Positions 1 through 64,000 of a DNA stretch of 64,000 nt are shown here, in pieces. Position numbers and translations under genes: made by a program. The stretch comes from a bacterium (lineage in GTDB: Bacteria; UBA10199; 2-02-FULL-50-16; JAJFLM01). The notes beneath the pieces were generated by a model that was given only the letters and a program-made list of their open reading frames with translations, ran no database searches and had not been told where the DNA came from. How positions within the stretch are numbered: the stretch's first letter is position 1; each line of letters begins with the position of its first letter. The stretch is from NCBI GenBank assembly GCA_965216315.1, contig CBDCFN010000016.1, positions 192,001-256,000 on the forward strand. The letters run 5' to 3'.

Positions 1-117
1 TACAACGTGTCTTTTACCGGAGCCGAAGCAATAGGGGGCGTTCCGCCGATTCCGCCCCAACCGGCAGGTGCGCCCGAATCAGCTAAAACCGCGCCCAAGA
101 AGAGCGAACAAGGTTAG
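1..117 (+). CDS. Possible 3' end of a CDS entering from outside the window (Pro/Ala-rich tail)
   Basis: Frame 1 is open from base 1 to TAG at 115-117 (YNVSFTGAEAIGGVPPIPPQPAGAPESAKTAPKKSEQG*) and converges on the DUF192 gene stop. Confidence 0.35.
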   Translation, partial: YNVSFTGAEAIGGVPPIPPQPAGAPESAKTAPKKSEQG

Positions 118-566
118 AGTTCAGGCAGGGTCAGTTGGTCGCCGACGGCCAGGTTGATGCGGTCGGAAGTCCCTGCCAGCAATTCAAGCGTATAGAGGTA
201 GGGTTGTTCGGCTGGGATCAGTTCTTCCGAAAAGGGAACCGTGTCTCGATTGATTTGGAGGACGGTGCCGTCACTATCAATATAAATGATATCTAAAGAC
301 GTCGGCGTGTTTTTCATCCAAAAGGCTGAAGTCGTGAGCGCGGGGAAGACAAAGAGCATGCCCTGATCCTTTCCGATGTCTCGACGGTCCATCAAGCCAG
401 CCGCTCGCTTTTGCGGCGTATCCGCAATCTCAACCTGAAAAGTGTGAGTGCCGCTTTGAGTGGTTATGGAGAGGGTCTCAAACGAGTTGCTTCCGCTACT
501 GGAGCAGGCGGCCACAATCATGCCAAGTAGAGCCATATTCAATCGGATTCGTTTTTTAAGTTTCAT
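114..566 (-). CDS. DUF192 family lipoprotein
   Basis: Lipobox IVAAC; DUF192 motifs VEIADT..RAAGLM, GMLFVF, FWMKNT..LDIIYID, LELLAG. Confidence 0.85.
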   Translation of the reverse strand: MKLKKRIRLNMALLGMIVAACSSSGSNSFETLSITTQSGTHTFQVEIADTPQKRAAGLMDRRDIGKDQGMLFVFPALTTSAFWMKNTPTSLDIIYIDSDGTVLQINRDTVPFSEELIPAEQPYLYTLELLAGTSDRINLAVGDQLTLPEL

Positions 567-1372
567 TAGCCTCTCCCGGTCGCTTTGCGTCGCGCCTCTA
601 GCTTGTCGATATGTGATTTCAATGCCGCTGGGTTCGGATAGGTATTGAGAATTTTCTTGTAGGCCTTCAACGCTTCATTCCAATTGCCTAAGTGTTCCAA
701 GCACAGCCCGCGATTGTATTCTGATTCATTTAAGATGGGATCGTTCGGAAATTTTTTGGCAATTTGCCCATAATATTTCTGAGCCTTTTTGAATTGACGG
801 TCATGAAAATAGATTTCACCCATTTGAAAGAGGGCTTTTGCCGTCCAGGGACTGTTCTCGTACTCTTTGATGAATTTTTCCAATTCAAGTTTCGCTTGAG
901 AGGTGTCGCCCCTTTTAAGATGGAGGGTGGCGACTTTAAAGTGATACTCGGCCTTTTTTTCCGCCTCAGGAAAGTGTTGCAATAATTCTGAATAGGCGAC
1001 GACCGCGGCGGGCCAGTCTTGCTGTTCCTCCAGGATACGCGCCCGTTCCTGGAAAGCCTTGATGACGTGTTTGTCATGGGGAAATTTTTCAATAAAGTTC
1101 TGATAGGCTTTTAAGGCCCGGTCAGGCTGTTGAAGAGTGACGTAATAGAGATTTGCTATTTCAAGGTGAACGGTGGCGGCTTCTCGATGGTTTGGATATT
1201 TATTGAGCGCCTTTTCGTAAACCGTGATAGCCTCGGTACTGCGTTTTTCCGATTGAAGCGATTTGGCCAGGCTTATGTGCTCATCCCAAGAGGCGGCGCA
1301 AGCCACGCAGGCTATGGCGCAGAAGCCAAGTAGGGCTAGTCTAAGCGTCTTCGTTGTTGTTTTGTGTGTCAT
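566..1372 (-). CDS. TPR-repeat exported protein (YbgF/CpoB- or BamD-like)
   Basis: Signal-like N-terminus from MTHKTT (ATG at 1372); repeated TPR motifs (KYPNH, KFPHD, HFPEA, KFPND). Confidence 0.75.
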   Translation of the reverse strand: MTHKTTTKTLRLALLGFCAIACVACAASWDEHISLAKSLQSEKRSTEAITVYEKALNKYPNHREAATVHLEIANLYYVTLQQPDRALKAYQNFIEKFPHDKHVIKAFQERARILEEQQDWPAAVVAYSELLQHFPEAEKKAEYHFKVATLHLKRGDTSQAKLELEKFIKEYENSPWTAKALFQMGEIYFHDRQFKKAQKYYGQIAKKFPNDPILNESEYNRGLCLEHLGNWNEALKAYKKILNTYPNPAALKSHIDKLEARRKATGRG

Positions 1373-3812
1373 CCGACTCGGCGATTTTGGCGACCGCGAC
1401 GACGTTTTCACCGGGTTCCGTGGAGATGAGCCTGACCCCTTGAGTGCTACGCCCTTGGATTGAAATGTCCTTGACCTTCATGCGAATAATCTTGCCGCGA
1501 TCGGTTATTAACATAACCTCGTCTTCGTCATCCACTTGGCAGCAGGAGACGACCGGCCCGTTCTTATCGACAATTTTCATTCCAATCATTCCGCTGCCAC
1601 CACGACCCTGCGGTCGAAAATCTTCGATCGGGGTTCGTTTGCCGTAACCCTTTTCACTGACGACCAAGATCGTATTCTTCTGGCCTTCCATGCCCTGACG
1701 GAGTACCTCGATGCCGACAACGGCGTCGCCCTTTTTGCCTAGCTTCATGCCACGCACCCCGCGAGCGGAGCGTCCCATTCCGCGGACCACACTTTCGGAG
1801 AAGCGAATGGCCTGGCCGGCGCGGGTCATCATGAAAATATCTTGTTCGCCATCCGTCAACTCAGCTTTGATGAGCTGGTCATCATTGTCAATGCCGAGTG
1901 CAATAATCCCCGAGGCCCTCGGTTTGGAGTAGGCCATCAAGTCCGTCTTTTTGACGATACCTTGTTGGGTCGTAAAGAGAATGTAGGCTCCTTCCGTGAA
2001 CTCGCGCACAGCCATGACAGCAGCCAATTTTTCATCGCCGGCCATGTTGATAAGATTGGCGATTGATTTTCCTCGTGCCGTGCGCCCAACCTGAGGGATT
2101 TCGTGGACCTTGATCCAGAAGAGCCGCCCTTTGTTAGTAAACGCCAGCATATAGCTGTGAGTTGAGGCAATATAGATATTGGTGACAAAATCTTCTTCTT
2201 TGACGGAGATTCCCATCTTGCCGCGCCCCCCACGCCGTTGGGCACGGTAAATACTGATCGGATTTCGTTTAATGTACCCTGAGTGCGAAAGGGTCACGAC
2301 CATGTCTTCTTCGGCGATCAGGTCCTCGACGGACAAATCTTCCGCTTTACCCTGGATTTCCGTGCGCCGTTCATCCCCATATTCTTTTTTGAGTTCGGTG
2401 AGCTCATCAACGATGATCTTGAGCACCTTTTTTTCATCGGCCAGGATGGCCTTGAGTTCGGCGATGAGTTTTTGAATTTCTTTGTACTCGGCAATGATCT
2501 TATCCCGTTCGAGTGCTGTCAGGCGCTGGAGGCGCATATCCAGGATGGCCTGCGCCTGCTTTTCGCTCATTTTGAATTTCTTCATCAGGCCGGCACGGGC
2601 CTCGACCGGGCTCTTGGAGCCCCGGATGAGCTTGATAACGGCATCGAGGTTGTCGAGCGCAATTTTGAGGCCTTCAAGGATGTGGAGGCGTTCCTCAGCC
2701 TTGCGTAGCTCAAACGTTGTCCGCTTAATAATGACGTCTTTTCTGTGTTCGATAAAGAGTTCTAAGATTTGCTTGAGATTGAGGACCCGCGGTTGTCCGC
2801 CAACGATGGCGAGTAGAATCGTTCCGAATGTGGACTGCATGGCGGTGTGCTTGTAGAGTTGGTTGAGCAGCACTCCGGCGACCGTGCCTTTTTTGAGCTC
2901 GACGACGATACGCATGCCGTCTTTGTCCGATTCATCCCGCAGATCGGAGATTCCTTCAATCTTGCCGGCCTGAACCAGCTGAGCAATTTTTTCGATGAGC
3001 CGCGCTTTATTCACCTGAAAGGGGATTTCGGTGATGATAATCGATTCACGGTCACCGCGGGCCATGGGTTCGATCATGGCGCGGGCACGCATCGTGATGA
3101 TGCCGCGGCCCGTTTCGTAGGCCTTTTTTATCCCTTCACGCCCGCTGATGATCGCGCCCGTCGGAAAGTCGGGGCCGGGGATTTTTTTCATCAAATCTTT
3201 AATCGTGGCATCGGGTTTCCCAATGAGTAGGATGAGGGCATCAACGAGTTCACCCAAGTTGTGCGGGGGAACCTTGGTCGCCATGCCGACCGCGATTCCA
3301 TCGGAGCCGTTGAGCAAAAAGTTAGGGACTTTGCTGGGGAGCACCGTCGGTTCGACGGTCGATTCATCAAAATTAGGGGTAAAAGAGACGGTTTCTTTGT
3401 CGATATCGGCCAGCATCTGCTCAGCGAGCGACATGAGGCGCGCCTCAGTGTATCGATAGGCCGCCGCAGAGTCTCCATCGATGCTCCCGAAATTTCCCTG
3501 CCCATCGATTAAGGGATAGCGCATATTCCAGCTTTGGGCCATACGGACCAGCGAGTCGTAGACGGCCATGTCGCCATGCGGGTGGTATTTTTTTAGGACT
3601 TCACCGACGACACCGGCGCACTTCGAATAACGGCGATTGGAGAGGAGCCCCTCCCGGTACATCGCATACAAGATGCGTCGATGGACCGGCTTGAGGCCAT
3701 CGCGCACATCCGGAATCGCGCGCCCAATGATGACACTCATGGCGTAGTCCAGATAGGACTCACGCATTTCATCTTCGATATTGATCGGGATTATTTCCGC
3801 TGATTTCGCCAT
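1341..3812 (-). CDS. gyrA: DNA gyrase subunit A
   Basis: [25 protein letters not shown], catalytic AYRYTEAR, GyrA-box QRRGGRG, C-terminal pinwheel repeats. Confidence 0.97.
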
Positions 3813-3855
3813 AATTAAGAGCGCTGAAACTAGTTCGCTAGGGGCGGGAAGTCAA

Positions 3856-3872
3856 TTCAAAACGCGTGCCAA
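3856..3872 (-). promoter_or_regulatory. Candidate sigma54 (-24/-12) promoter upstream of gyrA
   Basis: Minus strand reads TTGGCACGCGTTTTGAA: GG-N10-GA with a good -24 box and a variant -12 box, 44 nt upstream of the gyrA ATG. Confidence 0.4.
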
Positions 3873-4142
3873 CCGCGGGGGCAAGGAATGCATTCTAGCC
3901 GGTGTTTATGCGGCTTTGCGGCAGGTTTCGCCGTGCAATTTTTTTGGATTTTTTAGCGGTTCTCGGCTTGACTTTGCAGGGGCATTGCTCTTACATGCGG
4001 GCTGTAGCCATGAGCACGCCGCTAATATACAGCTGGCAACGCTTTGCGGGAATCTCCTGCCTGGGGATTTCTGAAATTTCTCAACAGTTTCAAGCAACTT
4101 CGTTATGCAACATCCAACCAAAAGAAAAAGAGGGGTAAAGCT

Positions 4143-4415
4143 ATGACTAAGGCAGAACTCATTGAAAGAGTCTCCAAGGACTGTAAGTGCTCCAAGGCAC
4201 TCGCAGAAAAGTCGATTAATTCGGTAACAGATAACATTACGCGTGCCCTTAAGAAGGGACAAAAAATCACCTTAACGGGTTTTGGTACATTTAACGTCAC
4301 CCGTCGTAAGGCGCGAAAAGGACGTAATCCGCAGACAGGTGCGGTCATCCAGATCAAGGCCCAGCGGGTTCCTAAATTCCGTCCCGGTAAAGAATTGCGC
4401 GAATCTGTCAGTTAG
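4143..4415 (+). CDS. hup: Histone-like DNA-binding protein HU
   Basis: MTKAELIE...GFGTF..RKARKGRNPQTG..I.IKA..VPKFRPGKEL; purine-rich RBS before ATG 4143. Confidence 0.95.
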   Translation: MTKAELIERVSKDCKCSKALAEKSINSVTDNITRALKKGQKITLTGFGTFNVTRRKARKGRNPQTGAVIQIKAQRVPKFRPGKELRESVS

Positions 4416-4420
4416 TTTTA

Positions 4421-4463
4421 GAGAAAAAACGGAGAAGGCGTCCTCTCGGCTAGGGGGCGCCTT
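4421..4463. terminator. Intrinsic terminator hairpin between convergent HU and ferredoxin genes
   Basis: Stem AAGGCGTCCTCT / AGGGGGCGCCTT (4435-4463) with an A-run on the left, which is a U-tail for the minus strand. Confidence 0.6.
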
Positions 4464-5160
4464 ACGCCGCTACTTCGTTAGCGTTCGCCTTTTTGACGAC
4501 GACCTCAAGGACCTTGTTTGTCGGGTCATATTTGTGGCTCACCGATTCGCAAGGGAAGGGCATCTCAAAATTCCGCAAAAAACGATCAGGGAATGAATTG
4601 GCGACGTTACAGAGCTTTTTGACCCGGGCATTCTCGAGTATCGCTTTAACCCGTAAGATATTATTTTCTAATGAGACCTCAATGGCATAATCCGGCATTT
4701 TGTTCGGAAGGCCCCATTTGAACTTGAACGGGTGATTTGGAACCTCCTCCGGCATGGCGAATTTTACGTGGTACTCCGTGACCGTCTCATCAATGGTATA
4801 GGCGAGGCCATAGCGTTTCATGCGTTCCCATTCGTTTTCCGGTAAATCCTTTACTTCGGCCCAGCGGATTTCCCAGGGCCGGTCATCTTCGAGTTCGATC
4901 GGGGCTTCTTCTTCCGCGACCTCGAGATCCTCAGGGGGTGGCGGCATCTCGCCTTTAATAAGGCTGATCGCATCGACGGGGCAGACGGTGACGATATCCC
5001 AGGGATTGAAGGTTCCCTTGGGCGTGGGGGCATAGGCCTCGGCGCGCGTATGATCCGCATCCATTTTAAAGATATCAGGAAAATCATCACAGCAGGCATC
5101 ACAGGCGATGCAGGCGTCACTGACGTAATATTCTTCCATTTCGGCAGTTTGGTCGGCCAT
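4462..5160 (-). CDS. 4Fe-4S ferredoxin fused to a C-terminal alpha-crystallin/HSP20-like domain
   Basis: CIACDACC...CPVDAIS ferredoxin motif; C-terminal FLRNFEMP...KYDP..VLEVVVKK resembles the HSP20 beta-sandwich; start ATG 5160 preceded by GGAGA. Confidence 0.65.
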   Translation of the reverse strand: MADQTAEMEEYYVSDACIACDACCDDFPDIFKMDADHTRAEAYAPTPKGTFNPWDIVTVCPVDAISLIKGEMPPPPEDLEVAEEEAPIELEDDRPWEIRWAEVKDLPENEWERMKRYGLAYTIDETVTEYHVKFAMPEEVPNHPFKFKWGLPNKMPDYAIEVSLENNILRVKAILENARVKKLCNVANSFPDRFLRNFEMPFPCESVSHKYDPTNKVLEVVVKKANANEVAA

Positions 5161-5299
5161 GGTATTTCTCCCGTAGGGAGCGTGATTTATCACGCCTGTC
5201 ATTGATGGGCGCAATGAATTGCGCCCCTACATGCCACCTTATAAAGATGGCACATTTTCTTGTCAACAGGCCCAAAACAAGCCACAAAACCCCCTTAAT

Positions 5300-8080
5300 A
5301 TGTCGATGATCAACTGGTCCAACCTGAAACGGCGCGATTATGCGAGCCGCTATGCGCGTTTTTTGGCCCGTTACCCCGGTTGGGTCATGACCGTCTTACT
5401 GTCTCTGACGGCCCTATCCCTGCTTGTCGCAATCGAATGGCTTCAAACCGATCATTCCGCGACGGCGATGTTTGCGCCGGAGAGTCAGGCGATGCAGCTC
5501 TATAAAGAATATACGGATGAATTTGGTGAGCCGGATGATCTGATTGTCGTCGCTGAGCATGGGACCCGCCAACAGCGGCAGGAATTTATGCAGTTGCTTG
5601 CCCATCGCTTGGAACAAGAGCCTCTCGAAAAGATCAGTAATATTTTGTTTCAAATCCCGGTTCGCTCATTTGCAACCCTGCTGTTTGCTCCCGACGAAGA
5701 AGTCGATGAAATTCGCGCATGGGTGGATGATGAGGACCATATCGTCAATCGTTTGCTCGCGACTCCCAATTTGGAGGGTTTCCTCGGGAGTATCGCGGAT
5801 CGATTTGAGCAAGACCTGCAAGAGGAGAGCATTAAGACCGATCCGGCCCCTTTTTTTAAGGATGGGGCTCGCTTGATGCCGGCCTTTACCGAGACGTTGA
5901 AGTCTCCCCATGCCGAAGCCGGGCCCATCCTCCTGCGTTGGGGCAGTCAGATTTTCGACAAATTCGAAGAGGCGGATGAAAAGGGTTATCTGGTTGCGGA
6001 TGGAGGCCGTCTCCATCTCATGTTTATCAAGCCTGCGGATGCCACCGGTGACACGCAAAAAGCCCGCGAACTCGTCGATATCGTGCGGGATCACATTGAC
6101 GTCTTGGCGCCTGAATATAAGGAAATGTCCGTCGGCCTGACGGGTCAACCTGCCCTGACTTATGACGAGTTTGTTGTTTCCGAGCGGGACATGTTGTGGG
6201 CGACCTTGTTTGCCCTGTTTACGACGGCGTTGATTTTTTTATTGGCCTTCCGCAATTTTGCCCATCCATTTTACGGCTTTAGTTGCCTGGTCATGAGTGT
6301 ATGCCTGACCTTCGGGTTGACGACGGTCACGATAGGGCATCTCAATCTCATTTCGTTAAGTTTTGCCGTCATCCTCATCGGCCTCGGGACGCAGTATGGT
6401 GTGCATATTATCGCCCGTTACGAAGAGGAACGCTCCCGGGGACGATCGATTCCCGAGGCGATGGAAATTCTCGTCAGGCAAACGGTGCCGAGCCTGTTAA
6501 TCGGCGCGTTAACGACATCGGCCGCCTTTTATGCCACCATGCTGATCAAGTTTCGCGGTTTCCGCGAATTGGCCTTCATTGCCGGTTCCGGTGTCTTGAT
6601 CTGCTTTGTGATTATGAGTTTTGCTTTGCCTGCTTTTCTTTCCTGGCATGACCGTCACCGCGAAGTGAAACAGAAACAAAGGCGCGGCTGGCCGTTGGCC
6701 CCACAACTCCGGACGGGAGTCAGTCGCTTTTACGTAGGATCGGTTACCCGCTTTCCCAAACTGTTATTAGCCGGGTCCGGTTTAATTTCGGTCTTGGCTG
6801 TATTCTTGTATTTGGAGTGGGGGCCTTTTCCCTATTTTGATTACAATCTGCTGAATTTGCAGGCGAAAGATGTCGAATCGGTCCAGTTTGAAAAACGCTT
6901 GATGGAAACGCATGTGTCGCCACGTTTCGCCATTTATCAGGCTCATTCTCAGAATGAAGCCAAGGAAATTATTGCCAAGCTGGAATCACGGCCGGAGATC
7001 GGCAAGGTGGAAAGTTTGTATACCTTGATGCCGAGCTACACTTTAGAGAAGCTGGAGAAGGTGCGGTATATTGGCCATGCCCTCCATAGTCGCCTTAGTT
7101 TTGGTAACCGTCCTACCGATCCGGCAGCAGTTGTGGCGGCGTTGAAGCGTTTGCAGGATCTCTTCGCTGACGTGGAAGAGAAGCTGTTTGCCGGGGGCTA
7201 CGTGGAGGCCTTGCATCATGCCGGGGAGATCAGCGCTTCACTGGCGGAGGCCCATCAGGCGGTGGCTTCGCTTTCTGAAGACGAGGGGGTGCGGCGCCTC
7301 AATCGGATACAGGAAAGTCTCGGCAACGAACTCGCCGAAATTGTCAAAGCGGAAAGTGAACGCGATGTGGGCGGGCTCGGCACGAACATCCCTTCCTCCC
7401 TGCGGGATCGTTTTTTGAGCCCCAATTATGTCTATGCCATCTACGCCTACCCGGCCCATTCAATCTGGAATCGCGAAGGGCTTCGATCTTTCGTGCAGGC
7501 GTTGGAGGGCATTTCCGACCGTTTCTCGGGACCGCCGCTGCAGATGTACGAGGCGCTTAGTGCGATGGATAGTGGCTGGTATCGTTCGGCACTCTTTGCA
7601 GCGATTGCGATTTTTATCTTGTTTCTCATCGATTTCAGGAGTCTGCGCTGGTCCTTAATCGCGACCGTGCCCTTATTGTGCGGGCTGACCTGGATTTACG
7701 GGGGGATGGCGCTCTTCAACATCCAATGGAACATCGTGAATCTCATTGCTTTGCCCTTGGTGTTGGGTATCGGGGCGGACTGTGGTATTCATTTGATTCA
7801 CCGGTACCGAGAACAACAGGCCCAGGATGTGTCGTTTGTGTTGAGTAGTACGGGTAAGGCGGTGACGGTCGCCTACTCGGATACGATCACGAGCTTTTTC
7901 GGACTTGCGATCGCAAGCCATCAGGGGCTCGCGAGTCTGGGGCGCGTGATTATTTGGGGGATTTTTTGCTGCTATCTCGCGGGCATGATCGTCTTGCCGG
8001 CCTTGCTGGCCGCGTGGCCGGTCCAAGCCGCCAAAGCAAAACAAGAGAAGGAGCAGGCCGATGACGCAAGCAACGACTGA
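5300..8080 (+). CDS. MMPL/RND family transporter, HpnN-like (hopanoid/lipid export)
   Basis: Two repeats of a large periplasmic loop plus TM block; GLTGQPAL..DE, LNLISLSFAVILIGLG, GIGADCGIHLIHR, ASHQGLASLG. Confidence 0.8.
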   Translation: MSMINWSNLKRRDYASRYARFLARYPGWVMTVLLSLTALSLLVAIEWLQTDHSATAMFAPESQAMQLYKEYTDEFGEPDDLIVVAEHGTRQQRQEFMQLLAHRLEQEPLEKISNILFQIPVRSFATLLFAPDEEVDEIRAWVDDEDHIVNRLLATPNLEGFLGSIADRFEQDLQEESIKTDPAPFFKDGARLMPAFTETLKSPHAEAGPILLRWGSQIFDKFEEADEKGYLVADGGRLHLMFIKPADATGDTQKARELVDIVRDHIDVLAPEYKEMSVGLTGQPALTYDEFVVSERDMLWATLFALFTTALIFLLAFRNFAHPFYGFSCLVMSVCLTFGLTTVTIGHLNLISLSFAVILIGLGTQYGVHIIARYEEERSRGRSIPEAMEILVRQTVPSLLIGALTTSAAFYATMLIKFRGFRELAFIAGSGVLICFVIMSFALPAFLSWHDRHREVKQKQRRGWPLAPQLRTGVSRFYVGSVTRFPKLLLAGSGLISVLAVFLYLEWGPFPYFDYNLLNLQAKDVESVQFEKRLMETHVSPRFAIYQAHSQNEAKEIIAKLESRPEIGKVESLYTLMPSYTLEKLEKVRYIGHALHSRLSFGNRPTDPAAVVAALKRLQDLFADVEEKLFAGGYVEALHHAGEISASLAEAHQAVASLSEDEGVRRLNRIQESLGNELAEIVKAESERDVGGLGTNIPSSLRDRFLSPNYVYAIYAYPAHSIWNREGLRSFVQALEGISDRFSGPPLQMYEALSAMDSGWYRSALFAAIAIFILFLIDFRSLRWSLIATVPLLCGLTWIYGGMALFNIQWNIVNLIALPLVLGIGADCGIHLIHRYREQQAQDVSFVLSSTGKAVTVAYSDTITSFFGLAIASHQGLASLGRVIIWGIFCCYLAGMIVLPALLAAWPVQAAKAKQEKEQADDASND

Positions 8081-9482
8081 CGAAATCAAGCGAGTTTATA
8101 CGGCTCAACAGGCCAATCGTTGGCAGCTCGCCCAGAGCCGTGCCAGCGAGCGCATCAAAAAACTCAAACGCATTCGCGAGGCCATTTTTGCTCGGCGTGA
8201 GGAAATACAACAGGCGATCTACGATGACTTTCAAAAGAATCCGGGGGAAACGGATCTGACGGAAATCTATCCGACGATTGCGGAGCTCAATCACACGATC
8301 AGTCATTTGCGCCGGTGGATGCGGCCCAAGCGGGTCGGGACACCTTTAACTTTGTTCGGCACGACGAGTGAAGTGCATTATGAGGCCAAAGGTTTGGTGC
8401 TGGTGCTCTCGCCCTGGAATTATCCGTTTCAACTGCTCATGGTCCCGATGATCACGGCTTTGGCTGCGGGGAATGCCGTTATTCTGAAGCCGTCGAGCAA
8501 GGTTCCGCATACCTCGGCGTTTCTGAAGCAATTTATCAGCGATCTTTTTCCCGAGAACGAAGTCGCCTTGTTTGAGGGGCCGGCATCAGTCGCGGACGCC
8601 TTGCTCGAACTGAGGTTCGATCACATCTTTTTTACCGGAAGTCCGCCGATTGGGAAAAAGATCATGGCAAAAGCAGCCACTCATTTGACGCCGGTGACGC
8701 TCGAATTGGGCGGCAAGTCGCCGGTCATTATCGACGAGACCGCTGATATTAAAAAGGCGGCCGAGCGGGTGATGTGGGGCAAGTTCATTAATGCCGGTCA
8801 AACCTGTGTCGCTCCCGATTATCTGTTAATCCACGAGAGTCATTTGGAATCGTTTGTGGAGGCGTCCCAGCAGGTCATTGCGGAACGTTACGGTGTGTCG
8901 GCGGGAGAACAGGAGTCGAGCGGTGACTACTGCCGCATGGTGAGCCAAGGGCATCTCGAAGGGCTCAAACGCGTGTTGGCTGCGGCCGTTGAAGCCGGGG
9001 CCAAGCTGGAGTTCGGGGGGCAGACCGACGACGAGGCGCGCTATCTCGCACCGACGCTGCTCTCCAACGTGAAAGATGACTCACCGATCATGCAGGAAGA
9101 AATCTTCGGGCCGATCTTGCCGATTATTACCTTCCGTTCGTTGGCTGAGGCCTTCGATATCATTCATAAACGGGAGAAACCGCTGGCCCTCTACATCTTT
9201 TCGCACAAACGGGCCCACATTGAAAAAATACTCAAAAACACGACGGCCGGGGGGACGTGCATCAACAGTCTCATCATCCATCTCGCCAATAACGATCTGC
9301 CCTTTGGTGGGGTGGGCCACAGTGGGATGGGGAATTACCATGGCTTTTATGGGTTCCGTGCCTTGTCGCACGAACGAGCCGTCTTGCGTCAAGGGGCGAT
9401 CGATACGCTGAAGATGTTTTATCCGCCTTATACGAAGCGGGTGAAGCAGATGATCCAGATGGCGATTAAGTATCTAGGATGA
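8061..9482 (+). CDS. Aldehyde dehydrogenase (family 3, fatty/coniferyl aldehyde type)
   Basis: PWNYP, FTGS, LELGGKSP, NAGQTCVAPDY, EEIFGP, PFGGVGHSGMG. Confidence 0.93.
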   Translation: MTQATTDEIKRVYTAQQANRWQLAQSRASERIKKLKRIREAIFARREEIQQAIYDDFQKNPGETDLTEIYPTIAELNHTISHLRRWMRPKRVGTPLTLFGTTSEVHYEAKGLVLVLSPWNYPFQLLMVPMITALAAGNAVILKPSSKVPHTSAFLKQFISDLFPENEVALFEGPASVADALLELRFDHIFFTGSPPIGKKIMAKAATHLTPVTLELGGKSPVIIDETADIKKAAERVMWGKFINAGQTCVAPDYLLIHESHLESFVEASQQVIAERYGVSAGEQESSGDYCRMVSQGHLEGLKRVLAAAVEAGAKLEFGGQTDDEARYLAPTLLSNVKDDSPIMQEEIFGPILPIITFRSLAEAFDIIHKREKPLALYIFSHKRAHIEKILKNTTAGGTCINSLIIHLANNDLPFGGVGHSGMGNYHGFYGFRALSHERAVLRQGAIDTLKMFYPPYTKRVKQMIQMAIKYLG

Positions 9483-12400
9483 GTTGTTCGAAGTCGTGCG
9501 GGACTCCGGGAAATGATTCGGTCAGATAGCTGTTACCCGTGAATCGTTCCTGAGTACGATATTTCTCCAGGGCCTGAATGAGTTTAGTCGAGTTTTTGTA
9601 TCGACTAAAAATGCGATGAGAGGGAACGGGTTGTTCGGAAGCTTGCGACTGAACGGCTGCATCGATGGGTTCAGTAAAGGCGCGTAGCGAATTTATCTGA
9701 CGTAATTGGCCTTGTGACAGGATCCACCGGGCCACGAGCAGGTGAAGTTCTGGGGCCGTCAGCTCGTCACTTGGCTTCGTCATAATCACACCGATTAAAT
9801 CTTCTCGATAGGGTCCCAGCTCATTGTGGGAGCCGCTGCTTAGAATTTTCATGATGATGGGCAGAACGGGTGAGGATATTTGTCCGAGCAGCTGCAGGCG
9901 TCGTACGAGTTTGCGATAAGATGAAGCGGTGGGTAATTCGCTCTTGTCTCGCAACTGATAGCCGCGACCGTGGTTGGGAATGATGATCTTTTTTCGAAGG
10001 GTCACAGCACTAATCACATGTTGCTCGGCACGTGGCCCCGCTAGAAAGGCTGCGGCCGTATCCGCCGCTTCTTTGGCGACTAAGTACGATTCATCCGGTG
10101 TTGCAAAGACCTTGAGCTCCATCACCCACTGTTGCCACTCGCTTTGGTATTGTTTGTCCGAAGCGCGAAACCACTCCCCGATAACGCGTTCGGTCCAAGT
10201 CGGTATATTGCTGTCAGACTTGAAATCGGTTAATGGATCGCCCTCGAGTTCGCTGGAGACGGTTTGCCGGACTTCTTTGCCGAGCGTGTTGAACACGGTG
10301 GGATAAGCATAGATATAGAGAGCTCCGAGTCTTTCCGCTTGGGTCAGTTCTTGACCCCGCAGGATGTGCTGCAGACTTTTTGAGAAACGACGTATTTGCT
10401 TGTCACGACTGAACGCATGTCGCAGGCGGTTTCGAACAGTCTCCGGGGCGACCTTGGCGAATAGATTTTTCAGTAAGAGGGTCCGGAGCGTCGGATGAGC
10501 CAATAGTCTTTCCAGGTACGAGACACGTGCGTGCATGAGTTGGATGAAGTTATCGGGATCATGGGACGCGTGCCAGCGTGATTCAAAGTCATCATGAAGT
10601 TCGCCAGGTATTGAAAGCGTGTCGAGCAAGTGGGTGAGCTTGTAAGTCGTATAGAGCGCGGGATTGCGGATATTTCGTTCGTAGCGTTCTAATGATTGAA
10701 TACCGGAGAGGGGCATAACGACATGACAGTCGCTACGCTGGATGGATTGTTTGTTTCCATCAGCATCGATGACGGAGACGGTACTCCCGAGAGTTTTTTT
10801 AAAGAAGGATGGTTTGACATAACCCCAGTGTAATTGGCCGTCTTGCATGTATTCGCAGTAATAACCGCGTTGACGATATCTCTTGGCCAGGGCGAGCACG
10901 CGCAACTGACGTTCATAAACTTCATGATCGGGGGCCAGTAAGGCGAACTCCGGAAAGAGGTGGACTGCGGTATGCACGTCGGTGGGTACTTGGGCCAGAA
11001 TGGCGAGAATTTCCGGATCGGTATCCGTGCGAGCCTGACCCCGTTGGGTTACGACCATTGGGGTTTCCGGTAAAGGGTGTTCCGGTGTGAGCGGAAGCTC
11101 CGACTCAAGTTCGGCCAGGTCAGCGATGAGTTTCGGTATTTGAGTGCGTTCTCGTTCGGAGAGTTCCGTGACTTTCGCTTGGATGTCTCGATAGGAAGTA
11201 ATAGCCTGTTGAAGGCGTGGATCGAGTGACTCGGTCGAAGTCGCCTCGCTACCGAGATAAGGTGCGAGCTCGGGTCGTTTCGTGATTTGAGTATTCTGGC
11301 GTTGCAGATTTTCTCTCAAACTACTTAATTGTTTTTTTAGGCGGTGACGTAAGTCGTGCAGCTGTTGAAAAAGGGCGGCATATTCTTGAAGTGTTATCGG
11401 GGTATTTTTCTCGAGCAGTTGTATAATGGCATCCGCTGTCTTCTGTGTTGTTTCCAGGTAGGGTGTCAGGACGGAGATCGCATCTTCGACTTCATCTGCG
11501 TTGTCAGCGACCGATTCCGATTTTTGCTGGCTGGCACGCACTCGCTCCAGGGCCTCAGTATAGACGACGAGCTTGAATTCGATCTCGTGATTGAGATCGA
11601 TCAAGTGGGGACCTAATGCCGTCACAGTGTCGACGTCGGCACTATCGAGTGAATCCAGTACCGAGTAGACGGCCGGTTCAAGTTTTTCGTCGTGACTTGC
11701 GACAAGGGTCTCGGCTTTTGTCTTCATCTCGATGAGACGTTGCAGGCTCGTCATCAGTTCATCGCCGTTCAGGGATGCGGCCGCCGGGAATGTGCCGAGT
11801 TCATTGAACAGTGCATCGGCTGTTTGTCCCATTTCCTGCGCCGTTTGCATGAGTGATTGGATGGTATGCGAGGCGGTGGCCGTTGGCTTCGGGGCTGGGG
11901 GCGGAATCGAAGTGTCACGGGGTGCTTCGGGCGGTGGCGTGGATTCACGAGGTGGCGTCGTGGTTAAATATCCGGTCGCGATCATCGCGATGCGCACCAA
12001 GTGCATGACGGTATTGGCGGCGAGGGTTTCTTTGCGCGCGCGTTGGAAGGCGTCGATTTCGGTATTAATGGCCTCAGCCAGCTCGGGATGAGACGCCGTA
12101 TAGGCGTGAACATTGGCAATGATCTCGTCTTGATGGGCCATGCGGAGGCGCCTGCGGGCGTGATCGATGAAAGTTTCGACTTGATAGCATCGCTTCATCG
12201 AGAGGCGCGCACGCTTGGGGATGATGAGTGCCAGAAAGATGCGCATGTCCTGTGTCCAAGGCGCTGTGCTACCCGATGCCTCGGACGCATTGCTGACTGG
12301 CATTGAATTAGTGATGATCGCTGCGATCCGAACCAGGTGCGTCAGCGATTCTTTAGAGAGGCTGCCGTCCCGGTTGCGATCAAATTGGGCCAATTCCGCC

Positions 12401-15400
12401 ATGATTTCGTCCTGGCGCGGATGTGGATTCGATTCGAGATGACTTATAATGCGACGTCGAATCTCCGGAAGATGTTCAAACCAGATATGTTTGCGGCCGC
12501 GGCTGAGAAATGATTTCAGGCTCCGGATACGCCGGACTTTTACGCCGTTGATAACTTGATCGAGGAAAGCGGCGATGGTTTGATTCCACGGGACCTTCTC
12601 GGTCCTTTTGTCGGCAGCGGGTTCGCTTTCCAGCTTCGGGACGTCCGTGGGCTGAGGAGCTTCCTCAGGAAGGGGCGCAAAACGTTCTGCGATCTCCATG
12701 ACGGTCCAGTTCAATTCTTCAATGGTGGCGCGGATTCTTTCCGCGGAGACGTTGGGAGGTGTCAATTTCTCCAAAACTCTTAGGACAGTACGTGTATCCG
12801 GATGGTCGGGATCAAGAAAACCGATTGTATAGATTGCATGATCACGGGCGGCCTCCAGGGCCGGAATGAGGTGGGCCTGGTCCAGTTCCTGCAGACGCTT
12901 TGCACCTTTATCGGTACTCTCAACAATGACCCGATGAGTTGCCGGGTTCCAGTCCGTCGCGCCGATGACTTGGATAGGTAAGGCGTTGTCCGCGGGGAGG
13001 AGGTCATTAGTGCTCGGTTGGTGAAGCATGGATCCGTCTTCCCGATACCGCGTCACCGTTTCGATAAAACGGTCTTTCTCTTTGTTAACGGTTGTAGCTC
13101 GGTAGATTGAAAAGGTACGGCCGTGCCAGACGATCAGGCGTCCGCGGGGATGATGTTTGAAAAAGAAGTAGCGGGCTCGCTCCGTCATTCCTTTGGCGGT
13201 GACGAGCATCGTGAAAGTCGTGCGCTCGGTGCTCGCGACGGCACCGGCGGCTTTAAGAATCATCCTGATAAATTTAGGATGTCCCAGATAACGGTTTCCG
13301 CGCACGCCGATATCGATAGTTCGTCTTGGGTCATTCCAGACCTGGACACTGGCGCCACTCGGCATGATGGCTTTTTCATGAAATTCCCCTTCCTCGGTCG
13401 AGACAGCGGGTCGCATTTGGACAAATGGAGTTCCTGTGTCTTGATCGTAGTCGAAACTTACGTGGCGTCCGAACTTGCGGCCCAATTGCAGGGGTTGAGG
13501 AAGAATGCGGTCTAATACAATCTCTGTCGGTTTGACCGCGGTGGCCATCAATAAGGTTGCAATCTGTCGAAACGTCTCATTGTCGCTCATTAAGGTGAGG
13601 AGTTGCTCTTTAGCGCGGGTACTTAGACGTTTAAGGCGGAGCAGGGCGGCGTAACGCTCAAGCCACTCGAGTCCTCTGCGGATGCGGCGGTTCTCTTGCG
13701 ACATATTTTGGAGGATCGCGTAGACGCTCAGCTCATCCGTATCATCCAGCATGTCGAGGATGACCTGCTCGTGCAGGAGTTGCAGCGACCATGATGAGGT
13801 GAGATCGCTGATTTTCCTCGGGAGTGTAGGCGGCGCTGGTTTATCTTGCTGCGTTTCCTCGACCGTTGGTTCAGTCGACTTCGGTGTCGCTGTTGTCGCG
13901 CTGACGACAGCGGTTTCTTTGCTCTCGACGGCGGCGACGAGAGTCGTGCCGGAGGCGATAAACATATCGGTATCCGCAAAGGGATTGCCATTATCGCCCG
14001 CTGCATCGGGAGAAACGACGGCGGGTTCGGTGTAGACCGCCTCCGCGGCGCGGGCGGCTGTGTCTGCAGCTGAATTTGCGGTTTCGTCGTGAACCACCGC
14101 GTCCGCAGCTGTCTGGTTCGCCGGCCTCTCACGGCTATCATTTTCGGGAAGGTCGGCTTGCGCTTGTTCGGAAGACTGAGGTGTTACGGTCTCCTGCTTC
14201 TCCGGTGCGGGTCCACCAGCGACGGGGATGCTCGGTCGTTTCTTGTAAATTGCAGTATCGCCTTCTAGGAGTGAAAGGTGGATGTGATTCGCCAGATCGC
14301 GGTGGTCGGTCAGGAAACTCAGTAGTGTCTCAAAGAGTCCTCGGTATTGACCAAGCAATTTTTGGTCATTTTTATATTTGGAATCTTTGCTGGCCTCGCG
14401 CCAGGCACTTTCAAAAGTGGCAATGCCGCTCGTTTGGAGTTGATTACAGTAGGCCCGATAGAGGCGCCACAGTCGATCAACGAAGAACATGAAATAGCGA
14501 GGGTGTCCACCGCCGACGGTCGGTCGGTGGATGGCGGCGACCTTAATGAAGATCATGCCGAATTCCGTGAAGCGCTCCGGGTCGATATCTCTGAAGAGTT
14601 TTTCGCCGAGATCCTCCGGGTCAATGTCAATCATGGGAGCTTCTGCCGCGGGCAAGGCCTCAATCAATTCGTTGTACAGAGCTTCTTGAAAGTCGCTATC
14701 ACGGGCTCCGATAAAATAGGCCAACAAACGCCTCACCATGACGGGGCTCAAGTGGAGCTGGGGATTGGTGTGTGCAAACTGGCGACTGGCCCGTTCCAGC
14801 GGATCAAATGTGTCTTGCTCGACGAGATCAAGATAGGTGCCGACCAGATCGCTCAACCCTTCTTCTCCCAGTAGGGTGGAATAATAATTATCACTCTTAC
14901 TGCATTCATCGGCCCACTCGCGGAGCAGGTCGCCGCGGTGTGTGCTTTCAGTAATTTCCTCGTAAGCTTGCGCCATGTTATCCAGCCCTAAGGGGGTCGT
15001 GGCATCTTGACTGCGGAAGAAGGCGGCTTCACCGGAAACGCCGAGGGTCTGCCGATAATGAAGCGTCATTTGGAAGAGCAGTGACAAGAGGTCGCGGGCG
15101 CGTTCTGTCGTGGGAGCGGTGTTTCCCAAGACGTGGGTCACATGATCTAGGCGCTGAGCGAGCGGACCATCATCGTCTTTGTGGCCCCAGCTGAGGCGCT
15201 CTTCATGTAAAAAGATCATGGCATGGGCAATCCATTCCGCCTGCGACATGGTTTCTAAAGGCTCTAGTTGGGGTGCTTCCTCTGTTTGCTGTCCGTCATC
15301 CGCCTGGAGACCAAGGACGGTTGCTGTATCGCTGTGAATTGTGGTGTCTCTATCTGGCGCTCCAGCCAAGCGGGCTTCAATGGCTGCCAGTTCCGCGTGT

Positions 15401-16665
15401 TGTTTCGCAAAGTCGATGGGGTGATGGCGTTCTAGACTGCGTTGCAGCCGGCGCGCGCGAAGTTTGACGGCATGACGAATGGCTTGTTTTTCCTCATGGT
15501 CGGCAGTGAGCCGCCAGATTTGAATAATATGACTGACGAGTGTGCGTAGGGGGTCATCGGCTTGATCTTGAGACGCATCCCAGAGGAAAACCAGATCGGA
15601 GCCCATATCATTGGCCATGTCACGCGGCCAATCTTCGGGGAGTCCATGGAGTGGTCGGCCGATTGCGACGGATGCCGGTCCGAGGATGCGCCGGATAATC
15701 CCGCTATTAAGGGTCGCGAGGTTATCAAGTCGCGTTAGGCCTTGGGTGATGTTGCGCAGAATGCGCGATGAGTCCCCGTTGGGAAGCTCACTCGCATAGA
15801 GATATAAAGAGCGGGCCCAGCGGACAAAGTCGTAGGGCCACGCGATGCCAGCACTCTGCATCTTGTGATAAATCTTTTGAATGCGACCTTCGTAGTGCGC
15901 ATGGGGTTCATCGCTGGCGGAATGATAATTGAAAGGGACTTGTTCAATGCTGGCTGGAACGGGTTCACGTATTTGGGTTGAAGGCGGCGCTAATGTCGTG
16001 GCGGTTTCTGCCGCTGGAGCTGCTGGGAGTGTAGGTACGGGTTCGTAAATTCCACTGTCGGCACGGAGCACATGCGAGGGGGGCGTGCTAAAGGTCACAT
16101 GCAGGCCGAGAGAGAGCCGCTGGATGGTTTCATCTTGGATCTGTGCAGAGACCTCTTCGACCATGCCGGCGATATTGCGATTGGCCTTGCTGTCGACATT
16201 GTTGAGGAAAATACTGAGTCCACCCATGACGACGCGGATGAAGGCCTTATCTTCATCGTTGGCACTCATGGCGTAGAGGCGGCTGCCTGCAATCGTGGAG
16301 AGTTGTGCGAGAATATCCACCAGGTAAGTGACATGCTGGTCACGCGTTGTCATGAACTCATAGCTGGCGGCGCGCCACACGCGATCCGGTACTTGGGCAA
16401 CGATGCGGGCGAGTTCGGCTTTGGCTGTTTCTAAGCGGCTATTGTCGCCATTATCTTGAAGTGCCGCATCTAAATGCGAAAGTGCCTGACCTAGGTCGCT
16501 CCAACTCTCGCCTGCTGTCTCTTGCCTCTGCAGTTGGGAATGAATCGCAGTGAGGTTTTCGAACAACTCGGAATGTTGCGGTGTTGTCAGGATGAATCCG
16601 GCTGCCCCTTGCGAGGTCATCGCCGCGGCCCCATTAAATAGGAATTGAGCGCCGGCCATGCTCAT
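9466..16665 (-). CDS. Giant 2399-aa hypothetical multidomain protein
   Basis: Uninterrupted 7.2-kb ORF; ATGA overlap with the upstream gene; first ~430 aa paralogous to the adjacent 679-aa protein; Pro/Thr-rich linkers and internal repeats. Confidence 0.85.
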   Translation of the reverse strand: MSMAGAQFLFNGAAAMTSQGAAGFILTTPQHSELFENLTAIHSQLQRQETAGESWSDLGQALSHLDAALQDNGDNSRLETAKAELARIVAQVPDRVWRAASYEFMTTRDQHVTYLVDILAQLSTIAGSRLYAMSANDEDKAFIRVVMGGLSIFLNNVDSKANRNIAGMVEEVSAQIQDETIQRLSLGLHVTFSTPPSHVLRADSGIYEPVPTLPAAPAAETATTLAPPSTQIREPVPASIEQVPFNYHSASDEPHAHYEGRIQKIYHKMQSAGIAWPYDFVRWARSLYLYASELPNGDSSRILRNITQGLTRLDNLATLNSGIIRRILGPASVAIGRPLHGLPEDWPRDMANDMGSDLVFLWDASQDQADDPLRTLVSHIIQIWRLTADHEEKQAIRHAVKLRARRLQRSLERHHPIDFAKQHAELAAIEARLAGAPDRDTTIHSDTATVLGLQADDGQQTEEAPQLEPLETMSQAEWIAHAMIFLHEERLSWGHKDDDGPLAQRLDHVTHVLGNTAPTTERARDLLSLLFQMTLHYRQTLGVSGEAAFFRSQDATTPLGLDNMAQAYEEITESTHRGDLLREWADECSKSDNYYSTLLGEEGLSDLVGTYLDLVEQDTFDPLERASRQFAHTNPQLHLSPVMVRRLLAYFIGARDSDFQEALYNELIEALPAAEAPMIDIDPEDLGEKLFRDIDPERFTEFGMIFIKVAAIHRPTVGGGHPRYFMFFVDRLWRLYRAYCNQLQTSGIATFESAWREASKDSKYKNDQKLLGQYRGLFETLLSFLTDHRDLANHIHLSLLEGDTAIYKKRPSIPVAGGPAPEKQETVTPQSSEQAQADLPENDSRERPANQTAADAVVHDETANSAADTAARAAEAVYTEPAVVSPDAAGDNGNPFADTDMFIASGTTLVAAVESKETAVVSATTATPKSTEPTVEETQQDKPAPPTLPRKISDLTSSWSLQLLHEQVILDMLDDTDELSVYAILQNMSQENRRIRRGLEWLERYAALLRLKRLSTRAKEQLLTLMSDNETFRQIATLLMATAVKPTEIVLDRILPQPLQLGRKFGRHVSFDYDQDTGTPFVQMRPAVSTEEGEFHEKAIMPSGASVQVWNDPRRTIDIGVRGNRYLGHPKFIRMILKAAGAVASTERTTFTMLVTAKGMTERARYFFFKHHPRGRLIVWHGRTFSIYRATTVNKEKDRFIETVTRYREDGSMLHQPSTNDLLPADNALPIQVIGATDWNPATHRVIVESTDKGAKRLQELDQAHLIPALEAARDHAIYTIGFLDPDHPDTRTVLRVLEKLTPPNVSAERIRATIEELNWTVMEIAERFAPLPEEAPQPTDVPKLESEPAADKRTEKVPWNQTIAAFLDQVINGVKVRRIRSLKSFLSRGRKHIWFEHLPEIRRRIISHLESNPHPRQDEIMAELAQFDRNRDGSLSKESLTHLVRIAAIITNSMPVSNASEASGSTAPWTQDMRIFLALIIPKRARLSMKRCYQVETFIDHARRRLRMAHQDEIIANVHAYTASHPELAEAINTEIDAFQRARKETLAANTVMHLVRIAMIATGYLTTTPPRESTPPPEAPRDTSIPPPAPKPTATASHTIQSLMQTAQEMGQTADALFNELGTFPAAASLNGDELMTSLQRLIEMKTKAETLVASHDEKLEPAVYSVLDSLDSADVDTVTALGPHLIDLNHEIEFKLVVYTEALERVRASQQKSESVADNADEVEDAISVLTPYLETTQKTADAIIQLLEKNTPITLQEYAALFQQLHDLRHRLKKQLSSLRENLQRQNTQITKRPELAPYLGSEATSTESLDPRLQQAITSYRDIQAKVTELSERERTQIPKLIADLAELESELPLTPEHPLPETPMVVTQRGQARTDTDPEILAILAQVPTDVHTAVHLFPEFALLAPDHEVYERQLRVLALAKRYRQRGYYCEYMQDGQLHWGYVKPSFFKKTLGSTVSVIDADGNKQSIQRSDCHVVMPLSGIQSLERYERNIRNPALYTTYKLTHLLDTLSIPGELHDDFESRWHASHDPDNFIQLMHARVSYLERLLAHPTLRTLLLKNLFAKVAPETVRNRLRHAFSRDKQIRRFSKSLQHILRGQELTQAERLGALYIYAYPTVFNTLGKEVRQTVSSELEGDPLTDFKSDSNIPTWTERVIGEWFRASDKQYQSEWQQWVMELKVFATPDESYLVAKEAADTAAAFLAGPRAEQHVISAVTLRKKIIIPNHGRGYQLRDKSELPTASSYRKLVRRLQLLGQISSPVLPIIMKILSSGSHNELGPYREDLIGVIMTKPSDELTAPELHLLVARWILSQGQLRQINSLRAFTEPIDAAVQSQASEQPVPSHRIFSRYKNSTKLIQALEKYRTQERFTGNSYLTESFPGVPHDFEQLILDT

Positions 16666-18701
16666 CGTCCCGCCTCCAGAATTTGTTGTCTCGATTCCTT
16701 GGGAAAGAGCGCGATGGCGGCCGCGAGATTTTGTTCAATCTTGTGGATGATGCGGGCTCGCCCGCCTTCGGCAAAAGCGTCCAGGCTGCCCGCGAGTCGG
16801 GCGAGGATGCGGAGAATGTCGGCCTCGTTGGGTTGACCTGCAGAGAGCTTCCAAATGCGGGCAAGGATGTTCGCGTGACGACGGAGTTCACTATTGTCAC
16901 GATCCGGATGACCGTCCCAAGCGCGGATCAAGGCTTTGCCTAAGTGATTGGGCCAGTCTACGGGCCAATTTGCGGGAATGCCCGTCATGGGGTGGTCAAC
17001 GGCGACACTGGTTGGACCTAAGTGCTTGCGAATTGCTGTCATGTTGATCGCCTGGATCTTATTTGAATTGGCGAGGGCCTTGAGGCCGTTGCTGATATTC
17101 GTTGTAAGTCCTTTGCGGGTTCGGCCTCTCCCCATAGCTTGATAGACGAGTTGGGTGGGGATCTCCTCGACTTCCTTGGTCCAGCGATAGAGCGAGCGGG
17201 TCCAGCGAACGAAGTCATAGGCCCACGGGTAGTGTGCTGCCTCGATGCGAGCGAGAACCGCCTGAACCAACTCTTCTTGGGACTTGGGCAAACGACGCTC
17301 GCTCATTTCGTGATACTCAAAGATCGACTCACCATCGAGTGCCGGGTGGAGCCAGAGAGGAAAAAGAACTCGAATTTCTGCCAGGTTCGTCTCGATAGAT
17401 TTTATCGGGAGGTCGCGGTCACTCTCATAGGCGCGGTTGAAACGTTGCATGACATTGCGGAGTTTTTTGTGAATGAATGCTTCGTTGTCGAGGCCGCTGG
17501 AATAGGTCCAGATCCGAGTGAGTGCCGTGACAACGGAGCGCAAGCGCAGTAATTCAACAGAGGGATGGCCGTCCCAGTTCATGACAAGGATTGCGGTTAA
17601 GTTGTTGGGCATGTCGAGCGGCCAGTTCTGTGGGAGATTTTCAACGGGTTTGCCCAGTGCCATTGCGACCGGCGCCAGCAGACGCCGGATCTGTCCCACG
17701 CCGATGGTGTCGGTTTCAGATAATTGGCGGAGGCCGTAGGCAATATTGTTACGCAGTCCCCGGGTGGTGCGACCCCGTGCCAATCGGTCGTGGACTAATC
17801 GCGACGGTATTTCCGCGATCTCGCCGGCCCAGAGATAAAGAGAGCGGGTCCAAGTGACGAAGTCATAGGGCCAGTCGATTACCTGGTCATGGATTTTCAA
17901 TGCGATGTCTTGAATTTGTTGCTCATAGAGCGCGTTCGTGAGCGCAACCGTACTTTCCGGATGATAGTCGTAGGGAAGCCGCGGGGGTCTGGGCTCAAAT
18001 GAAGGAGTGGAAACGACTTCTTCTCTCGAAAGGGTATCTGTTGCGGGCGCTTTCGCCTGGATTGGTGAACGCAGCGTGCTTGGCGGCTTGCTGGTCGTGC
18101 TTGTTTCGGGAAGAACCGGAGCGAGACGTGCGTTGGGTTGTACTGGAAAATGAGCACCCACTTGGTTTGCAAAGGTTTGGATGACACTATCCTGAATTTG
18201 GGCGGCCACCTCTTCGACCATGCCGGCGAGTTCTTTTTCTGATTTGTCGACTGCCCTGGAAACAAAGATGGTAATGCCGCCGAGTAAGGTCCTGATAAAC
18301 GCCTTGTCTTCGTCCGAGGCGGATAGGACGTATTGGCGGCTCCCCGTGATCGGACGGAGCACGACACGTATTTCCTCTAGATAAGCGATGCATTGCTCAC
18401 GGGGCGTCATGTGCGAAAAGGTACCATTGCGCCAGATGGGATCGGGGATAGCCGCTACGATGCGTGCGAGTTGCATTTGCGTTGCTTGGATGGAGCTCGG
18501 TTCCGTTTCGCAGACGGCGGTTTCAAGGCGGTCAATGGTCGGATAAAAATCAGTCAGTGAATGATCCGTGATGCCAGCCGACTGCAATTGGGACCGCACT
18601 TGTCCCAGCCCTTCGAGGAGTTGCCCTGGCTGGGACTGAGTCAGAATAAAACCGGCGGCGGCCTGCGAATAAAGCGCTGCCTGTCCACTGAAGAAGGTCA
18701 T
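16662..18701 (-). CDS. Hypothetical protein (679 aa) with a tandemly duplicated W(P/A)YDFV-RSLY domain
   Basis: Start MTFFSGQ at 18701 overlaps the upstream stop (ATGA) and aligns with the giant protein N-terminus; two internal copies of a ~170-aa domain. Confidence 0.85.
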   Translation of the reverse strand: MTFFSGQAALYSQAAAGFILTQSQPGQLLEGLGQVRSQLQSAGITDHSLTDFYPTIDRLETAVCETEPSSIQATQMQLARIVAAIPDPIWRNGTFSHMTPREQCIAYLEEIRVVLRPITGSRQYVLSASDEDKAFIRTLLGGITIFVSRAVDKSEKELAGMVEEVAAQIQDSVIQTFANQVGAHFPVQPNARLAPVLPETSTTSKPPSTLRSPIQAKAPATDTLSREEVVSTPSFEPRPPRLPYDYHPESTVALTNALYEQQIQDIALKIHDQVIDWPYDFVTWTRSLYLWAGEIAEIPSRLVHDRLARGRTTRGLRNNIAYGLRQLSETDTIGVGQIRRLLAPVAMALGKPVENLPQNWPLDMPNNLTAILVMNWDGHPSVELLRLRSVVTALTRIWTYSSGLDNEAFIHKKLRNVMQRFNRAYESDRDLPIKSIETNLAEIRVLFPLWLHPALDGESIFEYHEMSERRLPKSQEELVQAVLARIEAAHYPWAYDFVRWTRSLYRWTKEVEEIPTQLVYQAMGRGRTRKGLTTNISNGLKALANSNKIQAINMTAIRKHLGPTSVAVDHPMTGIPANWPVDWPNHLGKALIRAWDGHPDRDNSELRRHANILARIWKLSAGQPNEADILRILARLAGSLDAFAEGGRARIIHKIEQNLAAAIALFPKESRQQILEAGR

Positions 18702-19984
18702 GCGGCCCTCCGGATCTTCTTGCTGCGCAGTTCCTCCGGCGTGAAGAAATCGCCGAACATCGTCATGAGTCCGGCTTGAAAGCGGGAACTCAAATCCGCG
18801 GGTTGTTTGATCGTGGCAAAACGAACCAGGCTGGCCGTTGGGACAAAGAGCCCCCGGGCCGGGAGGGCGCCGTAATGATAGTGACAGGTCCAGTAACGAA
18901 AGAACCACTGGTCTTTGAGCGGATTCGAACTTGAGTCGTCTGGTTCGGCCCAGTTCAGATCCCGCAGCAGACTATTGCCAATATAACGTTGCTGGGCTCC
19001 GAGCCGGCGGGGATTGTGGCCACTCATGTCGACGAGCCATTCGTTAAAAACTTCACGACGGGTTCGCCCCGGATGCCAGTTGACGGATTCCAGACTCACT
19101 TTGCGGCGGATCACATTAATCATGGCTTTGTCATCCAAGACGCGTTCTTTGCCTCTTTCGCTGAGGAGTTGAATGACGGCATGGCGGCGGAGGGCATAAC
19201 GAAAGGAATCATCCCAATGCGTGTGTTCATTGGGCAGGGAGAGTGACCAACCATAGGCCTCAAAGGTAGCGAAGATGACGAGGTGCTGCATCAAGCGACC
19301 CCAGAGAGGCTCAATCGCGGTGGCCCGGTCGATGAGACGACGGGCCTCAGCGGTTGGAAAACGACCGAGGTAACTATGAATAAAGCGACCGCTTCGTAGT
19401 TGACGGCGGGTATGGCTATTGATCCGATAAAATTGTTCGGTATCGATTTCACGCTGACCATGGCCCATGACGCCGGCGACATAATGGGCAAAATAGCTCA
19501 GCAATTTCCCGGCGCTGTCGATCGATTCACTCGGTGGATTGGGTGCCGGGTGCGCCTCGGTTCCGTATTTTTTCCATTCGATCAGGGGAAGCTGTCCGAT
19601 GGGGGTGCGATGACCACGGGTGGTGATCGATTGCGGGCCGGTCTCACTGGGTCCGGTTAATTCCTGTAAGGCTTGTCCGGCTCTTTGTAGTTGCAAGGCT
19701 TCATCCAGCGAGGCTCCGTTTTTGAGATCTTCGTGGATGCGCTCTATTTCCCCGTAGAGTTTGGAGTTGTGCCAGTCGGTACGAAGGTAGCCCCCGCTCT
19801 GGAGCGCCACTGAAACGCGCGTCAGTCGTCCTCCTAAATCGCTGCGTCCCAGCTCATTGAGTTGGGGGGCCAAGTCATCCAGAACAGTGGCGATGCCCTG
19901 AGGTTGTCCCGTGAGACTGAGTTGGGTCAGGTGTCCTAAGAGACTTGAGAGATGACCTGCCGGAGTGATGATACCGTAAGACAT
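18698..19984 (-). CDS. Hypothetical protein (428 aa)
   Basis: Long ORF starting MSYGII 4 nt after the helicase stop; its stop overlaps the next start. Confidence 0.75.
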   Translation of the reverse strand: MSYGIITPAGHLSSLLGHLTQLSLTGQPQGIATVLDDLAPQLNELGRSDLGGRLTRVSVALQSGGYLRTDWHNSKLYGEIERIHEDLKNGASLDEALQLQRAGQALQELTGPSETGPQSITTRGHRTPIGQLPLIEWKKYGTEAHPAPNPPSESIDSAGKLLSYFAHYVAGVMGHGQREIDTEQFYRINSHTRRQLRSGRFIHSYLGRFPTAEARRLIDRATAIEPLWGRLMQHLVIFATFEAYGWSLSLPNEHTHWDDSFRYALRRHAVIQLLSERGKERVLDDKAMINVIRRKVSLESVNWHPGRTRREVFNEWLVDMSGHNPRRLGAQQRYIGNSLLRDLNWAEPDDSSSNPLKDQWFFRYWTCHYHYGALPARGLFVPTASLVRFATIKQPADLSSRFQAGLMTMFGDFFTPEELRSKKIRRAA

Positions 19985-19988
19985 GGCG

Positions 19989-22508
19989 TTATTTTTTCTG
20001 CCCTTGGGAAATGATTCGCCAAGCGCCACCATAGACGGTCTTCATGTCGGCGAGGTCGGAATGATAAGTGGCCATGATTGAACGGATCTGCGATTCACTT
20101 GCACCCCAAGCCTGGAGCCAGTTACGCAATTTACTTTCCTTGGGAAATTGAATGGCTTTAAGCAGGTGATCGAGATGTTCGGTTGCAATCCCGGCGTCAA
20201 AGGCGGCGACTTCGACGTCAAATTTGTCCGGGTGTTCTTTATCCCGGTCATCCCGGTAGTTTCGTTTGAGAAAATTGAGAATAGCCTTGGACGTGTTCGA
20301 TCCGACCCGAACGAGGTGATAGACTTCTCCACTTTTGAGGTCGAGTTGGACGGTGTCCGGTGTGCGCCATTCAGGAATGTCGCCCCCTTCTTGAACGCGA
20401 ATGATCCTGAGATCGGGATCAATTTCATTGCCGAAGAGTCGAGCTAAATCCCATCGGGACAGATCGAGCTGGTGGGTTTCGAGATTGACGGTCACCGTTA
20501 AGTACATTGCATCCGGCTTACGTGTGTGGTCTTTCGGATTATGACCGTCGGGGGGGCGCATGATGCGTCCCAAGCGTTGAACGGCCCCTCGGCGTGAGCC
20601 GGTCGGCGCGTTATCGATAATCAGACTGGCCATCGGATAGTTGAAGCCGCGTTCGAGCATGCCGATGCTCCAGAGTATGTCGATTTCACCCGACTTGAAG
20701 GCCTCCATCGTGACGTTGCGATCGCCAAAGCGATTGGGCCATTTCTTATGGGGATAATTAATCACGGCGGCTTCGAGGTGACGTTCTCCATTGACGCGGA
20801 CCTGGCGACCTTCCTCATCTTTTTCCATGTCTTGCCAGACGGCGGTGGCTAGAAGTCGCTTACCCTTAATGCGACGGGCATCGACTTTGAGGGTTTGGTA
20901 AAGCGTGTTAAAGAAATCTTTGACTCCATCACGTCGGCCACGACGTAGCGAAGCCATCGCGCGGTCGTAGAGCGGCTCAATTTGTTTCCATTCGCGGCCG
21001 TAAAGAAAACGTTTGAGTTCTTCACCGAAGCCAACGAGTCCGCCCTGCTCAGCGCTGTTTGGATTATATTGGTTGTCCAGCCCGCGTACAATTGTAGAGG
21101 CTTGCATCTGCCGACTACTGGTTAATCCCGACTGAACGCGAAAAATGACCTCAACAAGATCAAAGAGGTCTTGTTGCCAGCGCATGTGTTTTTCGAGTGA
21201 GGTGCGGTCGGCGGCATAGCCAATGGCCTTGCGGACGGTGCGGCTTTTTTGGCGTCCGACACCCACGTCCATGAAGATGTGATCAAGATAAGCACGAACG
21301 GCCGTTTTGACGCCGTAATCACTTGCTGCTGCTGAGGCCACTTTGGACTTATCGACGACTATCGTCCCGTCGCGTTCCACGCGAGTGAATTCACGGAATT
21401 CCGAGGGGTCTGCATTTTCCGGGATATCCATTTCCAAGACCTTGCCGATGACGGGGACGAGCAGACTCTTACGGATGCCTTCGGCCATGGGGGTGTGATA
21501 AAAGACGTTGCCGGGTCCCCATACGGTTGAAAGCGGGATTCCATCAGGGCGGTCCAAAGTTGCGGATCCGCCAAGCATGTAGTGCTTGGAGCGGCTTTGA
21601 AAGTGACCCATTTCATTGAAGAGGCCAAATTCAATCAGGGGGCGAAACCAGCTGGCATGCCAGTCCGGGTCATCGCCGCTGGTGGCGGCGTTGATGTTAC
21701 TTTCTTTGATTCCTTTGAAGACGACCATGTCGGCTTCGTCGAGCACAAACATGACCCGTTGGCGGCCCGCCCAATTTTTTAAAGTCGTTACGGTATTTTC
21801 CTGGGCGAGTTGTTGGTAAGTCCCGACGACAAAACGGTAGCCTTTGAGGTCATCGGCTTCCATGCCGCCCTCAAGAAAGGCGACTTCTTCAGCGGGGAAG
21901 AGGGCCTTGATTTGTTTGGCAAGGTCGAGTGCCGGCTCGGCCTGGTGGCAACCGATCACATAGCGGGCCTTACCGAAGACACCCGGCAATTTTTGTTCCA
22001 AGCGTTGAATGGCAAAACCGTAGGTCAGTGACTTGCCCATGCCGGTGTCCATGCGAAAAATGCCCCGATTCGTGTCCGCAAAGTGTTGAGGGGCGCGATC
22101 AGAGATATAGCGTTGGTCGGGCCGGGGCGTATAAGCGACGGGTTGCTCCAAAGTAATCCGAAAGGATGCGGAGTCTTCATCGATGTCGACAGCGCCGTTT
22201 TCGACCTCGTCGCTTTCGGCGGTCACCGCATTGCGGATGATCCCGATGATGATATCGAGTTCGCGCTGCTGGATACGGCTGCGGCCTTGAGTCAGCCGGT
22301 GCAGTTGCCGTGACATATTCTGGCCGTCAGGTAGCTCCGTGACTAAATCTTGCAAGCTGGTCAAGGCGGTGTTGAGCGCGCGCTGATTACTCGATGAATA
22401 GGCGGTTTCGGCGGCCGTTAACGAGGCCTCAATGGCGGGTAGATTGGCGGCTGCACAGACGCCAATTTGGCCTAAAGATAAAGATGCACTCAGCCCTGGT
22501 GTAAACAT
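19989..22508 (-). CDS. Superfamily 2 helicase (ResIII/RadD-like) with possible C-terminal XRE-type HTH
   Basis: Motif I MDTGMGKS, Ib VVGTYQQL, II LDEAD, III SATLDRPD, V MLERGFNYP, VI QRLGRIMR; C-terminal VAAFDAGIATEHLDHLLKAIQFP resembles an XRE HTH. Confidence 0.85.
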   Translation of the reverse strand: MFTPGLSASLSLGQIGVCAAANLPAIEASLTAAETAYSSSNQRALNTALTSLQDLVTELPDGQNMSRQLHRLTQGRSRIQQRELDIIIGIIRNAVTAESDEVENGAVDIDEDSASFRITLEQPVAYTPRPDQRYISDRAPQHFADTNRGIFRMDTGMGKSLTYGFAIQRLEQKLPGVFGKARYVIGCHQAEPALDLAKQIKALFPAEEVAFLEGGMEADDLKGYRFVVGTYQQLAQENTVTTLKNWAGRQRVMFVLDEADMVVFKGIKESNINAATSGDDPDWHASWFRPLIEFGLFNEMGHFQSRSKHYMLGGSATLDRPDGIPLSTVWGPGNVFYHTPMAEGIRKSLLVPVIGKVLEMDIPENADPSEFREFTRVERDGTIVVDKSKVASAAASDYGVKTAVRAYLDHIFMDVGVGRQKSRTVRKAIGYAADRTSLEKHMRWQQDLFDLVEVIFRVQSGLTSSRQMQASTIVRGLDNQYNPNSAEQGGLVGFGEELKRFLYGREWKQIEPLYDRAMASLRRGRRDGVKDFFNTLYQTLKVDARRIKGKRLLATAVWQDMEKDEEGRQVRVNGERHLEAAVINYPHKKWPNRFGDRNVTMEAFKSGEIDILWSIGMLERGFNYPMASLIIDNAPTGSRRGAVQRLGRIMRPPDGHNPKDHTRKPDAMYLTVTVNLETHQLDLSRWDLARLFGNEIDPDLRIIRVQEGGDIPEWRTPDTVQLDLKSGEVYHLVRVGSNTSKAILNFLKRNYRDDRDKEHPDKFDVEVAAFDAGIATEHLDHLLKAIQFPKESKLRNWLQAWGASESQIRSIMATYHSDLADMKTVYGGAWRIISQGQKK

Positions 22509-22565
22509 AACCCTTCAGTCTCCTCATTTTTGCACCTTCACCCTCTTGCTTATTCTCCATGGCTC

Positions 22566-22592
22566 TCATCGGCTTATTTGGGACGACGTTGC
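22566..22592 (-). promoter_or_regulatory. sigma28(FliA)-like promoter of the helicase operon
   Basis: Minus strand GCAAC-N14-GCCGATGA. Confidence 0.65.
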
Positions 22593-22681
22593 TTTCGAAT
22601 TTCTGCAGCCCGGAAATAGCGCATTCCCGAGTATACGGCCTTTGCCTTGTCCTGGGCGGGCCATCGTGCTAGGGGAAATGC

Positions 22682-24115
22682 ATGACTTTCGACCTGCAAA
22701 GCCTGCTTGAAGCCCGCTGGGGCGAAAATTACGCCTTGCATGCCCAGCACCTCAATCCCCAGCTCGTCCGCGTTCTCCAGACTATCGGCTACGACAAGGT
22801 CTATCGCCGGGGAGAGGGGGCCTATTTGTATGATGATCAGGGCCAGGCCTATCTCGATTTTCTGGCCGGCTACGGGGTCTATAACGTCGGACGCAATCAT
22901 CCGGTCGTGAAGCAGGCCGTAAAAGACGCGATCGATATGGACCTGTCTAATATGGTCCAGATGGACTGTGCGCTATTGGCCGGGGTGTTGGCGGAAAAAC
23001 TTGTCGCGTTAACACCCGAAAGGCTCCAAAAAGTTTTCTTTACCAACTCAGGAACCGAGGCCGTTGAAGGGGCACTTAAACTTGCTCGTGGGGCGACCGG
23101 CCGGACGCGCATCGTCTATACCGACCATGCCTTTCACGGCTTAAGTCTTGGTTCGCTTTCGGCGAATGGCTGCGCTGAATTTCGCGAGGGCTTTGGCGAA
23201 CTTTTGACGGGAACGCAAATTCCTTTCAATGATTTGGCTGCACTTGAAAAAGAATTGAGCGCCAAAGATGTGGCGGCCTTTATCGTTGAGCCTATTCAAG
23301 GCAAGGGCGTCCATGTTCCCGCTGATGACTACCTGTCCGGTGTCCAGGCCCTGTGTCGCAAGTATGGCTCCCTGTTTATTCTCGATGAGGTGCAAACCGG
23401 CTTGGGACGCACGGGTAAGATGTTTGCCGGTGAGCATTGGGGCATCGAACCGGATCTCATGACCGTGGCCAAGGCGCTTTCGGGCGGTTTGGTTCCCGTC
23501 GGCGCCATCTTGATGAGCGACTTTGTCTACAAACGAGTATTTTCCAGTATGGAGCGTTGTGTCGTTCATTCGACGACGTTCGGGCGTAACCAGCTCGCCA
23601 TGGTTGCGGGGCTCGCGACGCTCTCAGTTTTAGAAGAGGAAAAGATCATTCAAAATGCCGCACAACGCGGCGGAGAAATCCTCAATCGCTTGCGCGAGCA
23701 ATTGGCAAGCTACGAGATGTTTGCGGACGTGCGGGGTAAGGGGCTCATGCTCGCGATTGAATTTAAGGCGCCTAAGTCACTCAAACTCAAAGTGGCGTGG
23801 AAGGCGATTCATGCGGCGAATGGCGGCCTTTTTGGGCAGATGCTGACGGTGCCGCTGATGGAAAAACACCGCATCCTGACGCAGGTCGCGGGACACAATA
23901 TGGACGTGATCAAGCTCCTGCCGACGCTAGTGCTGGGTGATGCGGAAGTCGAATTATTTTGTCAGGCATTTGAACAAGTGGTTGCGGATTGTCACCGGGT
24001 TCCGGGCGCAGCATGGGAAGTTGGGATGGGTCTTGCTAAGAAGGCCTTAAAAAAACCGGGGAAGGGACGTGATGATGCCCTTGCAACGACAGAAACGGAG
24101 CTAGCATCCTCATGA
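22682..24115 (+). CDS. hpnO: Class III PLP aminotransferase, HpnO-like (aminohopanoid synthesis)
   Basis: [63 protein letters not shown] match my recollection of HpnO. Confidence 0.75.
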
Positions 24116-24777
24116 AGAAAATCATTTTTTTAATTTGTTTTGTCTTGTGTCTTTCGATGTCGGCGTGGGCTGGAGATAAAGACGATCCGGCTGAGAATGG
24201 GGCTGAAGAGAGTTCCGAGTCGACTGAAGAAGCAGCGCTCATTCCGGAGATTTTGGATGTCGATGAGCGTGATGCGGAGATGTACCGCATTGAATTCACG
24301 CCTTATTTTGGGACGTATATTGGCGATGTGACACGGACGACGTATATGCCGGGGGCGATATTGGACTTTCGTCTGACACCCAAACTCTCGTTTGGAGTTG
24401 ATTTTGGCTGGGCACCTCTCTCCGTGGATCGATCGAGCGCCTTTGGTGCGACCGTCACGAATAAGAATCTCTACTCTATTCAGGGTGTGTTAACGCTCAA
24501 TATGCCTGCGGCCTTTCTCTCCGGTAAAAAAGTCGTAGAGACGGATTTCTTTACGACTCTCGGCGGTGGCGTCATGCGTCTCAATAACTCGACGCGCGGC
24601 GATGGTTTCATCGGTGGAGGCATGAAAATGTATTTTAAAACGGTCAAGTGGTTTGGACTTCGCGCCGAGGTCCGGACAGTTTTCTCGTCCGTCAATAATC
24701 CTGCCGGCAGTGATTTTACCACGGATTGGGTCGTCACCGCGGGCCCGACCTTTATGATCCCGCCGCGCCTGTTCTAG
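24112..24777 (+). CDS. Outer-membrane beta-barrel domain protein
   Basis: Signal peptide (SAWA), alternating amphipathic beta strands, terminal Phe. Confidence 0.65.
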   Translation: MKKIIFLICFVLCLSMSAWAGDKDDPAENGAEESSESTEEAALIPEILDVDERDAEMYRIEFTPYFGTYIGDVTRTTYMPGAILDFRLTPKLSFGVDFGWAPLSVDRSSAFGATVTNKNLYSIQGVLTLNMPAAFLSGKKVVETDFFTTLGGGVMRLNNSTRGDGFIGGGMKMYFKTVKWFGLRAEVRTVFSSVNNPAGSDFTTDWVVTAGPTFMIPPRLF

Positions 24778-24830
24778 ATGGTTGGCCCCATTTTTTACGA
24801 AAATCCGTTAATTTGAGGGTCATTTCAATG

Positions 24831-24857
24831 ACAACGGCCCTCGCTTTCGGTCGATAA
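24831..24857 (+). promoter_or_regulatory. sigma28-like promoter of the 1157-aa gene
   Basis: ACAAC-N14-GTCGATAA. Confidence 0.65.
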
Positions 24858-24880
24858 GCGGCTGATTGGATGGATGACAG

Positions 24881-27800
24881 ATGACCTTACTTTTTGCTCA
24901 ATCTGTCATGGGGCTGACGAACGCGGGGATACTTGCGAGCGGTTCGTTTAGTATCAGTCAGGTAGCCTCTCAGTTGGGTGTCCAGGGGGCTGATACGGCG
25001 GAGCGACTCTTAGGTCTCCGCGCCGAAGTCGGTCAGCTACTCGCACGTGATGAGATCCAATCAGCCCTGCCTACTGAACAACGTGCTCCATTAGCCGCCT
25101 TTGCTGCCGGTCAAGAAGTCGAATCCGAAGTACTCAGTACTCCCTTTCGTGAATTGCTCCGCATTAAGAATGAATTCGATCCGGCGCCGGCTGCGGATGA
25201 TGCTGTCCAAGAGCAGGCCGTTGCTATGGTTCGTGCGGTACCGCGAGGGCAGCTCGGGCAACAACTCTTTGGGGCTCCGGTGAATGCCGGATCCAATCTC
25301 GTACAGCGACCGTTGCAACAGTTGATGGCAAATGCGCGTATCGTGACCCCACTACCCGACGGGCGGATCGACGTTCATATACCTAGCCATGGCAGCTATA
25401 CGAGCCAAGACCTATTCGATTTTTACTGTCTTATCTTTCACCAAGCACAGATCTTTCGTGAATATTTATCCGCCTTGCGGGACCAAGGAGCGGACATCAA
25501 TCGACTGGAATTCTACGTGCAGCAATTAGATACCCGTTTACAGGGAGCACTTCGTTTGCTCAACAACAACAATGCGCGCGGGGCGTGGGCCTATCTCTAT
25601 ACGGCGGATAAATGGATGCGTCAGTTTCAGCAGGGGATCATCGATGTCGCACGGGAGGTCGGCTTCCGCATCGATCCGCAGCGCGGGCGCATCCAACGCA
25701 TGCGGAATATGCCGCCGCCTGCCCAGCTTTTTCAGCCCGTAGCCGATGCCGAGCCCGTCATTGCTCCTCAGCGTATTATTGATGTCCAAGGTCCGCCGCC
25801 GGCGGCAGTAACGCCTGAAATTGTTCATGACGTTAGCGCCGACGTTCAGATTCCGCGGCGCTATCTCATCGTTTATGGTTCAGGGCTCGATCACTCACTC
25901 GATTTCAGAGAACACGATCGCTACTATGTTTATCAGGATCCCTCGCCGTATTCTCAAGATCGCATTAATATCTTTTCAAGGCGTGTTAATTCACAGAGCG
26001 GTTTCTACGGTGTTTTGTATCAGGAAGGAGAACAGCTGATTTTTGAAAACCGCTTAGGGCTTAAACAAGTCGTGACGAGTGGTATCCACCCCGGCAGCTT
26101 GCAAGTCGACCGAGGGAGCCGTCAAGTTCGCCGTCTGCGCCAATCCACGCCCAGTAGCCCCTCCATCAGTGTGCTCCGGCGCTCCGGTGTATGGAATTAT
26201 CATGAAGACCGCAGGAGCCTTCAGTTTGCCGTTCATCCGATCAAGGTAGGGATTATGGCGCTGGTCGAGGCGCAGTTGCGCGCGCAAGGACCCCTTTCCG
26301 CTGAAATGTTATCATTGATTAAAGAGCTGTATCAGCAAGAAGAGTCGGAAGTGATGCGCAATAAACGGGGACGTCTGCATCAGTGGTGCATGGCATTTGT
26401 CAATGAAGATGGACCCCCGCACGGCAGCGGTAACTACAAAGGCGTCGCTGAAAAGTTTGGTAGTGAAGAGGTGCTGGCACTGATCCGTGCAATGATGGCG
26501 GCGCTGCCGCAAAGTCGTTTTTATGGGACCTGGTCGCGGGGGATGCGCATCATTAAGGCCCTTTTGCCGCGGGCCTCGAATAAGGCACAGATGGCTCTGG
26601 TGCCGGTGCTGGTCCGTGCCTACCTGCGCCCGATGGAACTGTCGGGAAGCGATATCGATGGGGAGCCTGTGTATGCCTATTTGGAAGAGCAGCGTTTCGG
26701 CAATCTGACGAGCGGGCTCGAAAAGATGTTGAGTGGTTTAGGGATAAGTGGGCGTCTCGTGGGACTGCGCACTATTGCCAGGGAGATGCAGGGCCAGGAG
26801 GAGGTCTCCCAGCTCTGGCTCACGATGCTGAGCAATGTTGCCGGAAGTTTGCCGCCCGACGCCTTGGTAAGGGAAAGAGAACGCACTGATTCCGCCGAGC
26901 TGCGAATGTTTTTACAGGCGTATGAGCATGGCTTTCCGATGTTGGCGCCGCTTTACAATATGTACCTCGCGGATCCCAATCCTCAGGGCTTTATGATCGA
27001 TACGAGCCGTCAGGTGAACTACTTTCGCCGGGGAGGAACGCTTTATTCACGCAATGTGGAGCGGCATCTCGCCTACGCTTATGCGGGTCTTGACAATCCG
27101 GAACAGCTCGATCTGGACAAATTTGTCCGTGAGATCGAAGTCGTCGATTTGCCGACACCCTTTCTGAATGAGTCGTTTACGGTCCGGGTGCCGCGGGTCC
27201 AGGTCTCTCATGCTGATATCGACAAGGGAATCTTGCGTGAGGCTTACGAAGCCGTGGCCCGTGTCTATACTGTCGATCGTTTGAGTGATTATCTGCAGGA
27301 AGTCCTGGCGAGTCTTCGGCAACATGGCCTGCGCAAATTAAGACAAAATATCGAAGCAGTCTTGAGCCGGTATCAAACCGGTGCTCAGACGAGCGAAAAT
27401 AGAGGTGATGTTGTAACTTCCCAGAACGTCGTCTCGATTGCCGGCGAAATCATGCAGCTGTTGGCCGAACAGAAAAAATTAAATAATCAGTCGCGCGAGG
27501 TGCTGGCCAATCTGACGATTGGAACGGCGGCGACGGATGAAGATTCCGCTCATCTGATAGCGACCTTGTCAACCTATCACGATAAAGTTGCGCCTCAACA
27601 ACTTGTCGACATACTGAACGCACTCCGTGAGTTCTATGGCGATAGTGTCGGGACGGTTTTGAGTGCACTTCAACCCGAGCCACGCATTGGATTTATTACT
27701 AAAATGCGAAAGCGTTTGCAGCAGCAGGCCGACCGCATCAAAACGCAGTCAGCTGACATGATGGCCATTGAGTGTGTCCCGTCTAAATCTCAAGCGGATG

Positions 27801-28354
27801 CCTTCGCCGGCTATGTCGGTGAAGATTGTAGTAAGGGTAGGTGGAAGCAAGAGATTAAGCGCAAGGATACTCAGGTCTATCGGATGATTCACAATAACCG
27901 TTTGGTCGGCGTGCTTTATCTTAAGCGTGATACACTCGACGGTAAGGTTGTGCTTAACTTGGGGATTGAGCCGCGGAGTCGTTTCCGTGTCGATCACAAG
28001 GCGTTATTAAAAGGGGTTACGGATCAATTTATCGCGATGATGGAGCAATACGATTATGACTACATCCTTATCTCAGTCAATTCACATGAACGTTCCAATC
28101 GCCCTGATATGAATAAGGCGATAGATGAGCAGTTTACCCGCCGGGTACACTTTAATCAGGCCATCAGCGGTAAGATTTTTTCGGGACATGATTTCCTCGT
28201 CGTGTGGAAGCGACCGCCCGATCTCAATAAAGGACGGCCTCCTCATATTGATGACGCTATTTCCATGAGTGCACGCACGATGCCGCTGAGTGGCGATATG
28301 CCCATAGAGGCGATTCCGCCGGCCCTGCGTCCCTCTGATGACGAGAGTGATTAG
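24881..28354 (+). CDS. Large hypothetical protein (1157 aa) with possible C-terminal GNAT-like fold
   Basis: Long ORF with charge-free N-terminus; C-terminal AGYVGEDC...YRMIHNNRLVGVLYL...LNLGIEP beta-rich segment. Confidence 0.8.
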   Translation: MTLLFAQSVMGLTNAGILASGSFSISQVASQLGVQGADTAERLLGLRAEVGQLLARDEIQSALPTEQRAPLAAFAAGQEVESEVLSTPFRELLRIKNEFDPAPAADDAVQEQAVAMVRAVPRGQLGQQLFGAPVNAGSNLVQRPLQQLMANARIVTPLPDGRIDVHIPSHGSYTSQDLFDFYCLIFHQAQIFREYLSALRDQGADINRLEFYVQQLDTRLQGALRLLNNNNARGAWAYLYTADKWMRQFQQGIIDVAREVGFRIDPQRGRIQRMRNMPPPAQLFQPVADAEPVIAPQRIIDVQGPPPAAVTPEIVHDVSADVQIPRRYLIVYGSGLDHSLDFREHDRYYVYQDPSPYSQDRINIFSRRVNSQSGFYGVLYQEGEQLIFENRLGLKQVVTSGIHPGSLQVDRGSRQVRRLRQSTPSSPSISVLRRSGVWNYHEDRRSLQFAVHPIKVGIMALVEAQLRAQGPLSAEMLSLIKELYQQEESEVMRNKRGRLHQWCMAFVNEDGPPHGSGNYKGVAEKFGSEEVLALIRAMMAALPQSRFYGTWSRGMRIIKALLPRASNKAQMALVPVLVRAYLRPMELSGSDIDGEPVYAYLEEQRFGNLTSGLEKMLSGLGISGRLVGLRTIAREMQGQEEVSQLWLTMLSNVAGSLPPDALVRERERTDSAELRMFLQAYEHGFPMLAPLYNMYLADPNPQGFMIDTSRQVNYFRRGGTLYSRNVERHLAYAYAGLDNPEQLDLDKFVREIEVVDLPTPFLNESFTVRVPRVQVSHADIDKGILREAYEAVARVYTVDRLSDYLQEVLASLRQHGLRKLRQNIEAVLSRYQTGAQTSENRGDVVTSQNVVSIAGEIMQLLAEQKKLNNQSREVLANLTIGTAATDEDSAHLIATLSTYHDKVAPQQLVDILNALREFYGDSVGTVLSALQPEPRIGFITKMRKRLQQQADRIKTQSADMMAIECVPSKSQADAFAGYVGEDCSKGRWKQEIKRKDTQVYRMIHNNRLVGVLYLKRDTLDGKVVLNLGIEPRSRFRVDHKALLKGVTDQFIAMMEQYDYDYILISVNSHERSNRPDMNKAIDEQFTRRVHFNQAISGKIFSGHDFLVVWKRPPDLNKGRPPHIDDAISMSARTMPLSGDMPIEAIPPALRPSDDESD

Positions 28355-28425
28355 CTGCGGGTTGGCGAAAAATTATCCAAGTTATTCCAGCAAGTTAGCT
28401 CGCCTTCACCGGTCCTTTTTTTCAC

Positions 28426-28452
28426 ACAACAATTTTCGAGAAGTTGCGATAA
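28426..28452 (+). promoter_or_regulatory. sigma28-like promoter of the Cys-repeat lipoprotein
   Basis: ACAAC-N14-TGCGATAA. Confidence 0.6.
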
Positions 28453-28507
28453 GCGCCCCGATATGGCAACGCCTGGGAGGACACCGGGCAACAAGGGGTT
28501 CCAAGCT

Positions 28508-29698
28508 ATGAATAAGATAAAATTGAAGATTTTTTTTCAAATAACGGCCTTCGTTTTAACGGTAGGATTATTGAGCGCGTGCGGTGACGATCAAGGGATT
28601 CGCGAGCCGCTCTTAGAGCCTGAAGCGGAGACAACAATATCGCCCTCGGTTGGGACCAATAATTTTGCCGTCGTTCGCGGGAACTATTTTCTTTTAGCCA
28701 GCAACTGTCCTCAAGATGACTCTGCTTTGCGCGTGTCTCAGGAACAAGAATCCGTCTTTATGCAAGGTGGGTTTACTTTTAATGACCCTGATGAATTGCT
28801 CGTCGGCTTTGTCAATGAAACGGGCCTGGTCCGTTTTTTCGGTGACAATAAGAACTCGGATCCCAATTGCACGGCTCAGGTTGATGCGGGTGTAATGCGC
28901 GGATCTTGTACCTATACCGATGGAATTGAGCAGACGACATGCCGCTATGTGTATAGTACCCTGATCGAAGGCGATTATCAGCCGGTCTTCAATGAATGCG
29001 AGGGTGACGGAACCGCCCTGGAAATACGCCAGACAGGCAGCGAAGTGACACTGACCGACGGATTTGACTACATTAAGACGGGGGGTACCGAAACGCACAA
29101 CGGCGTTATTGAGAACGGCGAGATCGCTTTTAATATTGACGTGATTAGCAATAGCGGCGCCATTACGGATCCCATCACAACGGACCAGCACAACTGTGAA
29201 GGGGTAGTCAGTGGCAACCTCTTTAGTGGTCGTTGCCGGGACCTAACCGTTGAGCCGGCGACTGTCTGTACTTTTGCCTTTGAAAATACGCTTAGAACAG
29301 CCGGCGTTGACTTGAATGATGACGGTTTATTTCCTTCTCCGGCAATTACGCCGAATCCCACCCCGACAGTCGTGTCAAATATTGCCGGGACTTATGCGCT
29401 GGTCAGTAACGACTGCGAAGACGACGGGGGCAATATCGAGATCTCTCAGGTCGGCAGCACGCTTGGTTTTATCGGTGGGTTTGATTATCAGTCCCCGGAT
29501 CCTGATATCTATGCGGGCAGCATGATCGATAATGCGACGTTCAATTTTTCAGCGTTGGGACCAACCGAGCGGGCTTTTTGCTCAGCGGCCGTTATCTTCG
29601 CTCCGAATGGCGTGAATGGCTTTACCGGCAACTGCAACGTCGTGGACGCGAGCAGCAATCCGGTTGAGACGTGTGCCTTCTCTTATACGAAGATATAA
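28508..29698 (+). CDS. Lipoprotein with three 4-Cys beta-rich repeats
   Basis: MNKIKLK...LLSAC lipobox; three copies of G.Y....N.C....I.Q.....GF...C...G.C....C.(F/Y). Confidence 0.8.
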   Translation: MNKIKLKIFFQITAFVLTVGLLSACGDDQGIREPLLEPEAETTISPSVGTNNFAVVRGNYFLLASNCPQDDSALRVSQEQESVFMQGGFTFNDPDELLVGFVNETGLVRFFGDNKNSDPNCTAQVDAGVMRGSCTYTDGIEQTTCRYVYSTLIEGDYQPVFNECEGDGTALEIRQTGSEVTLTDGFDYIKTGGTETHNGVIENGEIAFNIDVISNSGAITDPITTDQHNCEGVVSGNLFSGRCRDLTVEPATVCTFAFENTLRTAGVDLNDDGLFPSPAITPNPTPTVVSNIAGTYALVSNDCEDDGGNIEISQVGSTLGFIGGFDYQSPDPDIYAGSMIDNATFNFSALGPTERAFCSAAVIFAPNGVNGFTGNCNVVDASSNPVETCAFSYTKI

Positions 29699-29716
29699 CC
29701 GCCGCTGAAAACAACG

Positions 29717-29992
29717 CTAAGAACTGCTTGGCTTGATGACACGGCCCTGCTTGTCTTTAAAAGAGCCGATCGCGATCATGATAAAGTCAATCAGCGTCCA
29801 GAAACCCAAGGCTCCTAAAGTCACGAGCATGAGGATGCCGGTTCCGATCTTGCCGACGAAAAAACGGTGGACCCCGAAACTACCTAAGAAAAAACATAAG
29901 AGCAGGGTCGGTATATAATCTTTATCGCTGACTTCGACAGGGGCGCCGCTGGCCGCTGCACTATTTGCTGTTGGGTTTGACATATCTTGCAT
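29717..29992 (-). CDS. TM2 domain membrane protein
   Basis: LLCFFLGSFGVHRFFVGKIGTGIL...W.LID.I.I..G.FKD. Confidence 0.9.
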   Translation of the reverse strand: MQDMSNPTANSAAASGAPVEVSDKDYIPTLLLCFFLGSFGVHRFFVGKIGTGILMLVTLGALGFWTLIDFIMIAIGSFKDKQGRVIKPSSS

Positions 29993-30296
29993 GGATTTCC
30001 CTCCGCTTGTTTAAGTTCTGACCGGGATAGCACACATAGGCGCCTTCCCCATCCTTAAAGGTTCCTGTTAATAACATAATCGTCGTCACGAGGGAATGTA
30101 ATAAATCGAGGCCGAGAAATAAGCCAAATAAGAGAAAATTTTCGACGATCAGGGCATAGATCCAGCCCGCAGTCAGAGCGACATCGATGGCGCCTTCCAA
30201 GTAACGGCCCAAATAAAAGTGCTGGAGGCCGATGAGGCCCAAAACGGAGGAGAGGGAGACCGCGAGGCCGAAACTTTTTTTAGACTTCTTCTTCAT
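29961..30296 (-). CDS. TM2 domain membrane protein
   Basis: KKSFGLAVSLSSVLGLIGLQHFYLG...GTFKD. Confidence 0.8.
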   Translation of the reverse strand: MKKKSKKSFGLAVSLSSVLGLIGLQHFYLGRYLEGAIDVALTAGWIYALIVENFLLFGLFLGLDLLHSLVTTIMLLTGTFKDGEGAYVCYPGQNLNKRREIHARYVKPNSK

Positions 30297-30299
30297 GAA

Positions 30300-30944
30300 T
30301 CAGACATTCGTTGTCTCAAAGCTGTCGAGGATCTTCCGATATTGGGTCATGTTTGTATATTCTTTTTTGACACGGGCGAGGTTGTAGGCGGCTTGGAGGA
30401 AGTGCTGACATTTTTCGATCTCAAGCTGTTCGCGTATCAAGGCCTCGACGAGATTAAAGTCGATATTATCGGTCGTGACCATGCCCTCAAAGTCCCCCTC
30501 CATTGATTTAGTGAGCATTTCGGCGGCCTTGCCGGCCTGATTTTTGCGGAGAAAGGCGAGGCCTAGCAGCACGTAGGTTTGATGACGGATGGAGGGAACC
30601 TCTTTAGCCAGCTTGAGGACCTGTTTAAGCTTGCGGATGGCGGGATCGTATTCGCGACGCACGTTTAGGAGGAAGCGTGCGATGATCATCTTGATAAAGG
30701 GATCGTCAGGGATCGTTTGCTCGGCTTCTTGATAAGCCTCCCAGGCCTCATCGAGCTTCCCCTGTTTTTTAAGGATCATCCCCAGGGTCGAGAGGAGGAC
30801 CGCTTTTTCGTCGCTCGTCTCTACATCGCTGGCGATGCCGTCTCTCAGGACTTGAGTCGCTTCGTCGTACTGGCGCTCTTGGGTCAGCTTGATGGCCTCC
30901 AGGACTTCTTGGCGGACTTGCTGGGTGCCGGTATGTGGTTCCAT
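30300..30944 (-). CDS. TPR-repeat protein
   Basis: LGMILKKQGKLDEAWEAYQEA and LLGLAFLRKNQAGKA TPR motifs. Confidence 0.75.
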   Translation of the reverse strand: MEPHTGTQQVRQEVLEAIKLTQERQYDEATQVLRDGIASDVETSDEKAVLLSTLGMILKKQGKLDEAWEAYQEAEQTIPDDPFIKMIIARFLLNVRREYDPAIRKLKQVLKLAKEVPSIRHQTYVLLGLAFLRKNQAGKAAEMLTKSMEGDFEGMVTTDNIDFNLVEALIREQLEIEKCQHFLQAAYNLARVKKEYTNMTQYRKILDSFETTNV

Positions 30945-31735
30945 TATGAATTCACCCCCTGTCGTCCTTGTTGAAGGACGCTGATCATCTCATCATGTAT
31001 TGTACCGTTACTGGCGACAATTTGCTTGGCATAAATGTCGAGCGGTGAGCCGTCAAACAGACTCATTTTGCCGCCGGCCTCTTCGACCAATAAAGAACCG
31101 GCCGCTACATCCCAAGGCCACAGACTGAGCTCCCAAAAGCCGTCATAGCGACCGCAGGCGACATAGGCGAGGTCAATCGCGGCTGCACCGTCCCGGCGGA
31201 CAGCCTGGCTGGTCAGAATAAAATTGGCAAAATGATCGAGGTTGTTGTTTTCGACTTCCTGGACGTCATAGGCAAAACCCGTCGCGAGGAGGGCGCGCTT
31301 GATCGAGTCAGCCTTGCTGACCTGGATTTTCGAACCGTTTAAGTAGGCCCCTTCGCCACGAATGACTTCAAACATTTCATCAAGCGAGGGATCGTAGATG
31401 ACGCCGGCTTGGATCGTTCCTTGCCGCTCAATGCCGATGGAAACGGCATAGCAAGGATAACCATGGGCATAATTCGTAGTTCCGTCTAAGGGATCTATAA
31501 TCCACTTATAAGGGGACGTACTTTTTTTGATTCCACTTTCCTCGGCGAGGATCTGATGATCCGGGTAGCGGCCTTTAATGATTTCGATGATCGCCGCTTC
31601 ACAGGCATGATCAACTTCGGTCACGAGGTTAATGGCCCCTTTGAATTCAACCGATTCAATGCGCCCACGCTTATCTCGTTGGATGGAACCAGCAGCTCTG
31701 GCCGCCTCTTTTGCCACTGCGAGCAATTTATCCAT
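30944..31735 (-). CDS. suhB: Inositol monophosphatase family protein
   Basis: NLVTEVD, LAEES, WIIDPLDGTTNYAHG, WPWDVAAG. Confidence 0.93.
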   Translation of the reverse strand: MDKLLAVAKEAARAAGSIQRDKRGRIESVEFKGAINLVTEVDHACEAAIIEIIKGRYPDHQILAEESGIKKSTSPYKWIIDPLDGTTNYAHGYPCYAVSIGIERQGTIQAGVIYDPSLDEMFEVIRGEGAYLNGSKIQVSKADSIKRALLATGFAYDVQEVENNNLDHFANFILTSQAVRRDGAAAIDLAYVACGRYDGFWELSLWPWDVAAGSLLVEEAGGKMSLFDGSPLDIYAKQIVASNGTIHDEMISVLQQGRQGVNS

Positions 31736-31750
31736 GAGTCTCCTTCACTA

Positions 31751-32443
31751 TCAGACCGTGCGTGCAAGGGTCAACACATCTACCCGAAGGGCGCCGGCTC
31801 CTTTTAAGGCGCGGGCACAATTTTCGGCTGTGGCTCCGGTTGTAAAAACATCGTCAATCAGTAGGCAGGACTCACCGTGATAGGATCTCTTGGTGTAAAA
31901 AGCATGGGTCAGATTGTCGAGGCGTTCCTTGCCGTTCAGCCGTGCCTGTTCGGGAGTACGGCGCAACTTCACAAGGCCGAAGCAATCACGGCGGGTCTTG
32001 AGCGCGGAGCGCACATAACGGGAAAGTTGCTGGGCATGATTAAAACCGCGCTTCATCAGCGAGCGACGGTGAACGGGGACGGGAATAACACAGTCATAAT
32101 GGCGTTTTTTCAGCGTGCGTAGGGCGTGACCTGCTAAGAGGCTCCCCAGTACGGGGACAGTTTCCAGGTGCTTACCGAATTTGAGATCGTGGATGAGTTC
32201 AACCAGCCCGTCTTCGTAGGCGCCAAAGGCATAAAGCGCGTCGAAATAACGGGAGTCCATGCAACGGCTGCAGAGATGAGGTTTTACTTGTTTGCTTTCG
32301 AATGGCTTGAGGCAGCGACTGCAAGCCGGTTGAGGGATAGAATGCATGCGATGTCGGCAGCTGGTGCAGAGTAAGGGTTGTTTCACTGAATTTAAAGAGA
32401 TGTTACAAAGTACGCAGCGGGGAGGGAGGATGATTTTAAGCAT
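31751..32443 (-). CDS. comF: ComF family protein (double zinc ribbon plus phosphoribosyltransferase)
   Basis: CxxC repeats, PVPVH...RGFNHA, LLIDDVFTTGAT. Confidence 0.9.
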   Translation of the reverse strand: MLKIILPPRCVLCNISLNSVKQPLLCTSCRHRMHSIPQPACSRCLKPFESKQVKPHLCSRCMDSRYFDALYAFGAYEDGLVELIHDLKFGKHLETVPVLGSLLAGHALRTLKKRHYDCVIPVPVHRRSLMKRGFNHAQQLSRYVRSALKTRRDCFGLVKLRRTPEQARLNGKERLDNLTHAFYTKRSYHGESCLLIDDVFTTGATAENCARALKGAGALRVDVLTLARTV

Positions 32444-33071
32444 CAGGCCTCACAATAGAAACGTTTTTAGGGATTTTAAAGTTAAACTTCTTATCCGATA
32501 TTTTTTTATCCAATTTCAATTTTGAAAAGGTGTAGCGACTGCGGTTGCCGCGCTTGGGCCATAAGGTCGCCTCCTGAAGTGAGTAACTACTATTGTCCAC
32601 GATGAGCTGAATTTTTTTGAGCCGCGATTTTTTATCACGTGGAATTAACGTGAGCGTCGTTATTCCGTTGAGTTTTTTTATTTCAGGAATGTGAAAAGTG
32701 GCGCGTAGATCGCCGAGCCCACTGAGAAAACTTAAGGCTTCTTTGCTGATACGTAGTCCCGCATCTTCATAGACCTCGACTTCTTTGAATTTAGGCGAAT
32801 AGATCCATAGCGTATTGCCGTTGAAAACGTAGAGTTGTTTGTCTGGTCTATCATATTCGATTCGGAATTGGTTCTGACCGAAATAAAGTTTGCCGCTGCG
32901 GCTCTGTTCGCGTTCGAGTATTTCAACATAAGTATTTTGGGTGAATTCGGCGATTATGGTTTCGGTTTTTTTATAGGTTTCCTGAATCGCGTGGGTGATG
33001 TCGACTGCATGTGCCGGCGTCCATACGAGTAGAAAAAATGCGACTGAGATGGAGTAAACGATGCGCTTCAT
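32436..33071 (-). CDS. lolA: Outer-membrane lipoprotein carrier LolA
   Basis: Signal peptide, AEFTQ, SGKLYF..FRIEY..P.KQ..V.NG.TLWIY, F.FKIP; directly downstream of ftsK. Confidence 0.85.
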   Translation of the reverse strand: MKRIVYSISVAFFLLVWTPAHAVDITHAIQETYKKTETIIAEFTQNTYVEILEREQSRSGKLYFGQNQFRIEYDRPDKQLYVFNGNTLWIYSPKFKEVEVYEDAGLRISKEALSFLSGLGDLRATFHIPEIKKLNGITTLTLIPRDKKSRLKKIQLIVDNSSYSLQEATLWPKRGNRSRYTFSKLKLDKKISDKKFNFKIPKNVSIVRPDA

Positions 33072-35440
33072 TAACTCTCCGCTAGATTGCGAGCCAATAC
33101 TTGCCGGGGCTTACTGCCTACCGCCGGTCCGACGACACCCTCGCTCTCCATCTTTTCAATCAAGCGCGCTGCACGGTTGTAACCGATGCGAAGGTGGCGC
33201 TGGACCATGGAAATGGATGCCTGTCCCGATTGGCAGACCAGATTGACGGCACGGTCATAGAGTTCATCGTCTTCGGAGTCCTCTCCGAAGCTACCAGCCG
33301 CCTCTTCGGGCGGGGCTTGAAGGATTTCTTCGCGGTACACCGGCTTGCCCTGTTTCTTAAGATGGGCCGCAATACGGTGAATTTCCGTATCGGTTACAAA
33401 TGCACCGTGGACACGAGTCAATTCGGATGCCGTTGGCGGGGAGAAGAGCATGTCACCGGCGCCGAGCAAGCGTTCGGCCCCGATTTGATCGAGTATCGTG
33501 CGTGAATCATGCCGCGATGAGACCTTAAAAGAAATGCGCGTCGGAAAGTTGGCTTTGATGACCCCGGTGATGACGTCAACCGACGGGCGCTGCGTGGCAA
33601 GAATTAAATGGATGCCGGAGGCACGCGCCTTTTGGGCGAGCCGCATGATGCTATCTTCAAGATCCTTGGAGGCGACCATCATGAGGTCCGCGAGCTCATC
33701 GATGATAATGACGATGCTCGGTAGTTTGCCTTCATGCTTGAGTTCCTCACGCCCAATCTGGATGACGGCGTCTTTGTCGAGGGAATTGTCGTCAATCTTT
33801 TTGTTGTAGGCAGTAATGTCACGAATTCCGGCGTGGGCCATGAGGTGGTAGCGTCGATCCATTTCGCGAACCGCCCAACGCAAGGCCTGGTTGGCCTTTT
33901 TGGGGTCCGTAACGACGGGGACCAGAAGATGAGGAATGTCCGCATAGACCGAAAGTTCGAGCATTTTCGGATCGACCAGAATCATGCGGACTTCATCCGG
34001 CGTTGCTTTATAGAGAATCGAGCAGATCATCGTGTTGATCGACACTGACTTACCCGAACCGGTGGATCCCGCGACCAACAGGTGGGGCATTTTGGCCAGG
34101 TCCGCGACCATGGGCGTGCCTTGGCTGTCTTTGCCGAGGGCCATGGTGAGGCGCGAGTCAGAACGAAGAAACTTCGGATGCCCCATAATATCACGCATCC
34201 ACACGGTTTCGCGTTCACTGTTGGGAATCTCGATACCGATGGCGGCCTTGCCGGGAAGATGCGGGACAACGCGAACGCTCCGTCCGCCCATGCTGACGGA
34301 AAGATCGTCCGATAGATTGACGATCTTGTTGACCTTAACGCCTGGCGCCGGTTCAAATTCATACATCGTAATGACAGGTCCGGGATGGATGGCCATTACG
34401 CGACCTTCCACTCCAAAGTCTTTGAGCTTCTTTTCGAGCATGTTGGCGTTGGCCTTGAGAGCTTTTTCATCCACCTGCTTCGGTTGGTCTGATTCGCCGG
34501 AATCTAAATAAGATAATTGCGGCAATTCAAAAGAGCCTCCGACCGAAACCATCTTGAGTTGTCCCCCGGAACGCTTACCCATTTTCTTATCTTTGCGAGA
34601 GAAAACCGCAGGTCCGTTGGACTCTTGGGCGACGGCAGGCGCTTCCGACGATGCCGTGACAGCGGCCTCTCGCCTGGCCGGGGCTTTACGCCCAACCAGC
34701 TCTTTTAACTTCGCCATTTCAGGGTCGGCGGCGATGCGGGTGTCATTGATCTGGATTTGGCGCTTTTGCTGACGACCCTCGCGCCACGATTTGAATTGGC
34801 CGATGAGTCGTTCCTTTTGCCGGTGCACTCCCATGCCGATTCGTGCGATGACGAGTCGCGTCCAGGTCATCAATTTTTCGGAGCTGACGCGCAGGCACGT
34901 ACTGCCAAATTTGGCGATTTGCGCCAAAGAGACCTCAGTCAACCACACCGTTGTTAGCAGGAGGCCGACGAAGACGAACAGATAGGTGCCGACGAGGCCC
35001 AGATAGTGAGTTGAGAGTTTTGCCAGCGACCACCCGATAAGTCCTCCCGCATGGAGCGGTTGACCGAGTATGTCGATATCATTCCAGATCAGTTGGCATA
35101 GTACGGCTCCCAGGCTTGTAATGATGAGAAAAGCGATGGCCCGAAACCAGGCCGGCTTGATGGGCCGTAGCGCAAAGAACGAAAACGAGATAATGACGAG
35201 TAGGGCCGGCATGAAATAGGCGCCGATGCCAAGCAGCATATAGAGAAAATCAGCTAGGTAAGACCCAATGGCCCCACCTAAGTTTTGGATCGGCTGCGCT
35301 GAACCGACCGAACTCAAGGAAGGATCTAGCGGATGGTATGAATAGAGGCAAAGCCCGATAAAGGACCCAACCGCTAAAAAGAGGATTCCGTAAATTTCCT
35401 TGGTGTGGTCGGTGCGCCGCTGTGATGATTTGGCGGACAT
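33071..35440 (-). CDS. ftsK: DNA translocase FtsK
   Basis: N-terminal 4TM region, PHLLVAGSTGSGKS, IIDELADLM, ATQRPSVDVITG, gamma domain LRIGYNRAARLIE. Confidence 0.97.
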   Translation of the reverse strand: MSAKSSQRRTDHTKEIYGILFLAVGSFIGLCLYSYHPLDPSLSSVGSAQPIQNLGGAIGSYLADFLYMLLGIGAYFMPALLVIISFSFFALRPIKPAWFRAIAFLIITSLGAVLCQLIWNDIDILGQPLHAGGLIGWSLAKLSTHYLGLVGTYLFVFVGLLLTTVWLTEVSLAQIAKFGSTCLRVSSEKLMTWTRLVIARIGMGVHRQKERLIGQFKSWREGRQQKRQIQINDTRIAADPEMAKLKELVGRKAPARREAAVTASSEAPAVAQESNGPAVFSRKDKKMGKRSGGQLKMVSVGGSFELPQLSYLDSGESDQPKQVDEKALKANANMLEKKLKDFGVEGRVMAIHPGPVITMYEFEPAPGVKVNKIVNLSDDLSVSMGGRSVRVVPHLPGKAAIGIEIPNSERETVWMRDIMGHPKFLRSDSRLTMALGKDSQGTPMVADLAKMPHLLVAGSTGSGKSVSINTMICSILYKATPDEVRMILVDPKMLELSVYADIPHLLVPVVTDPKKANQALRWAVREMDRRYHLMAHAGIRDITAYNKKIDDNSLDKDAVIQIGREELKHEGKLPSIVIIIDELADLMMVASKDLEDSIMRLAQKARASGIHLILATQRPSVDVITGVIKANFPTRISFKVSSRHDSRTILDQIGAERLLGAGDMLFSPPTASELTRVHGAFVTDTEIHRIAAHLKKQGKPVYREEILQAPPEEAAGSFGEDSEDDELYDRAVNLVCQSGQASISMVQRHLRIGYNRAARLIEKMESEGVVGPAVGSKPRQVLARNLAES

Positions 35441-35549
35441 GAATTACTTGAAACTTATAAGGTAAATGGGTGCAAAGTCAAGAAAAGTGAGGGTTCTTAA
35501 AAGCGTAGGAATTGACACGGGTGAGTCCCTTTGCTAGAGGGGGGCCATC

Positions 35550-36068
35550 GTGAAACGCCGTCTTCCCAAAATTTTAATTACAACTGCCTTAATTGTAGGC
35601 AGCGTGATTGGCTCCGCTCAACCGGCACAAGCTCAGTACGATCTCTATTCACGCCAAGGAAAGTTTGATATTGGGATCGGGGCCGGGATCAATGTACGCT
35701 CGCCGATACATTTCGATCTCCAAATTGCCGGCGAATATTTTTTCACGAACAATTTCGCTTTCGGTGCGGCTTTTGATGCGTTGATTCGCTCTCCGCATGC
35801 CTTTATCTTTACTCCGTTTGCCCGCTATCATTTTGATATCAGCCGTTTCCCTAAATTTGTTCCTTATGTCGGTGGAGGTATCGGCGGCGGGGCGGATTCC
35901 AACGGCAACGGCTTTATGGACATCATGTTGCCGAACTTGGGCTTTAAGTATGCGCTTACGAATCGGATCCGCTTGGGGAGCGATATGGGGCTTCATATCC
36001 TGACTGACTTTGATGATACCGAGGTCGATTTCCGGATTCTTTTTGTGACGCTTAACTTCCGTTTTTAG
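35550..36068 (+). CDS. Outer-membrane beta-barrel protein (8-stranded, OmpA/OmpW-like)
   Basis: Signal peptide AQA, PYVGGGIG, terminal LNFRF; sigma70-like TTGACA-N17-TAGAGG at 35512-35540. Confidence 0.75.
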   Translation: MKRRLPKILITTALIVGSVIGSAQPAQAQYDLYSRQGKFDIGIGAGINVRSPIHFDLQIAGEYFFTNNFAFGAAFDALIRSPHAFIFTPFARYHFDISRFPKFVPYVGGGIGGGADSNGNGFMDIMLPNLGFKYALTNRIRLGSDMGLHILTDFDDTEVDFRILFVTLNFRF

Positions 36069-36071
36069 TCC

Positions 36072-37037
36072 TCAGGATCTCGAGGACTGCGACAATTTCA
36101 CATTCATTTTGCTGACATCCACTTCGGAGCACACTTGGTTGCGTCCTGACTCTTTGGCTAAATAGAGCGCCTTGTCCGCCTTGGTGATTAGGTCTTCTTC
36201 GGTTTGTACCTGCGGACCCAATGACGCGACTCCTATACTGGCCGTAAGCGTTGTTTGATAGTCGTCAATTTCCAGGTGAATGCCGGCGATTTTTTTGCAC
36301 ATCCGTTGCGCCAGATTGACGGCGTCTTTGTGCGCTGTTTCGGGCAAGATTATGCCGAACTCATCGCCCCCATAGCGTGCCACGGTGTCGACGCGTCGTA
36401 ATCCATCATTAAGTGCCTTCGCAACATATTGAAGGGCACGGTCGCCCGCTAAATGTCCTCCCTCATCATTGATGTCTTTGAGAGAATCAACATCCAGCAA
36501 GACGATCGAAAGGGGACGGTGATAACGCTGTGAGCGGTGGAATTCATCTTCGAGGCGCTCTTGAAAGAGACGTCGGTTGTACACGCCCGTTAAGCTGTCC
36601 TGGATGGCCATTTGTTTAAGCTGTTCATGGGCTTGCTGGGCTTCTTCCTTGAGTTGGCGCCTCTCGAGGACGGTTTCAAGAATGTGGGCAATCGAGGCGC
36701 CTTCGAGTTCTTCTTTGGTGAGATAATCATAGGCTCCTTGCTTGATAGCTTCTGAAGCAAGTTTTTCACTGCCCTGTCCCGTCAATACGACGACGGGCGT
36801 GCCTTTGTGTTCGTTGGTAAGCCAGCGGAGCAGGTAAAACGCATCGATGTAGGGGGGGCGATGGTCCGTGAGGATGATATCGTACGGAGTTTTATGGAGG
36901 ATGCCGACGGCATCCGCAGTGGAACGACAAAAGTGAAGCCGTCTTGAGTGGCCCGTTTGGGCGAGATTTTCTTCGAGTAGGCGGCCATCTTCTGCACTGT
37001 CATCTACGACTAAGAGTGCGATTTCGGAACGAAGCAT
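36072..37037 (-). CDS. Response regulator diguanylate cyclase (REC-GGDEF)
   Basis: VVDD, LTD, GAYDYLTK receiver motifs; DSLTGVYNRR, RRVD I-site, YGGDEF. Confidence 0.93.
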   Translation of the reverse strand: MLRSEIALLVVDDSAEDGRLLEENLAQTGHSRRLHFCRSTADAVGILHKTPYDIILTDHRPPYIDAFYLLRWLTNEHKGTPVVVLTGQGSEKLASEAIKQGAYDYLTKEELEGASIAHILETVLERRQLKEEAQQAHEQLKQMAIQDSLTGVYNRRLFQERLEDEFHRSQRYHRPLSIVLLDVDSLKDINDEGGHLAGDRALQYVAKALNDGLRRVDTVARYGGDEFGIILPETAHKDAVNLAQRMCKKIAGIHLEIDDYQTTLTASIGVASLGPQVQTEEDLITKADKALYLAKESGRNQVCSEVDVSKMNVKLSQSSRS

Positions 37038-37119
37038 ATTAACTCCGCAAATTCTCCGCCGAGCCTCCGAGTTTGCTTCGCGCCTAAAGCGCAGCTTCAG
37101 GCTTGACGGTTGTGGGGAA

Positions 37120-37148
37120 TCATAGCGTGTGCGGCCGGTACTGGCAAG
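37120..37148 (-). promoter_or_regulatory. sigma70-type promoter for the REC-GGDEF gene
   Basis: Minus strand TTGCCA-N17-TATGAT. Confidence 0.5.
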
Positions 37149-37190
37149 GTGTTTGCGTGACTTGCCAATTCTGGAAACGCGTGGTTACCC

Positions 37191-37895
37191 ATGTATATGG
37201 TTCAAGAGCCTCCACATCCATGGGATGTCACGTTCAAAGAAGCTGTTCAGATTCAAAAGGAGCTCGCACATCGGGTCTCTTTGCGAACGCCTGTAAAAAT
37301 TCAACAGCGTTTGCAAGCTCCGGAGCTGTTAATTGCTGCAGCCGATATTTCTTACAACCGACGCTCGCCACTGCTTTTTGCCGTTGTTGTGGTCATGCGG
37401 CTGGGTGATTTTGAGGTGATTGAAAGGGTGTCACACTGCATGAAAGTGACTTTTCCCTACGTGTCTGGTTTTCTCTCTTTTCGGGAAGCACCGGTGGTGA
37501 TCGAGGCCTTTAAGCAGCTGGAATGCCGACCCGATGTCCTGCTTTGTGACGGCCAAGGTCGGGCGCATCCGCGTCGCTTGGGTTTGGCATCTCATCTCGG
37601 TGTGCTCCTCAATCTTCCGAGTATCGGCTGTGCCAAGACGCGTCTTACGGGAACCTATCGCGAGCCCGGGGCCAAAAAGGGGGCGACGACGCGTTTGACG
37701 GACCGGGAAGAGGTGATTGGGCGGGTGGTGCGGACGCGTAGCGGAGTCAAGCCCATCTATGTTTCCGTAGGCCACAAGATCGATCTGGACGATGCTGTCC
37801 GTCTCGTACTAAGATGCTGCCCGCGTTATCGAATCCCGGAGCCCATAAGGCAGGCCCATATGATTGTTAACCAAGTTCGCGAGGCGTCGAGTTGA
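37191..37895 (+). CDS. nfi: Endonuclease V
   Basis: DISY, FPYVSGFLSFRE, DGQGRAHPRRLGLASHLG, IGCAK, PIYVSVGH, RIPEPIRQAH. Confidence 0.95.
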   Translation: MYMVQEPPHPWDVTFKEAVQIQKELAHRVSLRTPVKIQQRLQAPELLIAAADISYNRRSPLLFAVVVVMRLGDFEVIERVSHCMKVTFPYVSGFLSFREAPVVIEAFKQLECRPDVLLCDGQGRAHPRRLGLASHLGVLLNLPSIGCAKTRLTGTYREPGAKKGATTRLTDREEVIGRVVRTRSGVKPIYVSVGHKIDLDDAVRLVLRCCPRYRIPEPIRQAHMIVNQVREASS

Positions 37896-37898
37896 TCT

Positions 37899-39056
37899 AT
37901 GAGGTATGTTGCTCGAGTCGTTATATGTTTGGTGTTGCTTGGAACGGTTCCGTCTTTTTCGCTCTACGCCTTCAATCGCTCTTCTGCACTAGAACAACAG
38001 CAAGACAAAGCCCGCCAGGTTAGGACCTATCTGTTTAAAAGACAGTACACCCAGGCTGCCACGGAGATCCAGTCCGTCATCGATAGGTGGCCTGACGAAG
38101 TGCTCGGTTATTTCGGGATGATGTTGTTGTATCAACTGAGAAACTTCGAAAACCTCGATCATCGCTTTGATCAACAATACCTTCAATGGCATGAGCAAGG
38201 CCGTAAAAGTGCACTGAAAATCATAAACGACGGCCGGTCTGATCCGTGGCATCTTTTTATTGCTGCTGGAACACTGGGTTTGTCCGGCATGTACAAATTG
38301 AATCAAGGGAAGACGGTACGTGCCTTACGTGACGGTTCGATGGCGCTTAATGCACTCAAAAAGGCGTTAAAGAAAGATCCTAATTGGGTGGAACCTTATT
38401 ATGGCCTGGGCCTTTATGATTATTGGCGCAGTGTTTTTACCAACCGCTGGACCTTTCTTCCGTTTTTCCCCGACAAGCGCGACGAGGGTAGACGGAACAT
38501 CCAAAAGGTAATTGAGCGGGGGACGTTTGCACAGGAATTGGCTCGAGGCTCACTGGCCTATATGTATTATAATGATAAAAAATATGCCGAAGCACTTAAG
38601 ATTACCGGCCCATTAGTCGCGAAATATTCTAACAATGTTATTTTGCAAATACTTCATGCGCATATTTTGACCAAGCTCAAGCGGTACGATCTCGCGAAAA
38701 AAAACTATGAACGCATTTTGAGGCAGGATCCGCGCCTCACTAAAGTTAATTTTTATTTAGCGCGACTCTATTTTGCCAGTGCCAAGGATGAACAAGAAAA
38801 GCGCAAAAAAAACGCGTCCGCCAGCGTCCCTGTAGAAGCCTATGAAAAAGTGTTGCCGTGGGTGCAACGTTACGTCGAGGCGGAGCCTCATGCCAAAAAA
38901 CGGTGGAAGGCAGAGGCCTACAGCCTCTGGGGGGAAACGCTCTATCGGCTCAAGCGCTGGAGTGAGGCGAAGGCTAAATTCCGTCTCGCTCTCAAGCAAG
39001 ATTATTCCCTCTACCATGCCAAAAAACGCCTCACCGAGCTGCAGAAGCGGCTCTAG
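37899..39056 (+). CDS. Exported TPR-repeat protein
   Basis: Signal peptide; TPR motifs (ALKKDPNWVEPYYGLG; ILRQDPRLTKVNFYLARLY). Confidence 0.75.
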   Translation: MRYVARVVICLVLLGTVPSFSLYAFNRSSALEQQQDKARQVRTYLFKRQYTQAATEIQSVIDRWPDEVLGYFGMMLLYQLRNFENLDHRFDQQYLQWHEQGRKSALKIINDGRSDPWHLFIAAGTLGLSGMYKLNQGKTVRALRDGSMALNALKKALKKDPNWVEPYYGLGLYDYWRSVFTNRWTFLPFFPDKRDEGRRNIQKVIERGTFAQELARGSLAYMYYNDKKYAEALKITGPLVAKYSNNVILQILHAHILTKLKRYDLAKKNYERILRQDPRLTKVNFYLARLYFASAKDEQEKRKKNASASVPVEAYEKVLPWVQRYVEAEPHAKKRWKAEAYSLWGETLYRLKRWSEAKAKFRLALKQDYSLYHAKKRLTELQKRL

Positions 39057-39182
39057 CGCCCGTATTCGAAAATCATCTAAAAATCGCGAACTTATTTTGT
39101 CGATAAGCTGTGGATAGAGTTGGGATAACTTTTAATCCAAAAGTACTTGCGCTGATGACACACCTTGTTATGTTGCCCTTCC

Positions 39183-40568
39183 ATGGGCCTATCCATCGTC
39201 CAAAAAAGTAACCTGAATCAACGCCGGCCCCATGCCAAGACGGCGCTTGTCTTGGCCGGCGGCGCCATTACCGGCGGGACGTTTAAGGTCGGGGGCCTCA
39301 AGGCACTCAACGATTTTCTCGTCAATCGCAAGATAACCGATTTTGATCTTTATATCGGCCTTTCAGCCGGCGCCTTATTGGCGGCACCGCTTGCCGGCGG
39401 CATTGGTCCGGAAGAAATTCTCAAAAGTCTCAGTGGCTCATCAAGACATTTTAGACAGTTGTCCCCCATGCACATGTATACTCCTAACTGGCGTGAATTT
39501 ATTGAGCGACCGGTGAGTTATTTGTATCGCCGGGCGACCTATCTGCCGGGGATTGTGTATGACGTGGCCCGTTCTTATCCGTTTATTAAAGATGAAATTA
39601 AGAAGAAATTTTTCAACCTTGTTTCGCAACCGACGTATTCGAATCTAGAAGACCTGTTAGAACCTTTAGCCAAGGTGATTTACTCGAGTCGCGTGATGCC
39701 GAGTTTGGCCGAAGCACTGCCGAGCGGTCTTTTTGATAATCGGCCGCTCGAAGAATATATTCGCGCCAACATGGAAAGAAATCACCTGTCGAACAATTTT
39801 AAAGTCCTCAAGCGTTTGCGTAAAAAAGGTCTTTATATCGTGGCGACCGTGCTTGATTCCGCTGAGCGCGAGGTCTTCGGTTATGACGAAAAGAATGATG
39901 TTACGATTAGTGAAGCGGTCTGGGCGTCAACGGCTTTGCCGGGCTTTTATAAGCCAGTTCGACTCAAAGGGATTGATTACGTCGATGGCGCTGTGCGCCG
40001 CACGGCTAATATTGATGTGGCCGTCGCTAAAGGCGCTGAACTGATTATTTGTTATAACCCTTTTAGGCCTTTTAATAATGATCTTGTCCTTGAATATCTT
40101 CGCGAAGAAAAACGCTACGTGACTAAAGGGAAGCGATTATCACAGTTCGGTGTTTTTATGATTTTGAATCAGGCCGTTCGTTCGCTTTTTCACACGCGAC
40201 TGAAATTCACGCTCGAACACTACTCAAAAAATCCGAACTTTCAGGGAGACATCATTTTAATAGAACCTAAAGCGGATGATTCGCTTTTCTTCGAAATCAA
40301 TCCATTAGCTTTCTGGCAACGCGCCAAAGCGGCGAAGTGTGGTTTTAATTCCGTGCGGGATTCCATTGAAAGGCACTATGAACCGGTTTCCAAGATTCTC
40401 AATGCCTATGGAATTGAAATGAGTCGCGAACAGGTTGATCTTGATTATAGTAAAATAAGTCAGGCCGAAGATGATTCGGTGACATTGAAGGTACTGGAAG
40501 AGGAACGGCCGAAACGACGTTTTCGTGTGGTTAAAAACGGTGTTTCGGCGTCCGGCGCATCTAAATGA
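39183..40568 (+). CDS. Patatin-like phospholipase
   Basis: LVLAGGAITG oxyanion motif, GLSAG nucleophile, ASTALP, YVDGA. Confidence 0.9.
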   Translation: MGLSIVQKSNLNQRRPHAKTALVLAGGAITGGTFKVGGLKALNDFLVNRKITDFDLYIGLSAGALLAAPLAGGIGPEEILKSLSGSSRHFRQLSPMHMYTPNWREFIERPVSYLYRRATYLPGIVYDVARSYPFIKDEIKKKFFNLVSQPTYSNLEDLLEPLAKVIYSSRVMPSLAEALPSGLFDNRPLEEYIRANMERNHLSNNFKVLKRLRKKGLYIVATVLDSAEREVFGYDEKNDVTISEAVWASTALPGFYKPVRLKGIDYVDGAVRRTANIDVAVAKGAELIICYNPFRPFNNDLVLEYLREEKRYVTKGKRLSQFGVFMILNQAVRSLFHTRLKFTLEHYSKNPNFQGDIILIEPKADDSLFFEINPLAFWQRAKAAKCGFNSVRDSIERHYEPVSKILNAYGIEMSREQVDLDYSKISQAEDDSVTLKVLEEERPKRRFRVVKNGVSASGASK

Positions 40569-41755
40569 AGATCTACTCCGTTTCGGAGCTGACTCACTCG
40601 ATAAAAGATCTCCTCGAAGAGACCTATCCGGAAGTCTGGGTAAGCGGGGAAATTTCCAATTTTAAAGCCCATCACAACGGGCATTTTTATTTTAATTTAA
40701 AAGACCAAGACAGTCGGCTTTCCGCCGTGATGTTTCGCGGCAGCAATCAAAGTCTGCGTTTTTCTCCGGAAGAAGGCATGGAAGTTGTGTGCTTTGGCAG
40801 GCTGACGATTTATCCTCCCTATGGTCAATACCAGATTATCGTCAACGCGATGGAACCCCAAGGTTTGGGAGCCCTTCAACTTGCCTTCGAGCAGCTGAAG
40901 GAAAAGCTCGCCAAGGAGGGTCTGTTTGAGGAGGGGAAGAAAAAGGAGCTGCCTTCCTTACCCAGACGGATCGGGATCGTCACATCGCAGTCGGGGGCGG
41001 CATTACGCGATATGATAGACGTCGCGATGCGGCGCTATCCTAATGTCGAAATTCTCGTGGCCCCTGCAGCAGTTCAAGGGAAGGAGGCGGCGCCGCAAAT
41101 TGCCGATGCGATCGCTCGTTTGAATAAGCAGCCGAATATCGATGTTATTCTTGTCGGTCGAGGAGGCGGATCGATGGAAGACTTATGGGCCTTCAACGAA
41201 GAAGTCGTTGCGCGTGCGATCGCGGCGTCGGCGATACCCATAATTTCAGCGGTGGGGCATGAAACGGATTTTACGATCGCTGATTTTGTTGCTGATGTTC
41301 GCGCGCCGACGCCATCGGCAGCCGCTGAGTTGGCGGTGCCCAGCAAGGAAGAATTGGTCTATACACTGGCACAATGGCGCTATCGCTTGACGCGTGCGAT
41401 TAAACAAGGTCTCGATGAGCGGCATGAAGATGTCTTGGAGCTGCGAAGGCGTCTTAAAGACCCGCGTCGACGTCTTGAAGAAATGATGCAGCGCTTGGAT
41501 GACTTGACGATGCGCTCTCAGCGCGCCATCTTTCATCGCCTGCAATATGGTCGGATGGAATGGCGACGCCTTCAGCGTTCACTCAAAAACCTGAATCCCC
41601 TGGCGATCTTGGAGCGGGGTTATGCCGTCGTGAACCCCGTGGGCTCCGCGCAGGCCCTGACATCTCCCGAGCAGGTCAAAATCGGGGATAAGGTGCAAAT
41701 TCGCCTCGCTCAGGGGCGGATTTCCGCGGAAATACTTAAAAAATGGGGACTTTAA
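40565..41755 (+). CDS. xseA: Exodeoxyribonuclease VII large subunit
   Basis: VSGEISN...GHFYFNLKD, IGIVTS..GAALRD, RGGGSMEDLWAFN, SAVGHETD, RAPTPSAAAE. Confidence 0.96.
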   Translation: MKIYSVSELTHSIKDLLEETYPEVWVSGEISNFKAHHNGHFYFNLKDQDSRLSAVMFRGSNQSLRFSPEEGMEVVCFGRLTIYPPYGQYQIIVNAMEPQGLGALQLAFEQLKEKLAKEGLFEEGKKKELPSLPRRIGIVTSQSGAALRDMIDVAMRRYPNVEILVAPAAVQGKEAAPQIADAIARLNKQPNIDVILVGRGGGSMEDLWAFNEEVVARAIAASAIPIISAVGHETDFTIADFVADVRAPTPSAAAELAVPSKEELVYTLAQWRYRLTRAIKQGLDERHEDVLELRRRLKDPRRRLEEMMQRLDDLTMRSQRAIFHRLQYGRMEWRRLQRSLKNLNPLAILERGYAVVNPVGSAQALTSPEQVKIGDKVQIRLAQGRISAEILKKWGL

Positions 41756-41791
41756 AGCCCCTCATATTGACTCGGGCCCGGCAAGGGGCGT

Positions 41792-42052
41792 ATGGAGCAG
41801 GCAGTTGTTATGCCCCCTGCTAAGGCAAAAAAAGAGAATTTCGAGACGGCGCTCAAAAAGCTCGAAAAGATCGTGACGGATCTGGAAGAAGGCGATTTGA
41901 GCCTGGAGCGTTCCATCAAGGACTTTGAGCAGGGCAGCAAGCTTGCCCAGCTTTGTGAAGACCAGCTTAATGCCGCCCGTAAAAAGGTGGAAGTCTTGAT
42001 GGGGGATAAAGTGGAGAGCTTTCCATGGGATGAAGAGGACGATGAAGATTGA
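41792..42052 (+). CDS. xseB: Exodeoxyribonuclease VII small subunit
   Basis: FETALKKLEKIVTDLEEGDLSLERSIKDFEQG..L...C...L..A. Confidence 0.95.
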   Translation: MEQAVVMPPAKAKKENFETALKKLEKIVTDLEEGDLSLERSIKDFEQGSKLAQLCEDQLNAARKKVEVLMGDKVESFPWDEEDDED

Positions 42053-42962
42053 ATTGAAAAAATATCTCAAGCCGCGTCAAGAGCTCGTCAATCGCTATTT
42101 GGAAGAGCAGGTCCCGAAGGCGTCGTCGCCCGCGCCTATCCTCTATGAGGCGATGAACTACAGCCTTAGCGCCGGGGGGAAACGATTGCGTCCGATCTTG
42201 GTGCTTGCGGCGTGGGAGGCTTGCAAAGGAGATAAGGTTGCCATCAATAATGGCCTCCCTAAATATCCTGAAGCGGTCGTGGCGGCGGCTTGTGCCTTGG
42301 AAATGATTCATACCTATTCGTTAATCCATGATGACCTTCCTGCGATGGACGATGATGATTTGCGTCGCGGCGTTCCGACCAATCACAAGAAATTCGGTGA
42401 AGCGACTGCAATACTCGCTGGAGATGCATTATTGACGGAAGCGTTTGCCGCGCTTGCCACGGTGCCGACGGATGACAGTGACGTGATGTTGCGCGTAATC
42501 GGACAAATTGCACGTGCCTCCGGCGCGCAGGGAATGGCCGGGGGGCAGGTGCTGGATCTGCAGGCTGAAGGCAAGACGATTGAGCCGGAAGCATTAGAGC
42601 ATCTTCATCGGCATAAAACCGGTTGTTTGCTCCACGTCTCGTGCATCGCTGGTGGTGAATTGGCCGGTGCCAATAAAGAGCAGCGGCAAGCCCTCGATAC
42701 TTACGGGAAGAACATTGGACTGGCATTTCAAATCGCCGACGACATCCTTGATGTCGAAGGCGGGACGGAAGAGTTGGGCAAAACGGCCGGCGCCGATGCT
42801 GTCCATAATAAGAATACCTATCCCTCTCTGCTGGGCCTGGATCAGTCTAAACATCTGGCAGAGGCCCTGATTGAAACTGCCGTGTCCAGCCTAGAACCAT
42901 TAGGTGGTTCCAGTGCCGCTCTTGCGGCTATTGCGACGTATATTATTGCAAGGAAATCGTAA
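42042..42962 (+). CDS. ispA: Polyprenyl (farnesyl) diphosphate synthase
   Basis: GGKRLRP, SLIHDDLPAMDDDDLRRG, GQVLDL, KTG, FQIADDILD, GKTAGAD. Confidence 0.95.
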   Translation: MKIELKKYLKPRQELVNRYLEEQVPKASSPAPILYEAMNYSLSAGGKRLRPILVLAAWEACKGDKVAINNGLPKYPEAVVAAACALEMIHTYSLIHDDLPAMDDDDLRRGVPTNHKKFGEATAILAGDALLTEAFAALATVPTDDSDVMLRVIGQIARASGAQGMAGGQVLDLQAEGKTIEPEALEHLHRHKTGCLLHVSCIAGGELAGANKEQRQALDTYGKNIGLAFQIADDILDVEGGTEELGKTAGADAVHNKNTYPSLLGLDQSKHLAEALIETAVSSLEPLGGSSAALAAIATYIIARKS

Positions 42963-42964
42963 CT

Positions 42965-43390
42965 GTGGAATTTAAGCAGCACACGATTCAACTGGCGACG
43001 ACCCAGCCGATTGAGATCATCAATATAACAGATTCAGTTCAGGCCTTTGTTAAGGAAGCGGGACTGACTCATGGCCTGCTTCATGTCGGTAGTGCCCATA
43101 CCACTGTTGGACTTGCCATCAATGAAGAATGTTCTGAGTTACGTAAAGACTGGCTAGCTTTTTTGCAGCGCCTGGCTCCCGCTGGCGCTGATTACTTTCA
43201 TGACCGTGTCGCCGTTGACGGGCGCCCGAATGCCCACAGCCACTTGTTATCCACCGTGTTGCCGAGCCAGCTGACGATAGTCCTGCAGGATGGGGTACTC
43301 GCTCTCGGGACCTGGCAGTCGGTGTTTGCGATAGATCTCGATGGGCCACGACCCAATAGGAAAATTCATTTAACTGTGATGGGTGCGTAG
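42965..43390 (+). CDS. yjbQ: YjbQ/UPF0047 family protein
   Basis: HTT.GL.INE, NAHSHL, LGTWQSVFAIDLDGPR. Confidence 0.9.
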   Translation: MEFKQHTIQLATTQPIEIINITDSVQAFVKEAGLTHGLLHVGSAHTTVGLAINEECSELRKDWLAFLQRLAPAGADYFHDRVAVDGRPNAHSHLLSTVLPSQLTIVLQDGVLALGTWQSVFAIDLDGPRPNRKIHLTVMGA

Positions 43391-44600
43391 GGGCGTGTTA
43401 TCTGAACAAGACATTCCGGCTTTTTTCGCCTCCCGCTCCGATCTCAAGCTCGAAGACTACGCCATCTTTGAATACCGGTTTGAAACGGATAAAGATCCCA
43501 AGCAGGCGGCGGCTTCTTTATGTTGTGAGCAAAGCACCGCCCAGTGGCAGCGTCCCGGGGTTGATGAAGATTTTCGGCCTTTGCATGGGGCGAAGGTGTT
43601 GGAACTGACCCCTCACCCCGACCCTCTCCCTCAAGGGGAGAGGGGGCTCAAAAAGTATAAGGTCGTTATAGCTCACCCGCACCGCAACTTTGGTCCTCGC
43701 ATTCCTAATCTGTTGTCCGCAGCAGCGGGAGAGGGACCGTTTTATTGCCCCGGGATTAGCCGTATTAAGTGGACGGACCTGGAATTGCCGCGGTCTTACC
43801 TGAATGAATTCGAGGGACCCCAATTTGGTCTCAAGGGGGTTCGCGAACGCTTGGGAGTCAGTGATCGGCCGATTTTTTTCGGGGTGGTTAAACCAAATAT
43901 CGGTCTCAAGCCGGAAGATTTTGCGACGATAGCTGATGAGAGTTGGTGTGGCGGCCTTGATATCGCCAAAGACGACGAGATGTTGGCGGATACGGACTGG
44001 TCGCCGTTAATAGCACGGACGCGTCTGGCTGTCACTGCCAGTCAGCGGGCCGCGCAGGAGACCGGTCAAAAAAAGTTTTTTCTTCCCAATATTACGGATG
44101 AAGTGGATCGGATCCAAGACCTGTATCATCAAGTGACTGCAGCCGGTGCGCCAATGGTGATGATCAATGCGATCATGACCGGTATCAGTGCGCTACGAGC
44201 GTTGCGCCGCTACGCACAGGTACCCATTGTCAGCCACTTCACGGGAACATCGGTGTTCTCGCGCTTACCTCATTACGGGATGAGTTCGCTGGTGGCGACT
44301 AAACTACAGCGTTTGGCCGGCGCCGATATCATTATACTCGCGGGCTTTGGAGAACGGATGGGGTGTTCGGATGAAGAAGTCCTCGCAAATGTCGGTGCGT
44401 GCCTCCAGGAATGGGGCCCGTTGCTGCCTGTATTGCCGGTTCCGGGAGGAAGCGACAGTGCGGAGACTCTTGCCGGTGTCTATCAAAAGATCGGTCATGA
44501 AAATTTTGGATTCATTTGTGGTCGCGGTGTCTTTGGCCATTCCGATGGTCCCAAAGCAGGAGCGCAGAGTCTTCATGATGCCTGGGAACAGATTCGGTGA
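43383..44600 (+). CDS. RuBisCO-like protein (form IV), resembling the Chlorobaculum tepidum IV-Photo RLP
   Basis: EQSTAQW, RPIFFGVVKPNIGL, LDIAKDDEMLAD, NITDEVD, TKLQRLAG, LPVPGGSDSA, GRGVFGH.DGPKAGA; lacks RuBisCO K177 and loop-6 K334. Confidence 0.92.
   Translation: MRRGVLSEQDIPAFFASRSDLKLEDYAIFEYRFETDKDPKQAAASLCCEQSTAQWQRPGVDEDFRPLHGAKVLELTPHPDPLPQGERGLKKYKVVIAHPHRNFGPRIPNLLSAAAGEGPFYCPGISRIKWTDLELPRSYLNEFEGPQFGLKGVRERLGVSDRPIFFGVVKPNIGLKPEDFATIADESWCGGLDIAKDDEMLADTDWSPLIARTRLAVTASQRAAQETGQKKFFLPNITDEVDRIQDLYHQVTAAGAPMVMINAIMTGISALRALRRYAQVPIVSHFTGTSVFSRLPHYGMSSLVATKLQRLAGADIIILAGFGERMGCSDEEVLANVGACLQEWGPLLPVLPVPGGSDSAETLAGVYQKIGHENFGFICGRGVFGHSDGPKAGAQSLHDAWEQIR
43609..43646 (+). repeat. 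REP-like palindromic element lying in-frame within the RLP gene
   Basis: CCCCTCACCCCGACCCTCTCCCTCAAGGGGAGAGGGGG with CCCTCTCCC/GGGAGAGGG stem; translated as PHPDPLPQGERG. Confidence 0.7.
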
Positions 44601-45346
44601 AAACCCGTCTCGACGTTTGGTTAAGCGAACACGATTTGGCTCCTTCTCGACAGCGTGCGCAAGCTCTCATCATGGCCGGCGTCGTCTTTGTTAATGATGA
44701 GTTAGCCAAGAGTGCCGCCCAGCCGGTTAAAGAGGGTGATCGTGTGGTCGTCCGGCAAAAAGATCATCCGTATGTCAGTCGTGGCGGTTTGAAGTTGGCT
44801 CATGCGCTTGAGGTGTTCAACGTCCCCGTACAGAACAAGGTCGCTGTCGATGTTGGAGCGTCAACGGGTGGCTTTACGGACTGTCTGCTTCAAGCAGGGG
44901 CCCGCAAGATTTATGCTGTCGATGTCGGTTATGGTCAACTGGATTGGAAATTGCGGCAGGATCAGCGTGTCGTTAGCATTGAGCGGTGTAATGCGCGTTA
45001 TTGGGATGCCGCTGAAGTTGAAGAGACAGTAGCTATCCTGACGATGGATATATCCTTTATTTCAATCCAGAAAGTCCTGCCGTCCGTCTTGTCTGCGCTG
45101 GCTGGAAAAATGGAACAACCTTTTTTTCTTATTCTGTTGATTAAGCCTCAGTTTGAGGCGGGTCGGGAAGAAGTTGGTCCCGGCGGTGTTGTTCGAGATA
45201 ATGCAGTCCAACAGCAAGTCGTGACGAAGATACGCCGTTTCGTTGCTGAGTTGGGTTTTGAGTGTGTGGGTGTGGAAGCCGCTCCTATCAAGGGCCCGAA
45301 GGGTAATCAAGAGTATCTTTTGGTCGCTAAGTCGTTTGACGTTTGA
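44597..45346 (+). CDS. tlyA: TlyA family rRNA 2'-O-methyltransferase
   Basis: S4 domain RLD...SRQRAQALIMAG, YVSRGGLKL, DVGASTGGFTD, DISFIS, LIKPQFE, GNQEYL. Confidence 0.95.
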   Translation: MKTRLDVWLSEHDLAPSRQRAQALIMAGVVFVNDELAKSAAQPVKEGDRVVVRQKDHPYVSRGGLKLAHALEVFNVPVQNKVAVDVGASTGGFTDCLLQAGARKIYAVDVGYGQLDWKLRQDQRVVSIERCNARYWDAAEVEETVAILTMDISFISIQKVLPSVLSALAGKMEQPFFLILLIKPQFEAGREEVGPGGVVRDNAVQQQVVTKIRRFVAELGFECVGVEAAPIKGPKGNQEYLLVAKSFDV

Positions 45347-45376
45347 TGGAACTAAAGCTAAGTTGTTGATATAACT

Positions 45377-46990
45377 ATGAAGTTCTTACAAGTTTTCATT
45401 GTCGCGTTGGTTGTGGCCGGACTGTTCGGCTCCTGTGCGCCGCGTGCGAAGCGTGCTCCGCTTATTGATACCGATGAGCATAGAGGGCTACGTTCTTATT
45501 TACTCAGCAAAATCGAGGCTTATCATGGTGAGCCGGAAGAGGCGATGAAATCGCTTAAAGAAGCACTAAAAGACGATCCGGATAATCCGCATATCGAAAC
45601 GCAAATTGCTGCGCTTGAAGCGGATCAAGGGCGCATTGCGCAGGCGCTGAAACGCGTCGATGATATTCTAATGCGCTATCCAAAGCATATTCCCGCCCTA
45701 CAATTAGCTGGTAAGATCGCCGGGACTCAAGGCCGCTTGGATGATGCCATTGCCTATTTCCGTAGAATTTTGCTGATTAAGTCATCGCTTTCTAGAATCC
45801 GTTTAAGCATTGCGGAGATTTATATTGCGCGCAAACAGTACCCGCAAGCCATTGCAGAGTTGCGGACTATTCAGCGAATCGAACCGGATTTTTTAGGGGC
45901 CTATTTCTTGGAAGGACTCATTTATACGGTTCACCTCAAAGACTATCCAAGAGCAATTATCGCCTACCGAAAGCTTCTTGAATACGAGCCGGCGAATATC
46001 CAGGTGCTGACAACGTTGGCTGAATTATATTTAAAGCTTAAGCAAAACCGGAAGGCTATTGGCGCATTAAGGCGTATTCACAAAATTGCTCCCTCCAATA
46101 TAGCCATCCCACTTAAGATTGCGTTGATACACTATCAGGCCAAACGCTATCAGGAAGCCGCGGATGAGTTCGTTTCGATTCAAGCGGAACACCCCGAAAT
46201 GGATAAGATCACGTACTATCTGGGAGTCATTTACGAAAATATTAAGAAGTATGATCAAGCTATTCTTGAGTTTGCCAAGATAGAGGAAGAATCAAAATAT
46301 TTCCGGGACGCAAGACTTCATCAAGCATTGATTTATGAGAAGCAAGAACGCCGCGATGAAGCGATTCAACTTCTTTGGGACACTATCGATGAAATGCCGC
46401 GTGAATCGGCGCTCTACGAATATCTTGTTGAGCTTTACCGTCAAGATCAAAATTGGGAAGGCGCTGTGGAGGCGCTCAAGAAAGCCATAGCCAAGACGGA
46501 TAATAAGGAGAAGTTCTATTATTCATTAGGCATGCTGTATGACCAGATGGGTTCGTTTGAGGACTCAATAGATGCGATGGAGGAAGTTCTCAAAATAAAT
46601 CCGGACAATGCCAATGCCCTCAATTTTATAGGCTATTTGTTTGCCGAGCAGGGGATTAAATTAAAGGAGGCAGAAGAAAAAGTCAGTAGGGCGCTGCAGC
46701 TAAAGCCGGATGATGGTTACATCACTGATAGTTTGGGTTGGGTCTATTTCAAGCAAGGAGAATTGAAAAAAGCAGCTGAGTACGTGCAACGCGCCTTGAA
46801 ATTGACGAAGAGAAAAGAGCCGACGATTATCGAGCACCTTGGGGATATTTATAAAGCGCAAGGACGTATCAAGGCTGCGCGACGGATGTATCAGCAGGCC
46901 TTACAACGACGTCATGCATCTCCTGATTTACTAGACAATAAAGAAGTTATACCGAGGCTTCGTGATAAGGTTAAAGAGACACTTCATTAG
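45377..46990 (+). CDS. TPR-repeat lipoprotein
   Basis: Lipobox LFGSC; many TPRs; ALNFIGY..AE, DGYITDSLGWVYFKQG, EHLGDIY. Confidence 0.88.
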   Translation: MKFLQVFIVALVVAGLFGSCAPRAKRAPLIDTDEHRGLRSYLLSKIEAYHGEPEEAMKSLKEALKDDPDNPHIETQIAALEADQGRIAQALKRVDDILMRYPKHIPALQLAGKIAGTQGRLDDAIAYFRRILLIKSSLSRIRLSIAEIYIARKQYPQAIAELRTIQRIEPDFLGAYFLEGLIYTVHLKDYPRAIIAYRKLLEYEPANIQVLTTLAELYLKLKQNRKAIGALRRIHKIAPSNIAIPLKIALIHYQAKRYQEAADEFVSIQAEHPEMDKITYYLGVIYENIKKYDQAILEFAKIEEESKYFRDARLHQALIYEKQERRDEAIQLLWDTIDEMPRESALYEYLVELYRQDQNWEGAVEALKKAIAKTDNKEKFYYSLGMLYDQMGSFEDSIDAMEEVLKINPDNANALNFIGYLFAEQGIKLKEAEEKVSRALQLKPDDGYITDSLGWVYFKQGELKKAAEYVQRALKLTKRKEPTIIEHLGDIYKAQGRIKAARRMYQQALQRRHASPDLLDNKEVIPRLRDKVKETLH

Positions 46991-47711
46991 CAGCCTAATT
47001 ATATTAGGGTTGTGTAGTTGTGCGGGTCTTCGCATGATCGAACGTCCCCAGGCGACTTCGTCTGCCGTGCGGCAAGGGGCGCAGTGGTATGAAGTGTTGT
47101 GGCAGCGTGATCAGGCCATTCAAACTCTTAGGGCGTCGGCACGAGTCCGTGTGAGTAGTGGGATTTTCTCCAGAGCGGTGGAGCAGGCGTTGATCGTTAA
47201 AAGGCCTAAGAATATGCGGCTTGATAGCTATACGGTCTTGGGGAATTTAATTCATCAATTAGTGCTTCGTAACGGTTCTTTATGGGTTTATGATGCAACG
47301 CGCGAACGCTTCGATAAAGATCGTGATGCGGAGCGACTACTGGAGGAAAACCTGGGTCTCGGCTTATCTATTGATGATATGGTCAGTATTTTAGTGGGGA
47401 GCGTTCCGTTGGAAGAGAGGACTGATTACCTCGCCGTTACAAAAAAACAGGGGGATGTGCTGCGAGGACTTAATTCGCAGGTTCTTATCGATCCTCAGAC
47501 GCAGCTGCCGCAGCGTTTTTCCGGCTATACGCGCCACAATGAGCTCTATGAGGTTCGCTATAGTCATTACCGGGAGGTGGCAGGGATCTCCTTCCCTCAT
47601 CGCATTGCGGTGGCGCTCCATGAGCCGCGAATTTCGCTTGAAATAAGCTTTAAAGATGTTGATATCAATATTCCTGTATCGGACGAAAAGTTTGCACATG
47701 AAGTTCATTAA
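46962..47711 (+). CDS. LolB/DUF4292-like lipoprotein
   Basis: Lipobox LCSC; RP..MRLD; VRYSHYREVAGISFPHRI; follows the TPR gene. Confidence 0.6.
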   Translation: MIRLKRHFISSLIILGLCSCAGLRMIERPQATSSAVRQGAQWYEVLWQRDQAIQTLRASARVRVSSGIFSRAVEQALIVKRPKNMRLDSYTVLGNLIHQLVLRNGSLWVYDATRERFDKDRDAERLLEENLGLGLSIDDMVSILVGSVPLEERTDYLAVTKKQGDVLRGLNSQVLIDPQTQLPQRFSGYTRHNELYEVRYSHYREVAGISFPHRIAVALHEPRISLEISFKDVDINIPVSDEKFAHEVH

Positions 47712-49278
47712 ATTGATTGCCATCTTTTTTCTTACGAGCGGGATATTTTCGTCGGCCTGCAACTTTCAGGTTCCGACCGATCCAAAAGTGCTCGTATGGC
47801 ATTTGTCGGCCGAACCGGACACGCTTAATCCGATTACAGCAACCGACGTCTATGCCTCGCGCATTAATACTTTTCTATTTGATAGTCTTATCGAACGAAA
47901 CAATGAGACTTTAGCCTTTGAGCCGAAGCTTGCCGAGCGCTGGGAAATATCCGCCGACAAACTCGATTTTACTTTTTATCTGCGCAAGGGGATCAAATGG
48001 CACGATGGAACGCCGGTCACAGTTGAGGATATCAAGTATTCGTTCGACCGCATTATGGATCCTAAGGTCGATGCGCCTCATATGAGGGTTTATTATCAAG
48101 AGATCGAAAGTGTGACCAAAGTGGCTCCGGGTGTCGTGCGTTTCCGGTATAAGCGACCGTATTTTATGGCCCTTAACTTCTGTGGCGGCATCCCAATCTT
48201 GCCAAGCCATCTTTTTTCAAAAGATGAAAATTTCAACCAGAGTCCTCTAGGGCGCGACCCCGTTGGGAATGGGCCGTATCGCTTTGTGCACTGGAAGACA
48301 GGTCGTTCGATTCGCATTGAACGCAACCCTGATTATTGGGGGCCGAAGCCGGAGATAAGCAATATTGAATTTCGCATTGTCGGTGAAGATACCGTTTCTC
48401 TGCAGATGCTTAAGAAAGGACAGCTGGACCTTGCCGGAATGCGCCCTATCCAGTGGGTCATGCAAACCAATTCGAAGAAATTTGCGCGAAAGTTTGAGAA
48501 GTACAAATACTATACACCGGGGTATACGTTTATTGCGTGGAATATGCGGCGGCCTTATTTTAAGGATGCCCGGGTTCGCCGTGCTCTCACACAGCTGATT
48601 AACCGCAAAGCGATTTTGGAGAAGCTCAGTTTCGGTTTGGGCAAAGTTGTGACTGGTCCGTTTTATACGGAAGGCATTGATTACGACAAGACAGTCAAGC
48701 CTCTCGCCTATGAACCGGAACAATCTTATAAGTTGTTAAGTGAGGCCGGCTGGGAGGATAAGGATAATGATGGTGTGCGCGAAAAAGATGGCGTGCCTTT
48801 CGCATTTGAGTTTTTAATCCCTTCAGGTCGACGTTTTACGGAACAATTATCGACAATTGTTAAAGAGGACTTTAGGAAGGCCGGCATTGATGTCACGATT
48901 CATAAGTTGGAGTGGGCTTTGTTTACACAGAAATTAAATGATCGTAGCTTTGATGCCGTCACTCTAGGCTGGTCTTTTGGTTATGAGCAAGATCCCTATC
49001 AGGTCTGGCATAGCTCGCAGGCCGAACGCGGTTCTAATTTTGTAGGTTTCGAAGATAAAGAGGCTGATGAGTGGATTGAAAAAGGTCGAGTGACTTTTGA
49101 TCGGGAGGTACGGGCAGGGCTTTATCATAAATTGCATCGAAAGATTCACGAGTTGCAGCCTTATACTTTTCTTTTTGCGTCACCGTCGCTCGTGGCGCTT
49201 AATCGACGGTTTCAAAATGTAAAAGTCTATCCGATTGGCCTTGATCCGCTTGAGTGGACATTGAAGGAGGAAATGTGA
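47698..49278 (+). CDS. Peptide ABC transporter substrate-binding lipoprotein (family 5)
   Basis: Lipobox SSAC; EPDTLNP, PKLAERWEIS.D...FTFYLRKGIKWHDG.P.T.ED. Confidence 0.93.
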   Translation: MKFIKLIAIFFLTSGIFSSACNFQVPTDPKVLVWHLSAEPDTLNPITATDVYASRINTFLFDSLIERNNETLAFEPKLAERWEISADKLDFTFYLRKGIKWHDGTPVTVEDIKYSFDRIMDPKVDAPHMRVYYQEIESVTKVAPGVVRFRYKRPYFMALNFCGGIPILPSHLFSKDENFNQSPLGRDPVGNGPYRFVHWKTGRSIRIERNPDYWGPKPEISNIEFRIVGEDTVSLQMLKKGQLDLAGMRPIQWVMQTNSKKFARKFEKYKYYTPGYTFIAWNMRRPYFKDARVRRALTQLINRKAILEKLSFGLGKVVTGPFYTEGIDYDKTVKPLAYEPEQSYKLLSEAGWEDKDNDGVREKDGVPFAFEFLIPSGRRFTEQLSTIVKEDFRKAGIDVTIHKLEWALFTQKLNDRSFDAVTLGWSFGYEQDPYQVWHSSQAERGSNFVGFEDKEADEWIEKGRVTFDREVRAGLYHKLHRKIHELQPYTFLFASPSLVALNRRFQNVKVYPIGLDPLEWTLKEEM

Positions 49279-50285
49279 CCGCCTATATCTTTCGGCGCAT
49301 TGCCTTGCTGGTGCCTACATTCATTGGGATTACGCTGATCACTTTCATGATTATTCAATTGGCTCCGGGTTCGCCCGTTTCGCTTAAGCTAATGGGCCCC
49401 GGTGGAGCGGGTCTTAAGGCGGAAAATGTTTCTAAAGAGGTTATTGAGCAAACCAAAAAACTCTATGGGCTCGATAAACCGATGCACGTACAGTATCTTC
49501 AGTGGGTTGGGCGCCTGGTGAAGCTGGATTTTGGAACGTCGTTTAAAGACCACCGCCCGGTGCTCGAAAAGCTGAAAGAGGCGGTACCGATTACCTTATT
49601 GCTCAACGTACTGTCTATCCTGCTGATCTATCTGATCGCGTTTCCACTTGGCATTTATTCGGCGATACGGCCGCGGAGCTGGTTTGATAAGGCGATGACC
49701 TTGGGATTGTTTGTTCTTTATTCCTTGCCGAATTTTTGGGTGGCCATGATTCTGATCCGCTATTTATCTGGGGGAGAATTTTTAGATATTTTTCCGATCA
49801 GTGGAATTATTTCCGATGGAGCTGAAACATTATCCTGGTGGGGTTATTTAGGGAATTTTGCCTGGCATTTATTTTTGCCTGTGACGGTTCTCACCTACGG
49901 TGGACTTGCTTTTTTGTCGCGCTTTTCGCGCGCTCAAATGTTGGAGGTGATTCGTCAGGATTATATCAGGACGGCGCGGGCCAAGGGGCTTTCTGAACGG
50001 GTTGTTATCCTGAAGCACGCGCTCCGCAATGCCCTGATCCCTTTGTTAACGCTGATGAGTACGCTATTGCCGGCCTTGATTGGCGGGAGTGTTATTGTTG
50101 AGCAAATTTTTGGAATCCCCGGGATGGGAAAGCTTGGCTTTGAAGCGGTTCTTTCGCGCGACTATCCGACTGTCATGGCAATCGCGAGTATCAGCGCGTT
50201 CTTGACCCTTATCAGTATCCTCATTACCGATCTCTTATATGTTGTCGTCGACCCTCGAATAAGTTTTGGAAAAGGAACGCAGTAA
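49275..50285 (+). CDS. Peptide ABC transporter permease (OppB/AppB-like)
   Basis: YGLDKP...QY, DYIRTARAKGL...KHALRNAL, RDYP, DPRI; GTG start after GGAGG. Confidence 0.93.
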   Translation: MTAYIFRRIALLVPTFIGITLITFMIIQLAPGSPVSLKLMGPGGAGLKAENVSKEVIEQTKKLYGLDKPMHVQYLQWVGRLVKLDFGTSFKDHRPVLEKLKEAVPITLLLNVLSILLIYLIAFPLGIYSAIRPRSWFDKAMTLGLFVLYSLPNFWVAMILIRYLSGGEFLDIFPISGIISDGAETLSWWGYLGNFAWHLFLPVTVLTYGGLAFLSRFSRAQMLEVIRQDYIRTARAKGLSERVVILKHALRNALIPLLTLMSTLLPALIGGSVIVEQIFGIPGMGKLGFEAVLSRDYPTVMAIASISAFLTLISILITDLLYVVVDPRISFGKGTQ

Positions 50286-50429
50286 ATGTGGAATCAAGTG
50301 ACATACTCGAGGGCGAGACGAGACGAATTTACTTCGTTGAGTCGAGTACGGGGGGTCGGGGGTGTTGGGCGTAGCACACACCCCCGTTATGATGCCCCTC
50401 GAATTAGCTTTGGAAAGGGGACGCAATAA
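50252..50429 (+). repeat. 34-bp imperfect direct repeat (50252-50285 and 50396-50429) flanking two hairpins
   Basis: CCCTCGAATAAGTTTTGGAAAAGGAACGCAGTAA vs CCCTCGAATTAGCTTTGGAAAGGGGACGCAATAA (5 mismatches); inner inverted repeats TACTCGA/TCGAGTA and CGGGGGTGT/ACACCCCCG. Confidence 0.8.
50286..50429 (+). CDS. 47-aa mini-ORF within an inserted palindromic element, ending in a duplicate of the permease C-terminus
   Basis: ATG directly after the permease TAA; MWNQVTYSRARRDEFTSLSRVRGVGGVGRSTHPRYDAPRISFGKGTQ*; its TAA overlaps the next ATG (TAATG). Confidence 0.5.
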   Translation: MWNQVTYSRARRDEFTSLSRVRGVGGVGRSTHPRYDAPRISFGKGTQ

Positions 50430-51295
50430 TGCGTGCGCGGTCGTATTGGTCCATCGTCTGGCGTCGTTACAAGAAAGATCGCATGGCTGTCTTGGGTCTC
50501 GTCTTTGTTGGTTTGATTTTCGCGGTGGCTCTCACGGCCCCCTGGATTTCGCCGCAGGATCCCAGTGCGTATGATTTGTCGGCTGTCTTGCAGGCACCAA
50601 GCTGGGACCATTGGTTGGGAACGGATGATCAAGGCCGTGATGTGGCAAGCCGGTTGATTCATGGGTGCCGCATTTCCATTTCCGTTGGATTTGTTGCGGT
50701 CAGTATTTATGTGTTGATGGGGATCATTATTGGCGGCATTGCCGGTTTTTTTGGCGGAAAAATGGATATGGTCATCAGCCGTTTTATCGAGGTGATCATC
50801 TGTTTTCCGGTCTTTTTTCTAATTCTCACGGTACTCGCATTTATCGGCCCATCAATATATAACATCATGATCGTCATCGGCCTGACCAGTTGGACCGGGA
50901 TTGCCCGGCTCGTGAGAGGAGAATTTTTAAAAAACCGTTCGCAAGATTATGTTCAAGCCGCGCGTGTGATGGGCGGTGGGTCTTCTCGTATTATGTTTCG
51001 ACATATTCTGCCGAATAGTCTCGCCCCCGTCCTCGTGAGTGCCACCTTTGGAGTGGCCGGTGCTATTCTACTTGAATCCGGGCTTTCATTTCTGGGTTTC
51101 GGTGTTCAGCCACCCACGCCAAGTTGGGGGGACTTACTCTCTCAGTCACGGAGTTATATCGATATCGCTTGGTGGTTGACCTTTTTCCCGGGAATGGCGA
51201 TCTTCATGACTATTACCGCATTTAACCTGGTTGGTGAAGGTTTGCGTGATGCGATTGATCCGCGTGCGCACAATGAAAGGATGGCTGAGTTTTAA
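50429..51295 (+). CDS. Peptide ABC transporter permease (OppC/AppC-like)
   Basis: HWLGTDDQGRDV.SRL, ARLVRG, YVQAAR, RHILPN, ESGLSFLG, GEGLRDAIDP. Confidence 0.93.
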   Translation: MRARSYWSIVWRRYKKDRMAVLGLVFVGLIFAVALTAPWISPQDPSAYDLSAVLQAPSWDHWLGTDDQGRDVASRLIHGCRISISVGFVAVSIYVLMGIIIGGIAGFFGGKMDMVISRFIEVIICFPVFFLILTVLAFIGPSIYNIMIVIGLTSWTGIARLVRGEFLKNRSQDYVQAARVMGGGSSRIMFRHILPNSLAPVLVSATFGVAGAILLESGLSFLGFGVQPPTPSWGDLLSQSRSYIDIAWWLTFFPGMAIFMTITAFNLVGEGLRDAIDPRAHNERMAEF

Positions 51296-52116
51296 TGAAT
51301 TCGCCGTTACTTGAAATTAAAGAGTTAGAAACGCAATTTCCATCTGATGGGGGCATCGTTCAGGCTGTCGACAAGGTTTCCATTACAGTAGAAGAAGGTG
51401 AAGTTGTCGGCTTGGTGGGGGAGTCGGGTTCGGGGAAATCCGTAACGGCTCTATCAATTTTGCGTCTCGTCGATGCCCCCGGCCGTATTGTAGGGGGAGA
51501 GATTTTATTTAAGCGTCGGAATGGGGCGCGCATTAATTGCGTAAAGGCTCCAGAGGCGACCATGCGCGAGTTGCGTGGCAGCGAGATTTCCATGATTTTT
51601 CAGGAGCCGATGACGAGTCTGAATCCAGTCTATACCATCGGCAATCAAATCGAAGAGGCGATACTTGTTCATGGAAAGTTGCCGCGTGCCGAGTTGAATA
51701 AACGTGTTTTGGAGTCTTTAGAGCGGGTTCGAATTCCTGATGCGAAACGTATAGCCAAAAATTACCCCCATGAGTTGTCTGGTGGAATGCGGCAGCGGGC
51801 GATGATTGCGATGGCGATTTCCTGTCAACCGCGCCTGCTTCTGGTTGATGAACCCACGACTGCCCTGGATGTCACGATACAGGCGCAAATATTGGAGCTC
51901 TTACGTTCCTTGCAATCAGATCTCGGGATGGCCATGCTTTTTATCACGCATGATCTCGGCGTGATTGCGCAGATAGCAGATAGGGTCGTTGTTATGAATG
52001 ATGGTCGTGTTGTGGAAGAGGCGCCCGTAAAAGAGTTATTTAAAAACCCGAAAGATGATTATACGAAGATGTTGTTGCGGGCGGCACCGCGATTTGAAGA
52101 AGCGAGCGCTAGTTAA
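51295..52116 (+). CDS. Peptide ABC transporter ATP-binding protein (OppD-like)
   Basis: GESGSGKS, MIFQEPMTSLNP, LSGGMRQR, DEPTTALD. Confidence 0.93.
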   Translation: MNSPLLEIKELETQFPSDGGIVQAVDKVSITVEEGEVVGLVGESGSGKSVTALSILRLVDAPGRIVGGEILFKRRNGARINCVKAPEATMRELRGSEISMIFQEPMTSLNPVYTIGNQIEEAILVHGKLPRAELNKRVLESLERVRIPDAKRIAKNYPHELSGGMRQRAMIAMAISCQPRLLLVDEPTTALDVTIQAQILELLRSLQSDLGMAMLFITHDLGVIAQIADRVVVMNDGRVVEEAPVKELFKNPKDDYTKMLLRAAPRFEEASAS

Positions 52117-53106
52117 ATGGGCGAAAACCAACTGCTGAAAATCGAAGAATTAAAAAAATATTTTCCCGTTCGTGGCGGCTTTTTTTCACGCGTGCAGGGA
52201 CAAGTTCGGGCGGTCGATTCCGTTAACCTGGCTCTCAATGGCGGCCAGACCTTGGGCCTTGTAGGGGAGTCCGGTTGTGGCAAGACCACCGTGGGCCGAC
52301 TGATCGTCAGGTTGCTTAAAGAGGATGCAGGGCGCATCCTGTTTGAAGGGGAAGATCTTGCCCATGTATCGGGAACGAAGCTGCGTGATCTCAGGGCTGA
52401 TCTTCAGATGATCTTTCAAGATCCTTACTCTTCATTGAACCCACGGATGTCGGTAGGAGACACAATTGCGGAGCCAATGCTCATCCATAGACGGATTTCA
52501 CGTTCCCAGCGGCGTGTTAAGGTAGGGGAGTTATTGGAGCGAGTCGGGCTTGAACCGGAATTTTACGATCGCTTTCCTCATGAGTTCTCAGGGGGACAGC
52601 GGCAACGCATCGGGATTGCGCGGGCCATCGCCTTGTCTCCTAAGTTGATCGTTGCGGATGAGGCGGTCAGTGCTCTCGATGTTTCCATTGCGGCGCAGAT
52701 CGTTGAGTTGCTCAAGAAGCTCCAGGAGGAGCTGGGAATTGCTTTTTTGTTCATTGCGCATGATCTCCCCTTGGTTCAGAACATGAGTCATGAAGTGGCG
52801 GTGATGTACCTGGGGAAAATTGTTGAGCAGGGCCCGAGCACGGCCTTAACGCGTCCGCTCCATCCGTATACGCATGCCCTCATCGAGGCGGTGCCAGTAC
52901 CGGACCCGGAGAGCAAGCGCGAACGTATTATCCTGAAGGGAGAGGTTCCGTCGCCCCTCAACCCACCGCCGGCCTGTCGTTTTCATCCCCGTTGTCCCTT
53001 GGCTGATACTATTTGCAAAACAGACGAGCCCGAACTAAAAGAATGGCAACCCGGCAGGTGGGCTGCTTGTCACTTTGCAGACAAAGTTTATGAAAATAAT
53101 CCTTAA
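52117..53106 (+). CDS. Peptide ABC transporter ATP-binding protein (OppF-like)
   Basis: GESGCGKT, FSGGQRQR, HPYT, CRFHPRC. Confidence 0.93.
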   Translation: MGENQLLKIEELKKYFPVRGGFFSRVQGQVRAVDSVNLALNGGQTLGLVGESGCGKTTVGRLIVRLLKEDAGRILFEGEDLAHVSGTKLRDLRADLQMIFQDPYSSLNPRMSVGDTIAEPMLIHRRISRSQRRVKVGELLERVGLEPEFYDRFPHEFSGGQRQRIGIARAIALSPKLIVADEAVSALDVSIAAQIVELLKKLQEELGIAFLFIAHDLPLVQNMSHEVAVMYLGKIVEQGPSTALTRPLHPYTHALIEAVPVPDPESKRERIILKGEVPSPLNPPPACRFHPRCPLADTICKTDEPELKEWQPGRWAACHFADKVYENNP

Positions 53107-53116
53107 TGAGGTATTT

Positions 53117-53623
53117 ATGAAATCATTAGTCGTCACGCTTTTGGGGTTTACGTTGTTATTTTCCGCATGTGCCGGTTCGGTGCCCGCGGATAGGAAGCGG
53201 ACGAAGCGTTCAACAACCAACCAGCTCGGCTATGTGCTACCTGGATATAATTTTTCTATTGATGCCGATTACAACCCGAGAACGGCGGGGTTTTTTTCCG
53301 GCTATACCAGTCTGACGGTGGCGATCGTCAATAAAGGCTTTCATGCAATCCGGATGCGTCCCGACAAGGATCGGTGGAAGGTCAAAGACCGTCAGGGCCG
53401 CTGGCATCGCGGTATCTTGGAGATTCAGTATGAAGAACCACTGATCTGGAGTCGCCTCGATCCCCGGGCGCAGAAAATCATGCTCTATCCGGAAATGGTG
53501 CCGCCCGGGTATACGCAGACCTTCCAAATATTTATTCCGGGAACGGTCAATCTAGCCGGGTTTGATCGCATTAAGTATTACAATGCGACGGCCAAAAAGA
53601 CCTTTACGTTTACTCGATATTAA
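53117..53623 (+). CDS. Hypothetical lipoprotein
   Basis: MKSLVV...LFSAC lipobox; GAGG RBS. Confidence 0.7.
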   Translation: MKSLVVTLLGFTLLFSACAGSVPADRKRTKRSTTNQLGYVLPGYNFSIDADYNPRTAGFFSGYTSLTVAIVNKGFHAIRMRPDKDRWKVKDRQGRWHRGILEIQYEEPLIWSRLDPRAQKIMLYPEMVPPGYTQTFQIFIPGTVNLAGFDRIKYYNATAKKTFTFTRY

Positions 53624-53660
53624 AAAAAAAGGCGACCCGATTACCGGGTCGCCTTTTTTA
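53622..53660. terminator. Bidirectional intrinsic terminator
   Basis: A-run, GGCGACCCG, loop, CGGGTCGCC, T-run between convergent genes. Confidence 0.9.
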
Positions 53661-53681
53661 TTTATCTAAGCGAATGGGAAA

Positions 53682-55058
53682 CTATTCAGCTGTACTGCCA
53701 TGCGAACGGGCGAAGTCCGGATAGGCCGCGGCGCCATGTTCGCCGAGATCCAATCCACCGACCTCTTCCTCTTCACTGACGCGGACGCCCATGATCAGCT
53801 TGATGATGAAGAAGGAGACGGCTGCAAACACGAGCGTGAAGGCGCCGATCGAGAGTATGCCGACGGTTTGATGCCAGAGTTGGGTCCCACCGGCCTTGTC
53901 GCCAAAGATGCCGACAGCGAGTGTGCCCCAGATGCCGCATACTAAGTGGACGGAGATCGCACCGACGGGATCATCGACTTTGATCTTGTCAAAGAAGAGG
54001 ACCGAGAACACGACAATGGTTCCCGCGATCAAGCCGATGATGACAGAGTCCTGAACGCTCATCAGATCCGCACCTGCGGTAATGCCGACAAGGCCAGCCA
54101 AGATGCCGTTGAGGACCATTGAGAGATCCGGTTTTTTGAGGACACCCCAGCAGACTAAGGCGGCACCGACACCACCTGCTGCTGCGGCCATTGATGTGGT
54201 AACGAGGACAAGCGAAACCAGGGCCGGGTCCGCACTTAAGACGGAGCCGCCATTAAATCCAAACCAGCCAAACCACAACAGCAGGGCCCCGACAGTCGCC
54301 AAGGGGAGACTATGGCCGAGGATGGGGTGAACACCGCTTTTAGTGTACTTGCCCAGGCGGGGTCCCAGGATAATGGCACACACGAGCGCGGCCCAACCAC
54401 CGACGGAGTGGACCAAAGTCGATCCGGCAAAATCATAGAAGCCTAACTGATCTAACCATCCCCCGCCCCATTTCCATGAACCCGTGATGGGGTAACTAAT
54501 GGCGACAAAGATTGTACTCCATACCATGAAGGAGCTGAGTTTGATCCGTTCAGCGACCGCTCCCGACACGATTGTTGCCGCGGTAGCCGCGAAGACCGCC
54601 TGGAAAAAGAAGTCCGTATACCAGGTATACCCTTCATTGTAGGCCGACGTCATGAAGTCAGCTCCTGATTTGGTGATGCCAAAACCACCCCAGCCCAAAA
54701 AGCCGGCCGCGCCTTCAGCAAACCCAGGATACATGAGATTAAATCCGCAGAGGGCGTAAGTTAAGAAGCCAATGCAGATAATCCAGCTGTTTTTGAACAG
54801 GACGTTGACCGTATTTTTAGAGCGCGTCAGTCCACTCTCTAGGGTGGCAAAGCCGAGATGCATGATAAAGACCAGACATCCCGCCAGCATAATCCAGAGA
54901 TTGTTGACAGTGAAAATACTAACACTGACTCCTTCTTTTGCAGGGGCGGCCGCTTCAGCAGCCGCTGTGACGGCCTCTTGCGCCCATCCCTCACTGATGA
55001 CCCCCATCATCAGGAGTACAAGCGGTAATGCGCTCCCCCATAGTTTCATTCGCTTCAT
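53682..55058 (-). CDS. amtB: Ammonium transporter
   Basis: GFATLESG, FQAVFAA, SGAVAER, DFAGSTLVH, WFGWFGFNGGS, NGILAGLVGIT, DDPVGAISVH. Confidence 0.96.
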   Translation of the reverse strand: MKRMKLWGSALPLVLLMMGVISEGWAQEAVTAAAEAAAPAKEGVSVSIFTVNNLWIMLAGCLVFIMHLGFATLESGLTRSKNTVNVLFKNSWIICIGFLTYALCGFNLMYPGFAEGAAGFLGWGGFGITKSGADFMTSAYNEGYTWYTDFFFQAVFAATAATIVSGAVAERIKLSSFMVWSTIFVAISYPITGSWKWGGGWLDQLGFYDFAGSTLVHSVGGWAALVCAIILGPRLGKYTKSGVHPILGHSLPLATVGALLLWFGWFGFNGGSVLSADPALVSLVLVTTSMAAAAGGVGAALVCWGVLKKPDLSMVLNGILAGLVGITAGADLMSVQDSVIIGLIAGTIVVFSVLFFDKIKVDDPVGAISVHLVCGIWGTLAVGIFGDKAGGTQLWHQTVGILSIGAFTLVFAAVSFFIIKLIMGVRVSEEEEVGGLDLGEHGAAAYPDFARSHGSTAE

Positions 55059-55209
55059 TCTAAATTCCTCCTTAAATATTTAATCTGTTTCCTTTGCCCT
55101 GTTCCCAAGTGCCCCGTTAGACAAGCAATCTGTTATCTAACGGGGCTAAGGAGAGTACTCATAACGAGTACAACCCTATTGGGTTGTTTTAGGCGTGAGT
55201 TAAGAATCT

Positions 55210-55560
<351 letters not shown>

Positions 55561-55607
55561 TTAAAAAAGTACAAAAAACAGTTTCATTCTGATGCAGTAT
55601 GTCATTA

Positions 55608-55624
55608 AGCAAATGTCGTACCAA
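55608..55624 (-). promoter_or_regulatory. sigma54 promoter of glnK-amtB
   Basis: Minus strand TTGGTACGACATTTGCT (GG-N10-GC). Confidence 0.75.
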
Positions 55625-55707
55625 ACTAGCTTTTTATCGGAAAATAATAAATTGCCTTGTAAAATCATGAGGTTATATCCTCAATTGATGGAGAAATAGG
55701 CATTCGC

Positions 55708-55754
55708 GACAGGCATGTTTCATGACAATAGTGTCGATCAACGACAAAATTGAA
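55708..55754. promoter_or_regulatory. Candidate enhancer (UAS): three GACA-N4-TGTC-like sites
   Basis: GACAggcaTGTT, GACAatagTGTC and GACAaaatTGAA, about 90-130 bp upstream of the -24 box. Confidence 0.45.
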
Positions 55755-55798
55755 GAACAGCCTTGACGCATTGTGCTATGGTTCGCTACGACGGGGTC

Positions 55799-57334
55799 AT
55801 GGATCAGAACTTGACCCGACGCCAGGGCGAGCGGCTGGCCGCTCTCTCCGAGATCAGTAAGTTGGTCGTGGGGACGACGGATGCGGATCGCGCCACGTTG
55901 GAAGTCTTTAACGCGCTTCGGGATCGTTTTAAGATCCTCGGAGGTCTGCTGGGGCTCCGGAATCAGGAGAGCGGCAAGGTCGAAGTCGTCGCCGCATCGG
56001 GATTTCCCAGCAAGCTGCGTCGTGATGCTCACTTTCGCTGGGCCAGTACGTTGCTGGAAGATGTCGTGCGAACCGGTTATGCCCAGGTCATTGCCAATGT
56101 ACGCGAGGAGTCGACTGAAAAAACGGCCTTGTCCAATGAGGACCAGACTTGGGCCGTGTGTGTGCCGATTCGCGTGCGGGGTCGCACGTCCGGAGCCTTG
56201 TGGATCGAGCAAGGCTACACTGACAAAGCAGGGCCCTTTGAAGAGGCGGTTAATTTTCTCCGGATCGTTGCGGCCATTGTCGGTCAGGCTTATGAATTAC
56301 AACTTCGTTTTGGGCGAACCCAACAAAGTAGTCGGAGTGGGGATGCCGAAGAATTTAGTGGTTCCCGCTTAATCATTGGCACCAGTCCCGTGATCCGGGA
56401 GGTCTTGCAGGCTATCGATCAGGTCGGCCCGGGTGGAGCGACTGTCTTGATTCGAGGTGAGAGCGGGACCGGTAAAGAGCTGGTGGCGAAGGCCTTGCAT
56501 CAGGTGAGCCCGCGTAAGGGAGGTCCTTTCGTCAAGGTCGTGTGCGCGGCCCTCCCGGAGACTTTGTTGGAAACTGCCCTTTTTGGGCATGAGCGGGGAG
56601 CGTTTACCGGAGCGACGGAGCGTAAACACGGTTTTTTGGAAGAGGCCTCGGGGGGGACGCTTTTTTTAGATGAGATTGGGGAGATTTCTCCGTCGACTCA
56701 AATTAAGTTGTTACGGTTTTTGCAGGAGCGGACCTTTGAACGGGTAGGCGGCACCAAGCCCATCTCTGTCGATGTGAGAATTATTACGGCGACCAATCGC
56801 GATCTTGAGTTGGAGGTGAGCCGGGGGCAATTCCGCGAAGACCTTTATTATCGTCTTAATGTCGTGCCGATTACCTTGCCACCGTTGCGCGAGCGCGCCG
56901 AAGATATTCCCCTCTTGATTGAGCACTTTGTGAATGAGCTGAGTCAGCATTATAAAAAGGAAATCGTATTTGCCGGGGATGCCGTACGCAAGATGCAAGA
57001 GTATGACTGGCCGGGCAATGTACGCGAGCTAGAGAACTTTATCGAAAGGCTGATGGTCTTAGCGCCGGACCGATTAATTACCGCCAAAGATATTGTGTTG
57101 CCGCGGACGCAAACCCGACTCCAGCCGACTTCAATCCAGAAACCGGTTTCCACTGAATTGCCGTCGACACGTCCCACCTTACATGAGATCGAGCGCGAGC
57201 AGGTCGTGAAGGCCTTGGAGCTGGCCGGTGGGGTGCAGACGGTTGCCGCCCGCCAACTCGGCATTAGTCCACGCCAGCTGGCCTATCGCGTCAAAAAATA
57301 CCAAATCGCGCGCAAGACCGTAAAATATTCCTAA
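55799..57334 (+). CDS. GAF-AAA+-Fis-HTH sigma54-dependent activator (NifA-like architecture)
   Basis: N-terminal GAF domain, GESGTGKE, GAFTGA, LFLDEIGE, WPGNVREL, C-terminal HTH. Confidence 0.92.
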   Translation: MDQNLTRRQGERLAALSEISKLVVGTTDADRATLEVFNALRDRFKILGGLLGLRNQESGKVEVVAASGFPSKLRRDAHFRWASTLLEDVVRTGYAQVIANVREESTEKTALSNEDQTWAVCVPIRVRGRTSGALWIEQGYTDKAGPFEEAVNFLRIVAAIVGQAYELQLRFGRTQQSSRSGDAEEFSGSRLIIGTSPVIREVLQAIDQVGPGGATVLIRGESGTGKELVAKALHQVSPRKGGPFVKVVCAALPETLLETALFGHERGAFTGATERKHGFLEEASGGTLFLDEIGEISPSTQIKLLRFLQERTFERVGGTKPISVDVRIITATNRDLELEVSRGQFREDLYYRLNVVPITLPPLRERAEDIPLLIEHFVNELSQHYKKEIVFAGDAVRKMQEYDWPGNVRELENFIERLMVLAPDRLITAKDIVLPRTQTRLQPTSIQKPVSTELPSTRPTLHEIEREQVVKALELAGGVQTVAARQLGISPRQLAYRVKKYQIARKTVKYS

Positions 57335-57596
57335 ATCGTCAAAATAACTGACTTTTTGTGTCTGTCTTTTTGACGACTGGGGTCAAAATTTACCCGCGGA
57401 GTGGGGAGCCCCTTATCTCGCCGTAACTCCCCTTGTTTTCGATATTTTTATCAAAATGATAGTTAAAAATGACGCTAAATTTCATCGTCATTGAGTCATG
57501 CCCACGCCTTAGCCATAAATAGATTATCATTTTGATAACTATTTAACTGCCTAAAATATAAAGCAATTTAATAATTATAAGAATTTGAAATGACAA

Positions 57597-57613
57597 TTGG
57601 CACTGTCTTTGCA
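57597..57613 (+). promoter_or_regulatory. sigma54 promoter of the lipoprotein metallopeptidase
   Basis: TTGGCACTGTCTTTGCA, a near-consensus -24/-12 site with an AT-rich stretch upstream. Confidence 0.8.
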
Positions 57614-57756
57614 GCATTCAGGGCAGTGTGAGTGTTCACGTTTTCGTCGTTCGGGGAAGCAAATGGGCAGCAAAAGGACGACGGAAGCAGCCGCTCTTGG
57701 GTTTGGGGGAGAGGAAGAGGGCAGACAAAGGAGCTTACTAGCTGAAGGGGGCGATA

Positions 57757-59418
57757 ATGAATCGGGCAAAACGTGGGCATGAGTGGGGAGGGCTCACGGT
57801 TGGAATCATAGCTTTCATGATGATGACGGTCGTTGGTTGTATGGGAGGGTCAGACACGACCCAACCGGCAGTGCAATCAGCGCCACTCAACCAACCAGGC
57901 GAAAACGCGATTAATGGAATGAATTTGGGGGAGGTGCAGTTCTTGGATTTTGGTAGTGGGCAGGGAGTTGATCTGAATTTCGATTCGAATTCGGCAGAAG
58001 ATACCTATCTTGCCGTGTTGCACTCGAATAATGTTCGTGAAGGGGCCTTCAATGTGGTCATTCAAGGCTCTTCTTCGGCAACCGTACCGACGCAATCGTA
58101 TCAAACTCTCGAATTAGGCGATTCTCCTCTAGATGATGAAGTGGATGACAACCCCATGCATGAACTTTCACGTGCCTGGTCGGCTGTTTATGCCAGCAGT
58201 CCCGATGTCGTTCCGGTTGAACCGCGTCACTCGGCTATGGCGGCGATGACGGTCGGAGATCAAGTGGGTCAAACCGAGACTTTCCGTGTTCTCAATTCAC
58301 TGAGTTCAGTGACAAACTATACAACGGTCACGGGTCGTTTGCGTTATATCGGTGATGATATCCTTGTCTATGTTGATACGGCGATGGATGACGATGAATA
58401 TCTTACGGATGCTGAGATTGATGAGATGGCCAGTAATTTTGAAACGCATTCAATGGCCATTGAAAGAAATCTTTTTGGACGCGAATCGGATGTCAATGCG
58501 GATGGCAAAGTCACTATTTTGATGACGCCGGTTCTGAATGAGATGTGCCTACCTACCGGCATCGTAACGGGGTTTTTCTTTCCTGGAGACCTTTACGAAC
58601 AAGATAGCAGCAATCCGGCTTCCAATGCACAGGAGATATTCTATACGCTCGTACCGGATCCGGAGGGACGGTTCTGTCGCGCCTTAGGTCTCGAGTTTAC
58701 GATGGATAATATCCTGCCAGGCGTATTGGCCCATGAATATCAACACATGATCAGCTTTAATCAGCATGTCTTTCTTAAGGGTGGATCGACTGAAGAGCCA
58801 TGGCTCAATGAATCCCTCTCGCATCTGGCCGAAGATATTACCGGACACGGGCTTGAGAACTATTCGCGCGTCAAACTTTTCTTGGATCGCGCGAATACGA
58901 CGACTCTTATTCCTAACGGCCTGCCCTCATTGGCCGAACGAGGAATGGGTTATCTCTTCCTTCGTTACCTTTATGAGCAAGTCGCGGACAATGAAGCTTT
59001 CATGAATTCCATGCTCATGACGGATAAGACGGGTGTCGGAAACATCGAAGCCGCCTTGGCGAAGGCCGGTGCAAGTTTTTCAGAATTCAGTCAGGGCTTT
59101 GCTCATTGGCAGGTGGCACTGGTTTTAAGTGGAACCGGACTGACCAATGATAATCGATATAATTATCAAGCGCGCCGTATCGACGAAGTGACCGGCAATT
59201 ATAAAGGTATTTGTATCAAATGTGACTCTAATGACGGTCGTGGGACCATTCTCGATGGGCCTGTCATGGCGGAGATCAATAGTTTACCGCTCACTGTCGA
59301 TTTGGAGTCGGCCGGAACGAGATTTTTAAAGATTAAGGCGCCTGGGACCTTGTTGTCGATTAACGGTTCCAGCGGAATTAATTTGGGAGGTGCACTTATT
59401 CGACTGGAGGCAAACTGA
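57757..59418 (+). CDS. Lipoprotein zinc metallopeptidase (gluzincin, M30/hyicolysin-like)
   Basis: Lipobox VVGC; FG.ESDV.ADGK..IL, GFF...DL, LAHEYQHMI, WLNESLSHLAE. Confidence 0.85.
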   Translation: MNRAKRGHEWGGLTVGIIAFMMMTVVGCMGGSDTTQPAVQSAPLNQPGENAINGMNLGEVQFLDFGSGQGVDLNFDSNSAEDTYLAVLHSNNVREGAFNVVIQGSSSATVPTQSYQTLELGDSPLDDEVDDNPMHELSRAWSAVYASSPDVVPVEPRHSAMAAMTVGDQVGQTETFRVLNSLSSVTNYTTVTGRLRYIGDDILVYVDTAMDDDEYLTDAEIDEMASNFETHSMAIERNLFGRESDVNADGKVTILMTPVLNEMCLPTGIVTGFFFPGDLYEQDSSNPASNAQEIFYTLVPDPEGRFCRALGLEFTMDNILPGVLAHEYQHMISFNQHVFLKGGSTEEPWLNESLSHLAEDITGHGLENYSRVKLFLDRANTTTLIPNGLPSLAERGMGYLFLRYLYEQVADNEAFMNSMLMTDKTGVGNIEAALAKAGASFSEFSQGFAHWQVALVLSGTGLTNDNRYNYQARRIDEVTGNYKGICIKCDSNDGRGTILDGPVMAEINSLPLTVDLESAGTRFLKIKAPGTLLSINGSSGINLGGALIRLEAN

Positions 59419-59432
59419 TTACAATATTTGAA

Positions 59433-59551
59433 GTCGTTCGAAAAGTTCCCAGCTGTGAGGCAGGGCGACGAAGTGTGACACAGGCGTACTGATACGTACG
59501 CCGAGGAGCCACTAAGGAGCCCAACGATGCAGATGGTGGTTTTCGAACGAC
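59433..59551. mobile_element. MITE-like non-autonomous element (119 bp)
   Basis: Perfect 12-bp terminal inverted repeats GTCGTTCGAAAA / TTTTCGAACGAC; internal hairpin GGCGTAC..GTACGCC; no ORF. Confidence 0.6.
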
Positions 59552-59561
59552 GGAGTTTGCC

Positions 59562-59793
59562 CGACACTGGCCTAACCCTCCCTAAGTGGGCCAGTAACCC
59601 CAAGCCAGGTTCCCCCCCGATTCCCCGTTGGGGGGGAACCGTTTGGCGGAACGAAAGCACAGCTTCCGTTCCACCATAGTCAGGGGGAAGAAAAACTCTC
59701 TCCCCCCTAACGACCCCCCATCGTGGGTTAAATTGGGGTAAAGTTCTTTAACACGCCGAAGAGGGGCGGACCCGAGGAAGGCCGCCCCTTTTT
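59562..59793 (+). ncRNA. Candidate structured small RNA (tandem hairpins, C-rich loops)
   Basis: Four or more consecutive GC-rich stems (59566-59595, 59608-59640, 59644-59676, about 59678-59713) ending in a terminator. Confidence 0.4.
59759..59793 (+). terminator. Intrinsic terminator
   Basis: AAGAGGGGCGG, loop, CCGCCCCTTTTT. Confidence 0.8.
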
Positions 59794-59823
59794 ACTATCA
59801 CAAATAATTTTCAGGATTGTTGA

Positions 59824-62800
59824 CTACGCTTTTTCGCGTTTGCGTTGCTCGCGCCAGTTGCGGAAGCGCCGGAAGATGTTGAGGAATCTTCCCAGGCGGG
59901 TGTACCAAGGAAGTGCCATCGGTGCTTGTGAGTCGGATAGAGCTAGGGCATCGACGAAGTATTCGACGCGGTTGCGGCCGTTACGCTTGGCGCGATACAG
60001 GACCGTATCGGCGTTGCTGATGGCAACGCTAAGCGATGTTTTCTTTTCCTTTACTTCGGAGAGCTCGTCGCCGCTACCATTGCCGCCGTTTTCGATGATG
60101 CGGAAGGGAGCGACGCCAAGGCTGACCGTGATATCTAGGGAGACAGGTTTTCCGCCGGCATTCGAAGTGATCGTATTCTGCATGATACGCTCGCGGATGC
60201 GCTCGGCCATTTTCTTGGCCCCTTCTGCGCCACAGTGGCGAGCGACGAGACAAAACTCTTCACCGCCGTAGCGGGACACGATATCGGTCGGGCGCGCTTC
60301 ATCACGGATCATGTCGGTGACCTGGCGGAGGACGTCGTCGCCGACGGGATGGCCGTGGTTGTTGTTGACACGGCTGAAGTGATCAATGTCGATCATGATA
60401 ACATAGTGTTCTTTAACTCTCCCATCCGGATAACGATCTTCGCCACGGGGGTTCAACATGCTCCGTTCCAGGACACCATTTTGACTCATCAGCTTACCAT
60501 AGGTTTCGAGCCCGGTTTTATCGTCGTGCTCGGAGTCATGGAGGTGGATCGAGGCAGCCGTTGCATGGATGTCGGCTAGATCCAGGGCTTCCGCCAATAA
60601 AGCACGGACGTGGGTCGGAACAGTGGGATCAAAGAGTATCGGTGACTGGCGCAGTTCTTTTAGCCGCCTGTGTTGGGCCTTTTTATGCTCGTCGGCTCTA
60701 ATTCGCTCTTCTTCGCTTTGCTCCGGCTCATTGCTAATCTTTTCAAGCTCCCCACTGCGCGCCAATTGATTGCTGAAGAGACGGGTAAAGCCTTCATAGT
60801 CAGGACGCAACGAGAAACGTAAGGGAAGCGATTCATGTGTTCGGCTATAACTATCGAAAAACTCGCGCCCAATGCGCGTGCGATCTTCTAAGAGAAATTC
60901 CAGCAGTTCCCAGGCGTGTTTGACTTCATTCAGTTCAGCCTGTTTGTCGGGAGAGAGGCTGATATTTCGTTCTTGGAGAAAGGCATCAAAATCTTCGAAG
61001 ACGCGACGCCGTACTTCGGGGGATTCAAAATCAAATCCAATGTAAGGCATGAATGTCATTCCCTGGTCGCGGGCTTTCATGTCGAGAGCGTTGACGCCGA
61101 GTTGATATAGGAAGGCAATGATGCGTTGCATGGCGCGCCGGCTCAGCCCCGCATCCGTGCTTTGTTTTTTACGCGCGGGGTCCATCTCAGTTCGGATGCT
61201 TTCCCCCCAGGCGACCCAGTGTTCGCCGGGTTGAGGTAATTTGGGGATCCAACCTTCGAGGCTGGTTGCCAACGTGCCGTCTTCGGCTGAAATTTCAGCA
61301 CTGATATGGACACCGTTGGTATTGAAGCGTTTGAGTTTTACGCGGCTGGTGACATGGCCGCGAATATCCGTTCCGAATGCGTCACGGATGTCGCGAACCG
61401 AGACACGGCGGTGAAACAATTCTTCGAGGAGTTGCTGGGTTTCGTCTGAGTCGAACGGAAGATCGAGTTCATCCCCGATATCGATATGTTCAATCCGAGG
61501 CGGTTCCGCTGTCTTGACAACGCGCCTTGTTGCTTCATCCCAGTTTTCTTTGTAGACAAACTGCCGAATCCACCGGGCAACTTGAGTCGAGCTGGACCGG
61601 CCGATTACAAAATACATCGCCTGTTTTATGTCAATTTTAGTCGGATCAGCCGTGGGTGTGCCGTTGAGATAAGCCGGGAACGAAGCGAGGCGCACATCAA
61701 ATCCCTTGTTGGCGAGTTGCCAGGCTCTTCGCTCGGCTTCTTCAAGCGTGTCGGTAAAGACATGGACTTCGCGGGCATGAGCTGGACGATCCGTCGGGCG
61801 AAACCAATGATTGAATATGGCTTGTGCTTCCTCAGGGTCATTTTCCCAGAGTTGCGGTATGACCTTGCCAATTTCGTGCAATAAACTCTCGACGTTACGA
61901 CCGCGACCGACCATTCGTGTAGGGGCACGCAATACAATGGGCGAATTACCGTTTTCAGTTGTGATCGGTCTGGTAATAAGGCGCAAACGATCCGTTGCGG
62001 TTTGCATCTGAGTGTTATCAAGTTGGGCACCCCGCGTTTTGTCAATATCCTTGAGGGCGCTGAGTATACGCACCAGGAGGTCCGGTGGAACGACGATGGG
62101 ACTAATCTGATTCGTCCTCCGTTGCTGACGTATATGGGCGTACTCTAGATTTTGAATTTCTTCGCTGAGATCCGCGTAAGGATAATAGCTATTAAAGGCC
62201 TGTTTGGTTTGTTCAAGTAAACGTCTTCGCGGTGCGTCGCCCAGATTGGTCCAATCACTGAAGCTTAATGCGAGTTGCCGGACCCACGGATATTTGGAGG
62301 CATCAATCGCGGGCAAGGCTATTTGGATATCGCGAATCAGTGTCGCGTTTTCGGCTAGAGTTGGCGTCATGGCAAGGGCGCGCCGGTATTGGTCAATTTC
62401 CGGTTGAAATTCTTCAAAGCCTTCGATCGGTCTGAGGAGCTGTTCGGCCATATCGAGGGTTAGGCGGCGGACGGCGACGGTCGTATGCGCCCAATTGCCT
62501 AGAAAACGAATGATTTCGATGGAATGAAATGCCCGGTCGAATTCTTTTGCAGTTGCATTTGGTCCCAGTTGCGCGCGCGTTCGAGCCTTCATCAATGTTT
62601 GGACGGCCGTATTGACTAGCGGCGGTACTTGGCGCGGACCTGAATAATCAGCCGCGGCGATATGCCGATCAATACGTTGTGCCAGCGGACTCAAGGGTTG
62701 GTGTCCGCGCAAAGTCGCATTGGTATCATCGAGCATCTGCGTGCGCGTCGACTGCGGCAATTGATTGATGGTGCCCAGCGCCGTGCTGAATGTCGCGAGA

Positions 62801-62868
62801 TTATTAATCAGTCCGACATTGGGTACACTGGTCGCAATCGAATAGGGTAGGGGCATGAGTTGTACCAT
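59824..62868 (-). CDS. 1014-aa GGDEF protein with long novel N-terminal region and possible GNAT-like domain
   Basis: MIDIDHF..VNNNHGHPVGD, RPTD I-site, RYGGEEF, AD..LYRAKRNGRNR; GLSRRAMQ...LGV..LDMKA...G..F....GFDF is GNAT-like. Confidence 0.85.
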   Translation of the reverse strand: MVQLMPLPYSIATSVPNVGLINNLATFSTALGTINQLPQSTRTQMLDDTNATLRGHQPLSPLAQRIDRHIAAADYSGPRQVPPLVNTAVQTLMKARTRAQLGPNATAKEFDRAFHSIEIIRFLGNWAHTTVAVRRLTLDMAEQLLRPIEGFEEFQPEIDQYRRALAMTPTLAENATLIRDIQIALPAIDASKYPWVRQLALSFSDWTNLGDAPRRRLLEQTKQAFNSYYPYADLSEEIQNLEYAHIRQQRRTNQISPIVVPPDLLVRILSALKDIDKTRGAQLDNTQMQTATDRLRLITRPITTENGNSPIVLRAPTRMVGRGRNVESLLHEIGKVIPQLWENDPEEAQAIFNHWFRPTDRPAHAREVHVFTDTLEEAERRAWQLANKGFDVRLASFPAYLNGTPTADPTKIDIKQAMYFVIGRSSSTQVARWIRQFVYKENWDEATRRVVKTAEPPRIEHIDIGDELDLPFDSDETQQLLEELFHRRVSVRDIRDAFGTDIRGHVTSRVKLKRFNTNGVHISAEISAEDGTLATSLEGWIPKLPQPGEHWVAWGESIRTEMDPARKKQSTDAGLSRRAMQRIIAFLYQLGVNALDMKARDQGMTFMPYIGFDFESPEVRRRVFEDFDAFLQERNISLSPDKQAELNEVKHAWELLEFLLEDRTRIGREFFDSYSRTHESLPLRFSLRPDYEGFTRLFSNQLARSGELEKISNEPEQSEEERIRADEHKKAQHRRLKELRQSPILFDPTVPTHVRALLAEALDLADIHATAASIHLHDSEHDDKTGLETYGKLMSQNGVLERSMLNPRGEDRYPDGRVKEHYVIMIDIDHFSRVNNNHGHPVGDDVLRQVTDMIRDEARPTDIVSRYGGEEFCLVARHCGAEGAKKMAERIRERIMQNTITSNAGGKPVSLDITVSLGVAPFRIIENGGNGSGDELSEVKEKKTSLSVAISNADTVLYRAKRNGRNRVEYFVDALALSDSQAPMALPWYTRLGRFLNIFRRFRNWREQRKREKA

Positions 62869-62874
62869 GGCCGC

Positions 62875-62901
62875 TTTTCGGCGTAAATTTGCGAAAGTTG
62901 T
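62875..62901 (-). promoter_or_regulatory. sigma28-like promoter 6 nt from the ATG (probably leaderless mRNA)
   Basis: Minus strand ACAAC-N14-GCCGAAAA-gcggcc-ATG. Confidence 0.65.
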
Positions 62902-63027
62902 GCGAATAGGGAGCTATATTTATCCAGATTCGCAGGGATTCGAAAAAAATGGCTCATTCAGCCTAAAAAAAGGGCAAATGTTCGAAAGTTTTTGAAAAAT
63001 AAGGTCTTTTTAGGGACTTTTCATGAG

Positions 63028-63054
63028 ACAACTTTTCTCGCCGGCGTCCGAAAC
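63028..63054 (+). promoter_or_regulatory. sigma28-like promoter 6 nt from the ATG (probably leaderless mRNA)
   Basis: ACAAC-N14-TCCGAAAC-ggacct-ATG. Confidence 0.6.
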
Positions 63055-63060
63055 GGACCT

Positions 63061-63834
63061 ATGAGCGTCTCTCTCCACGGCGTTTTCGTTGCCAATGCCC
63101 TGGTTCAGACCGGGGCCTATACGATGGCGCAGCAGGTGCAAAGCGCGGAGCCCAGCCTCGTGTCCCTCCTCCTGGGGAGAGACTTGCCGTCTCCTCATCA
63201 GACAATTTTTTTCACTTCCAATGCAGGCAATGGTTCCAGTGTACGCCAAAGCCATCACCCCTATCGTTCGCGTATTACGTCGGAATTTTATAGACTTGGG
63301 ATCGCCCGTGATGTGCTTGAATATGTTTTAGCGGGTGTTCAACAAACGGATAAAGACCACTTTATTTTAAGACATCGATTTGCTGATCGGCCAATGGTCT
63401 ATGAGGTGCGTGTTGGTGATGGCGACACGATGCCGTCGACAGCATTGGAAGGGGGGATCTATAATCCTGAAGAGGAACGCTTTTTTGGCGTTAAATTTCT
63501 GGCCCATGTTCATTCCCTGCGTCAGGGCATCATTCCATCGGGAAGAGACCTTCACTTGGCATCGATGTGGGCCTACTTTCATCCCGATGAGTGGATCAGT
63601 CACCTCGTGCTGGGAATCACTGCGGGGGAGCCGACCTTTGTCAAATTGCTCAGTCGCTATGACAGTGAAACAGATCGGACAGCGATGTCATTTGAGTTTG
63701 CGGTGAATTACCCAATGCAGGAGCGCCAGTCACTGCACTTACAGGTTGCACGTCGGTTGAACACGTTTATTGAAGAAAGGGATTCAACTGGCGCTCGCGA
63801 CCAATACTCGTCTCCGGCCCATGTCCGGGGATGA
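63061..63834 (+). CDS. Hypothetical protein with JAB/MPN-like metal-binding motif
   Basis: FLAHVHS...IPSGRDL (HxH-x8-S-xx-D); start MSVSLHG at 63061. Confidence 0.55.
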   Translation: MSVSLHGVFVANALVQTGAYTMAQQVQSAEPSLVSLLLGRDLPSPHQTIFFTSNAGNGSSVRQSHHPYRSRITSEFYRLGIARDVLEYVLAGVQQTDKDHFILRHRFADRPMVYEVRVGDGDTMPSTALEGGIYNPEEERFFGVKFLAHVHSLRQGIIPSGRDLHLASMWAYFHPDEWISHLVLGITAGEPTFVKLLSRYDSETDRTAMSFEFAVNYPMQERQSLHLQVARRLNTFIEERDSTGARDQYSSPAHVRG

Positions 63835-64000
63835 CAATAACTTCATCCGGTAAAGTGAGGAATTTCTTTTTGATTGAGGCAATTTCTTGGTTGTAGTCGC
63901 CTTTCCATAGATCGGTCCGGCCGATGCTGCCTGCAAAGAGCGTATCGCCCGGCATGAGGAGGCCGGCCTCGCGAAGGGCCGGAAAGAAAAAGGCGCAGGA
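63767..64000 (-). CDS. MBL-fold hydrolase (glyoxalase II/YcbL-like), 3' part only
   Basis: GDTLFAGSIGRTDL, LPDE.IVIPGHGPETSIGRERQLNPFL; frame stays open to the window edge. Confidence 0.9.
   Translation of the reverse strand, partial: SCAFFFPALREAGLLMPGDTLFAGSIGRTDLWKGDYNQEIASIKKKFLTLPDEVIVIPGHGPETSIGRERQLNPFLQ

Follow-up and report, generated by a model that had tools for sequence, protein, structure and literature searches.

The described promoters closest to those analysed here are the FliA class 3 promoters of E. coli, Salmonella and Pseudomonas, which read TAAAGTTT-N11-GCCGATAA. The canonical sigma-28 region 4.2 helix has the form (V/I)(S/T)ESRxSQ(L/I)H. FliA-family sigmas likewise have non-flagellar uses as WhiG in Streptomyces and sigma-28 in Chlamydia, both with the canonical TAAA –35 box and small regulons. 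ECF promoters of the sigma-E type follow GGAACTT-N16-TCnnA. In Chlamydia, sigma-28 occurs alongside a type III secretion system (PMC10597470, PMC12282069; partial texts), and a Gln in the region 4.2 helix of P. aeruginosa sigma-28 contacts bases of the –35 element (PMC12784957, partial text). During the attack phase of Bdellovibrio bacteriovorus, a sigma-28-type element, TTAAG-N16-CCGATA, is present in 92 of 140 promoters, and promoters of this type drive many non-flagellar, uncharacterised genes (PMC3627812, partial text).

Here we analyse a 64,000-nucleotide stretch (the window) from a bacterium of an uncultured phylum, together with its genome (G000) and related genomes. The motif found there shares with FliA class 3 promoters the –10 box, the N11 spacing and the TTT tail, but its –35 core is GCAAC instead of TAAAG or TCTAAAG, and the helix of its candidate reader is substituted. 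Its –35 box is close to that of ECF sigma-E-type promoters (GGAACTT against GCAACTT), whereas its –10 element is the long sigma-28 box. The Bdellovibrio FliA regulon, in a neighbouring lineage, is similar in size as far as the partial text goes; there one FliA also serves the flagellum through a TAAG-type –35 box, whereas the system described here would use a dedicated paralog with a changed –35 box, its hosts are mostly flagellin-less and a type III secretion-like cluster contains the sigma gene. Among the matches listed, no publication mentions a sigma-28 promoter of the GCAAC type or the sigma clade described here in its title or the start of its abstract. We propose, with a probability of roughly 0.78, that the GCAAC sites are promoters, most likely read by a lineage-specific sigma-28 (FliA/WhiG) paralog.

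Sites and genes in the window

A first-pass annotation of the window had described five exactly spaced sigma28-like sites with a variant –35 box upstream of five orphan transcription units. A strict pattern search recovers all five at the coordinates and on the strands it gave. The pattern matches six times in the window, against a mean of 0.75 over 100 dinucleotide shuffles, none of which (0/100) reaches 6. The features are as follows, with scores from the weight matrix.

9466..20032, minus strand: three more large ORFs behind the helicase-like gene (444, 748 and 2399 aa), no Pfam family, coordinates overlapping or abutting
13578..13607, minus strand: motif-like site, 16.6 bits, genic, within the 2399-aa ORF
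19989..22508, minus strand: first gene, 839-aa ResIII/Helicase_C/DEAD-like protein (Pfam), 57-nt leader
22566..22592, minus strand: predicted promoter GCAAC-N16-CGATGA, strict match, 19.5 bits, intergenic, facing gene 19989-22508
24831..24857, plus strand: candidate promoter ACAAC-N16-CGATAA, strict match, 10.5 bits, intergenic, ATG 24881 lying 23 nt downstream
24881..28354, plus strand: 1157-aa orphan protein, no Pfam family
28426..28452, plus strand: predicted promoter ACAAC-N16-CGATAA, 20.9 bits
28463..29698, plus strand: 411-aa orphan, no Pfam family, start codon 10 nt past the box
48323..48349, plus strand: sixth strict-pattern match, 12.3 bits, within ORF 47656-49278
59824..62868, minus strand: 1014-aa GGDEF protein (Pfam GGDEF), leaderless-looking mRNA
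62875..62901, minus strand: predicted promoter ACAACTTT-N11-CGCCGAAAA, 26.1 bits, top match in the window, ATG at 62868
63028..63054, plus strand: predicted promoter ACAACTTTT-N-TCCGAAAC, 17.5 bits, divergent from 62875..62901, ATG at 63061
63061..63834, plus strand: 257-aa orphan P0007, no Pfam family, leaderless-looking mRNA

The description of the five units as orphan applies to the three first genes that have no Pfam family and not to those encoding the helicase-like and GGDEF proteins. At the two divergent sites the ATG does lie exactly 6 nt 3' of the –10 box, at 62868 (–) and 63061 (+), as had been noted. At 22566, the ATG 5 nt 3' of the –10 box opens just a 43-codon out-of-frame ORF. 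The three large ORFs behind the helicase-like gene are probably co-transcribed with it, since their coordinates overlap or abut on the same strand. The site at 13578..13607 may be an internal promoter or a chance match, and the sixth strict match, at 48323..48349, is probably chance.

Footprinting of the window targets had a usable ortholog for the 411-aa gene only. Its counterpart in G002, a member of the same family, is 46% identical and is preceded by a site that also scores 20.9 bits, the ATG coming 7 nt past the box; between the two loci the –35 and –10 blocks are kept and the spacer is variable. The translated 411-aa protein carries a lipoprotein-like signal (...LTVGLLSAC) preceded by 16 extra N-terminal residues. 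The first charged residue of the GGDEF protein is at position 42, and this protein has four paralogs within the target set. P0007, its translation read by eye, lacks D, E, K and R until about residue 30; its sole relative in five genomes is a 30%-identity match in G010, at a locus with no motif of at least 9 bits.

The site at 24831 is the weakest of the five, scoring only 10.5 bits because its flanking positions depart from the consensus. It is therefore the first to consider if, within a real promoter class, some of the window sites were chance matches, which we regard as possible but doubtful. Genome-wide, the 10–12 bit bin holds 20 intergenic and 194 genic matches, so that about 15 intergenic ones are expected by chance, and footprinting lacks a usable ortholog for the gene at 24881; no relative of the first 400 aa of its product was found in five related genomes. 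However, the site matches the strict core exactly and at the exact spacing, a class in which intergenic strict matches outnumber off-spacing ones by about 30 to 1, and it is correctly oriented ahead of its ATG.

The motif across the genome and its relatives

The search pattern was defined after the sites had been seen; independent tests of it are provided by the scan of gap lengths, by the related genomes and by controls with the pattern reversed. Gene calls are a crude longest-ORF set, which makes start codons, the label 'intergenic' and the operon estimate approximate. The strict pattern occurs 197 times in the 2.96-Mb genome, with 116 matches in the 7.4% left intergenic and 18 within one repetitive coding stretch (C16:684566-691225). 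When the gap in CAAC-N(gap)-CGAWRM is varied, intergenic matches peak sharply, with 119 at gap 16, 29 at 17, 30 at 18, 10 at 19, 8 at 22 and 2–5 at each remaining gap from 10 to 23. Sites of at least 14 bits are similarly concentrated: 182 of 281 are intergenic, against a 7.4% intergenic share of the genome (binomial p about 6e-132), and 162 of these 182 lie no more than 150 nt upstream of a gene on the same strand. By spacing peak, intergenic enrichment and orientation, then, the motif is much commoner upstream of genes than chance allows.

The refined consensus is c-GCAACTTT-N11-GCCGATAA, with a –10 consensus of G-C-C-G-A-T-A-A over 198 intergenic sites. Information beyond the searched pattern comes from C/A before the G, TTTT following CAAC and GC preceding CGA. 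The earlier reading that spacing and –10 box match sigma-28 and that the –35 box differs is borne out: GCAAC(TTT) and TAAAG(TTT) have only the TTT tail in common.

Sites of at least 14 bits (about 180 intergenic) precede 161 distinct first genes, 116 of which have no Pfam family, compared with 42 of 137 neighbouring controls. The regulon would thus comprise at least 160 promoters and, with likely operon mates counted, about 11% of genes. A dedicated regulon of lineage-specific genes had been proposed from the five units; the mostly Pfam-less targets agree with its content, but it extends far beyond five units. The genes presumed to depend on the sigma are mostly fast-evolving orphans, joined by signalling enzymes and envelope proteins, and Pfam finds no motility genes among the 161 first targets. 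All 30 of the relatives are enriched in the core CAAC-N16-CGATAA, with 25–80 matches per genome against 0–8 for the reversed control, and the regulon would be phylum-wide in extent.

A candidate sigma factor

A sigma-28-family factor is indeed encoded in the genome. Its gene (G000:C16:350583-351410) lies about 95 kb past the window end, and its best NCBIfam model is FliA_WhiG (TIGR02479; 133.1 bits), followed by WhiG (127.3) and FliA (122.8 and 109.6). As the best score is below the curated TIGR02479 cut-off (133.1 vs 189.6 bits), the protein is a divergent FliA/WhiG member or belongs to a sister clade. Group 3 sigmas of this family have regions 2, 3 and 4 and lack region 1.1; in this protein Pfam detects regions 2 and 4 (53 and 44.7 bits) and does not find region 3. 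The protein can be aligned over its whole length with solved FliA and WhiG proteins, including the stretch that forms their region 3, its best solved relatives being WhiG (top PDB match 6pfj) and FliA. Of the 93 phylum genomes, 91 carry the gene, including 63 of 63 high-quality ones, at 56–84% identity. Flagellated relatives have it in addition to a canonical FliA, whose separate gene is located next to the flagellar genes. The prediction of a sigma-28-family reader therefore stands as to family, but the candidate is a separate paralog and not the flagellar FliA.

The –35-reading helix of region 4.2 is LSKSW(T/V)SRLH in 45 of 45 aligned orthologs, with an invariant W followed by T or V. Eight flagellar-type paralogs from the same phylum, like FliA and WhiG in the PDB, have TESRxSQIH with minor variants. 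The base-contacting helix Gln of P. aeruginosa sigma-28 corresponds to Arg in the new sigma, in an alignment that assumes a 5-residue numbering offset. The sigma would keep the canonical sigma-28 –10 element and spacing, and its –35 preference would have shifted from TAAAG to GCAAC, which fits the substituted helix LSKSW(T/V)SRLH compared with (V/I)TESRxSQIH.

Genomes with few sigmas narrow the choice of reader. In G003, G007, G009, G021 and G030 there are just three Sigma70_r2 genes, those of RpoD, an RpoH-like factor and the FliA/WhiG-like sigma, and G028 has the same three judged by ORF size only. These six genomes, all motif-enriched, give no ECF match. It is because three-sigma genomes keep the motif, and because helix and –35 box co-vary, that we consider the FliA/WhiG-like sigma the likely reader.

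The sigma gene sits within a conserved flagellum-related, flagellin-less type III secretion-like cluster, and flagellin is present in 12 of 93 phylum genomes vs 91 of 93 for the sigma. Sigma-28 is typically linked to late genes of the flagellum and to the anti-sigma FlgM; the 98%-complete G000 genome has no Flagellin_N, Flg_bb_rod, rod/hook or FlgM match, and no secretin was found near the cluster. Two orphan genes with a strong motif lie directly 3' of it. An anti-sigma was sought and not recovered: there is no FlgM family match, and the small ORFs flanking the sigma gene show little conservation (present at 0, 1 and 18 of 47 loci). By eye, the ORF downstream of the sigma gene is more like a rod- or needle-type protein. 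The motif was also rejected as a flagellin promoter in flagellated relatives, where 12 upstream stretches contain CGAWAM once, without CAAC. These flagellin upstream stretches have a different motif instead.

Other possible readers of the motif

A sigma-32-type factor would be an improbable reader. Each of the five minimal-sigma genomes tested encodes an RpoH-like ortholog (39–43% identity), and the sigma-32 –10 consensus CCCCATnT loosely resembles GCCGATAA, CCCCAT and GCCGAT having CC-AT in common. However, the full 8-base –10 box with N11 spacing is of the sigma-28 type, the rpoH-like gene's own promoter reads TTGACA-N17-TAGTAT, and the 161 first targets include none of the typical heat-shock families of chaperones or proteases. 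Most GroEL-, ClpB- and Lon-like genes, located through short peptide motifs, have no site above 6.4 bits between –300 and +20, with one Clp-like gene at 10.3.

The AAC in the –35 box and the CG in the –10 box could alternatively mark an ECF-sigma promoter, which we consider very unlikely. GCAACTTT resembles the sigma-E-type GGAACTT, G000 encodes two ECF sigmas, and one ECF gene, at C16:2109922, has GCAACTTT-N11-GCATCTAA upstream, so the same –35 box may serve another sigma. Its –10 box, GCATCTAA, has no CGA core, however, and 12 of 31 genomes give no match to either ECF query. Six of these 12, whose three Sigma70_r2 genes include none of ECF size, still contain the motif 25–51 times against 0–2 for the control.

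Least probable of all is a transcription-factor binding site or dispersed repeat. In its favour, the 28426 site has a second conserved block, some 30 nt upstream of its –35 box; against it stand a pair of short boxes whose separation is fixed although the spacer sequence varies, strict orientation toward genes, a narrow peak of start codons 5–10 nt past the box and a downstream box identical to the sigma-28 –10 element.

Leaderless geometry and uncharged N-termini

Start codons lie 5–10 nt past the box in 58 of the 161 targets, and 50 of these 58 are ATG. In the P. aeruginosa sigma-28 open complex, GCCGATAA occupies –15 to –8 (PMC12784957, partial text), so the geometry fits starts about 7 nt past the –10 box. 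If the holoenzyme begins transcription there, the start would fall at or adjoin the start codon in about a third of targets, and these mRNAs accordingly look leaderless as read from sequence. The idea that such geometry is special to the motif did not survive comparison: among 43 intergenic sites that are sigma-70-like, 14 are likewise followed by a start codon at 5–12 nt.

What most leaderless-class targets of the G000 family have in common is an uncharged, Ser/Leu/Ala-rich N-terminus. No charge occurs before position 15 in 43 of 58 of them, vs 57 of 864 controls, and promoter-coupled ATG-ORFs are likewise uncharged (71/92 vs 1421/17,699 overall). The constraint is at the amino-acid level; a nucleotide-level effect was rejected, as GA is tolerated where it spans two codons and the choice of synonymous codons is mixed. 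Some leaderless genes encode ordinary lipoprotein signals bearing Lys or Arg, so the uncharged class is distinct. A phylum-wide combination of leaderless mRNA and uncharged N-terminus was also rejected: it is seen in G000 and G001 and hardly in G003, G023 and G030. A crude signal-peptide rule (Lys/Arg plus a hydrophobic stretch) selects 19 of 161 targets vs 631 of 2283 controls, a count that we do not read as 'not exported' because it partly reflects the uncharged N-termini themselves.

Discussion

A tentative extension of these observations is that the sigma belongs with the type III secretion-like machine in one system resembling the flagellar hierarchy, in which the sigma would switch on late substrates, namely orphan or enzyme-like effectors or an 'attack-phase' arsenal, from leaderless mRNAs and with an N-terminal signal. 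The candidate substrates in the G000 family would be dozens of orphans together with GGDEF, PFK-like, RelA/SpoT-like, DAG-kinase-like and HExxH proteins. Their proposed mark would be an uncharged N-terminal signal of about 20–30 residues, rich in Ser, Leu, Ala and Thr and in many cases with ..LLA[AS]S.... As an explanation of the uncharged N-terminus, a membrane anchor or an atypical Sec signal would serve equally well. If the extension is true, it would describe an arsenal in a small-genome, uncultured and possibly predatory or host-dependent phylum.

The reading of the GCAAC sites as promoters of a sigma-28 paralog provides a concrete, testable promoter code for about a tenth of the genes in an uncultured phylum, most of them function-less by annotation, and its orphan targets can now be grouped as one putatively co-regulated programme. 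The sigma would be a natural paralog orthogonal to its ancestor, with three or four –35-helix residues changed and –10 reading kept, a case that could inform work on DNA reading by sigma-28 domain 4 and the design of orthogonal sigma/promoter pairs. Finally, the position of its gene in a universal, flagellin-less secretion cluster points to a regulatory tie between a type III-like machine and the orphan proteins.

A promoter class in the window and across the genome

The five sites that the first-pass annotation had described as a sigma-28-like promoter are all present exactly as described. The strict pattern RCAAC-N16-CGAWRM matches six times in the window against 0.75 expected, a count reached in none of 100 shuffles. 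Five of the six matches are intergenic and oriented toward the next gene, and the sixth (48323) lies within an ORF. The starts of the five first genes, with their distance from the -10 element (the box), are as follows.

62868 (-): GGDEF protein, 1014 aa; ATG 6 nt past the box
63061-63834 (+): P0007, a 257-aa orphan; ATG 6 nt past the box
28463: Pfam-less gene; ATG 10 nt past the box
24881: Pfam-less gene; ATG 23 nt past the box
22508: ResIII/DEAD-like helicase gene, 57-nt leader, then three very large family-less ORFs; the box-proximal ATG (5 nt after) opens only a 43-codon out-of-frame ORF

The exact 6-nt distance claimed for two of the genes is therefore correct. The description of all five units as orphans stands for three first genes (1157, 411 and 257 aa), which have no Pfam family, and fails for the GGDEF protein and the helicase. 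Ortholog searches in relatives indicate rapid turnover of the window targets. In alignment A1, which pairs window 28381-28400 with its ortholog in the relative G002, conservation extends to another block (AAGTTATTCCAGCAAGTTA / AAGTAATTTCAATAAGTTA) some 30 nt ahead of the -35 box; this block may be an operator. Elsewhere in the window, amid housekeeping genes, the 405-aa product of 43383-44597 (+) contains the catalytic domain of the RuBisCO large chain (E = 2e-42) and could be a RuBisCO-like protein.

The window's own genome (G000) comprises 2.96 Mb in 16 contigs, and we worked with a crude gene set, the longest non-overlapping ORFs of at least 80 aa, which yields 2514 genes, with 7.4% of the sequence remaining as intergenic DNA. 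The strict pattern has 197 matches, 116 of them intergenic. Raw genome counts are inflated by a long repetitive coding stretch (C16:684566-691225, on the contig of the window) in which 18 near-identical in-frame copies of ACAACTGTCC(G/C)GCCGATCCGGCGAAGA, one differing further, fit the pattern by accident. The cleanest control is a scan of the spacing: CAAC-N(gap)-CGAWRM has 119 intergenic matches at gap 16, 29 at 17, 30 at 18, 10 at 19, 8 at 22 and 2-5 at each remaining gap within 10-23. Because positions flanking the searched pattern also carry information (C/A preceding G, TTTT following CAAC and GC preceding CGA), we write the consensus as c-GCAACTTT-N11-GCCGATAA. An iterated weight matrix finds 182 intergenic and 99 genic sites scoring at least 14 bits, and 162 of the 182 are followed within 150 nt by a gene on their own strand. 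Intergenic enrichment, the gap-16 peak and this placement show that the motif is indeed commoner upstream of genes than chance would give. Distinct first genes number 161 (the targets), and a simple operon rule extends the regulon to about 274 of the 2514 genes.

Canonical sigma-70 promoters are also present (TTGACn-N17-TAnnWT, 21 of 38 matches intergenic; TTGACA-N17-TAGTAT upstream of the rpoH-like gene); the motif is therefore something other than the housekeeping promoter. CAAC-N16-CGATAA is enriched in all 30 relatives searched, with 25-80 matches versus 0-8 for the reversed control. In one 50-kb run of the genome (C16:2159181-2208403), 17 consecutive, mostly family-less genes are each preceded by a separate strong GCAACTTTCGCAA...CCGATAA promoter; the run includes two small families of paralogs and a pair of TSP3-repeat proteins.

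P0001 as the candidate reader

Five sigma-70-family genes are found in the genome.

RpoD: 587 aa
RpoH-like sigma: 317 bits to rpoH_proteo
ECF sigmas: two genes
P0001: C16:350583-351410, 275 aa; best models FliA_WhiG, WhiG and FliA

A sigma-28-family factor, which the first-pass annotation had postulated, is thus encoded, with a score under the curated cut-off (133 versus 189.6 bits) and an end-to-end alignment with the WhiG and FliA structures. The motif also matches sigma-28 in its -10 box and spacing, as had been claimed. In the P. aeruginosa open complex, positions -15 to -8 are taken up by the -10 element GCCGATAA, and TCTAAAG serves as the -35 element (PMC12784957).

Of the 93 genomes of the phylum, 91 encode a P0001 ortholog (56-84% identity), among them all 63 of high quality. 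The two ECF query sequences have no match in 12 of 31 genomes. In five relatives (G003, G007, G009, G021 and G030) the Sigma70_r2 genes number exactly three, namely RpoD, an RpoH-like ortholog (39-43% identity) and a P0001 ortholog; G028 has the same three, judged by ORF size, and all six genomes carry the motif. Reading of the motif by the RpoH-like factor, whose ortholog is present in all five three-sigma genomes, is a minor alternative, but the 161 targets include no chaperone-type gene, and the GroEL-, Clp- and Lon-like genes are without the motif (best score 10.3 bits, the rest at most 6.4).

The region 4.2 helix reads LSKSW(T/V)SRLH in 45 of 45 aligned P0001 orthologs, and (V/I)(S/T)ESRxSQ(L/I)H in canonical FliA/WhiG. 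The Gln of this helix in Pseudomonas sigma-28 contacts bases of the -35 element at its upstream end, and function is impaired by the Q228A substitution (PMC12784957). This Gln aligns with an Arg in P0001, assuming that the numbering in the paper is shifted by 5 residues relative to the deposited chain. The region 2/3 segment of P0001 retains the W-x-P-R of canonical members, which fits the unchanged -10 box. From distribution, elimination and the co-variation of helix and -35 box, we infer that P0001 would be the reader of the motif. Proteins of this type are publicly annotated as 'sigma-70 family', or as 'FliA' by automatic pipeline, and database relatives come from MAGs labelled Deltaproteobacteria, UBA10199, Myxococcota and Bdellovibrio.

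A related site lies 4 nt ahead of the ATG of an RpoE/SigW-like ECF sigma gene (GCAACTTT-N11-GCATCTAA, C16:2109870-2109922). Its -35 box is identical to that of the main motif and, going by the general consensus for sigma-E, its -10 box is sigma-E-like; it may therefore be an autoregulated ECF promoter.

A type III-like cluster distinct from flagella

The P0001 gene lies outside the window, inside a flagellum-related type III secretion-like cluster (C16:339170-360515, L054/L055). The cluster encodes YscJ/FliF-like, weakly FliG_C-like, FliH/SctL, type III secretion ATPase, YscO/FliJ, FliK-like, FliM, FliN, FliO, FliP and FliR-like proteins, and within 10 kb of it are an FHIPEP (FlhA) protein and two YscD-type FHA proteins. 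Among 47 related loci, the order of sigma, FliG-like and FliH genes is conserved in 43 and 40, respectively, and a YscJ-like gene lies upstream in 28, many contigs being cut. FHIPEP was found in 91 of the phylum's 93 genomes; the few flagellated members have true flagellar sets, from which the FHIPEP of the cluster is distinct. No secretin was found near the cluster. The cluster genes themselves are without the motif; two orphan genes immediately past them, one encoding an HExxH protein, have strong motifs (21.7 and 22.9 bits).

The genome (98% complete) has no match to flagellin, rod/hook or FlgM families, and just 12 of the phylum's 93 genomes contain flagellin. Most flagellin-bearing genomes have a second FliA paralog, 25-32% identical to P0001, with a canonical region 4.2 helix and adjoining extra, higher-scoring FlhA and flagellin genes. 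Eight flagellin starts could be resolved in relatives, and five have T(C/A)AAGTTT-N11-nTCCGTYnA upstream; the CAAC...CGATAA motif is absent from these five regions. This flagellin promoter, noted in the upstream regions L129-L133 of the relatives G075, G070, G022, G088 and G014, has a canonical -35 box and a -10 core of CCGT rather than CCGA. The flagellar FliA paralogs read D(V/I/A)LPRS (two of eight differ further), compared with DW-PRS in canonical FliA. The two sigma-28 paralogs may have diverged in opposite promoter halves, and P0001 is not the flagellar sigma.

Regulon content and leaderless targets

No Pfam family (E of 1e-5 or better) is found for 116 of the 161 first genes (72%), compared with 42 of 137 (31%) randomly drawn non-target genes at the same loci (odds ratio 5.8, p 7e-13), and 115 targets are singletons by BLASTP. 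The assigned families include signalling proteins (hybrid histidine kinases, GGDEF, nucleotide cyclase, Ser/Thr kinase, RelA/SpoT), SLT, M23, OmpA, subtilase, patatin, LamG, FGE-sulfatase and TSP3 repeat proteins, two DUF4423 regulators and a few housekeeping proteins (SMC, UvrA, Ddl, GDH, RtcB).

The start codon, ATG in 50 cases, lies 5-10 nt past the box in 58 of the 161 targets. The same geometry, a start codon 5-12 nt downstream, is found at 14 of 43 intergenic TTGAC-N17-19-TAnnWT sites, which suggests that leaderless mRNA would be a trait of the genome rather than of this promoter; leaderless mRNAs appear to be common in the organism whatever the sigma factor.

Among the 58 predicted-leaderless targets, 43 lack D, E, K and R ahead of residue 15 (median first charged residue, 25), compared with 57 of the 864 genes whose ATG follows an SD sequence (p = 2e-33). 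Across the 17,699 ATG-initiated ORFs of at least 100 aa, the uncharged N-terminus is found in 1421, and in 71 of the 92 that have a promoter at leaderless distance. The uncharged stretch (about 20-30 residues) is Ser/Leu/Ala/Thr-rich and frequently includes ..LLA[AS]S... Synonymous codons are used in mixture and GA dinucleotides do occur where two codons meet, so the constraint acts on the protein. Carriers include enzyme-like proteins and, in the window, the GGDEF protein and P0007. Leaderless genes with ordinary Lys/Arg-bearing lipoprotein signals are also present, and the uncharged group is therefore a distinct class. Since the signature is seen in G000 and G001 and hardly at all in the other relatives examined, it is a family-level feature.

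Open starts (4-11 nt past the box) and uncharged N-termini at motif matches, chosen by an unselected procedure (first 20 listed matches per genome; all matches in G000)
Genome; open start; uncharged
G000; 23/90; 15
G001 (same family); 6/20; 5
G003; 7/20; 0
G030; 7/20; 2
G023; 5/20; 0

The N-termini of type III and flagellar late substrates are generally Ser-rich and free of acidic residues, and the uncharged N-terminus resembles them; it could equally well be a membrane anchor or an atypical Sec signal.

Relation to known systems

The nearest described case is the Bdellovibrio FliA regulon, in which 92 of 140 attack-phase promoters carry TTAAG-N16-CCGATA and FliA has been proposed as a global regulator (PMC3627812). 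Judging by titles and abstract openings, we found none of the following points described in the literature. The changed -35 box (GCAACTTT, contrasted with TAAAGTTT) and the matching change in the recognition helix are new. So are the existence of this sigma apart from a flagellar FliA that coexists with it, the location of its gene within a type III-like cluster that lacks flagellin, its spread throughout the phylum and a regulon rich in orphans. The scarcity of flagellin, the separate canonical FliA and the different flagellin promoter indicate two sigma-28-type systems side by side, one flagellar and the other non-flagellar and universal in the phylum.

Follow-up and report, generated by a model that had tools for sequence, protein, structure and literature searches.

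A yjbQ-RuBisCO-like protein gene pair in the ispA operon of a Dxs-poor bacterial class and its possible link to isoprenoid precursor metabolism

Gene organization of the ispA locus

The window analysed here is a stretch of 64,000 nucleotides (contig CBDCFN010000016.1, positions 192,001 to 256,000; GTDB lineage Bacteria; UBA10199; 2-02-FULL-50-16; JAJFLM01). Its source genome (GCA_965216315.1), assembled into 16 contigs with a completeness of 98.3%, is denoted G000; the other G numbers denote class relatives and the f numbers denote families. The conserved backbone of the locus begins with a gene for a patatin-like phospholipase (39165..40568; PF01734, 94.7 bits), which is also present upstream of xseA in relatives. 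It is followed by xseA and xseB, encoding the large subunit (40565..41755; TIGR00237, 500.9 bits) and the small subunit (41792..42052; TIGR01280, 77.1 bits) of exonuclease VII, and by ispA for farnesyl diphosphate synthase (42030..42962; NF045485, 366.2 bits, cut-off 275). Next to ispA lie yjbQ of the UPF0047 family (42965..43390; PF01894, 114.2 bits, cut-off 27; TIGR00149, 108.3 bits, cut-off 67.75) and a gene for a form IV RuBisCO-like protein (RLP) of the IV-Photo clade, as argued below (43383..44600; PF00016, 145.9 bits; PF02788, 22.2 bits; both above the cut-offs). Then come tlyA, encoding an rRNA 2'-O-methyltransferase (44597..45346; TIGR00478, 238.8 bits), and the downstream part of the backbone, which consists of genes for a TPR protein (45377-46990; Pfam TPR families) and a LolB-like lipoprotein (46962-47711; DUF4292/LolB in Pfam). 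The order of these last two genes recurs in relatives. All the genes are on the + strand.

The order xseA-xseB-ispA-yjbQ-RLP-tlyA with abutting or overlapping genes, given in a preliminary description of this DNA, was confirmed as a single packed + strand block. The overlap of xseB with ispA is 23 nt, a gap of 2 nt separates ispA from yjbQ, yjbQ runs 8 nt into RLP (a 4-nt gap if RLP starts at its 401-aa form), and the RLP stop overlaps the tlyA start by 4 nt. Thus from ispA to tlyA every overlap or gap is at most 8 nt, as in a tight operon. No terminator-like site was found on the + strand from 42623 to 47460, and the promoter and terminator scan gave counts close to those of shuffled sequence (12 vs 10.9; 13 vs 13.0). 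No Rfam family scored above its gathering score in the window, the TPP riboswitch included, and the Rfam scan of nine related loci yielded tRNAs only.

The RuBisCO-like protein and its YjbQ partner

G000 carries a single RLP, and it is of the Photo type. Its best solved relative is R. palustris RLP2 (PDB 2qyg, 476.1 bits), followed by C. tepidum RLP (PDB 1tel/1ykw, 447.8/445.9 bits), and the next match after these Photo structures, a form III RuBisCO, reached only 165.1 bits. The protein shares 53-57% identity with R. palustris RLP2 and C. tepidum RLP over the full length, together with the same motifs. In the translation these read VVKPNIG, AKDDE and PVPGGS, and KPNIG, KDDE and PVPGGS are invariant across 48 aligned RLPs, hence enolisation chemistry is predicted to be retained. 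Relative to RuBisCO, KPNIG would stand in place of KPKLG, with loss of carboxylase residues, and KDDE would retain the carbamylated lysine and metal ligands. In a tree of 97 sequences, which holds no references from other RLP clades, the protein grouped with the phototroph RLPs; the phototroph proteins formed a single clade (support 100), with the ispA-linked proteins as a grade next to it. These results support membership in the IV-Photo clade, and the likeness to the C. tepidum protein noted in the preliminary description held up. The equivalog models for bona fide RuBisCO of forms I-III stayed below their cut-offs (TIGR03326, 194.3 against 497.45; NF003252, 189.5 against 438; NF010002, 124.3 against 489), and so did those for MtnW (TIGR03332, 130.6 against 513.6; NF007095, 166 against 409).

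The IV-Photo clade is named for its anoxygenic phototroph hosts. Unlike the Photo RLPs of phototrophs, the gene here and in relatives is ispA-linked and the host lineage labels are not those of phototrophs, the nearest named records being labelled as Deltaproteobacteria, Myxococcota or Pseudomonadota MAGs. Passages of a 2018 study still call the substrate of the Photo clade unknown (PMC5893883), and the literature search found no later answer. In the same passages the R. palustris Photo RLP is given a negligible role in MTA metabolism both in vivo and in vitro, its deletion caused no MTA phenotype, and RLP2 is described as having no part in the MTA-isoprenoid shunt, with a small share of MTRu-1P slowly converted to MTXu-5P in vitro (PMC5893883).

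YjbQ of the window belongs to UPF0047 like E. coli YjbQ and the homologues 1vmf, 1vph, 2p6h and 1ve0, scoring above the cut-offs, and all nine of its solved relatives are unnamed 'hypothetical' proteins. The invariant residues of YjbQ include H45, T46, T47, E54, D62, H79, D85, R87, N89 and H93. E. coli is not known to have an RLP, and unlike E. coli YjbQ, the copy in the window belongs to a subfamily which travels with RLP. The pages of PMC3010111 that deal with YjbQ list its function as 'Unknown', cite a low ThiE-like activity which is not believed to be physiological, and describe rescue of an E. coli pdxB mutant by YjbQ overexpression. This rescue suggests that YjbQ can act on small phosphorylated keto-acids.

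yjbQ was found directly upstream of RLP in 19 of the 27 RLP-bearing class relatives and, far beyond the class, in 66 of 79 IV-Photo loci, which span Alpha- and Gammaproteobacteria, Gemmatimonadota, Chloroherpetonaceae and the window's class itself. This conservation of the pair over several phyla is a new observation. R. palustris and most other phototrophs have the yjbQ partner as well; Chlorobiaceae differ from the window in having no yjbQ adjacent to RLP and an aldolase/SDR cluster instead. Pairwise distances of YjbQ and RLP were correlated (r = 0.83, 1035 pairs), and the RLP-linked YjbQs formed one branch (support 98/89), and the 13 YjbQ copies sampled among genomes with the alcohol dehydrogenase described below all fell outside it. 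Seven genomes with an IV-Photo RLP and no adjacent yjbQ each hold a YjbQ copy from a separate clade (100/100), which also contains a second copy from G001. In the AU test, grouping of this unlinked clade with the RLP-linked subfamily gave a p-AU of 0.35.

Occupants of the ispA slot and supply of DXP in the class

ispA adjoins RLP or the yjbQ-RLP pair in 23 of the 27 RLP-bearing class relatives, across at least 14 families, and this conservation is also observed here for the first time. The pair sits at the position occupied by dxs in other phyla, and in four alphaproteobacterial loci xseB-dxs was found near yjbQ-RLP. In G038 and G021 ispA abuts tlyA directly, and in other relatives the slot between them holds Mrp/NUBPL, UbiD or toxin-antitoxin-like genes. 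A slot that tolerates insertions could account for the ispA adjacency. In G013, G021, G028 and most phototrophs the pair lies away from isoprenoid genes, and in G032 and G011 RLP is followed by aldo/keto reductases.

A Zn-alcohol dehydrogenase (ADH) fills the same ispA slot in G003, G017, G024, G031, G018, G039, G063 and G064. Among 65 class genomes, each at least 90% complete, 44 possess RLP, 20 possess ADH, none possesses both and one possesses neither (Fisher p = 7e-16, with kinship not corrected for). Both states occur inside f3, where they are found within one genus, and inside f9, f14 and f17. This mutual exclusion, often in the same slot, is likewise new. The gene cluster around ADH includes a DeoC/LacD aldolase in G004, G012 and G072 and, in G018, an aldolase of class II, and ADH plus aldolase would make up the enzyme set of a route like the DHAP shunt. 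The DHAP shunt handles 5'-methylthioadenosine (MTA) as well as 5'-deoxyadenosine by MtnP, MtnA, a class II aldolase and an alcohol dehydrogenase. The upstream steps presumed for the locus are the same, and the ADH-aldolase genomes of the class appear as the alternative to RLP; the window differs in having the RLP branch, and no orthologs of ADH or of the DeoC-type aldolase were found in G000.

dxs had been described as absent from the window, and it was not detected in the rest of the G000 assembly either. The best match to the Dxs model TIGR00204 reached 142.4 bits, where the cut-off is 465.95, and the best tblastn match of Rhodomicrobium Dxs (97 bits) was a transketolase. Dxr (507.8 bits), IspH (218.4 bits) and ThiG are present in G000 and HMG-CoA reductase gave no match. 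Judged on Dxr, IspH and the absence of Dxs and HMG-CoA reductase, G000 has an MEP pathway without Dxs. G023, a genome of 3 contigs and 100% completeness, carries ispA-yjbQ-RLP as well as Dxr, and showed no Dxs-, transketolase- or E1-like match. The single-contig genome G063, which is of the ADH type, also has no Dxs. In the class as a whole only 6 of 46 genomes have Dxs above the cut-off. Absence of just this enzyme has been surveyed more widely, and a 2023 report counts 181 such species among 4400, with no mechanism for 172 of them (PMC10663253).

An anticorrelation of RLP with dxs had been predicted and was not observed. RLP was present in 4 of 6 relatives with dxs and in 22 of 35 without it (odds ratio 1.18, p = 1), 12 relatives with Dxr and no dxs have no RLP, and canonical dxs was found in all 5 phototroph genomes with RLP, 4 of which have the yjbQ-RLP pair. 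The four alphaproteobacterial loci, where the pair adjoins dxs itself, also speak against an anticorrelation. Other Dxs-like proteins were considered. A 612-aa ORF of G000 is of the transketolase type (NF004559, 887 bits; TIGR00204, 183.8 against 465.95), and no more than about 15 of the 41 relatives have a protein of this type, as judged by ORF length and score, so it is no general Dxs substitute. Split transketolases score 140-227 bits on the Dxs model, but their N-terminal halves reach only 21-46 bits and they are therefore read as transketolases. It is possible that the 612-aa protein or other ThDP enzymes act as moonlighting DXP synthases in G000.

MtnP (336 bits) and MtnA (463.8 bits) are both above the cut-offs in G000, where a branched-chain aminotransferase gene adjoins mtnA, and MtnA also scores above the cut-off in 40 of 41 relatives and is present in all 5 phototroph genomes with RLP. 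MtnB was above the cut-off in only 3 of the 41 relatives, whereas RLP was present in 27, so the product of MtnA is mostly without a known consumer. G000 itself has an MtnB-like gene above the cut-off (194.7 bits), whose product could consume MTRu-1P. A canonical ThiE is encoded there too (182.5 bits, cut-off 145.1).

Possible function of the YjbQ-RLP module

The gene order, the pairing, the ispA linkage and the either-or with ADH, together with a genome that encodes MtnP, MtnA, Dxr, IspH and ThiG and in which no Dxs was found, were brought together in a reading which we favour tentatively, as a serious possibility. YjbQ and the Photo-type RLP would form a two-enzyme module acting as a sink, one of two alternatives, for what MtnP and MtnA produce. 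The input would be a 5-substituted D-ribulose-1-phosphate derived by MtnP and MtnA from the SAM by-products MTA and/or 5'-deoxyadenosine. By enolisation, in the manner of the Rhodospirillum rubrum RLP, the module would shift the carbonyl along the chain and yield a 1-substituted xylulose-5-phosphate, and a 5-deoxy substrate would give DXP itself, which could enter the MEP pathway and thiamine synthesis. YjbQ may carry out the second proton transfer or correct an epimer. In the window's class the module would be built into the ispA operon, and the other, mutually exclusive sink would be the ADH (plus aldolase) route resembling the DHAP shunt. The 5-deoxy substrate is our own suggestion, as the literature search found no paper linking 5-deoxyribulose-1-P to DXP or RLP. 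The tight spacing from ispA to tlyA is counted for this reading, together with the correlated YjbQ and RLP distances, the common branch of the RLP-linked YjbQs, the MtnA product mostly without a known consumer, MtnA in the RLP phototrophs, the invariant RLP motifs and the slow in vitro conversion of MTRu-1P by R. palustris RLP2 (PMC5893883). Counted against it are the negligible role of the R. palustris Photo RLP in MTA metabolism (PMC5893883), the lack of a relation between RLP and dxs, the other fillings of the ispA slot, the Chlorobiaceae loci without adjacent yjbQ, the MtnB-like protein of G000 as a competing consumer, and the flux of SAM by-products, which may be too low for all isoprenoids.

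Among the nearest known systems is the MTA-isoprenoid shunt found in Rhodospirillum rubrum and R. palustris, in which MtnP, MtnA, an RLP of the DeepYkr clade and a cupin MTXu-5P methylsulfurylase lead to DXP. The RLP of this shunt is an MTRu-1P 1,3-isomerase. The window resembles it in an RLP downstream of MtnP and MtnA and in the isoprenoid-precursor link, G000 having MtnP, MtnA and Dxr. It differs in the Photo-clade RLP, in YjbQ rather than a cupin as partner and in the location inside the ispA operon. R. palustris, a host of the shunt, has dxs, and so does R. rubrum, unlike G000, where none was found. Bacillus MtnW (YkrW) shares with the RLP membership of the RuBisCO superfamily and a place within SAM by-product salvage; its equivalog models score well short of their cut-offs here, and MtnB is mostly absent in the class.

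How far such a module could replace Dxs is a separate matter. That YjbQ and RLP are the main Dxs-independent source of DXP in G000 and the other Dxs-less class members seems unlikely, even though G000 and G023 agree with it, Dxs is so rare in the class, the pair occupies the dxs position of other phyla, RLP or ADH occurs in 64 of the 65 genomes at least 90% complete, and most of the species surveyed as lacking only Dxs have no mechanism (PMC10663253). The missing anticorrelation and the canonical dxs of the RLP phototrophs speak against it, the substrate flux is doubtful and transketolase-like or other ThDP enzymes might make DXP. Dxs-less genomes of the ADH type such as G063 must moreover have another source of DXP, which could serve the RLP genomes too. 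Of the Dxs-independent route put forward in the preliminary description, the link of YjbQ-RLP to isoprenoid-precursor metabolism is supported by context, while a straightforward Dxs substitute is not. Possible, though rather doubtful, is an action of the pair on some other ketose or diketone phosphate apart from SAM by-products, for example removal or isomerisation of a reactive compound of the 1-deoxy-2,3-pentodiulose-5-phosphate type, with the ispA slot merely tolerated. The unrelated genes in this slot, the pairs away from isoprenoid genes and the aldo/keto reductases after RLP agree with it, as do the Chlorobium RLP neighbours, namely an LsrF-type aldolase (509.9 bits), an aldolase/SDR fusion and an SDR, which are enzymes of diketo-pentose-phosphate-like chemistry. 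The pdxB rescue (PMC3010111) and the R. palustris RLP2 without MTA phenotype (PMC5893883) point the same way. It does not readily explain the ispA adjacency in 23 of 27 genomes from at least 14 families, the recurrence of dxs adjacency in a distant lineage, an alternative slot occupant with aldolase partners as in the DHAP shunt, or the near-universal MtnA without a known downstream enzyme.

Classical methionine salvage offers a further role, with RLP as an MtnW-like DK-MTP-1-P enolase and YjbQ as an accessory, for example a phosphatase. G000 does have MtnP, MtnA, an MtnB-like dehydratase above the cut-off and the aminotransferase gene beside mtnA. This role is nevertheless very improbable given the low MtnW scores and the rarity of MtnB relative to RLP (3 against 27 of 41 relatives), and Photo RLPs were reported not to have DK-MTP-1-P enolase activity, which also counts against it. 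The suggestion that YjbQ works here as a thiamine-phosphate synthase with RLP supplying a thiamine precursor is hardly credible. The NCBIfam name 'secondary thiamine-phosphate synthase' and the low ThiE-like activity speak for it, but the passage citing this activity does not regard it as physiological (PMC3010111). The window and nine related loci have no TPP riboswitch, and because of the canonical ThiE of G000 a thiamine role of YjbQ, as suggested earlier, is unnecessary.

The locus joins three questions, the substrate of Photo-clade RLPs, the physiological role of YjbQ and the source of DXP without Dxs, in a class which, with Dxs in 6 of 46 genomes, is a lineage where a Dxs-independent route must exist. 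The pairing, the position in the ispA operon and the strict either-or with ADH/aldolase narrow the candidate substrates to a few pentulose phosphates. These can be purchased or prepared enzymatically, and both orphan families gain a testable role. The boldest form of the two-sink reading, in which Photo RLP and YjbQ turn 5-deoxy-D-ribulose-1-phosphate, made from 5'-deoxyadenosine by MtnP and MtnA, directly into DXP as its principal source here, is improbable in our estimate. If true, such a '5'-deoxyadenosine-isoprenoid shunt' would need no cupin and would give IV-Photo RLPs, and the YjbQ subfamily linked to them, their long-sought function; in this Dxs-poor class the either-or alternative to it would be the ADH/aldolase cluster. 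Such a shunt would also account for the IV-Photo clade being common in anoxygenic phototrophs, which use radical-SAM enzymes and isoprenoids heavily. A pair making DXP would be a new entry point to the MEP pathway for terpenoid engineering.

As a side observation, 5-deoxy-D-ribulose-1-phosphate is a positional isomer of DXP, and 5'-deoxyadenosine is a waste product of radical-SAM enzymes.

The ispA operon of the window and its RuBisCO-like protein

Six genes, xseA, xseB, ispA, yjbQ, the gene of the form IV RuBisCO-like protein (RLP) and tlyA, follow each other without real gap on the plus strand of the window at 40565-45346. Pfam and NCBIfam served to name the ORFs. The overlap of xseB with ispA measures 23 nt and that of RLP with tlyA 4 nt; yjbQ is separated from ispA by 2 nt. 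The junction of yjbQ and RLP is an overlap of 8 nt, or a gap of 4 nt with the 401-aa RLP start of the database copy. No terminator-like site was found on the plus strand in 42623-47460 by a scan which performed at chance level overall. RLP scored below every NCBIfam equivalog cut-off (RuBisCO forms I-III and MtnW). Its closest solved structures were R. palustris RLP2 (2qyg, 476.1 bits) and C. tepidum RLP (1tel/1ykw, 447.8/445.9 bits), while the next solved match after the Photo RLPs was a form III RuBisCO with 165.1 bits. The translation contains the motifs KPNIG, KDDE and PVPGGS, which show no variation among 48 aligned RLPs. Thus the gene order with its tight junctions, the likeness to the IV-Photo clade and the motifs of the preliminary description were all confirmed.

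Lack of Dxs in a lineage which requires DXP

The genome of the window (G000; 2.96 Mb, 16 contigs, 98.3% complete, without N) was searched as a whole assembly. The best match to the Dxs profile TIGR00204 reached 142.4 bits against a cut-off of 465.95, and tblastn with Rhodomicrobium Dxs gave at best 97 bits with 24% identity. Among the MEP genes searched (Dxs, Dxr and IspH), Dxr (507.8 bits) and IspH (218.4) were over their cut-offs, as were ThiG (372.6) and ThiE (182.5), while HMG-CoA reductase, the mevalonate gene searched, had zero matches. The absence of dxs noted earlier for the window therefore holds for the assembly, and no DXP synthase is recognisable in a genome in which at least two pathways depend on DXP. 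Matches to the Dxs model in G000 were a split transketolase, a pyruvate-dehydrogenase E1 and a 612-aa protein; the last scored 887 bits on a transketolase model and only 183.8 on Dxs. This transketolase-like protein is of NF004559 type (G000:C16:2150702-2152534; L002:577-2415). On the NF004559 model, Dxs scores about 192 bits, above its scores on other transketolase models.

Dxs was over the cut-off in 6 of 41 relatives from the same class and in none of five further class genomes, including the single-contig G063 (6/46 in total), while Dxr was found in 40/41. G023 (3 contigs, 100% complete) gave zero Dxs-, transketolase- or E1-like matches. On this basis, the lack of Dxs is a trait of the lineage and not an assembly artefact. 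A 2023 survey lists 181 of 4400 species with the same missing-Dxs puzzle, 172 of them unexplained (PMC10663253).

Pairing of yjbQ with RLP and linkage to ispA

RLP is present in 27 of the 41 relatives, and the coordinates show that 19 of the 27 have yjbQ immediately upstream of it on the same strand. Scanning a single genome for each species gave 336 RLP relatives; among the best 80 of these 336 loci, 79 had a usable RLP and 66 of them carried yjbQ directly upstream. They include Rhodopseudomonas, Rhodomicrobium, Rhodoblastus, Rhodopila, Ectothiorhodospira, Chromatiaceae, Gemmatimonas and a Chloroherpetonaceae MAG, and the other 13 comprise eight Chlorobiaceae/Chlorobiota, three loci at contig ends and two others. 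The median spacing in 46 pairs was about 2.5 nt, and pairwise protein distances of YjbQ and RLP were correlated (r = 0.83). In a tree of 71 YjbQ sequences, 36 RLP-linked copies formed one branch (support 98/89), and all 13 copies sampled from genomes without RLP fell outside it. In each of seven genomes with a IV-Photo RLP but no adjacent yjbQ, a YjbQ from a single distinct clade (100/100) is present. A second copy from the relative G001 also belongs to this clade, and the AU test neither supported nor rejected joining the clade to the RLP-linked branch (p-AU 0.35). The literature search found no paper mentioning both an RLP and YjbQ. In a quick tree, the YjbQ of G033 (L178, G033:C30), a genome 67% complete, fell on the RLP-linked side, a position suggesting that G033 may have an RLP which its assembly fails to cover.

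The class-wide backbone is patatin-xseA-xseB-ispA-slot-tlyA-TPR-LolB-like, and the slot beside ispA is filled by RLP, with or without yjbQ, in 23 of the 27 RLP genomes; in G038 and G021, ispA directly abuts tlyA. At four loci, from Rhodomicrobium and three MAGs (all Alphaproteobacteria), dxs is followed after a short gap by yjbQ-RLP; records long enough to show it have xseB upstream of dxs. These arrangements probably represent one event, since their Dxs proteins are 82-86% identical. In one alphaproteobacterial MAG, the dxs beside yjbQ-RLP (L077:6-1891) matched in three reading frames, which indicates frameshifts or long-read errors. An RLP tree of 97 sequences united the phototroph proteins in a clade (support 100) adjoining a grade of ispA-linked proteins, with the root, which is unsure, on a long divergent branch. 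An aldo/keto reductase gene lies directly 3' of RLP on the same strand at L132:3822-4928 (G032) and L136:6717-7877 (G011), and in family f3 (L126, L133, L106, L108) an Mrp/NUBPL-type Fe-S carrier gene follows RLP or ispA. G024, which also has the Zn-dependent alcohol dehydrogenase described below, carries a divergent RLP (L137:4911-6248; 38% identity to that of the window) with other surroundings, near a sialate-esterase-like gene, a MobA-like nucleotidyltransferase and a CDP-alcohol phosphatidyltransferase.

The preliminary description had suggested that YjbQ and RLP may form a Dxs-independent route to DXP or a related sugar phosphate, and had asked for a test of anticorrelation with dxs. This anticorrelation was not seen (RLP in 4/6 dxs-positive and 22/35 dxs-negative relatives; odds ratio 1.18, p = 1). 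Canonical Dxs is present in 5/5 phototroph genomes with RLP, four of which have the yjbQ-RLP pair, and 12 relatives have Dxr and neither Dxs nor RLP. Hence the pair is not simply what replaces Dxs. The suggestion is partly supported: its simple Dxs-replacement form is weakened, and a functional tie to isoprenoid-precursor metabolism is strengthened.

Exclusivity of RLP and alcohol dehydrogenase and possible fate of ribulose-1-phosphates

Relatives without RLP often have, beside ispA, the gene of a Zn-dependent alcohol dehydrogenase (ADH) of polyol/threonine-dehydrogenase type, such as L104:6149-7258 (G017); further ADH loci are L141, L143 and L145. It was over no NCBIfam cut-off (best Tdh, 175 bits against 458). 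Orthologues (46-70% identity) were found in 13/41 relatives, exactly those without a Photo-type RLP except two incomplete genomes (80% and 67% complete). Of all 65 class genomes with a completeness of 90% or more, 44 had RLP, 20 ADH, none both and one neither (Fisher p = 7e-16, uncorrected for kinship). Four families (f3, f9, f14, f17) and one genus (G004 and G019) contain both states, and in f9 ADH occupies the very slot which holds yjbQ-RLP in its relatives. ADH adjoins a second ADH paralogue and a DeoC/LacD-type aldolase in G004, G012 and G072, and a class II aldolase in G018. No orthologue of this ADH or of the DeoC/LacD-type aldolase was found in G000. The exclusivity, the yjbQ-RLP pairing and the class-wide lack of Dxs appear unreported in the literature searched.

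MtnA was over the cut-off in 40/41 relatives but MtnB in only 3/41, with weaker class II aldolase matches in 8 more, so that by gene content the MtnA product would be without a known consumer in most of these genomes. MtnA was also found in 5/5 phototroph genomes with RLP against 8/14 control genomes. G000 carries MtnP, MtnA and an MtnB-like gene.

It is possible, though somewhat short of probable, that YjbQ with RLP and ADH with or without aldolase are alternative sinks for a 5-substituted ribulose-1-phosphate, which would enter one branch or the other, and that the RLP branch isomerises it towards DXP; this would explain the place of RLP in the ispA operon. The R. rubrum RLP converts MTRu-1P to MTXu-5P and onward to DXP (PMC10663253, PMC6302742), and the DHAP shunt for MTA and 5'-deoxyadenosine employs an aldolase and ADH set (PMC5893883, PMC6302742), which matches the ADH/aldolase clusters of the class; both draw on MTRu-1P. 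Structurally, DXP and 5-deoxyribulose-1-P are positional isomers, so by analogy the 1,3-shift carried out by the R. rubrum enzyme would yield DXP directly, without a cupin. No statement of this conversion was found in the literature searched. Against such a role of RLP, the R. palustris Photo RLP is described as converting MTRu-1P only in traces, and its deletion as having no MTA phenotype (PMC5893883).

If the ADH branch were a plain DHAP shunt, the ADH-type genomes lacking Dxs would still be without a DXP source. This, too, counts against the reading: the class would have to possess some further route, which might supply DXP in the RLP genomes as well. The ADH/aldolase cluster could also build a deoxy-pentulose itself, as aldolase side reactions building products of this type are used in engineered routes.

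At G000:C16:953755-956507 (L120), the MtnB-like gene is followed by two small ORFs of no NCBIfam family and an exonuclease-like gene, with a distant MDR dehydrogenase on the opposite strand. In the single-contig G063, the ADH match (G063:C1:2144578-2145570) contains two in-frame TGA codons.
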